Part shown: positions 1-64,000 of the stretch, piece by piece
Layout of the letters: each line of letters begins with the position of its first letter
Position numbering within the stretch: position 1 is the stretch's first letter
Source: Saccostrea echinata
Taxonomy: Eukaryota
Assembly: GCF_033153115.1 (NCBI RefSeq)
Contig: NW_026889762.1
Span: 5,724,496 to 5,788,495 of the forward strand
Length of the DNA stretch: 64,000 nt
Reading direction: 5' to 3'
The notes under the pieces: model-generated
Told to the model about the DNA's origin: nothing
Database searches by the model: none
The model's input: only the letters and a program-made list of their open reading frames with translations
Program-made: the position numbers and the translations under genes

Positions 1-360
1 TTATAGTTCATTGGGAATGAAACCTGCTCAACATTGTTCAGAAAACTTTAACCTATTTATTCATCTGAAAAATGTATGTCAGATCCAGCATCCAAAGCAT
101 TTCAGCTAGACTAAGTGTATATTCCTAGTGTGCATAAGCCATACAAGTTTAACATGTTTAATTACCATTCTTCATATAGTTACTTGGGAATGAAACCTGC
201 TTCAAAAAAAATTATCAATTCATTCATTTATAAAATTTATAGGTCAGATCATGCATCCAAAGCAAGTCTGGTAGTGTCCATCCCTAGATACATCATGATT
301 CATCCATTTTACAGAAACAATGACACCATGGAAGGAACAAGCTGTCATCGAGAAAAATAA
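1..360. repeat. Satellite-like repeat fragment cut by the window edge; about 2 divergent units related to the ~150-bp array at 59880-60900
   Basis: Units containing 'gtcagatccagcatccaaagca...ttacttgggaatgaaacctgct' at ~60-200 and ~190-330 match the monomers at 59940-60900 ('gtcagatccagcatccgaagcaagtcc...ttacttggaaatgagatctgctcc'). Confidence 0.55.
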
Positions 361-1275
361 AATAAAGGAATTTTTACTTTTTAGAAAACTTGACTAGAGC
401 ACTAACATCAAAAGAGCTCCAAATATTTTGAATTTGATCAATCCTTAACATAAACTCACACAGGGTTCAACAGGAGTATCTTGCTGAAGAGTATTAGAAG
501 CTGAATAAAGGCACCTTCCACACTAGTTCTTTTCCCAGAAATCAATCCTTGTATAAGGTCAGAATAATACTGAACAAACTCTGTAATCCCAGCATACCAA
601 AGGCTAAACAGGTGCCTATAAAAATAAACACCAATAAGTCATGCATAATTATATACAGTAGAAATGATTTCAATGACTTTTCCTTGGATTGAAATTGAAT
701 TAAAGGTAGATATTAGTTTTTTCCTTTTCTGTATTTCGTCTGGGTAGGATTGGATGCCATTAAGCTTGAAAAGGTATGATATCATACCAGTATTTGTGAA
801 ATCACATGATATTGATACAGTTTCTTTTAAATGAAACCTGGATCTATTCTGGTTTCACCAATCAGTGACTGCTGTAGTACATGTACCTTGTATACTCAAT
901 ACACCCTTCTTAATCAAGTGCAGGGGTGTAGACTTCTGGTCCACACTTTCCTATGCCAAATTTAAGGCATGTGTTGAAAAGTGTAGAACTGAATCAAATA
1001 TGGTGGAGAATGGTACAATTAAAAATTTTACATATGATGTGCATCACAACAGCATTATTTTTATTAGTCTGAGTCGGTCAGATGTGCCTTAGAGTTGAGC
1101 CTTGATGTGAAGTCTTCCTTCATACAAACTTACATTGCTGATCATGATAAATGGATTTCTAGAACTCAGGAGAAATATATTGCAATGGTGATTCTGCATT
1201 GATGCATTCATGCTTACTTGTAGTTTCATGTGGAACACATCAATGATTATATAATATTACATATTGTTATACCTT

Positions 1276-1276
<1 letters not shown>

Positions 1277-1311
<35 letters not shown>

Positions 1312-2490
1312 CACATTGGCTTGGCAAAAGCACAAATCAGTTCAGTATTGAAAAAATTACTGGGGAGGGGGGGGGGGGCTTGAATTTTAAACTACCTGAT
1401 GATGCTTCCATGTCAATATAACAAATGGCTTTGTTGTACTTGAGAAGATTTTAAAAAAATTTCCCATATATTCCTTTGTAAAAATTTGATCCCCCATTGT
1501 GGCTCCTCCCTATCCCAGGGGTCATCATTTGAACAAACTTGAATCTACACTACCTGAGGATGCTTCCATATAAATATGACTCATCATGGCTTTGCTGTTC
1601 TTGAGAAGAAGATTTTTAAAGATTTTTCCTATATATTTCTATGTAAAACTTTGATAGTCCATTGTGGCCCCGCCCTACCCCCAGGGGTCATGATTTGAAC
1701 AAACTAGAATCTACACTACCTGAGGATGCTTCCATATAAATGACTCATCATGGCTTTGCTGTTCTTGAGAGATGATTTTTAAAGATTTTTCCTATATATT
1801 TTTATGTAAAACTTTGATCCTCCATTGTGGCCCCGCCCTACCCCTGGGGGTAATGATTTGAACAAACTTGAATCTACACTACCTGAGGATGCTTCCATAT
1901 AAATATGACTCATCATGGCTCTGCTGTTCCTGAGAAGATTTTTTAAAGATTTTTCCTATATATTTTTATGTAAAACTTTGATCCTCCATTGTGGCCCCGT
2001 CCTACCCCTGGGGGTAATGATTTGAACAAACTTGAATCTACACTACCTGAGGATGCTTCCATATAAATATGACTCACCATGGCTCTGCTGTTCCCGAGAA
2101 GATTTTTTTAAGGTTTTTCCTATATATATCTATGTAAAACTTTGATCCTCCATTGTGGCCCCGCCCTTCCCCCGGGGGTCATGATTTGAACAAACTTGAA
2201 TTTACACTACCTGAGGATGCTTCCATATAAATATGACTCAGCATGGCTTTGCTGTTCTTGAAAAGAAGATTTTTAAAGGTTTTTCCTATATATTTCTATG
2301 TAAAACTTTGATCCTCCATTGTGGCCCCGCCCTACCCCCAGGGGTCATGATTTGAACAAACTTGAATCTACACTACCTGAGGATGCTTCCACATGAGTTT
2401 CATCTTTCCTGGCCCTCTGGTTCTTGAGAAGAAGATTTTTAAAAGATGCTATTAATTTTTCACTAATTCTTTATTATCTCCCCTTGAAAG

Positions 2491-2540
<50 letters not shown>

Positions 2541-2543
2541 ACT

Positions 2544-2574
<31 letters not shown>

Positions 2575-2648
2575 AGTTCTGGAGAAGAAGATGAAATTGT
2601 GAAAAGTTTACAACGACGACGACGACACCGACGACAACGACAGACAAA

Positions 2649-2704
<56 letters not shown>

Positions 2705-2705
2705 G
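1277..2705 (+). mobile_element. Helentron/HINE-like non-autonomous element carrying a satellite array
   Basis: 5' end 'AACAAGAGGCCCATGGGCC...CACCTGAG' is shared with copies at 7652 and 41553. It has an internal ~163-bp tandem array. The 3' end has the GACGACGACGACACCGACGAC tract, then the hairpin 'gagccttcggctc', then 'aGGTGAGCTAAAAAg'. The same 3' architecture recurs at 43383-43456 and 61021-61084. Confidence 0.65.
1380..2560. repeat. Tandem satellite array, ~163-bp monomer, ~7 copies
   Basis: Monomers restart at ~1538, 1707, 1869, 2033, 2196 and 2360 with 'cttgaatctacactacctgaggatgcttccatataaatatgactcatcatggct...ccattgtggccccgccctacccc...ggggtcatgatttgaacaaa'. Copies are about 90% identical. 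Confidence 0.9.
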
Positions 2706-3372
2706 TGGTTTCTTTAAAAATCTATACTTAACAAAATGTCTAATATTTTCCATATTTTACTGAGCACTGAGTGAGATATTTGACCTGTTGATCATGTTGA
2801 TAAAATATTGGACTGCTTAGTCACACAAAGATAAAAGGTATAACAAAACATTTATTGACTGTGTTCTAGGGCAAAATGCATTTTGACTACCCTCAGAACC
2901 AAACTGTTTGTCTTTGGCCTAACAGCCTCAGGGAAACAGTTTGGTTCTTGGGTCCAACAAAATGCATGTTGCCCTTGAACCCAGTTAATAAATGTATAAT
3001 ATTGCTAATTTGTCTGCAGGAAATGCCAAATGTACATAAGCTAAACAATGACATCTGTAAAAGGGTAAGTCACTTATAGTTTCACAGGGCTTAAAAAAAG
3101 ATTACAAAGAGGTTGTACTTTTACAAAATAGAAGATACCCTACCTTGTGGAAGCAATTTTAATTCAAAATGTTATCAAACTTTTTCTCATAGAATATTTT
3201 GGCCAGTACAATCATATTTTCAGCTAGGTAAAGGTACTGGGTAGCAGCAGATTTTGCAAGACTTGACTTTCATGCTTATCATTTTTCAGTACTTTCAGTA
3301 CCTTGATCATGTTGAGTAAGGATATATTAATGGTATATTGAAAAACAGTAAACATGGTAAAAGAAACCATAC

Positions 3373-3899
3373 CTGGAAAGAAAATCTGATGATGCAGACC
3401 CAATTCTCATTGACATGAATTCCTCTTTAATGTTTCTCCTTGCTTGTATGAAAAAGTTTTCAATTTTTTCTATTTTACATGACATTATGATAGAATCAGA
3501 ATCTTCATCAAAGCTACTCATGCATTTTTTTGTCGATTCGATCAGACATTCCTTTATTTCCAGAAGTTTAGTCCAAAATGCAGCACGATCTTTGATACCA
3601 TAAAATTCCACTGAATACAAGCCTTCCAGAACAGATTTAGTTAACTCTGACAATTCTGTCGCTTTTTCATCGTAAAAGATCCCATAAGATTCTAATATAC
3701 CATTATCCCATTTTGAAACATCACATCTGTAACTTTTGTCTCTTTCATAAGATTGAGATCGAGATCGAGTCAAATTGGTACTGTAACTGTCATCACTATC
3801 ACAAGATTGAGATCGAGATCTTGGACTTAATTTTCTTTTTCGTGATAATACTGAAGAGGGTGACATTAGTATAAGGCTAGGATTTGGTGAACCTTCCAT
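3373..3899 (-). CDS. Putative first coding exon of an unknown gene with an Arg/Ser-rich N-terminus (MEGSPNPSLILMSPSSVLSRKRKLSPRSRSQSCDSDDSYSTNLTRSRSQSYERDKSYR...)
   Basis: ATG in an acaATGg context at 3899 (minus). Open for 175 codons, then a minus-strand donor 'tccag|gtatgg' at +3372/3373. The six-frame ORF 3327..3899 reads through into the intron. Codon composition differs from the flanking AT-rich DNA. Confidence 0.4.
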
Positions 3900-3994
3900 T
3901 GTACAAAATGGTGTTTTCTAGCACTTCTTCCTAAAAATAAATATGAGAGATCACTAACCCTTTATGATAACTGCTGGTACTGCTCTTTTGCAAT

Positions 3995-5010
3995 TAATAG
4001 AGAGGTTTAGCAAACCAACGTGTACGCATACATGTACGTGTTCCCCCCGGAAATCTGTGCATTACGTCATCAGTTTTGCTAATGACGAATTTCTACACGT
4101 ATCCACTTATGTGTAAATTACCGAGTACACGTAAGTCTAAACTTGTAGCCTATATTTCTATAACTGCTGTTTAAAATGTGTGCGTTTTCCTATAACCTGA
4201 AGGTTTAATGCATATACTGATATAAAGAACTAAATGTCTATGATTGAAAAATATAATTTTATCGAATGTTAAATACACAACATCTAGACTTTCAAAACAG
4301 GCTTTGAGGGATCAAAATTATAAGAGCTCTTTCCATTCTTTTTCCTATAAATATATGCATATATTTATTTAAAAGGGTGATATGCGTATTATTTAAATTT
4401 AATGTCTTTTCCATTTTTTTTTTAAATGTTAAGCACTTTTGCATTTAACAGGTCCAGCACAATACCCCGATAAAGGTATATAGCTTGATAAAGCTATATA
4501 CCTTTATCAAGGTATTACAAATACCCTGATCAAGGTATTTTATGTAATGAAAATACAAAAAAAAATCCTAAAAAAATTAAATTTAAAAGTTGAATTATGA
4601 GTTGTAGTCAGTGTGTTCACTCGTGCATGAAAAGTACTCAGGTATCAAAAAGACGGTATAAAAGAACGTCTCCTCACATGACATGCTTTTATACTGATTC
4701 TTTGTGTTTAAGTACTTTACATGCATGAGTGAACTCAGAACTCGACTTTCAGTATTTATTTTTTTTAGGATTTTTTTGGTATTTTCATTACATAAAATAC
4801 CTTGATCAAGGTATTTGTAATACCTTGATAAAGCTATATAGCTTTATCAAGCTATATACCTTTATCAGGGTATTTTGCTGGACCTGTTTAAAACACTTAC
4901 AAATATAGGTACAGGATATACTTGGCTAAACTAGAAAAATAATGTAAACGTGTACGTGTAATTCTAACTTGTAGTATACACGTACATGTACACGTACAAG
5001 TGAGCTTATT
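3995..5010. mobile_element. Outer inverted-repeat pair (~100-150 bp arms at 3995-4150 and 4920-5010) enclosing the MITE at 4443-4885; nested MITE or foldback structure
   Basis: 'ttaatagagaggtttagcaaaccaacgtgtacgcatacatgtacgtg...' at the left pairs with the reverse complement of '...cacgtacatgtacacgtacaagtgagcttattaaatctctctattaacg' at the right. Confidence 0.45.
4443..4885. mobile_element. MITE with ~115-bp terminal inverted repeats (TIRs 4443-4560 and 4770-4885) and a candidate TTTAA/TTAA target duplication
   Basis: Left arm 'caggtccagcacaataccccgataaaggtatatagcttgataaagctatatacctttatcaaggtattacaaataccctgatcaaggtattttatgtaatgaaaataca' is almost the perfect reverse complement of 4770-4885. 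Flanks read ...gcaTTTAAcagg / cctgTTTAAaac. Confidence 0.7.
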
Positions 5011-5231
5011 AAATCTCTCTATTAACGTTTCATGAAGTTTTTGTTGGCAGAAAATTAGTTGTTTTTTAAACAAATGCTACCTCATCATATTCCACAAAGC
5101 TCGATCAATTTTCCTGCTCTGTTCAAAATGCAATTTTACATAAAAATATTTCGGGGCCAAATTATATATTGCCACTATTAATCATTCATTTGATAGAAGT
5201 TGCAGGAAGCAGATATACATTATTGCAATTT

Positions 5232-5545
5232 GTGTGTGTGTGTGTGTGTGTGATCACAGGAGTTCGCAATTTTATCAATAAAGTCAATAAAAATCACTCG
5301 ATTGACCAAGCCATGAGCTATGCGTAGAGAGAAGGAAGAAAAAAAAGCCCCCGACACCGGCGGACCGGTGCCAGAGGCGGTAAGATAGAAGAGAGAGGGG
5401 GAACACAGGAGTTCGCAATTTTATCAATAAAGTCAATAAAAATCACTCGATTGACCAAGCCATGAGCTATGCGTTAGCATAGCTCATGGCTTGGTCAATC
5501 GAGTGATTTTTATTGACTTTATTGATAAAATTGCGAACTCCTGTG
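5232..5545. repeat. (TG)10 microsatellite, a 75-bp direct copy (5251-5325) and a perfect ~144-bp palindrome (5402-5545) built from the same 70-nt unit
   Basis: Unit 'cacaggagttcgcaattttatcaataaagtcaataaaaatcactcgattgaccaagccatgagctatgcg' occurs once directly at 5251. At 5402 it occurs again, immediately followed by its exact reverse complement ('...gctatgcgttagcatagctcatggcttggtcaatcgagtgatttttattgac...cctgtg'). Confidence 0.85.
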
Positions 5546-6077
5546 GTGTGATGCACTTTAACCTAGAGGTTGCGATCGCTCTTTTCTTAACATTTCCAGT
5601 TGCAATAAATTAAACCTTAGTAAAATTAGCTTTCTATGAGCCTACAGAAATTGTTTATACCTTGTCCATTAATGTCATCCACCAGGAAAGTATTGCAGGG
5701 AGAATACGACCCAGTACATTCTTCAGTCCGAAAAGACTCGGCAACATGTCAAATATCACAATTTATAGAGTTATCGTTCTTTGCCTAGGTAACGGGATGT
5801 TTCGCGCCATTGCATGATTCGCCCAGAGATGTTTCAGTCCAGATATATAAATGTACATTGAATTCGTTTAGCAAAAAAAAAGTAAATTATTTTACATTTG
5901 TAAATATAAAATATAAGTAATATATGTACATTTACATTTAAATAAAAAATATATAAGTAATATATGTACACCTGTGGAGAGTTTTTTCCCCAATTTTCAA
6001 TTTTTTACCATTCTCAAGTATTTTTTTGTGTTTTGAAAAAAAATGAACAAATTAAAACATAAATCCGGAATGTTCTT

Positions 6078-6130
6078 TGTGTGTGTGGGTGTGGATGGGT
6101 GTGTGTGTGTGTGTGGGGGGGGGGGGGGGC
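6078..6130. repeat. GT/G-rich microsatellite ending in a poly-G run of ~17 nt
   Basis: gtgtgtgtgggtgtggatgggtgtgtgtgtgtgtgtggggggggggggggg. Confidence 0.9.
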
Positions 6131-7651
6131 TCTTCCAAAATTGTGAATTTCATGGCCCCTGGTTCAGGGGTTCTGTGTTTGGGTGGGGCTCCATTGATAA
6201 TATTTATGTAATAGCAAAATGCATTTATTTAATGCTAAAAAAAATCTTCCCGTATGCCCCAGAGTAAACTAATTAAGTGCAATAATATAAATGTAAATAT
6301 ATAAATATAATTATAAATAATGTGGGGGGTTTTTTTAGTTTTCTCTGATCCTGGGTATATCTAGGAGGCAAACAGAATACAAAATTAATTGTCATGTGAA
6401 GTAAAGGAGAGTTACTCCCCTTTGCTAAATTGTTGTAATCAAGAAGTTCTCGTGTATAATTTAATTAAGAGGGTTTTTTTTGATTGAATGACAATACAAA
6501 AAGAATGTTATATATAGAAACAAAAATAAATGTTTGGTTTAACTGAGCAATGCATTCTCGAAGTCAGATTCTTGCCTGAAAAGTAATATAAAAGATTGAC
6601 ATAAAGGTTATCTATGCATATATAGAAAAAGGGCCCATTGCACACAGGATGTGCATGAACATGCATGGTGTTAAGTTTGACAATTGACGAGTTATTTAAT
6701 TAATGAATTCAATGGCTACTCAAGTTATACTGTTTTTTTTATAACCTGGGTTGGAAGTTAATGTGGTTTATAAAAAGCGTAAACTGCTCCAACCTAGGTT
6801 ATACGAGTAGAACTTGTGTAGCTTTTGAATTCATTCCTTATAATTTAATTTTCCAACAATGAGTATAGAAAATAAGACGTTGTTTCTTTCAAAAATTCCC
6901 TTTAACAAATTTTATTTTAAAAGTAACGTCAGGCGGATTGATCATTGTAACGTAGGAAACGCAGATTATACAACATGATATAAATTTATTTTTCTGTCCA
7001 ATCAATTGGCGTGTTACAATCAGAATTGAATTATTGTCAGGTAAAATCATGGTTGGCAAGAGACTGCATAAAATCTTATTATACTTTATTAACGGGAACA
7101 AGTGATCACAGAGAGTTCGGGTGAATATGGGACAATTTAGTTGATGACAAGTGACAAATAACCGCGTTGTATAGGCAAGCCTCTCTTTGTGTACTCAATT
7201 GTAGCAGTAGGCAAGCGACAAAAACATATGTATATATTGAATACCTTACACACTAGGCAAGTGTCCATTGTATTTGTATATTTTGCATTCATTAATACCC
7301 CTGTAAGACTGTGTAAAACCAACTGCGATCACAGGAGATCACTCGGATCTCGCACGTTACACTAAGCAAGGGTATTTTTACCGAATCTTGGAATTCTCAG
7401 CAACATTGCTTCATCTATAGGTTAATCTTGTTTTTTTTTTTTTTTTTTTACTTTTATGGATCCTTTACAGTGTTGTATTAAACTCTGGTGACCGTCAAGG
7501 CCCTTGGGCATCTTGTTTATATAATATTAACTTAATAAAATAAATTGAACAATCACTCTATCACGTACACTATATGCCTCCTTGACCACCCAAGACGAGA
7601 TGGCATCTGTCCTGTCTAAGGTCTTGCGAGGATTACTTCGCCTAGTTAAAA

Positions 7652-9080
7652 GAACAAGAGGCCCAAGGGCCTTAACGGTCACCTGAGAATAATACAACAA
7701 TTTAGAAGATCCATAGAACATAAAATAAACTGAAAGATGAAGATTTGTTGCCCAAAAGAGAGAGAAGTAGGAAGATCAGGATCAACAAAATAATAAGTCT
7801 AATATTCAGTAACAACTCATAAATGAAGTTCTAATCTGTTCCCCATTTATCACTATCACCATGCACACTATTAATTCTGTTCTATTTTTAACCTCATATT
7901 ATAACCTCTCACATTGGCCTCTCTTGGTCTTTGAAGAACATTTAATAAGGTAAGTTATTTTTGTCTCATTTTATAATCTATTATTTACAAGTCTACCTGA
8001 TCATTAGAACTAAGAAAGTACTTCTTGTATTGTACAGTAAAAATTCTTGCATAATTCTCTTATTCTATTAACCTTTCAAATACATTATTTTCAGTCATTA
8101 ATAATCACAGGTGAATGGCAAACTAGAATAACTTCTCGCAGTAGAATACAAATTAATAAAGCCCTGCCCGGGTCAGAACGCTTGACCAAATGATCCAGAT
8201 GTTCAAAAATATGGTAAAAATACCCTTGCTTGTTAAAGCTGTTACTCAGTTTGCCTCCGATATGCCCAGAGGCAGAGAAGAATTTCACAGGTACAATGCA
8301 TTTTCGCTTCAGATTCAGTTATTTACCCTCATCATCATAACAATGCACTTCAAAGAAGTAACACATTTCCACTATATTATCAATTACCCCCCCCCCCCCC
8401 CCAATTCCCGAGAAACACCAGAACCCCTGACCGTGGACCACACAAGTTTTGAAAATTCTGTTAGGAGCACCCTTGTTCTTCATGCATAACTATGCATTTT
8501 GTTTATCTGCGCAACATTAAATAATCTCCAAGGGCAGAAAAAACGTTTTAATGCATTTTCACTATATAATCAATAGAGCCCCGCCCTAACACCAGCACCT
8601 CTGATCCAGGGGTCATGTGGTTCACAATTTTGGAAGAGACCTCCTTGTTCATCATTACTATGTACTCTTTATGTACTCTATGTATACTTTTTTATTCAGA
8701 AGCAGAGAAGATAACATTTTCAAAGAATCAAATAATGCATTTCACTATATAATCAATATAGCCCCGCCCTTACTCCAGAATCCCTGGCCCAGCTAGGGGC
8801 TATGAAATTCACAATTTTGGAAGTGACATACTTGCTCATCATAACTATGCATTTAGTTTGTTTGCTGAATACCCAGGAGCAGAGAAGATTTTTTTAAAGG
8901 AATAATGCACTCTCACTATATAGTCAACACAGCCCCACCCTAGCACCAGAACCACTGACCCTGCATGGGGCCATGATATTCACAATTAAGGTAGAGGGTT
9001 CAATGCTTATTACAATTATGCCAACAGTTTGACTGCTTGATGTCCAGGAGTAAAGAAGATTTTTAAAAATTGCATTTAAA
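7652..9080 (+). mobile_element. Helentron/HINE-like element, copy A, 3'-truncated; paralogous to 41553-43456
   Basis: 'aacaagaggcccaagggccttaacggtcacctgagaataatacaacaatttaga...' at 7652 aligns with 41553. The ~400-bp 5' region is collinear with copy B, followed by a ~180-bp satellite array. Similarity to copy B stops near 9080, before the conserved 3' hairpin terminus. Confidence 0.65.
8280..9080. repeat. Tandem satellite array, ~170-190-bp monomer, ~4.5 copies, containing a C16 run
   Basis: Monomers begin 'cactatata(a/t)tcaat...agccccgccct(a/t)acaccagaacc...ggggccatga(a/t)attcacaatt' at ~8370, 8560, 8743 and 8912. Confidence 0.8.
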
Positions 9081-9961
9081 AATGGACTTTAGAGCTTGAT
9101 TTCTGTTTGTTAACTCCATATTTGATGTATTTCTATGCAAGAGAAATACAGAGTCTTTTGTTTGTTTAAGATGCTTTTCGTTATGGCAACAGTCGCCATG
9201 TTAATGACGAATTTATAATGTTTTTACTGAAGGGAAAACTACTTTAAATTTGTAATGACATAACTGATCAGTTTATTGCAGCAATGGGAAATACAAACTG
9301 AACAACAACAACGCAAAGCAGTTAAGGCAGGGCAGAAGTTTGTGACATAAGGTACAGGCGTTTGATGCTGGTCATCTAAGATCTTTGAGTGAGTTAATAA
9401 TGCTTTACTATGTGTATAAATATTTTTTTTTTAAATTATGTGATACAGCATTAAAAGAGAATGAAGGCGAAAAGATAATAGAATGGACGGGGTAAAATTC
9501 TGAAAACAAAAACAATAAATAACTCAAGGAAGAATACTAATTTATTTCAAAGGGATTGCTTATGTTACAATGGAAGACTGAATGACGTCATAATTACAAG
9601 TAAATGACGCAGCAAGAAGTATCATCCGGTCCTGTAAAAGAAATGTTCATTGTTACTAAGAAATAATGTTTCATTTTAAAACTTGCTATCGGTATGCAAA
9701 TGGGTTGCATGGTCGTGCTCGAATGACTTTTTGGTATATTTATTCACGTTCGAACCGCATTTATATCCCAGTAAATGTTTAAAAATGATACGATATTTTA
9801 ATGGGATAACCAAACGATGAAAAATTAATTTCAAATTATAGCAAAATTTTCTTCGAAATTTCATTTAACATTGAAGTATACTTTTTATTTAAAAAAAATA
9901 CTAACTTTTTATTAAAAAAAAATACTAACAAGGTACGGTTTCAATACAAATCTTGCCCTGT

Positions 9962-9987
9962 TTTTTTTTTCTTAAAAGTGAAAGTGA

Positions 9988-10025
<38 letters not shown>
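9962..10025. repeat. Poly(A) tract of about 48 nt
   Basis: An uninterrupted A run at 9979-10026, preceded by T10. Confidence 0.9.
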
Positions 10026-10027
<2 letters not shown>

Positions 10028-11696
10028 CCATTCGGAAAGATCGCAGCTATGTTAAGGCTGTCCGAAGGCTTGATATGAATTAAAATATACAATTTATTAT
10101 GAGCTAGATTTTAATTTCAATTTGTAATCTATGTATGAATTTGCAGTCAACTTGTGATGAGAGTGTAAAATGCATTTTTGTGATGTCACATGACTTTGTT
10201 GATCACGTGACGGACACTTATAAATTCCTAATTGTTGCACGAAAATCGCAACGCCACAAGTGCAAAACAACATTATTGAGAAAAAAATTGTCACATAAGT
10301 CAATTCATCGTGGTCTTTGGTACATATGAAGTGCTGGGGGCAGGTCTGAATTTTACTTCTTGAAAAAATATTCCACGAGAATTAAATTCAACTTACCAAC
10401 ATACAAGGGGGCATTTTCCCTTCTTTATCGCAATTTATACAAAATAGGATAAATTACATACAATCCCCCAGCAAAATTCAGTTAGAGGACATACTTCTCT
10501 AGTAAATTCACAGCGAATATCTACAATTTATCCTTATTAATCACTTGTGCCAGTCAAATATATGCACGATTTTTAAATTCTAGCTCTGTCCACGGACGTG
10601 TAAGGGGAAGCGTTTCACAGTCAATTTTTTGTTATTGTTTGAATATATGAATATCTGACAAGTTAATGGAATAACGATATCAAATTGCAAATGTTCAACA
10701 TCATAACAGCACACTTTAGCTTAAAGAACAATCCAGACATTTGAATCAAACAGTAACGCTAAAAAATCTTTACATGTGTGAAAGGAATGTAAAAGTTATG
10801 ACACTTTCCCCGTCATGTCAGCTCAAGTATGCAGTGACTTGACGTCATATGCTATTATGACGTCATATCTAGGTAGTTCAGAGAAGGTACTACAGTGGGA
10901 ACAGTTTGGTATTTTACGGACAGCCTTATCCTAGCCGCGATTATACAAATCATTTTTCTTACGTGACCTTCTAAATGCTAATTGTGACGTCATAAACTTG
11001 TGCATTTTTCTGCATTTCCTTAAAAAGTGGCAGAAGACACCAATTTTCAATGGAATTTTCTTTCAGATACTATACTATATTATTAATATTGTCCACTGGC
11101 ATCGCCCACAAAGATTTTGAGATATGTGATTTTTCAAAGAATTTTACACAATATATTAGAAAATTAAAGTGGGCGACGTCTGTGTTCACTATTTTCTTAT
11201 GGAAAATAACATTTGAAATGGGTCACTTTGAGACTTTTTCTGATTTAAGTAGAAAAATGCATCAAATTAATGACGTCATTTTTCCCGAATGGTACTCCTT
11301 CATGCCGCATTCTTTCCTGTTTCATCAAATTCATATATTCAACTAATATTTAAACCAGTTTCAAAACTTTTTAAAAACATTAAATTTTTAGGACATAATA
11401 TGAAATACCATGCTCACAGCAAATAGGACAAAAAATAGCAAAAAAGATCACTTTCTCATATTATATAAGTTTTTCTATATGAGTGCTTCTTCACCCCATT
11501 TGATTTTTTTTTTTTTTTTGAAAATTTATCCTCAAAGTATGTGTATAAATATACTTTTTTTAATTACCAAAAAATCTAGAAAGACCCTCTATACCTTGAA
11601 ATACACTAGTCTATTACGACACAGCATTCGTATATTTCCAAGAAATACTTGAAGTTCATTTAGTCACTAGTCATAACACAAACATGATATATAAAT

Positions 11697-11790
11697 GCGA
11701 GTTGTGTAGCACAGTGGTTAGTGAATTAGTCTCCTAGGAAAAGGTTACTGGGGATTTTTATTTCTAGGGTTTGAACCCCAAGAATACTAC
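11697..11790 (+). other. tRNA-like or SINE-head-like sequence; degenerate, not an intact tRNA
   Basis: 'gttgtgtagcacagtggttagtg' resembles a D-arm and 'gggtttgaaccccaag' resembles a T-arm. The stems do not pair well enough to form a functional cloverleaf. Confidence 0.25.
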
Positions 11791-13105
11791 ATCATTATTT
11801 AAGTATTTAAATTTTGTAGAGAAAATTTTGTTTGTTAGAATTTCATAAATTTCAATATTAAGAACTTTTCCTAAATGCTATTTATTCACACATTGAAATT
11901 ATAATTTTTATTTATCTGAAACTATAGACATAATGCATGTCTTGTTTGCCCATCTGTTTTGCCTGCTATAGTCCTAAACCTATGAAATATATATTTTTTT
12001 TAATTTCAACGATATAAATTAATATGTTGATAACATTGACGACTTATGACGTCGTTATGTCTAAACAACGAATTTATGGTCATGAGACGATTTTTTTAAA
12101 CACAGATTTAAATACGCTTTGTTTAAATATTGTTATATAAGAAAAAACATTTGCAAAAGTAAATATTGCATATTGGTTATGAAAATTTCTATCGTATTTA
12201 TTAATATTTACTTTTGATCAAATTAGCCAAAAAATGATGAATATGCACATGCTTTTTACATGGTTTTTTTTCCCATTGTAAACAGGGTTACTTTCGGTCC
12301 GTTTTATTTTGCCTATTCACTCTTTTGCCTTCATTTGCCTTGTTTTAACTTAACTCATTCGAGTAAAAGAAATCACTATTTCAAATTCTACACGTTTTAT
12401 TTGCTATGGTGGCAAAATAAATTTTGAAAAGATTCTTGAATGTAGAAATAACCTATTTCAGGCACCAGAAGAAAAAAAAAATTTTTTTGATTTTCTATTT
12501 TAACAGGGGAATAAAACTATGAACAAATGCACGTTTAAAAGAGTGTTAAAATCAATAATATAACTAAAAAGAATATGAAGTCTCTTGAATAATGCATGTA
12601 AATATAAATCATGTTAAAACAGTAGAGCTCTTTATATACTGTTTCCACTCATTATTGAAATTTTAAATGAGAAATTTATTTTTTCTAATAATTTTTACTT
12701 AAATATGATCTGTTCTAAATGAAAGAACATTGTACATACATGTATTCTAAAACATTAGAGGTAAAGGAAACATATATATCAATGCATTACCTAACTGGCA
12801 ATGAGTCTTCCTGGTCGTTTGAGTTTACAATGAAGGGGTGAAGTACAACCAGCCTCTGTACAAAAATAACATTCAAAAACATGAAAAGTGATTCAAAAAA
12901 ATACTATAATTAGGATTGTTCACCAAAGTCATGATCCATTCTCTTTTCTTTCAAAGTACTATTTTAATTATAACTCTTTTAAAAGCAACACCACAACAAC
13001 TGGGAAGTTAATATTTTTTCAGTTTGATATTGTACAGAAAAAAAAAATATTTCATACGTAAGATTGATAAACAGATATACCTTTATATATTGAAGGGCTT
13101 GTTAC

Positions 13106-26110: not shown

Positions 26111-26589
26111 CCTATACTCTAGAGCTAATGTCTGTTAAAAACTGATGAAATGATGGAGAGCCAAGAAATGCACAAGAATTATACAGTCTGAAGATGTAGA
26201 TCAGTTTACTGTTTAAGGTTATTCCTAAAGACAGCAAAGCTTTTTGAAAAAGCTATACTTGATCGATGTTAAATATTCCACTGAGTCTGGCACATCATTT
26301 TCACATTTGGAAATTTTACTAGAAAAAGCCGTTAGTGATAACCTAAAAACAAAATTACAGGATAAACGTGATGATTTCAACTTTTCTATCGTCAACTCCC
26401 CCTATTCATGTAGCAGTATACCATTATTGCATACGAAATATAAAACGATCGTGGCAAGCTTTAGACAATTTGGTGAAACAAGAATATCTTCGGAAATACG
26501 ATGCCCTTGTCAGGAAATACAGTCTATCGGTAAGTCAAATGCTGAGTGACGTTTTTCATACAAAATGTTAGACCATTATTTTTCCCATT

Positions 26590-26730
26590 GAATTGTCTAC
26601 GGATTTTTCCGTTTTCCCGACCATGACAATGAGCACACGGCGGGTGTGACCGGTCTGCACGGGATGCTTACTCCTCCACTGCATTTGATCCCACCTAGCT
26701 ATGATGTTTTTAGAGGTCCGTGTTTGCTCT
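26590..26730 (-). mobile_element. SINE-like repeat copy, same family as 57730-57880
   Basis: 'ttttcccgaccatgacaatgagcacacggcgggtgtgaccggtctgcacgggatgcttactcctccactgcatttgatcccacctagc...gaggtccgtgtttgctctg' aligns with 57743-57880 ('ttttcccgtttctacgatcacgacaaggagatagcacgg...cccaagcacctagaccc...gatacgtgtttattctgctc'). Confidence 0.4.
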
Positions 26731-29199
26731 GATACAAATTTGTATTGTTTTAATGGATTTTTGAGCTTGATTACTGTTCGTTATCGTCATATTTCATAAG
26801 GCATCAAGAGTATCTAAGCAACACAAAATCACATACTAGTATATTGATTTGGAAATAGTCCAAAGATTTTCAAGCGCGTATCCAGAGGGGGAAATCCCAC
26901 TAGAATTTTCAGTTTATTGATTTCTTATAGTAAAGTAACCAAAATATGACACTGTGTGGCAACTCGGACTAATGGTAAAATGGTAAGGAGAGTCATATGA
27001 CGTATATGAAGGAAATTTAAGCGAGTTACCACCCCCCACCCCCCACCCTTCCCACTTTTAATGAAATAGTTTATAGTCCTAGTAAAAAATTCCTATACCA
27101 GCGCATGATTTTAGTCTATACAAATTATGGACAATGGGACTCTTGTTGGGTTAAATTTTCCACATAATACATGAGAAGGGGAAAAAATCTTTGAAAATTT
27201 TCCAGAGCAGGAAGGGCAATAAAGTCATATTGATATTCAGCATCGCAATGTTGTGTGACTTTGACTTTGAGTTCGGAACCATGAAAAAAGTCATAATCCC
27301 TTGGGGCAAGTGTAACAGGTTTTGATATGAAATAAAATATGAGCCTATTAGAGAGTTCTGGACAAGACTTTTATGTGCATGGATGTCAATCAAAACCTTG
27401 GAATATTAAAAATATGACAAATGTAAAGGAGGGATTCTTCTCATACTTCTTATTTATGAAAATTAATGAAATTTTCATAGATTCAAGAAGACAATATCAC
27501 GAAGTGATGGTATCAATTAATTAGATTAAATTTGATCTTTTTTTATTTTAGAAGCAAGGTCAAGGTCATTATCTTTATCCTTGACATTAAGAATTAAAAA
27601 AAAAATACTGTTGCCAGTCATGTGATGCCTACTTCTATTTCAAAACATTAAAATATTTTCTTTTGCATAAAAAGATATTAACATATAGGGTCTATCAGAT
27701 CATACTACCAGACTGACATACATGATGATATAATTAAAGTAGATATATTGGCTAATCCGAAATTCCTCTATTTTTCTTTAATTTTTCGGGAATGTTAGCT
27801 ATTATTATATGCTTCGTATATTGAAATTTTACTTATTTTCAAATATGGTAGAGTAGTGATATAAAGATACGAAATGATAAAAAAACAAAAAGTTTTGAGA
27901 GAGAAAAATAATTTTTACAGATTTTTGCTCCCATCTGTTCTAGATTAAAAGCTTTTAAAAGCTAACAAGATTGTAGTTTGTTTGGAGATTCAAATTGATT
28001 TGATATACATGTATTTTAAAACTTTAGTACATTGTTATTAATTTTAGATACTAGTACACTAGAAAATTCTTTAAATCTTTGATTAATGGTTAAAAAAAAC
28101 TATTTTCATTGTACTGTGGTAATTTTGATAAACAGAAAAGGAGATATTTTCATGCGCCGCCGTTCTGCCAAAAATATAGTCCCTATCAAATTTCAAACTC
28201 AGTTTACTATTTTTATTTAAAGTTGTAAAGTTATGAGTAGAAAAGAAAATAATTATGATCTTTTAAATTCCTTATATCTAAATATATAAGACATATAAGC
28301 CATTATACTTTGAATGTTTCATTTAGTCAGAAGCCAGACACTAATCCTTCCATAAACATTGAAATAATATACAATGGTGATTGTCAAGGGAGAAAATTCC
28401 TTATACATTGTACATATAATTCAATTATATATTTCTCAGCAATTAAAGAATAATAAATATCCTGTCACAAAAGCTTTACAATAATTATTATTATAAAATT
28501 TATGAACATATTGATTAGTGTTGGGGAAATACATTGTATATTACATATGCAAAATTGCAGATTTGACATTCAACAGATACATGCATATACAGGATATAAG
28601 AGTAAATATTAATATTAGTAATATTTATTTTTACTTACCAGAAGTTGAAGAAATACCAGTCTCAACAAAAGACTTTTGTTCAAAATTTCAAATATACAAT
28701 ACTGACCAATACTATACAATAGCTGACCAATTCCAACTCTGGACAAAGAATGTCCAGAAATCAAGAAACTTCTGGTTAACTTTTTTATTCCATGCAATTC
28801 CTAATACCACTTCAAGGATCAAGGATCGTGGTGAAGGGCTTGTGTGTTTCAATGACCCAGAGAGCTAAATGTATGCTAGCGGGAGCAAAAGCTTTTGGTA
28901 GGGATTCCCGGTGTGTTCCCATTTCGCCTTAACTGTGAAATATAGGTAAGAAAATGGTTCCCTTGTAAGACAGGAAATGGGTAGAGATAAGACAAAATGT
29001 GATTCACTGGTCCTCCAAGTTTGGGTTGGGCATAGGGCTGCATGACAACCCTATCCCGTAAATGATGTTACGGAAAGAAAAGCAACAGATAAAATTAATG
29101 TTTCAGCGTGCGACGGACCTTCTGAGTCAAGTGAAACTTTTATGAATGCTGGTGGCCAAAGACATGAGGATATTGGATAGTAGAGGACCTAAACACCAC

Positions 29200-29610
29200 C
29201 AAGTCTAGGACACTGGGATGTAAGAACGGTGTACAAGACAGGCAAGCTGGCAACAGGTAACATCAGAGATGAGGAGATTCAGAGTGAGTGGGAGTAGATG
29301 CACTGCTTTGGGAGGATGACAACGACCTGAAAACGTTTTCTACTGGCATAGATGACAACCAGCACCACGAGGGATCTTAGAGACTTAGATATCGATATGC
29401 ATCCACCAAAGAAGAGATGTTGGCTGTCATTAAGACTCTTAGGAACAAGTCACCAGGACAGGACAACCTTGATGCAGAACTGTTCAACGCGGACCCTGGG
29501 CCACCAGCCACCCATTCTACAACCGCAATGTTCACAGCTAAATGGTAGGGAGAGAAAATACGTGATGACTGTTCCAAAGGAATAATAGTAAAGGGGGGGG
29601 GGCACAATGA
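29200..29610 (+). pseudogene. Degraded non-LTR retrotransposon (RTE/CR1-like) fragment covering the N-terminal part of reverse transcriptase
   Basis: Across frameshifts and stops it reads ...PPKEEMLAVIKTLRNKSPGQDNLDAELFNADPGPPATHSTTAMFTAKW*GEKIRDDCSKGIIVKGG. This matches the conserved LINE RT block (...IKxLKNgKAPGxDxIxAELxK...LxxLFxxIWxxExIPxDWxKGIIVxIPKKG). Confidence 0.7.
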
Positions 29611-30399
29611 TTCCGCTCCTGGTGTTAAGAGAATACATTCGCTACTTTTCCTTGGAATGTTTTATTAAATGGATGTGATAGATTCAATGAAATTTAGATT
29701 AAAATGTGATTGAGAATGTATATTTATTACTTTTTCGTGATTTTATATACAAAATATCGTATATATATGCGCAGGTAACACTAAAGCAATGAATTTCCTA
29801 GTTATTTTATTTTCCTGTGTACATATAACCACAAAGTGGACTAGCTAGTCCGATTGGTAAGTTTTCCAGTATAATAAATTTCATTCATTTGTTTTACTTA
29901 CTTGATTACTTTATTTTTTAATTTAATTTTAATTTTTAAACCATGAAACAATCTTTAATATTGTCATTATTATTTCTTTCACAAGTCATGCACTTGTATG
30001 TACTTGTACATTCCACTTCATAAACTGATAAGCATGATAAGTACAGAAAAATTTATGTACTGTGAAGCTAATAGTTCGCTTTCCATTCCTCTGATTAGTC
30101 AAAGACCAGTTGTATCATGATGAAAAAAATCGTGATGTTTTGTCAAAATTCTTCAAGATGTGCTATACGAATTCAAATAGTTGGCACCCAAACACTGAAA
30201 TTCTCGAAACGTTTCGCGCCAAATTCATCCTACGACGGTTACGGAATCTGATGAAATTTATTTTCAGTATAGCTTGCATCTTTAAAAAAATACCTCTATT
30301 CAACTTTAATGTTCATTGCGTAATAATCTTTTTTTTAAATGCCGGCTTTTCTTATCGGCCAGTTTTTTTATCTTTCTTAATTCATTTATCACTGTTTTT

Positions 30400-30850
30400 T
30401 TTTTTTTGTTTGTATTCTATAATTTTCCATTTGTATTCTATAATTTTTCATTTGTATTGTATAATTTTTTTCATTTGTATTGTAAAACTTTTATTTGCAT
30501 TCTATAATTTTCCATTTCTATTCTATAATTTTTTCATTTGTATTGTTTAATTTTTCATTTGTTTTGTATAATTTTTATTTGTATTCTATAAATTTCCATT
30601 TGTATTGTACAATTTTACAATACAAATGGAAAAGTATACAATACAAATGAGAAATTATACAATATAAATGGAAAATTATACAATACAAATAGAATATTAT
30701 ACAATACAAATTTAAAATTATAGAATAGAAATAAAAATATACAAATGGAGAATTATTGAATATAAATAAATATTTACAATGCAAATGAAAAAAAGATAGG
30801 ATACAAATGGAAAATTTTACAATACAAATGAATTCAAAATACAAATGGAA
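30400..30850. repeat. Palindromic minisatellite: about 11 tandem copies of a ~20-bp unit (ttccatttgtattctataat), then the inverted array (attatagaatacaaatggaa), centred near 30618
   Basis: 30400-30615 repeats 'tttt(c)catttgtattgtataatttt'. 30620-30850 repeats 'tacaatacaaatggaaaattata'. The whole block can fold back on itself. The six-frame ORFs 30110..30550 and 30575..30997 over this block are artefacts. Confidence 0.85.
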
Positions 30851-32276
30851 AAAAAAATCGAATATTGCGACGTTTGACATGCCATAGTTCTTGACAGGCA
30901 AGCTTACACTTGTACTTCGTTCTACTTGGTATGGGGGCAAACAAACTCGACACCGTCTCTTATATATTGGAAACGAAAGAACAACACTAATCTTCATACC
31001 GAAAACGTTTGGATATACGAGTTGTCAACTAACCTCAAAAGTAAAGTTTATCTAATCGGTAAGTTGAATAAATATATCGTGATGTCTACATAATTGGATT
31101 AACGATATTAAAAGAATTGTTTGAATGTGGATCATTCCTCTAGATGACAATCCTACTAAGACGAACGCCATGCAAATGTTCTCATTTAACCCGAATTTAC
31201 TTTAATCAGGTCATAATCTCTCAACTAGCATTTTTGAATAGCTGAAGCTAATTTGCTTGTATTTCGAGCTTTAAAGCTAAATAAAGAGATTGTACCAGTC
31301 TTGTTTACCCAGAGGATATATTGATATCTTTTGACAAATTTTGATTTCAATAATATTTTATTTATTTTTCCGGTACCCAAATTTTCATCCTCACAATGTA
31401 AGGGTCCTGAGTCCGCTCATAGCTCACAGTACAGGTGGTCTTCAGCCATAAGTGAACTCTTGACGATCTTCTCACTCTATCCCCCCACTTTTATTCTTTT
31501 TTTTGGGGGGGGGGGGGTGGAATGGAGATTATCGGGACCCCTGACATTGTCATGATTGTGAGGATACTAAATTTTATGGTCAATAAAATTGAGCTAAAGT
31601 GTTGTAAAGAAGGGATACCTTTATTTATCGTAATGCCTACAGCGGATAACGTTATACATTTGATCAGAGATGTATACAATGGGAGTAAAAAGTTAAAACA
31701 ATGCCTGTCATGTTATGTACATGATTGTATGTCTCTGATTTGATGTTTATCAATAATCAGTATTCAGAGACCTGATTTAAAAAAAAAACAAAACAAAAAA
31801 AACAGTTTTTAATTGATGGCCTTGCTGTATCTTACCTCAGCTAAACTATTAAATGTAGAAAATTTAAAATGATACCAGGACCTACATGTATAATAGGTTA
31901 CACACCACTTAGTGTAGGCATACTTTTTCTGTGTGGGATTTAGACTGTGTACAAAATCACAATTTTTCTGCAGAAATTTGTCACAGAGTGCTTTAAGTAT
32001 GTTGAAGACATACATTGGCAATGAGAGAAATCCACATCATTTTCTACATGCGGATTAAACAGAAATTGATTCAGTGAAATTATGATCTTGTGGAAAAATG
32101 TACATATTTTACATTTTGTGAATTTTGCTACAGTGTCATATTATAAACAAAATTAGGAAACTTTATGTAAACATAACTTACTATAAAGCGAACTGCTAGA
32201 AAATTTTCTTACATAAAATCAGATATTTTTTTTATCAGGCTATATTAAGCCATTGAGCCTCTGTTCAAGCTGTATC

Positions 32277-32340
32277 ATGAAGTCACTCCGTAGAATTCAG
32301 AATTGTCTGCTACACATCAGAGGAACAAGGCAGACTCAAG
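32277..32340 (+). CDS. CLYBL: CLYBL exon 1 (MKSLRRIQNCLLHIRGTRQTQ; Arg-rich N-terminus, presequence-like)
   Basis: ATG at 32277 and donor 'caag|gtgaga'. Phase 1 out (g) joins 'tt' of exon 2 to give Val, exactly in frame with the conserved exon 2. Human CLYBL also begins with an Arg-rich mitochondrial presequence. Confidence 0.6.
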
Positions 32341-32982
32341 GTGAGAGTTTGGAACATTTTCCTGTATGAGATTTGTATTAGATTTATAACCAGTATATAA
32401 AAGTCAGCATTATTCATATAGGCCAGGACATTTTAATCAAATGTGAAATGTATTTTAAGGGCCATTTATTCACTGGATTATCTCCATATAAAGAAGTTGA
32501 CACTGGTTAGCTAGTGGATATAAGCTCACTTTCATTTTAATCTTCAAGCTAATCTTGACAAGCCAAGGGTTTTCAGTCAACTCTGCAGTTGCTCCCCCTA
32601 AAAAAACCCTTTGCTTATGAAAATGTGCTAACTCTGAAGCCAAATTCAATGTAAAAAAAGTAAATATTCATGACAAGCTTTAATACCTACATTATATAAT
32701 GAGGGGGTTTTAACATGTGAAGTGACCAAGGCTTTTTTTTTTTTTGAGATTCACTTTAAATTTACCCAAATGTCTTAGCTGTATTCCAAAAATGATCCAC
32801 CATCGTGCTGATCATGCCCCACAGGCATGTAAGGAATTGTTACTTTCAGGGCAATAAGTCTTAATGATTATTTAAATTCCAAAGTTTTGTTTTGAGGAGA
32901 GAATACTTATAAAATTTATTTACCTTTATAATGATATATATTAATTGATTATAAACCTTAATTTTGTTTATCATTTCCAAAG

Positions 32983-33152
32983 TTGCCAGAGTGTATGGAG
33001 GCCAAACAAATTCACAATCAAAGCCCTACACTCCCCGAAGGGCAGTGATGTATGTCCCGGGCAATGATCAGAAAAAAATTCAGAAAGTTACCTCCCTTGA
33101 TTTGGACTGTGCAGTTCTGGATTGTGAAGATGGTGTGGCAGCTAATAAAAAG
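32983..33152 (+). CDS. CLYBL: CLYBL exon 2 (ARVYGGQTNSQSKPYTPRRAVMYVPGNDQKKIQKVTSLDLDCAVLDCEDGVAANKK)
   Basis: Acceptor 'tttccaaag|tt' and donor 'aaaaag|gtaaaat'. Matches the human CLYBL segment YIPRRAVLYVPGNDEKKIKKIPSLNVDCAVLDCEDGVAANKK (recalled from memory). Confidence 0.9.
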
Positions 33153-33519
33153 GTAAAATAATAAAAGAGTAAAGTATGACACAATGACATTGATATCTGT
33201 GAACCAGAGTTGTCATTTTTTATTTCTCACTGACAGTTTGTTGTGAATGACAATGGTATGCCATGGAGATTATCCAAATTTTATTTTAGAAAATTGCAAT
33301 AGATCATTTATCTTAAAATGTATTTAAAGAAATTGTCATATAATATAACAATATGTAATTAATAAATATTTCAGTTTTTTATTCATAGGAAATAATAAAC
33401 CAGTCTTCATGCATCATTATGACTAATCAACTAATAATAGTATAAAACATGGAACAGTGAAATTTTTTTATTGTTAAGAATTGTGAATATATACACTTTT
33501 TGCTTTATTGTACAATTAG

Positions 33520-33708
33520 GAGGAAGCCCGTTCCACAATAAGAGAAGCCCTTGACCAGTACGACTTTGGCCGCACTGAGTGTATTGTGCGTGTGAACTCA
33601 GTCACCAGTGGACTAATGGAGGGGGACTTGGTTGAAGTACTGAAGGCAAAGAGAATGCCCCATGCCCTAATGCTGCCCAAAGTGGAGCGACCCCAGGACA
33701 TTGACATG
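33520..33708 (+). CDS. CLYBL: CLYBL exon 3 (EEARSTIREALDQYDFGRTECIVRVNSVTSGLMEGDLVEVLKAKRMPHALMLPKVERPQDIDM)
   Basis: Acceptor 'caattag|gag' and donor 'gacatg|gtacaa', phase 0/0. Conserved 'VRVNSV.SGL...D......LP..LMLPKVE.P..I' as in the HpcH/HpaI aldolase and citrate-lyase beta family. Confidence 0.9.
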
Positions 33709-34539
33709 GTACAAAGGTTCTGAATGTTTTCTGTTGATATTGAGTGAATTGACAATTTTGGGACAAATTAATACATTGTAGGTTATCCTACATACATGTA
33801 GATCATTCTTACATTAACAGTTCCTACTGGTATTCAGTATGTGATTTATATTTAGATATTAAATGTTTTGTACAAATTTATCAATACTTTAAATTTCCAG
33901 TAGTCAGTGGCATGTGTGTACATGTACTTGAGTTACACAGAAGCAATCTTAAAGGATGCTGTTCATTTCACATCAGATGATAGATCAAAGTGTTAGCATC
34001 AGAAAAGTCATAGCTTTTACAAAGTAGAGCAGTACATTTGATGAAGCATTTTCTGTCTTAATTTGGTTAGTGTCATGTATGCCAGTAACACCCAAAAGTC
34101 CAGTCTTCATTGAAATTGTCCTGAATTATAAGATTTAATTGATTATATTAAATAAAATGGTGTGAGATGCTCAATTTTGAGATGATGTGTTGTGATGAGT
34201 TATGTCCTCTTTGACCTCTGTGTTGCAGTATAAAATGTAACTTGTGAGACCAAATGTTTTTTTCTTACATACATGTATTTCAATTTCATTCTAATTTGTC
34301 ATTGTACCTGTAAGATTTCAGAAATATAAGCAATTTTATAGGATAATTTCCACCATCTTGCATTTTAGATTTAGCTAGTATGATAAATTCTCTGAGGAAT
34401 AGATATTTCGTAGACAGAATAATCTATTTCACAGACTGGAAAGCATTCTTCCTATTCAATCTCTAATTTAGGACAATAACTTTGGCAAGGATATAAACAT
34501 ACATGTAGCATTGCTGATAAATCCATTCACTTTTTTCAG

Positions 34540-34738
34540 TTCACCAAGCGACTGAAGGAAGCATTACAAGGGAGGTCACTCCAGACACGCCCCTTCCTGA
34601 TAACGTATGTAGAGAGCGCCATGGGGTTGATGAATCTGAGGGACGTATTTAAGAAGACCGTTGACCTCCAGCTGAAGGAACAACTGTACGTACTGGACGG
34701 TGTTGTCTTCGGATCTGATGATTATTGCGCAGATATCG
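34540..34738 (+). CDS. CLYBL: CLYBL exon 4 (FTKRLKEALQGRSLQTRPFLITYVESAMGLMNLRDVFKKTVDLQLKEQLYVLDGVVFGSDDYCADI-)
   Basis: Acceptor 'ttttttcag|ttc' and donor 'atcg|gtgagtt', phase 1 out. Conserved 'ETAMGL.N...V' and 'VFGGEDF.A.IG' motifs of CLYBL. Confidence 0.9.
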
Positions 34739-35194
34739 GTGAGTTTTATTCTGACATGAGACAAAATCTAAGAAAATTTTTTCAAACTTATTCCAAGTAA
34801 TAATTACTCAAAGAGGAATGGGTGCTTAATTAAATTTCCACTCTACAAAGGAAGACTACCCTACATCCACTTAGTTAAATGTGAACAAACCTTTGTGGGA
34901 GGGAAGGGTTCAATGTAAAGGACATATACTGGAAAGACCAAGCAACATACCAGGCATCATTGGAAAGGGTTCTGTTTTTTTTAATCAGTGGGAGCATTAG
35001 TTATTAATATTCAAGAATGATTTCATTACAATTGCAATTGATTTACTTTAATTACACTAAAAATTCAAACAGATTATTTTTGTGACTGTAAATTAAGAAA
35101 AAGTACATGCATAAGCACATATCAGTTTTAAGTATAATTTGATATTTATGCAATGAATTGGTCTTTAAAATTTCGTTTTTATTTCATATTTCAG

Positions 35195-35308
35195 GAGCCA
35201 CAAGAACAACTGATGCTAAGGAATTACTGTATGCCAGGCAGAAAATAGTCACATGTGCTAAAGCCTTCAAACTACAAGCCATTGACATGGTACATATTGA
35301 TTTAAAAG
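35195..35308 (+). CDS. CLYBL: CLYBL exon 5 (-GATRTTDAKELLYARQKIVTCAKAFKLQAIDMVHIDLK-)
   Basis: Acceptor 'atttcag|ga' and donor 'aaaag|gtctg'. Matches human SSKETLDILYARQKIVVIAKAFGLQAIDLVYIDFRDG. Confidence 0.9.
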
Positions 35309-36470
35309 GTCTGTTTTTGTATAATGCATGACACAACACTTCCATTTATAAGCTGTTATAGATCAAGAATTAAGGTTGCAGGATATTACACACTCTGGCA
35401 TTCATGAGATTTACATTTGACAGATTTTCACATGAAATGCAATTGGAAAGTGAAATTCACCTGACAGAATCTATTCACCTTTTGATCTCTTGAATAAATT
35501 TTTTTAAAATTTAATGAGAAATTTATTGTCCCCCACTTTTGCAAATGCAAGGGGCTATTATATCTCATTCTTCCATCTGTCCATCAGACAGTCTATCACA
35601 TTAACCTTGGTCATAATTGCTGAATGAGAAGAGATATGGCTTTTGTATATCATATGAGCATTAATTGTGACAAGACCTTTCCGAATAAAATGCAGTGTTT
35701 GACCTTGTCACCTCTACCTAGATGTTTCACCAACTTTTTTTCAAAAACTGTACATGTGCCTATGTTAATAACTTTTGAATGAGAAAAGATAGGCTTTTCA
35801 TATTTCAGATTTACATATGTATTGCCTGTATCAGGTCCTTTCTTAATTTATTCTAAATTTTGCCTCATGACCTTAAAGTCTTATCTACTTTTCTAAAATT
35901 TTAACACATGCATTGATAATAGCTTCTAAAATAAATGATAGAAGATTGGGATTTCATGTTCCAAATGTACATTACCTTAAAATTTGAAATCCACTTTTAA
36001 GTGGTAATTTTTATTCCTCGTGACCTTGACCTTCAAATTTTACTGTCTTTCTGTAAAAGAGAAAGGGCTTTCACATTTTTACAATTGATTTACCTGAAAG
36101 ACATATCCCCATATTAGTCCATGGTAATTTTTGGTCCCATGGCCTTGAAGTTTCACTTTTACATACATGTACTTTAAAAAATTCAATCTTGGCTCTAACT
36201 TTAGCAACTAAAGGGATAGGGCTTTCATATTAAAGTGCAATATGTCAAATCAATATGACCCAGAAAGGGGGAAGGGGGAACCACAATTCTCTGAATTTGT
36301 TTGTTTCAATTTTGAATGATTGATTTATATGATATACATTTGGCAGACTTTAAGATTAGGTGATTGAAAAGGATGGAAGGATTAAATATAATAAAGTATA
36401 ATAAACAGTCTGATTCTCTTACTTAAAAAAATGGATATGATAATAATATTTAGTTTCTTTAAATTAACAG

Positions 36471-36649
36471 ACTTAGAAGGAATTGAGAAGCAATCCCTGG
36501 AAGGAGCAAGGATGGGTTTCACAGGAAAGCAGGTCATTCACCCCTCCCATGTCCCCATTGTCCAGAGAGCCTTCTCCCCTACAGAAGATCAAGTGGCATG
36601 GGCCACAGAGCTTGTGGAGGCATTCAGTAAACATACAGAATCGGGAAAG
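36471..36649 (+). CDS. CLYBL: CLYBL exon 6 (-DLEGIEKQSLEGARMGFTGKQVIHPSHVPIVQRAFSPTEDQVAWATELVEAFSKHTESGK)
   Basis: Acceptor 'aaattaacag|ac' and donor 'ggaaag|gtaagg'. 'GFTGKQVIHP.Q' is the invariant family motif. Confidence 0.9.
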
Positions 36650-37308
36650 GTAAGGGTAGATCTACTGTGCATTCCTAAATATTTGCAAAGAGTTAATCAT
36701 CATATAATTTTCGGAGAAGCAGCACTTGCAAACTAAAATTACTCACTTTTATTTTTATGGCGTTTAATTTCACATAGTCTTTTAACCAACCGTTCACTGG
36801 CAAATCATTTTCACAAGTATATATGTGTAAGAGCCATTTTGTTATATTAATTACTCACATAAAAAAATGGAATCTATAGTTCTGTAAAAAATACAAAATC
36901 TATCACATGTAGTCTAGCTAATGGTGGGGGATTTATTATTGAGATGCAAAACTTGGAAATTTGTTGAAAAATATTTAATGCAGATAAAGAAATAGCTGAC
37001 ATTGAAGAAAAAAGGATTTTAATTATCATTGTTCATCAATAAACAGTAAACTGAGCACACATTGGCATTGTTTTATTGGTATGAAAAGAGTCTGATCACA
37101 CACACATAACTATTGATTTTTTTTTACAAAAACAAGACTTTAGTATAAATTAAAATATGTGGATTCTTACATAATAAAAAGGCTTTTTAGACAAAATACA
37201 GTGAATTCTGAGGAAATGTAATTTAATTGTTTATTGAAAGACCACAGACTCTGTATGTTTGTTTTTATGATCTTTAACAATACCTACAAAATGATTTTTT
37301 TTTTCCAG

Positions 37309-37410
37309 GGTGCTTTTACATTCAAAGGAAAGATGATAGACATGCCATCTGTCTTACAAGCAAAAAATATTTTACAACTATCAGCTAATATTGGATCAAA
37401 GGCACCCTGA
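37309..37410 (+). CDS. CLYBL: CLYBL terminal exon (GAFTFKGKMIDMPSVLQAKNILQLSANIGSKAP*)
   Basis: Acceptor 'tttttttccag|ggt' and stop TGA at 37408-37410. Matches the human C-terminus GAFTFQGSMIDMPLLKQAQN. Total CDS is 1017 nt (338 aa), close to human CLYBL at 340 aa. Confidence 0.9.
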   Translation, partial: GAFTFKGKMIDMPSVLQAKNILQLSANIGSKAP

Positions 37411-39377
37411 CACGTGATTAGTTTAAAAAGCTGTGACCTTTGATTAACCCTGAAGTACCAACTAACTGCTTTCAGATTGATTGTTCTCTGCCGTGATGCC
37501 CAGTTTACCATGAATGAAAAATTCAACAGTTTTCTTTAATCATCATTTGATTGGACAGGTCATCTTGCACATACATATTATTTTGTATGAACATATACAT
37601 ATAATTTGTATATGTTAGTTATGTAGCAGATCAGTTTTGAACGTTTCATAGATGTACAGTCAAACTTTATTACCCCAAACTTGATGTGGCCAAGAAAAAA
37701 AAACTTTAAAATATCCATGGACTCAAGATTTTGAGATAACAATACATTTTAAAAGTAGTTGGGAATTCAGAGTCACTTCAACATAAGTAATATCCATGGT
37801 ATTCAAGATACCATAGTTTGACAACAGAATGTCTGTTGTAACAAATGGTGAGATTATTATATGTCAGTCTTACATGTAAGTATTGATATTACTCAACCTT
37901 TTCTGTCTATCAGCAAGATTTCTTAAACACCCAGGTAGATGTTAAGGTGAACTATGTTTTAAAAAAAAACAATGCTCTGTTTGTGCATAATAATAGTCCA
38001 CATTTCAACATGGACAAAGAGAAGTTTTAGACAGAGACTTTGGTCATTGGGGTTGGTAGAGGTGTATACATGTAATATACTCAGCTGGTTCTGTATTGGA
38101 TTCTCTTATTTTACATGTACATAATTATATCCATATATAATACTCTGATGTTTGAAAGAAAATTTTTAGTCTTTTTCAAATTGATCAATTCTAAGGACAA
38201 GGAACATGAAAAAGAGAAGTACTTATTTTAAAAATGATTCTCTGAGTCTACTGACAAACATTTTACATGTGCTTAAAATTATTTAATAATGTTAGAGTAA
38301 AATCTTCCCTCCGTTTTTTGATGCATATTCAAATATTTCTTCAGTTCTGGGTGGTATACCAAACAATTGTTGACAGATACATATATATAGCATATGTACT
38401 TTATGGCTATGAATTGTGAAGAATTCTTTTTCTCTAGTGCTAGAAATTATAAATCGCTATTGTTAAGATATCCTAAATATGGCAACAATGTCTGTTAAAG
38501 TGTATTATGAACATGTTTATAATGTATACATGTATTAAACATTCTGTTTTGTAATGGACATGTATGTACTCGATGTACAGTGTATGCCTTCATTGATCCA
38601 CTGATATGTACATACATGTATTACTATAATGAAGTTTCAAAAACCGTATTAAGGGCTTTTTGGACTCTTTCTTGTGGATAAGTCTCTTTAGAACACAGAT
38701 AAAACCATGTACTTGTTTAAATGAGTGATAGCATAGGAAAAGGTCAAACAAGGCCCAAGAATGTATTCAATTTTATTTTTGTTGATTTTTTAACTGATAT
38801 TATTTACATCAATTTTAATGAACATCATACATATTTTATACAAAAATCATAGATTGTTTATGTACTTTCTATGTTTTCTAAAACAAACAAAAAATCATTG
38901 AAATTCTTCAGAAATGAAGACAGTTGTAATACTAACCTTCTTGTGACCTCTGTGTATTCTGAAGAACAAATGATCTAGACATCATTCATTGTTTTATGAT
39001 TATTAACTAAAAACAAAATCATGCTTTACTATTTATGTCAGATAAGGACCTAAAATTGGTTCTTTTACCCTTTTCTCCTCTTCCTTTTGTACAGTGCTAC
39101 ATGTAACATTAATCATTTCTATGATTTTGATGTATGATGGAAAATGGTTCTGAAATACTTGCAAATATAAGAGGGAAAGGTAAATATGCATTGACTTAGT
39201 TGTCTATTTACATACTGTTTAGTTTTCTGAGAAAAACTATGTTGCAACAAATGAAATGTTTAAAAAAAGAGAATACGATTAAAGAAAAAATAAACACCAT
39301 TGAACATTCAAAACCCTACATTTGCCCAGTTTTTGAAGATTTTTTTTTTAATTTCTTTACAATACACTATATATTCA

Positions 39378-51651: not shown

Positions 51652-52195
51652 GTAATGCAATTGCACAATTTGTAAAAATATTATTGTTATACTTCTCATA
51701 CTATTACATTAGATTACTTTATTGTAAGTATAAAGAATTTGTATTTTTTTAAATACATGTCTATGTATTTGTTTTCAGACACAACCAAATTTGACCACTG
51801 TTACGCAGCTTCTTGACCACATTTTCAGTCAGTGTGGATTGCCACGCTATACTGAACAGGTCAGACAACAATTAAAATACAACTTACAGATACCACAATT
51901 TGAGAAAAAGACTATAGGAGGTATGAAGTAAGAGTTATCTTTCATATATGAGAGTTACCTTTTATTACTCCTTCAATAATGAGATTGAGTTACTGCCCTT
52001 TGCAGCCAACTTCCAATTCAGCAAGAGGTCATCAGAATTAATTTAAATAACAATGAGAAGGATAACCAATGAAATTTCTTTTATTTATAACTAAGTTCTG
52101 CAGTTAAGGACCTATTGCATTTTATTATACTACCCTTATTTTATATTTAAATTTTAGGTGGAATAGCTACTTATTGTAACGATATATACCCAAGT

Positions 52196-55100
52196 GCCCT
52201 CGTTACACTTGAGTGAATTTTTGGTTTGGCTATCGAGATGTGCACATCTCCGATAGTAAAGTATTTGGGAACACATGAATTGATGAAAACATTTTAAAAC
52301 CATAACAGATAAAAACAGTCATAAAGATATTTATGAATAATTATCGTTTTGAATAATATAATTGCAAGTTTGGAAGAAAAACCGTAGATGCGCGTGTTTT
52401 TTAAAAGCATACCAATATATGCAACTAAACTAGAAAATAATTCACAGTAAAACTCGTACAAACAATTTGCAATAATCTGTTGTAAAATGGAACAAAACAA
52501 CAAGCGTATTGTGGTATTTGCCATGCATGCCCATATGCATTCAAATACAATTGATGCATATCGAGAGAACACGTCGAACGCGTGTAAACTTATTCATACC
52601 TGGAAATAGACCACTGTACCCATTCGAATATGTGCGCATGCCGAGTGATTTACATCTTGTATTCCATTTATTGAAATATGCATCACAAAGAAGTAATAAA
52701 CTCCATAAAACTCAACAGTAAACACGTTGTCACTTCATCGTACAGCCTAGCACTCAAATACACTTAGTCCGTGCTGATCAGATTTTGGTCAGGGAAAATA
52801 TCAAAAGTGAAAAAGGGAATTAGTATTTGCGCGACCGGGTAAAAAAAAAAGAAATCACTTTTAAAAAGTTTGATTACTGATTATCTAAAAACTAAACTTA
52901 ACTGAGTAATTTGTTGTAAGAAAATGATTTAGAACACGACATGAAACCATTTAACCAGAACACAAATTAAAAATATACGCGCACGTAGAGCGGGGGGGGG
53001 GGGGGGGTACCCCCTTCTCTGAAAGTGTCTTTCAGTTCAGGCACGTAGCATCTAAGAAATAATTGACGATTCACCTGAAAAAAACCTTTGACAAGAAAAA
53101 AATAATAATAATAATAATAATAATATGAATAAATTAAAAAAAATCTCCAAAATCCCATTTTTTGTTGGTGATGGGGGATTGGGTGGTTGGGCAATTTTTT
53201 TGACGATTAGACTATAGTGCAACAAAAAGTGGAGTGGGTCAGCCTTTTAATGTGCATTTCATACAAAACAGTAAAACATTATACTCAGAAAAAAGTGGGA
53301 GGGGGCAACCCCCCCCCCCCCCACCCACGCGTTCTACAGGCCTGTCTTTTACGGTTGACTTCGTAAGGATTTTTATCATTTTAAGACTGGCTGCCCCCCC
53401 CCCACTCTCATCCAATATTATTGTACATTTTACTTAAATATTTTTCTGCCGAAAATGATAGTATGAATGGAATCTGTCCCTCCCCTGACTACTGATTTTT
53501 TTTTAATGCCTGTTTTCCTTCTTCACTTCCCCCAATTTTTAAGTGCCTAAACTTTTTCTTTTGCTTGTCGATCATTTTACTGTCCCCCGCTCCCCCCCCC
53601 CCCCCGCATACATACATTTTGAGAAACGGTGCTGCTTGCCTGTTTTATATGCATGTAACGGAAGCCTTTCCAGATTGGAGAATTTCCGCAGGCAGTCTAA
53701 AATATGGTACTATTCAATTTCTTGTATTTTGAGAAAATCTTAAAAGATGGTTTAAGGATTACTTGAAACCCTAACCGCAAGATTATGGATGGATTTATTT
53801 TTTGCCTTTTCAATACAAGTACTCCCTCTCTCTGTCTCTGTCTCTCATGTGTAAGCATCCATACATGTAGAGCAATAATGCATATAAAATCCAATGTAAT
53901 AAAAATCATGGGAAATGCTATAGTCTTGACAAGGGCAGATCAAGGAATTTTTTTGGGGCAGGATGGATCCAACTTGCTGGAAAAAAAATGAAAAAAACTA
54001 CACCCAAATGAAAGGGGAACTAAACAATTGGGAAAACTATATTTCACGGGAATTGAAACATGTGGACCCTTCTCACGTACTTTCCAGAGGAAACGAAGTC
54101 AGTTTTTTGTTTCTTTATACCTATTTGAAGCTCTAAAGAGCACGGAGGGTTCCTACCAGAAATTTTTGGACCAAAAAAAATGATAACCTATATCAAAATT
54201 TAAAAGAAAAAAACATACATTTTTTTCCTTTTTGGGGGGAGGGGGGAGGGGGGACACTCTCAGGGGCACGTTGTTTTCCTTTCCCTTAAAACTTTGACTA
54301 TAAATTATAAAATAATAAAAAAAAAAATAATACACATGCACGCAACTATATTTTAATAATTCAGTCACATTACAAAATTTCTTTAAATATCTAGAACGTG
54401 TAAATATGTGTTATTGTTAAAAAAAACATTTGATGTAATGTAATAATCAGTACTTTTGCATCGCCTCGTGATATCTTTTTCAATGCCTCCCCACTTTACA
54501 TTTGGGTACAAGGTAGAACTATTTCAATTATCAATATTACTTTCATATATACTATAGTGTAATACTTACTCAACTTCAATGTATATAAAAACATGTACTG
54601 TAGATTATGTTATATACACATAATTATGTCTGTGCTTTTAGGTAATTGTATCAATCGTGCTTGTAATTTGTGACGCCTAAAAGGGCCCTGATTTGAAAAT
54701 AATCTGTCTACAGAAACAAATTGTTCATTGTGTGTTAATTTAATATATATTAATTTTACATCTTAAGTAGTTGAAGCCAGTTCATTGTACGTATTTGATC
54801 AAGAAAAATCCGACCGTTTTCCGACGTTTGTTTAAAATATATTGAAAAATGTTTATACATATTCCATCCCCCTTCATTTTTTAAAAGATGTAAGATCCGT
54901 AACAAGAATGTATGTTTATGTCATAAATTTGATGTAATGAAGCCACATTCATGTTCATATTTACGACATGTACCGACAACAATTAGTTCGATTTTCTGAA
55001 ACGTTTTATTTGCGTGACTATATTGTCTAATCAGGCAAAACCAGTGTCATTTCCACCTTCGACATTTTCCCTGACCAAAAATGCTGATCGGCAGGGACCA

Positions 55101-55705
55101 CGTGAGTTCAAGTGCTAGTGACAATGTGTTTACCGTTGAGTTACAAATGGAGTTATTTCTTATGTGATGCATATTTCAATAAAAGGAAAATAGGAAGTAA
55201 TTCTTTCGACATGTGCACATCCTTGTAGCGATAGCAGTATTTCAGGTAGATGAGTTTAAAGCGTAGCGTTCGACGCGTTTTCTCGGCATGCATGCATGTG
55301 TAGCTTGAATGCGTAAGTTGCATAGTATGTGCTTATACCGTTTAGCATGCATAAAGCTCAAAGTACAGTGTCATTTGGAAAAAAAATGCATGTGGTAGCC
55401 TTTTCTTCTTTATTGTTCAAATATATATGTATATCAAACATGCATTTGTCGTTTTGATTTCCATGCATTGCATCTAAATTATTCAAAATTTATATACTCC
55501 TTTCCAGTTTTCAATAAAATTCCTAGTTTTGGTAGGATTGTTAGATTTATGGCATGTTCCAAAACTGCTTTCTCGGAGATGTATACAGGCCTACATGTTT
55601 TCGGTCAGTTCATGTTCGTTCAGTTTGTTCCAAAACTTTGCTATCGGAGATGTGTACATGTCGACAACCAGACTAGAAAATCACTCAAGTGTAACAAAGG
55701 CATCA
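52196..55705. mobile_element. Long-TIR element (~3.5 kb) with ~600-bp inverted arms (52196-52810 and 55050-55705) enclosing a 2.2-kb core rich in homopolymer G/C runs
   Basis: Left-arm segments 'ttacacttgagtgaattt', 'ctatcgagatgtgcacatctccgatag', 'gagagaacacgtcgaacgcgtg', 'catttattgaaatatgcatcacaaagaagtaataaactccataaaactcaacag' and 'ctgatcagattttggtcagggaaaatatc' all reappear reverse-complemented in the right arm (55680-55700, ~55590-55640/55205-55235, ~55265-55290, 55130-55200, 55062-55092). No intact long ORF lies inside. Confidence 0.65.
52985..54255. repeat. Cluster of five homopolymer runs: G16 at 52991, C14 at 53317, C10 at 53393, C14 at 53590, and G7AG6AG6 at 54226
   Basis: Read directly from the sequence. 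The runs are embedded in the core of the long-TIR element. Confidence 0.9.
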
Positions 55706-57729
55706 GGGTTTATATAGCCGGTAAAATAAGTGAGCGAATCTGAAAGAAATATGGCGGGAAAAGGAGTACGGGAATGAAATAAGTCGTACAAGGATGAAAT
55801 ATCACATATTTAAGAGTTCATGTCAGCTTTAATAACGAAAATATATTTAAATTATTCTTTTGTATCGGTATTTTTCTGTTTAATTGATCTATTGTTTAAT
55901 GAAGTGAAATTAAGGCTGCAGCAGTGCCCTTTATTAATTTTTCACAGTAAATTAATTATTCCAATTAATAATTTTTGTTTTTACATTTTTTATTCGATAC
56001 TGTATACTTATTCGATACTTTAGAGCATTTTCTGAGAGCAATCTTTTTTTTAAAAGCGAGACAGACTACTGCAAATAAATTGATATTACGGTACATAATA
56101 ATAATAGAAATGCTTTAGAATATCTAATAAGTCTAGAGTATCGAATAAGTTTGGAAACTCAATACATTTTTTGTTATAACAAATTATTAATTTCTTCTAA
56201 CAAATACTCTGGAATCATTGAATTTCTTGGTGGCTCAATATTTGTGGATTTTGTGGGTATCCTGTATCCACGAATTAACATCGTCAACGAATTAATAACT
56301 TGGGTTTCAAGATTCATTTTCCTTTTTTTAGATATGAATGTATGCACAAAATTAAGTTCCCTCAAACCTGTAAAATTCAGGCAATCCACGAAAATTGGCC
56401 CCCACACAGCTTTGATGATTCAACAACTAGTAATTAATGAAAAACAAACTATTGTGAAAAACCTCATTGTCATTTATTTCAGGTTCGCTGGGATATATCA
56501 AGTCGACATATCACTGCTCATTGATAAAAGTTCGGGGTTTGTTATGTTTATATGTAATTTATAGTAATGAAATGTGAACAGATTCTTGTGCTAGACATAA
56601 AATAACATTCTAAACACTCAAAATGAATTTGAATAACTATATTTATACTGAATACCAAAACTGCATAAAAATCCTTACAAAGATGCATGGCGAGTTCAAG
56701 TTAATGTTTGATCAAGCCTTTCATTCCTCACTTAAATATTAACAGCAGTGAAGGAAAAACTGGAGTACTGTACATGTACTACAACATTCTAGTAGATCTG
56801 GTATTAATCAGATTAACTTGGAAACTCTAAGGAACTTTTAGAAAATTTTAAATCACAAAAAATTACCTAAATCTATAAAGCATCAAAATATAATACTTTA
56901 TAAAACCATTCCCCATGATAAGTTAGAGTCCAGGCTTTCTGACATCAAAGACGGCTGCTTTTTCAATAAGAATGGAACTCGTAAATTTACATACCTTGCC
57001 AGTGGTCATTTGCAAAATTGTTTTGTTGAACAAATTCTCTGATTGCTCACAAATGTATTCTGAAGTTGATATTAAAAAGATGCTTCAATTTCTATATGAC
57101 CATGTTGTTTAGAGATCAAGTCCTCCGACAATCTGCTTAAATTCCCATAGGTATAAATTGCGTTTAGTTTCATGCATTAGATCTATTTTTGTATTCATAT
57201 AAAGCAGAATTGTCAAATAACTTCTGAATAAAAAGGACGTCGTTTGCCATGACTTTGAACATTTTCGACATTTAGTTATATCGACTAGTTTTATCACACA
57301 ACAATATTTATTTCGATTCCTACATTGATTCAACTGAACTCAAAACAAAAGACACTACGAAGTCTGACACATATGTTACATGTTTAAACATTTTAATAGT
57401 GAAAGACTAACATCAATACTCATGATAAACCTTATGACGTCAACATTTCTATTGTCAATTGCAACTTCCCTCATTTATGTAACAATATACCGTTATCACC
57501 TGCATCTAGAGTATGTCGATCTCCCAGTTGATTTGATTCACAAGAACAGGTTACATTTACGAACAATTTCTAAAAAGAAGCAAGTTTATGATAAATAAGC
57601 TGATGATAAAAGGATACCAACACTTTCGTTTAAAGTCAACATTTCGCTAATGCAATAGTCGATACAATGACTTTCTTATCCAATACATTATATATTTTAC
57701 AAACGTTTTGAAAGATCATTATTTTGAGG

Positions 57730-57880
57730 CTGAATCGTTTACAGGTTTTCCCGTTTCTACGATCACGACAAGGAGATAGCACGGTAAATGTGACCCGTCA
57801 ATATTCAACAGGGAATGGTTACTTCTCCCAAGCACCTAGACCCAACATCTGAAGATATTAGAGATACGTGTTTATTCTGC
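57730..57880 (-). mobile_element. SINE-like repeat copy (same family as 26590-26730)
   Basis: See the alignment under 26590-26730. Orientation is inferred from the tRNA-like T-arm motif in the related 25890-26110 copy. Confidence 0.35.
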
Positions 57881-59879
57881 TCCCAATTTTTATTGTTCCA
57901 GTTGACTTTTAAGCTTAATTCACTGTTTGCTATATATGTTCAATTTTCTTGATGTCCTAAAAATTAATACAATGTCTGTTTAGGAGACTTACCGTCTGAG
58001 TTCGTCTAAGTAAATCATATACGCAAGTTTTAAACAATTTATTTTGCAATGGACAAACATGTTTTTGGTTATCATCAATTAATTCACAACACTGAAATAT
58101 TTATTAGGCCTAAAAAAAAAAAATGTGTTTCGGGTAACCCGACCTAACCTATAAAAATGCGCCGATCCTAACTTTTTTTTCGATGTCCGTATTTATCCAA
58201 TTAAAATTCCTATTATTTCTATGTAAAATCCGTTTTTATCAGAATATTTTTTCTCATTCCTAAGAAACGTCTTTAAAACGCTTAGGTTTACAGTGAACAT
58301 TAACGATATTTAAATCAACATGCAAGCGTTTTTATGACGGTTCCGACACATGGAATGGGAAATCTTTTGGATAATATAATTTGACACTGATATTTCTGTA
58401 ATTTAAAAGTTTTGTGATATAGCTCGTTCCGATTACGTGTCCGACCCTCATGGACAGTCATGGTTTCGTAATCGTACTACGCATGTCTAAGCCAACGTGT
58501 ATACAAACACAAAGGTGAAAGTGAACTAAACTTGTTTACGCACAGGTGTGTGGTAAACAATGATAGCTGTCAAAAGAGAGCAAAAGGCTTAATAGATATT
58601 TGTGCCAATTAGATTTTTTCCGACATACAAATAGGACGAATAATGAATAAGTACATTAGTAAAAGCCATTTTCTATCTTTCTAAAAGATTTTTTTCTTAA
58701 AAATCACAGATTTTGATAACTGTGTAAAATATTTTAGATCGCTTTTTTCTTCGAAGAAAAACTTATTGTTTTGGAAAGAACCCACAAACGCAGGGACAAG
58801 CTGCAGTGTAAACAATAACTAGTCACATAATGTTGAAATCAATAAAATTATTTTTTTTTTAAATCTGTACAAAAATTTATAAGAGATTCTGGTAGATTCG
58901 GTTAATTATTACAACCTAACACTAAAACTCTGGTTAGTTAGATATCATGTAAAGAATGTATGTTTAAAACAAACATGTTTGTATATTAAAGTTTTTTTTT
59001 CTATAGACATTGACAGTTGTAGCCATTTACATGTATGGTGAGAACATCGTAAGTTGCTAGAACTTGTGTTCAAACCATTTGTATATTATTTATGCAATAA
59101 AATATGTTCAAACAAACAAACAAAAAACTAGATAATTAACATTCACACAATTACAGCCTTCTTTGAAGATCAAAAAACCTTCACTGGTAAAAATACAATT
59201 GCTTCAAATTTACAATTATGAATTGTATAATTAAATAAAGATGATATTGTTCTGAATTCAAACTGCATCCGAAATGTAAATATATAACTAAAACCATCTT
59301 AATCAGTTAATGATTAAGAACATGTGATTTGTGTTAAAATGAAAATTTTCCCTTGTAGAAGAGACATTTAATAAAAGAATTTTAAATTATCCATTAACTG
59401 TTATCTTTTTGATTCAGAACGAAACCACTCAGGTCATAAACACAAGGGTCGAACACATATTTGAAACTTAACCACTCATATTTGCTGAAATGAAGAGAAA
59501 ATTAAAAGGATATGAAACTATAAAATTTAGTTGTCTAATGTTTTTCAAACATGTTGGAGTGAAATACAATAGAGAATAATATTCTCATGATTTTCTATCT
59601 ATATTTCAGTGGTCATACATTAAAAAAAAATCCAAAAAAAATTTCCCTACCTATCTACCCTAATTTTTTCATCAGTGTTACCCGAAACACACAATTTTTT
59701 AGGGCTTATACTGTCAGGAAACAGCAAGATATATTTAGTTAAGGAAGCCCTAAATCCAATGAAAAACATAGGTAATCAGACATTACAGAGCTCACCTCAA
59801 CGAATGTTGTCTTTTTATGTAAGGCAAAGTCCCACACTAAACTAATAATCTAGGAGTGTGCATTCCTAGATGCAACATT

Positions 59880-60900
59880 TATGCAATTTTGGTCTGATAG
59901 GGCTTGCAGTTACTTGGGAATAGACTTATCTGAAAACTTAAAACTAGTCACTCATCCAGAAAATGTTAGTCAAATCCAGCATCCGAAGCAAGTTTTGAGA
60001 TTGTTCGTCCCTTGATGCATCATCCATGCAAGTTTGGTTCAGATAAGCCTTATACATGTAGTAACTTGGGTATGAGATCTGCTCCAAAAACTTTAACCTG
60101 GTTACTCATCCGGAAAATGTAGGTCAGATCCAGCATCCGAAGCAAGTCCAGTAGTGTGAATCCTTATAGATGTATCATCCATGCAAGTTTGGTCAATATA
60201 GGGTTTATAGTTACTTGGAAATGAGATCTGCTCCAAAAACTTTAACCTGGTCACTCATCCGGAAAATATAGGTCAGATCCACCATCCGAAGCAAGTCCAG
60301 TAGTGTGCATCCTTAGATGTATCATCCATGCAAGTTTAGTCAATATAGGGCTTATAGTTACTTGGAAATGACATTTGCTCCAAAAACTTTAACCTGGTTA
60401 CTCATCCAGAAAATATAGGTCAGATCAAGCATCCGAAGCAAGTCCAGTAGTGTGAGTCCTTAGATGTATCATCCATGCAAGTTTGATCAATATAGGGCTT
60501 ATAGTTACTTGGAAATGACATCTGCTCTAAAAGCTTTAACCTGGTCACTCATTCGGAAAATATAGGTCAGATCCACCATCCGAAGCAGGTCCAGTAGTGT
60601 GCATCTTTAGATGTATCATCCATGCAAGTTTAGTCAATATAGGGCTTATAGTTACTTGGAAATGAGATCATCTGCTCCAAAAACTTTAACCTGGTTACTC
60701 ATCCGGAAAATATAGGTCAGATCCAGCATCCGAAGCAAGTCCATTAGTGTGCATCCTTAAATGTATCATCCATGCAAGTTTAGTCAATATAGGGCTTATA
60801 GTTACTTGGATATGAGACCTGCTCCAAAAACTTTAACCTGCTCCAAAAACTTTAACCTGCTCCAAAAACATTAACCTGGTCATTCTTTAGCAAATATTGC
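59880..60900. repeat. Tandem satellite array, ~150-bp monomer, ~7 copies
   Basis: 'tcactcatccggaaaatataggtcagatccagcatccgaagcaagtccagtagtgtgcatccttagatgtatcatccatgcaagtttagtcaatatagggcttatagttacttggaaatgagatctgctccaaaaactttaacctgg' restarts at ~59957, 60109, 60262, 60411, 60560 and 60710. It ends with a triplicated 'ctccaaaaactttaacctg'. Confidence 0.9.
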
Positions 60901-61084
60901 AGCATCTGTAACCTTGACTGGTACAATGAAACACACTAGAAGCATCCTCCATGCATCTCTGACTAATATAGGCCATAGAAGTACTTGAAAAGAAAACTGC
61001 TCCAAAAACCTTAACCTGGGACGCCGACACCGACGCTGAGGGTATTACATAAGCTCCCCCAACTTCGTTGAGGTGAGCTAAAAA
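59880..61084 (+). mobile_element. Helentron/HINE-like element: satellite array plus conserved 3' terminus; 5' boundary uncertain, somewhere in ~59700-59880
   Basis: The array is followed by 'gggacgccgacaccgacgctgag', then the hairpin 'caacttcgttg', then 'aGGTGAGCTAAAAAtg'. This is the same 3' architecture as at 2612-2705 and 43383-43456. Confidence 0.6.
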
Positions 61085-61344
61085 TGTACCGTATAAATAT
61101 ATGCATATGGAGTATATCTAGTTCATTTTCACCATAGTGCACCAAACATTTTTCTCTAAGACAAGAAAGTATTTGTTTATAGAAATCATTCTTGTTTAGA
61201 TACTTTGGAAAAATAATTGCAAATAACGTATTTGAATACCTTATTTTGGTCTTATATAATATTTTTTATAATCTACTTCAAATTGTGTTTTAACTGTAGA
61301 TTGCTGTTTATCTATTTCACATCAAAAGACAGATCATTCTAAAC

Positions 61345-62335
61345 TAGGGATGTCAATTTTGTCAATAATTCATATTCGAATATTCAATGAAAGTATTCGA
61401 ATATATTCGAATATTCGATAAAATAAATAAAATCTGGTATATTTTAAATATGCATCATCCTACTCTCATGAAAGGTTTAGCGTAGGTATTCTTATATTTG
61501 AAATACTTTTGTAGATGTACAATAAGGGATTCCATTTGATACTTGTCAATGTTTGAAATAAATAAGTTATTGATTTAAATGTTGAAAAGTATAATTTTAA
61601 CAAATGATACATGTGTATTTATAGTAGCTCCAACTAATTAACCAGTCACCTTGCCAAAGGCAAGATAGTCGTATACTGTTCAGATTCCAATACGTGTAAT
61701 TAATTACAATTATCAGCCTAATCAGAGATATGATTATAATCTTTGATACAATGATTTTAAAATATAAACAAACAATTCCATAGACAATTTTCCTAAGTAA
61801 TCAACTAATTTCCCGATAATGAATATAAAATTCAAGATTATGTACAACCTGAGATAATCAAGTAATTTACACATTTATTCTGAAATTGAGCCCTTTACAA
61901 TATTAATTACAGAGACTAATTCTATCGGACATTTATTTGAATGATCAATTAAATTTGTTTTGATTAAGTATACTGTTCATTTCGTTCTCCTCGATTCTAG
62001 ATCCGATGGTATTTAACTAATAAAAATTATGAAAATACGTTTTGTATTATATAAAGCATTATTGTTATAATTCTTCAACACCTTACTCAAAACAAAATAA
62101 TTTAGTAGATCTATAAAAGATAAGAAAATAGTGAAAGTAATCGGGCGATCGAAATTGATCGCTAGTAAATTAAACAGGGATAATTCCAGAATTGTTCTAA
62201 TCAAAATTTATTAATCACAGTACTTCTTTTTTAATGAAATCTGAAAAACACCGAATATTCGAATCTTATATTCATATTCGAATATCAACTCATCGAATGA
62301 ATATTCGAATGTTCGAATATTCGTTGACATCCCTA
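61345..62335. mobile_element. hAT-type MITE: 991 bp, ~80-bp TIRs starting TAGGGATGTCAA (Ac-like), and a perfect 8-bp target-site duplication TTCTAAAC (61337-61344 and 62336-62343)
   Basis: Left 'ttctaaac|TAGGGATGTCAATTTTGTCAATAATTCATATTCGAATATTC...' and right '...GAATATTCGTTGACATCCCTA|ttctaaac'. The TIRs are rich in 'ttcgaatattc' subrepeats. There is no transposase ORF inside, so it is non-autonomous. Confidence 0.85.
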
Positions 62336-62703
62336 TTCTAAACACATAAAATTACAAAGGAATAAGATTTCTTCAGTGCACACTGTTTAGAGCTTCCTCA
62401 ATAAAATGAGGTTTGATTGCAAGTCATCGCATATTAAAAGTTCAAAATTACGCTGAGAATTTCATTATATTTTATTTTCTTATTTTATTAATATTAACCA
62501 TGTTAACATTAACTTTATATTATACTTATAATGTTACATTAAAATGGATATTTTAATATTTAAGTTGCTCAAGAAAAAAGTGTAATGGTTACAAAAAGTG
62601 TGGAGTGTACTTCTCTAAAAAGCCAAAAAAAATGTGATTGAACAAGCAAAACTCTACACTGTTCAGGTTTTTGTGTTGTCTATTTTAACGTCTCGGTCGT
62701 AAG

Positions 62704-64000: not shown

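Follow-up and report, generated by a model that had tools for sequence, protein, structure and literature searches.

Non-autonomous Helentrons (HINEs) are defined by subterminal inverted repeats (subTIRs) of 12-15 bp, of which the 5' copy lies a few nucleotides from the 5' end and the 3' copy ~38-60 nt from the 3' end, by a short inverted repeat (IR) that pairs with the 5' subTIR, as in DINE-1, or else a subTIR that is itself palindromic, by a microsatellite after the 5' structures, which is of the GTCY/GTCK type in many families, by a palindrome of 5-10 bp situated ~8-35 nt from the 3' end, and by strings of T at both boundaries, with insertion at TT and no target-site duplication (Thomas et al. 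2014, PMC4067079). HINEs that carry satellite arrays are ordinary for oysters, the type being well known from, for example, the Pacific oyster. In Helitron-N2_CGi of Crassostrea gigas, Box 1 forms the start and Box 2 the end of the element, while Box 3 separates the microsatellite from the repeats (PMC8268682, Table S3); the Cg170/HindIII repeat family was clustered at a level of at least 70% by the authors of the C. gigas work. Pearl-type elements are widespread in bivalves. No account of such elements in Saccostrea was found in a literature search.

Helentron-type elements in the window

The window analysed here, a 64-kb stretch of Saccostrea echinata DNA, very probably contains three full-length and at least two truncated HINEs of the DINE-1/Pearl/Cg_HINE kind. 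The full units (E1, E2 and E3) are 1.3-1.9 kb in length, each with tandem repeats of 164, 165-167 or 147 bp, and the features are as follows.

1..296, minus strand: remnant of E3-type monomers (67-71% identical), truncated at the edge of the window
1277..2704, minus strand: E1, complete HINE of 1428 bp, with matches to C. gigas Box 1, Box 2 and Box 3, no ORF of at least 110 aa and no target-site duplication
1277..1312, minus strand: E1 3' end, with 3' subTIR (1301-1312), palindrome GGCCCATGGGCC (1284-1295) and terminal CTCTTGTT; Box 2 36/36, and the same end closes six metagenome copies
1379..2443, minus strand: E1 central array, 6.5 Cg170/HindIII-type monomers of 164 bp (Tandem Repeats Finder)
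2454..2609, minus strand: E1 Box 3, one ~157-bp unit flanked by the microsatellite and the array
2612..2646, minus strand: E1 (GTCK)n microsatellite, from reading of the sequence; position and motif class as in the left flanks of Cg_HINE (PMC7492417)
2669..2704, minus strand: E1 5' end, with T-run (2700-2704), 5' subTIR AGCTCACCTGAGC (2687-2699) and IR partner (2669-2682), subTIR and IR forming a hairpin
6124..6203, plus strand: single E2-type monomer fragment, adjoining a poly-C/(CA)n tract
7440..7517, plus strand: piece of the 3' terminus of a further E2-type element, which faces copy A tail to tail; it shares 84.6% identity with the 3' end of E2, Box 2 26/34
7653..9080 (end approximate), minus strand: copy A, a 5'-truncated E2-type element with 3' end and repeats kept
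25107..25299, plus strand: Cg170-type monomer relic (66-70% identical)
41551..43456, minus strand: E2, complete HINE of 1906 bp with variant subTIR (AGGTCACCT.. / ..AGGTGACC, 11/12), Box matches and no target-site duplication
41551..41586, minus strand: E2 3' end, with 3' subTIR (41574-41586), palindrome GGCCCTTGGGCC (41558-41569), then CTCTTGTT
42205..43290, minus strand: E2 central repeats, ~6 diverged units of 165-167 bp; Tandem Repeats Finder covers 42718-43214 (165/167, x2.6), with older diverged units back to ~42205
43384..43409, minus strand: E2 eroded microsatellite, from reading of the sequence
43425..43456, minus strand: E2 5' end, with T-run (43452-43456) and hairpin
59762..61084, minus strand: E3, complete HINE of 1323 bp with a third terminus type, subTIR TAGCTCACCTCAACGAA / TTCGTTGAGGTGAGCTC (16/17), T-runs at both ends and no target-site duplication
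59762..59804, minus strand: E3 3' end, with 3' subTIR (59789-59804), palindrome GTAATcagacATTAC (59772-59786; 5-bp stem, not significant alone) and T-run (59762-59766)
59855..61019, minus strand: E3 array, 6.6 monomers of 147 bp (59855-60840, Tandem Repeats Finder), a 19-bp mini-repeat (60817-60878) and a degenerate monomer (60880-61019) abutting the microsatellite
61020..61084, minus strand: E3 5' end, with T-run (61080-61084), hairpin (61052-61079) and microsatellite remnant (61020-61036)

The ORF listing of the window includes no ORF of at least 110 aa inside any of the elements, nor do they contain a tRNA or Rfam match. Several relics of arrays also occur without recognisable termini.

Termini, orientation and family assignment

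The motif GGTGASCTAAAAA has three exact matches on the plus strand (2692-2704, 43444-43456 and 61072-61084), where none are expected (no matches in 100 shuffles), and each is preceded by a CGAC/GACG-rich tract (2612-2646, 43384-43409 and 61020-61036, respectively) followed by a hairpin. Read on the minus strand, the three tracts are GTCK-like microsatellites, eroded in E2 and E3. A preliminary description of this DNA had placed three shared termini at these positions with the same succession of tract, hairpin and terminal motif, which is borne out by the exact matches and by reading of the sequence, with the E1 end at 2704 rather than 2705. The perfect hairpins of 10-13 bp that it described give way to stems of 7+6 bp around one mismatch in E1, 8 bp with a 12-nt loop in E2, and 5+2+4 bp with bulges in E3, with DNA folding energies of -12.3, -5.9 and -8.1 kcal/mol, respectively (z of -5.3, -4.7 and -3.2 against shuffles). 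Its monomer lengths of 163, 150 and ~175 bp are likewise replaced by Tandem Repeats Finder periods of 164, 165/167 and 147.

At the opposite end, the head motif AACAAGAGGCCCAWGGGCC is found on the plus strand at 1277, 7653 and 41551 and, with one mismatch, on the minus strand at 7499-7517 (four occurrences against none expected). A further candidate at 27129 (three mismatches) was set aside, as it looks like a degenerate monomer instead. Reverse-complemented, AACAAGAGGCCCAWGGGCC gives the element 3' end, comprising the 3' subTIR, the palindrome GGCCCATGGGCC and then CTCTTGTT. The head of E3 does indeed differ from this type, as had been noted, and its 3' boundary is placed at 59762 on the basis of structure, along with a weak 22-bp flank match (E 0.039). 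Two end types thus stand as described earlier, but they are two different 3' ends and not two 5' sequences.

The two subTIRs are complementary at 13/14 (E1), 11/12 (E2) and 16/17 (E3) positions, with the 5' subTIR beginning at nt 5-7 and its 3' partner stopping 22-26 nt short of the 3' end, so starting ~36-43 nt from the terminus. They differ among E1, E2 and E3 with matching changes at both ends, the two subTIRs of E2 (with copy A) and of E3 having changed together. The 3' palindromes lie 7 nt (E1 and E2) or 10 nt (E3) from the end, and their stems alone are not significant against shuffles. On the minus strand the elements start with TTTTTAG and end with CTTGTT or GTTTTT, while the plus strand starts with AACAAG or AAAAAC.

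Canonical Helitrons have 5'-TC and 3'-CTRR ends with a hairpin ~10-12 nt before the 3' end, and insert between A and T. Were the elements non-autonomous Helitrons on the plus strand, the hairpin would be the 3' termination hairpin and insertion would have occurred between A and T; the plus-strand hairpin does stand just ahead of the end, CTAA fits CTRR and the C. gigas relatives are listed in Repbase as DNA/Helitron. This is nevertheless very unlikely, as in the Repbase orientation Box 1 (start) corresponds to the hairpin end and Box 2 (end) to the AACAAGAGG... end, the 5'-TC and 3'-CTRR ends are lacking, the flanking bases are not A...T, which answers the check for A|T insertion suggested in the preliminary description, and subterminal inverted repeats with T-runs are traits of Helentrons, not Helitrons. 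Because the C. gigas Box 1 fits the hairpin terminus at 42/42 positions on the minus strand and Box 2 fits the AACAAGAGGCCCATGGGCC end at 36/36, the hairpin terminus is the 5' end, and the true orientation of the elements is the minus strand of the window. The hairpin does not represent the termination structure found at Helitron 3' ends. The earlier recognition of non-autonomous Helentron-type elements with satellite arrays consequently holds, but with reversed polarity, the shared "3' terminus" being the 5' end by the Box matches.

MITEs possess truly terminal inverted repeats and a target-site duplication of fixed length. An origin as non-autonomous TIR DNA transposons of the cut-and-paste kind (MITEs), holding tandem repeats by chance, would agree with the inverted repeats (11-16 nt) close to each end, the small size and the lack of coding capacity, and Pearl and DTC84 were first described as such. 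The inverted repeats are, however, subterminal and asymmetric (4-6 nt inside one terminus, 22-26 nt inside the opposite one), an additional IR hairpin is restricted to one end and a palindrome to the other, none of the three elements is flanked by a target-site duplication (length 0 at E1, E2 and E3, as had been anticipated), and this architecture has been re-assigned to Helentrons in the literature, making a MITE origin highly improbable. E1-E3 display the subTIRs, the IR beside the 5' subTIR, the microsatellite, the 3' palindrome and the boundary T-runs of HINEs, and the T-runs at both ends, T-rich target and lack of target-site duplication fit the Helentron expectation rather than the Helitron one.

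On the minus strand, E1 matches the published Helitron-N2_CGi boxes in the expected order and positions, with 42/42 positions for Box 1 (nt 5-46), 36/36 for Box 2 (nt 1392-1427) and 140/156 for Box 3 (nt 96-251). Elements are placed in the same family where at least 11 subTIR bases are identical (Thomas et al., PMC4067079). The subTIR of E1 is identical to that of Box 1 and its last 36 comparable nucleotides to Box 2, of which 39 nt are published, so that the 60-bp rule is partly covered. The E1 array is 77-81% identical over ~400 bp to the C. gigas CL1/Cg170 array C24952, and the E1 Box 3 aligns with the ~157-bp tandem unit of metagenome copies with a score of z=61. Judged by these matches, which answer the call for comparison with the Crassostrea Cg170/HINE consensus sequences, E1 can be assigned to the Helitron-N2_CGi / Cg_HINE group-1 family of C. 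gigas. Its inner monomers are 94-97.5% alike and the edge units 83-88%; in the amplified inner monomers, approximately one third of the sequence is of a derived type, and the C. gigas-like version persists in the unit closest to Box 3.

E2 matches Box 1 at 30/35, Box 2 at 29/34 and Box 3 at 85/100 positions, and its repeats show only weak similarity, with z 2.4 against the E1 monomer and z 3.9 against the 157-bp unit. Copy A is 80% identical to E2 over 7653-8318 and 77% over 8548-9075 (Box 2 29/34), and lacks the microsatellite and hairpin, in line with the earlier observation that it stops before the hairpin end. E3 matches Box 1 only (28/37), and its 147-bp array, an unrelated one, is ~70% identical to C. 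gigas CgiSat37; its microsatellite-proximal unit resembles the E3 monomer (z 23.7). Neither the E2 nor the E3 array falls within the Cg170/HindIII family, and no second E3-type copy was found. Because their subTIRs are altered and their monomers are of other kinds, E2 (with copy A) and E3 represent sister families of Helitron-N2_CGi, outside that family itself.

Recurrence and species-specific insertion

An exact 25-mer of the E1 5' end occurs in 51 metagenome contigs with unique upstream flanks, the T-run of these copies having a modal length of five. Six of the 51 contigs close with ..GGCCCATGGGCCTCTTGTT. S. cucullata carries its own copies of the E1 5' end at other sites, and elements with the same subTIR as E1 are present in another ENA assembly. 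At the S. cucullata site orthologous to E2 the element is absent, with homology ending at window position 41530 and restarting at 43451, thus bracketing 41551-43456; E2 is therefore a species-specific insertion, a discrete presence/absence difference between the two Saccostrea species. The empty site consists of diverged, AT-rich DNA in which the junction is fixed only to a few nucleotides, and is compatible with a TT target. E3 is also missing from the orthologous S. cucullata interval, where the site is not clean. A pair of toxin-like genes adjoins the E2 and E3 insertions.

Immobile satellite arrays, the flanks of which were spread by segmental duplication, recombination or reintegrated extrachromosomal circles, could account for the array relics without recognisable termini and for array edges more diverged than centres, as in satellites evolving by unequal exchange. 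There is very little probability of this, given that similarity ends exactly at the T-run in the 51 copies, with unrelated flanks beyond, that one 132-bp metagenome copy (L055) consists of the two ends without an array, and that E2 is present or absent between species. Least probable of all are SINE-like retroposons on the plus strand with AAAAA as a short poly-A tail, for although all three plus-strand ends finish in exactly A5, the A-run is fixed at 5 nt, as is the mode of the matching T-run in the related copies, the opposite end, read on the complementary strand, also has a T-run or TT at its close, and neither a target-site duplication nor a tRNA, 5S or 7SL-like head is present.

The orthologous non-coding DNA of the two Saccostrea species is only ~70-85% identical. 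The 25-nt hairpin core of E1 is identical in the ENA assembly, of which the CfTX-like protein is only 30% identical to that of the window, and recurs in a metagenome-borne bivalve, the best named TRIM relative of which is 50% identical. The near-identity of the E1 ends, with a 42-nt start and 36-nt end equal to the C. gigas consensus, could reflect recent horizontal transfer of this Helentron lineage between bivalve species, instead of prolonged vertical descent during which the transposase kept the termini unchanged, but such transfer is unlikely. If true, it would, with the lineage-specific E2 and E3 insertions, mean that a Helentron is active now or was recently so in S. echinata.

Proposed mobilisation and comparison with known systems

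Read on the minus strand, the full elements consist of ~5 T, a subTIR of 12-17 nt folding back on the IR, an eroded (GTCK)n microsatellite, monomers of 147-167 bp, the 3' subTIR, the palindrome and a T-ended terminus, with the tandem monomers beginning right at the microsatellite. Among the listed ORFs of at least 110 aa, seven of which were run through Pfam, none revealed an autonomous Helentron (Rep/helicase) in the window. With no such partner in the window, these non-coding HINEs would be mobilised in trans by a Helentron Rep/helicase(/endonuclease) from elsewhere in the genome. The sites recognised by this enzyme may be the 5' hairpin of subTIR and IR and, at the 3' end, the subTIR with its palindrome, after which one strand would be excised or copied by rolling-circle-type transposition and inserted into T-rich DNA without target-site duplication. 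The satellite array would be passive cargo, its copy number shifting locally by unequal exchange or slippage, and transport together with local copy change may result in the short satellite arrays scattered through oyster genomes.

The dispersal of satellite DNA suggested in the preliminary description is the same phenomenon as that of Cg_HINE and Cg170 in C. gigas (PMC7492417), and the spread of satellite-like arrays by non-autonomous Helentrons hence extends from Crassostrea and Ostrea to Saccostrea. The C. gigas Box 1, 2 and 3 probes can be used in Saccostrea without modification, annotation of these repeats now has its proper orientation and boundaries, and E2, and probably E3, represent presence/absence insertions that tell S. 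echinata from S. cucullata.

Canonical Helitrons (e.g. Helraiser) have in common with E1-E3 a presumed Rep/helicase rolling-circle-type transposition, the lack of target-site duplication and a hairpin near one end, but differ by their 5'-TC/3'-CTRR ends and A|T target, while E1-E3 have subterminal inverted repeats. DINE-1 of Drosophila and the mite and mosquito HINEs (PMC4067079) share the subTIRs of 12-15 bp, IR, microsatellite, optional tandem repeats, 3' stem-loop, boundary T-strings and absence of target-site duplication, and insert at a TT or T-rich target, with which the E2 site is compatible. Sequence similarity was neither seen nor expected and the DINE-1 core is different; in the elements of the window, what follows the microsatellite is itself one of the repeat monomers. 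By their published descriptions, Pearl (CvA, CvE and CvG of Crassostrea virginica), MgE (Mytilus) and DTC84 (Donax) likewise have IR flanks, a microsatellite and up to ~6 central repeats of ~160 bp, some of them Cg170-related. With Helitron-N2_CGi / N2C_CGi (Repbase; Cg_HINE group 1 of C. gigas; PMC7492417, PMC8268682), E1 shares Boxes 1-3, the GTCK-type microsatellite, the Cg170/HindIII-type repeats and the orientation of the repeats to the flanks, and differs in its host, which belongs to another genus, and in the derived variant of its inner monomers.

Termini and orientation of the elements

Three exact copies of GGTGASCTAAAAA lie on the plus strand (2692-2704, 43444-43456 and 61072-61084; 0 in 100 shuffles). 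Each is preceded by a CGAC/GACG-rich tract and a hairpin, and forms the closing end of a unit containing a tandem array. AACAAGAGGCCCAWGGGCC opens the opposite end of two of these units (1277 and 41551) and of a truncated copy (7653), with one more copy on the other strand at 7499-7517; none would be expected by chance. A further head-like match (27129-27147) falls, on alignment, inside a decayed monomer and was therefore not accepted as a terminus. As the exact termini, the arrays and the AACAAGAGGCCCAWGGGCC heads were all found, the preliminary description, which had proposed three shared termini of this architecture, holds with small corrections. The three termini lie where it had placed them and the first unit ends at 2704, while the hairpins, described as perfect, are imperfect on folding and the monomers measure 164, 165-167 and 147 bp rather than 163, 150 and ~175 bp.

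In Crassostrea gigas, the left flank of Cg_HINE, a non-autonomous Helentron (HINE), consists of a 5' subterminal inverted repeat (subTIR), a complementary inverted repeat (IR) and a microsatellite, often GTCY/GTCK, while the right flank comprises a 3' subTIR and a palindrome, and insertion takes place in T-rich or TT sites without target-site duplication (PMC7492417). The general HINE definition agrees with that of the Cg_HINE flanks (PMC4067079), and the conserved boxes of Helitron-N2_CGi/N2C_CGi are printed in Table S3 of the C. gigas satellitome paper (PMC8268682). Box 1, the element start, matches nt 5-46 of the E1 minus strand at 42/42 positions and Box 2, the element end, matches nt 1392-1427 of 1428 at 36/36. 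The accepted element orientation thus runs along the minus strand of the window, and the shared end first described as a 3' terminus is the 5' end. A canonical Helitron with that initial polarity is contradicted both by the opposite orientation of the boxes and by ends that lack TC and CTRR. Read on the minus strand, E1 consists of TTTTT, the hairpin AGCTCACCTGAGCC-gaa-GGCTCAAGTGAGCT, (GTCK)n, the repeats, GCTCAGGTGAGCG, atgt, GGCCCATGGGCC and TCTTGTT. Literature searches with the terminus strings returned nothing beyond unrelated primer matches.

Complete HINEs in the window, with subTIRs and tandem arrays

1277-2704, minus strand: E1; 5' subTIR TAGCTCACCTGAGC, 3' partner GCTCAGGTGAGCGA, complementary at 13/14 positions; array 1379-2443, 164 bp x 6.5
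41551-43456, minus strand: E2; 5' subTIR GGTCACCTTAGT, 3' partner ACTCAGGTGACC, complementary at 11/12 positions; array 42718-43214, 165/167 bp x 2.6
59762-61084, minus strand: E3; 5' subTIR TAGCTCACCTCAACGAA, 3' partner TTCGTTGAGGTGAGCTC, complementary at 16/17 positions; array 59855-60840, 147 bp x 6.6; 3' end with T-run 59762-59766, palindrome 59772-59786 and subTIR 59789-59804

In all three elements the 5' subTIR begins at nt 5-7, while its 3' partner stops 22-26 nt ahead of the 3' terminus. The structure of the E3 3' end suggests that its boundary lies at 59762. Differences between the elements fall at both ends jointly: in the alignment, AGCTCACC/GGTGAGC in E1 becomes AGGTCACC/GGTGACC in E2, in copy A (a 5'-truncated E2-type copy at 7653-9080) and in the 3'-terminal fragment at 7440-7517, and such joint change would be expected if one protein reads both ends. 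The 5' hairpins are much more stable than those of shuffled sequences (z -5.3, -4.7 and -3.2 for E1, E2 and E3, respectively), and the 3' palindromes are short, none being individually significant against shuffles. E2 matches the C. gigas boxes partially (Box 1 30/35, Box 2 29/34, Box 3 85/100) and for E3 the sole match is a loose one to Box 1 (28/37). Matches to Boxes 4 and 5 were short and at noise level.

Tandem-repeat cargo and recurrence outside the window

The E1 monomers share 77-81% identity over ~400 bp with a C. gigas CL1 (Cg170/HindIII) array, and identity among the inner E1 units is 94-97.5%, compared to 83-88% for the edge units. Box 3 corresponds to the E1 unit adjoining the microsatellite; this ~157-bp unit is itself tandem in related metagenome copies, starting directly after the microsatellite, and has a distant relationship to the 164-bp monomer (z 6.6). 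The E3 monomers are unrelated to E1-type units (z ~1) and ~70% similar to CgiSat37, the only satellite in the C. gigas satellitome file with which they have motifs in common, and next to the E3 microsatellite lies an E3 monomer in decayed form (z 23.7). In each element, therefore, the array is an amplified post-microsatellite segment. No E2 monomer k-mers occur in the C. gigas satellitome file. A pure T36 run is present inside E2 (41956-41991) and missing at the corresponding place in copy A; A35 and A-rich runs occur at 9991-10025 and 15071-15147.

S. cucullata carries its own copies elsewhere, one extending from TTTTTTAGCTCACCTG... to ...CAGGTGAGTGATGTGGCCATGGGCCTTTTGTT (L001 434-1226) and a second at ~L001 20706-21100. 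In the ENA assembly ERZ25069866, from a distantly related genome, HINEs are located at L004 12756-14363 (minus strand) and L005 13146-15196 (plus strand). In common with E1, these have TTAGCTCACCTGAGCCGAAGGCTCA, with the 5' subTIR/IR core unaltered, and a (GTCC/GTCG)n microsatellite. Their tandem units are much longer (by eye, roughly 0.33 and 0.46 kb), and their 3' palindrome, AGGACCAWTGGTCCT, differs from that of E1. A metagenome scan recovered the exact 25-mer of the hairpin core in 51 contigs, and a scan of viral contigs for it gave 0 matches. The upstream flank differs in every one of the 51 copies and similarity starts at the T-run, with a modal length of 5 (31/51). The E1-type 3' end is also present in six of these contigs, delimiting elements of 132-1353 bp. 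The ~132-bp element (OBLZ010052235.1) comprises the 5' and 3' ends alone, with no tandem array, and the array is therefore dispensable cargo. The host of the metagenome contigs is a bivalve; a TRIM ORF in one contig has its best named match in Saccostrea (50%). Neither observation that the preliminary description held to count against it, non-recurring termini or monomers unlinked to termini, was therefore made.

Insertion sites and host region

The orthologous region of S. cucullata was located via the orthologues of the toxin-like genes. Homology to the window ends at 41530 and restarts at 43451, with ~25 bp between, an interval that brackets E2; this empty site is AT-rich and diverged, and the comparison does not resolve the target dinucleotide. 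E3 is also missing at the S. cucullata site, where the flanks match at 59731-59752 (weakly) and 61118-61164, although this absence is not clean because ~196 bp of other, unrelated repeat sequence occupies the site. No target-site duplication was found in the flanks of E1, E2 or E3. This contradicts a MITE, as do the subterminal and asymmetric repeats. It also contradicts a SINE, as do the run fixed at 5 nt and the missing pol III-type head; neither Rfam nor tRNA scanning of the window gave a match. A non-mobile satellite is contradicted by sharp boundaries and unique flanks. No Rep/helicase ORF was seen in the window among ORFs of 110 aa or more (Pfam searches of the large ORFs recovered only C1q domains). 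Membership of the HINE family suggests that E1-E3 are mobilised in trans by a Helentron protein and that their transposition may be of the rolling-circle type. The E2-type fragment (7440-7517, plus strand) and copy A (7653-9080, minus strand) form a tail-to-tail pair 135 bp apart, both without the 5' end, and such repeated 5' truncation may be informative on how copies are made or decay.

The window (32.7% G+C, no N) derives from an oyster of the family Ostreidae, and its 449-aa ORF is 100% identical to S. echinata LOC133186387.

Other features of the region

39378-40727, minus strand: intronless 449-aa ORF, with E2 ~0.8 kb upstream of it
62704-63912, minus strand: intronless 402-aa paralogue, with E3 ~1.6 kb downstream of it
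48165-50798, plus strand: intact 877-aa ORF between the toxin-like genes, lysine/glutamate-rich at both ends
22697-24593, plus strand: three consecutive ORFs of 125-148 aa
25888-26110: ~220-bp interspersed repeat
30402-30852: 21-bp minisatellite TTTTTCATTTGTATTCTATAA (~10 copies) abutting ~12 reverse-complement copies, giving a ~450-bp imperfect palindrome

The 449/402-aa pair is kept in unchanged order in S. cucullata (87% and ~67-72% identity), where a relative is named 'toxin CfTX-B-like' (jellyfish toxin-like) by NCBI, and has no Pfam domain or PDB relative (0 matches in a PDB sequence search with the 449-aa ORF). The 877-aa ORF, with 0 Pfam and 0 PDB sequence matches, may encode a protein of an unclassified mobile element, or be an orphan gene. 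Two of the three ORFs at 22697-24593 match C1q domains (E 4e-13 and 1.5e-4), and the ORFs probably represent either exons of C1q-domain genes or tandem copies of such genes, which form an expanded family in oysters. The interspersed repeat is 77% identical to a non-orthologous S. cucullata copy (L002, reverse complement, 20993-21204) and is possibly a SINE, given a tRNA-like GGTTCGAATCC motif seen by eye; ARAGORN and Rfam found nothing in it. Opposite 44474-46390, S. cucullata (L001, reverse complement, ~13283-24472) has ~9 kb of extra sequence including its own HINE (L001 434-1226), and the region between the toxin-like genes is subject to fast turnover.

Relation to published oyster elements

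Satellite-carrying HINEs have already been published for C. gigas and five further oysters. In each of these six species no satellite is commoner than Cg170/HindIII, and the majority of those examined in C. gigas occur mostly in association with elements. No paper was found on satellite-carrying HINEs in Saccostrea, and those described here are a further case of this published oyster phenomenon. The single feature deserving a further look is the conservation of the termini, which is perfect across genera and in other bivalves; horizontal transfer is an unlikely cause, and constraint imposed by the transposase a likely one.
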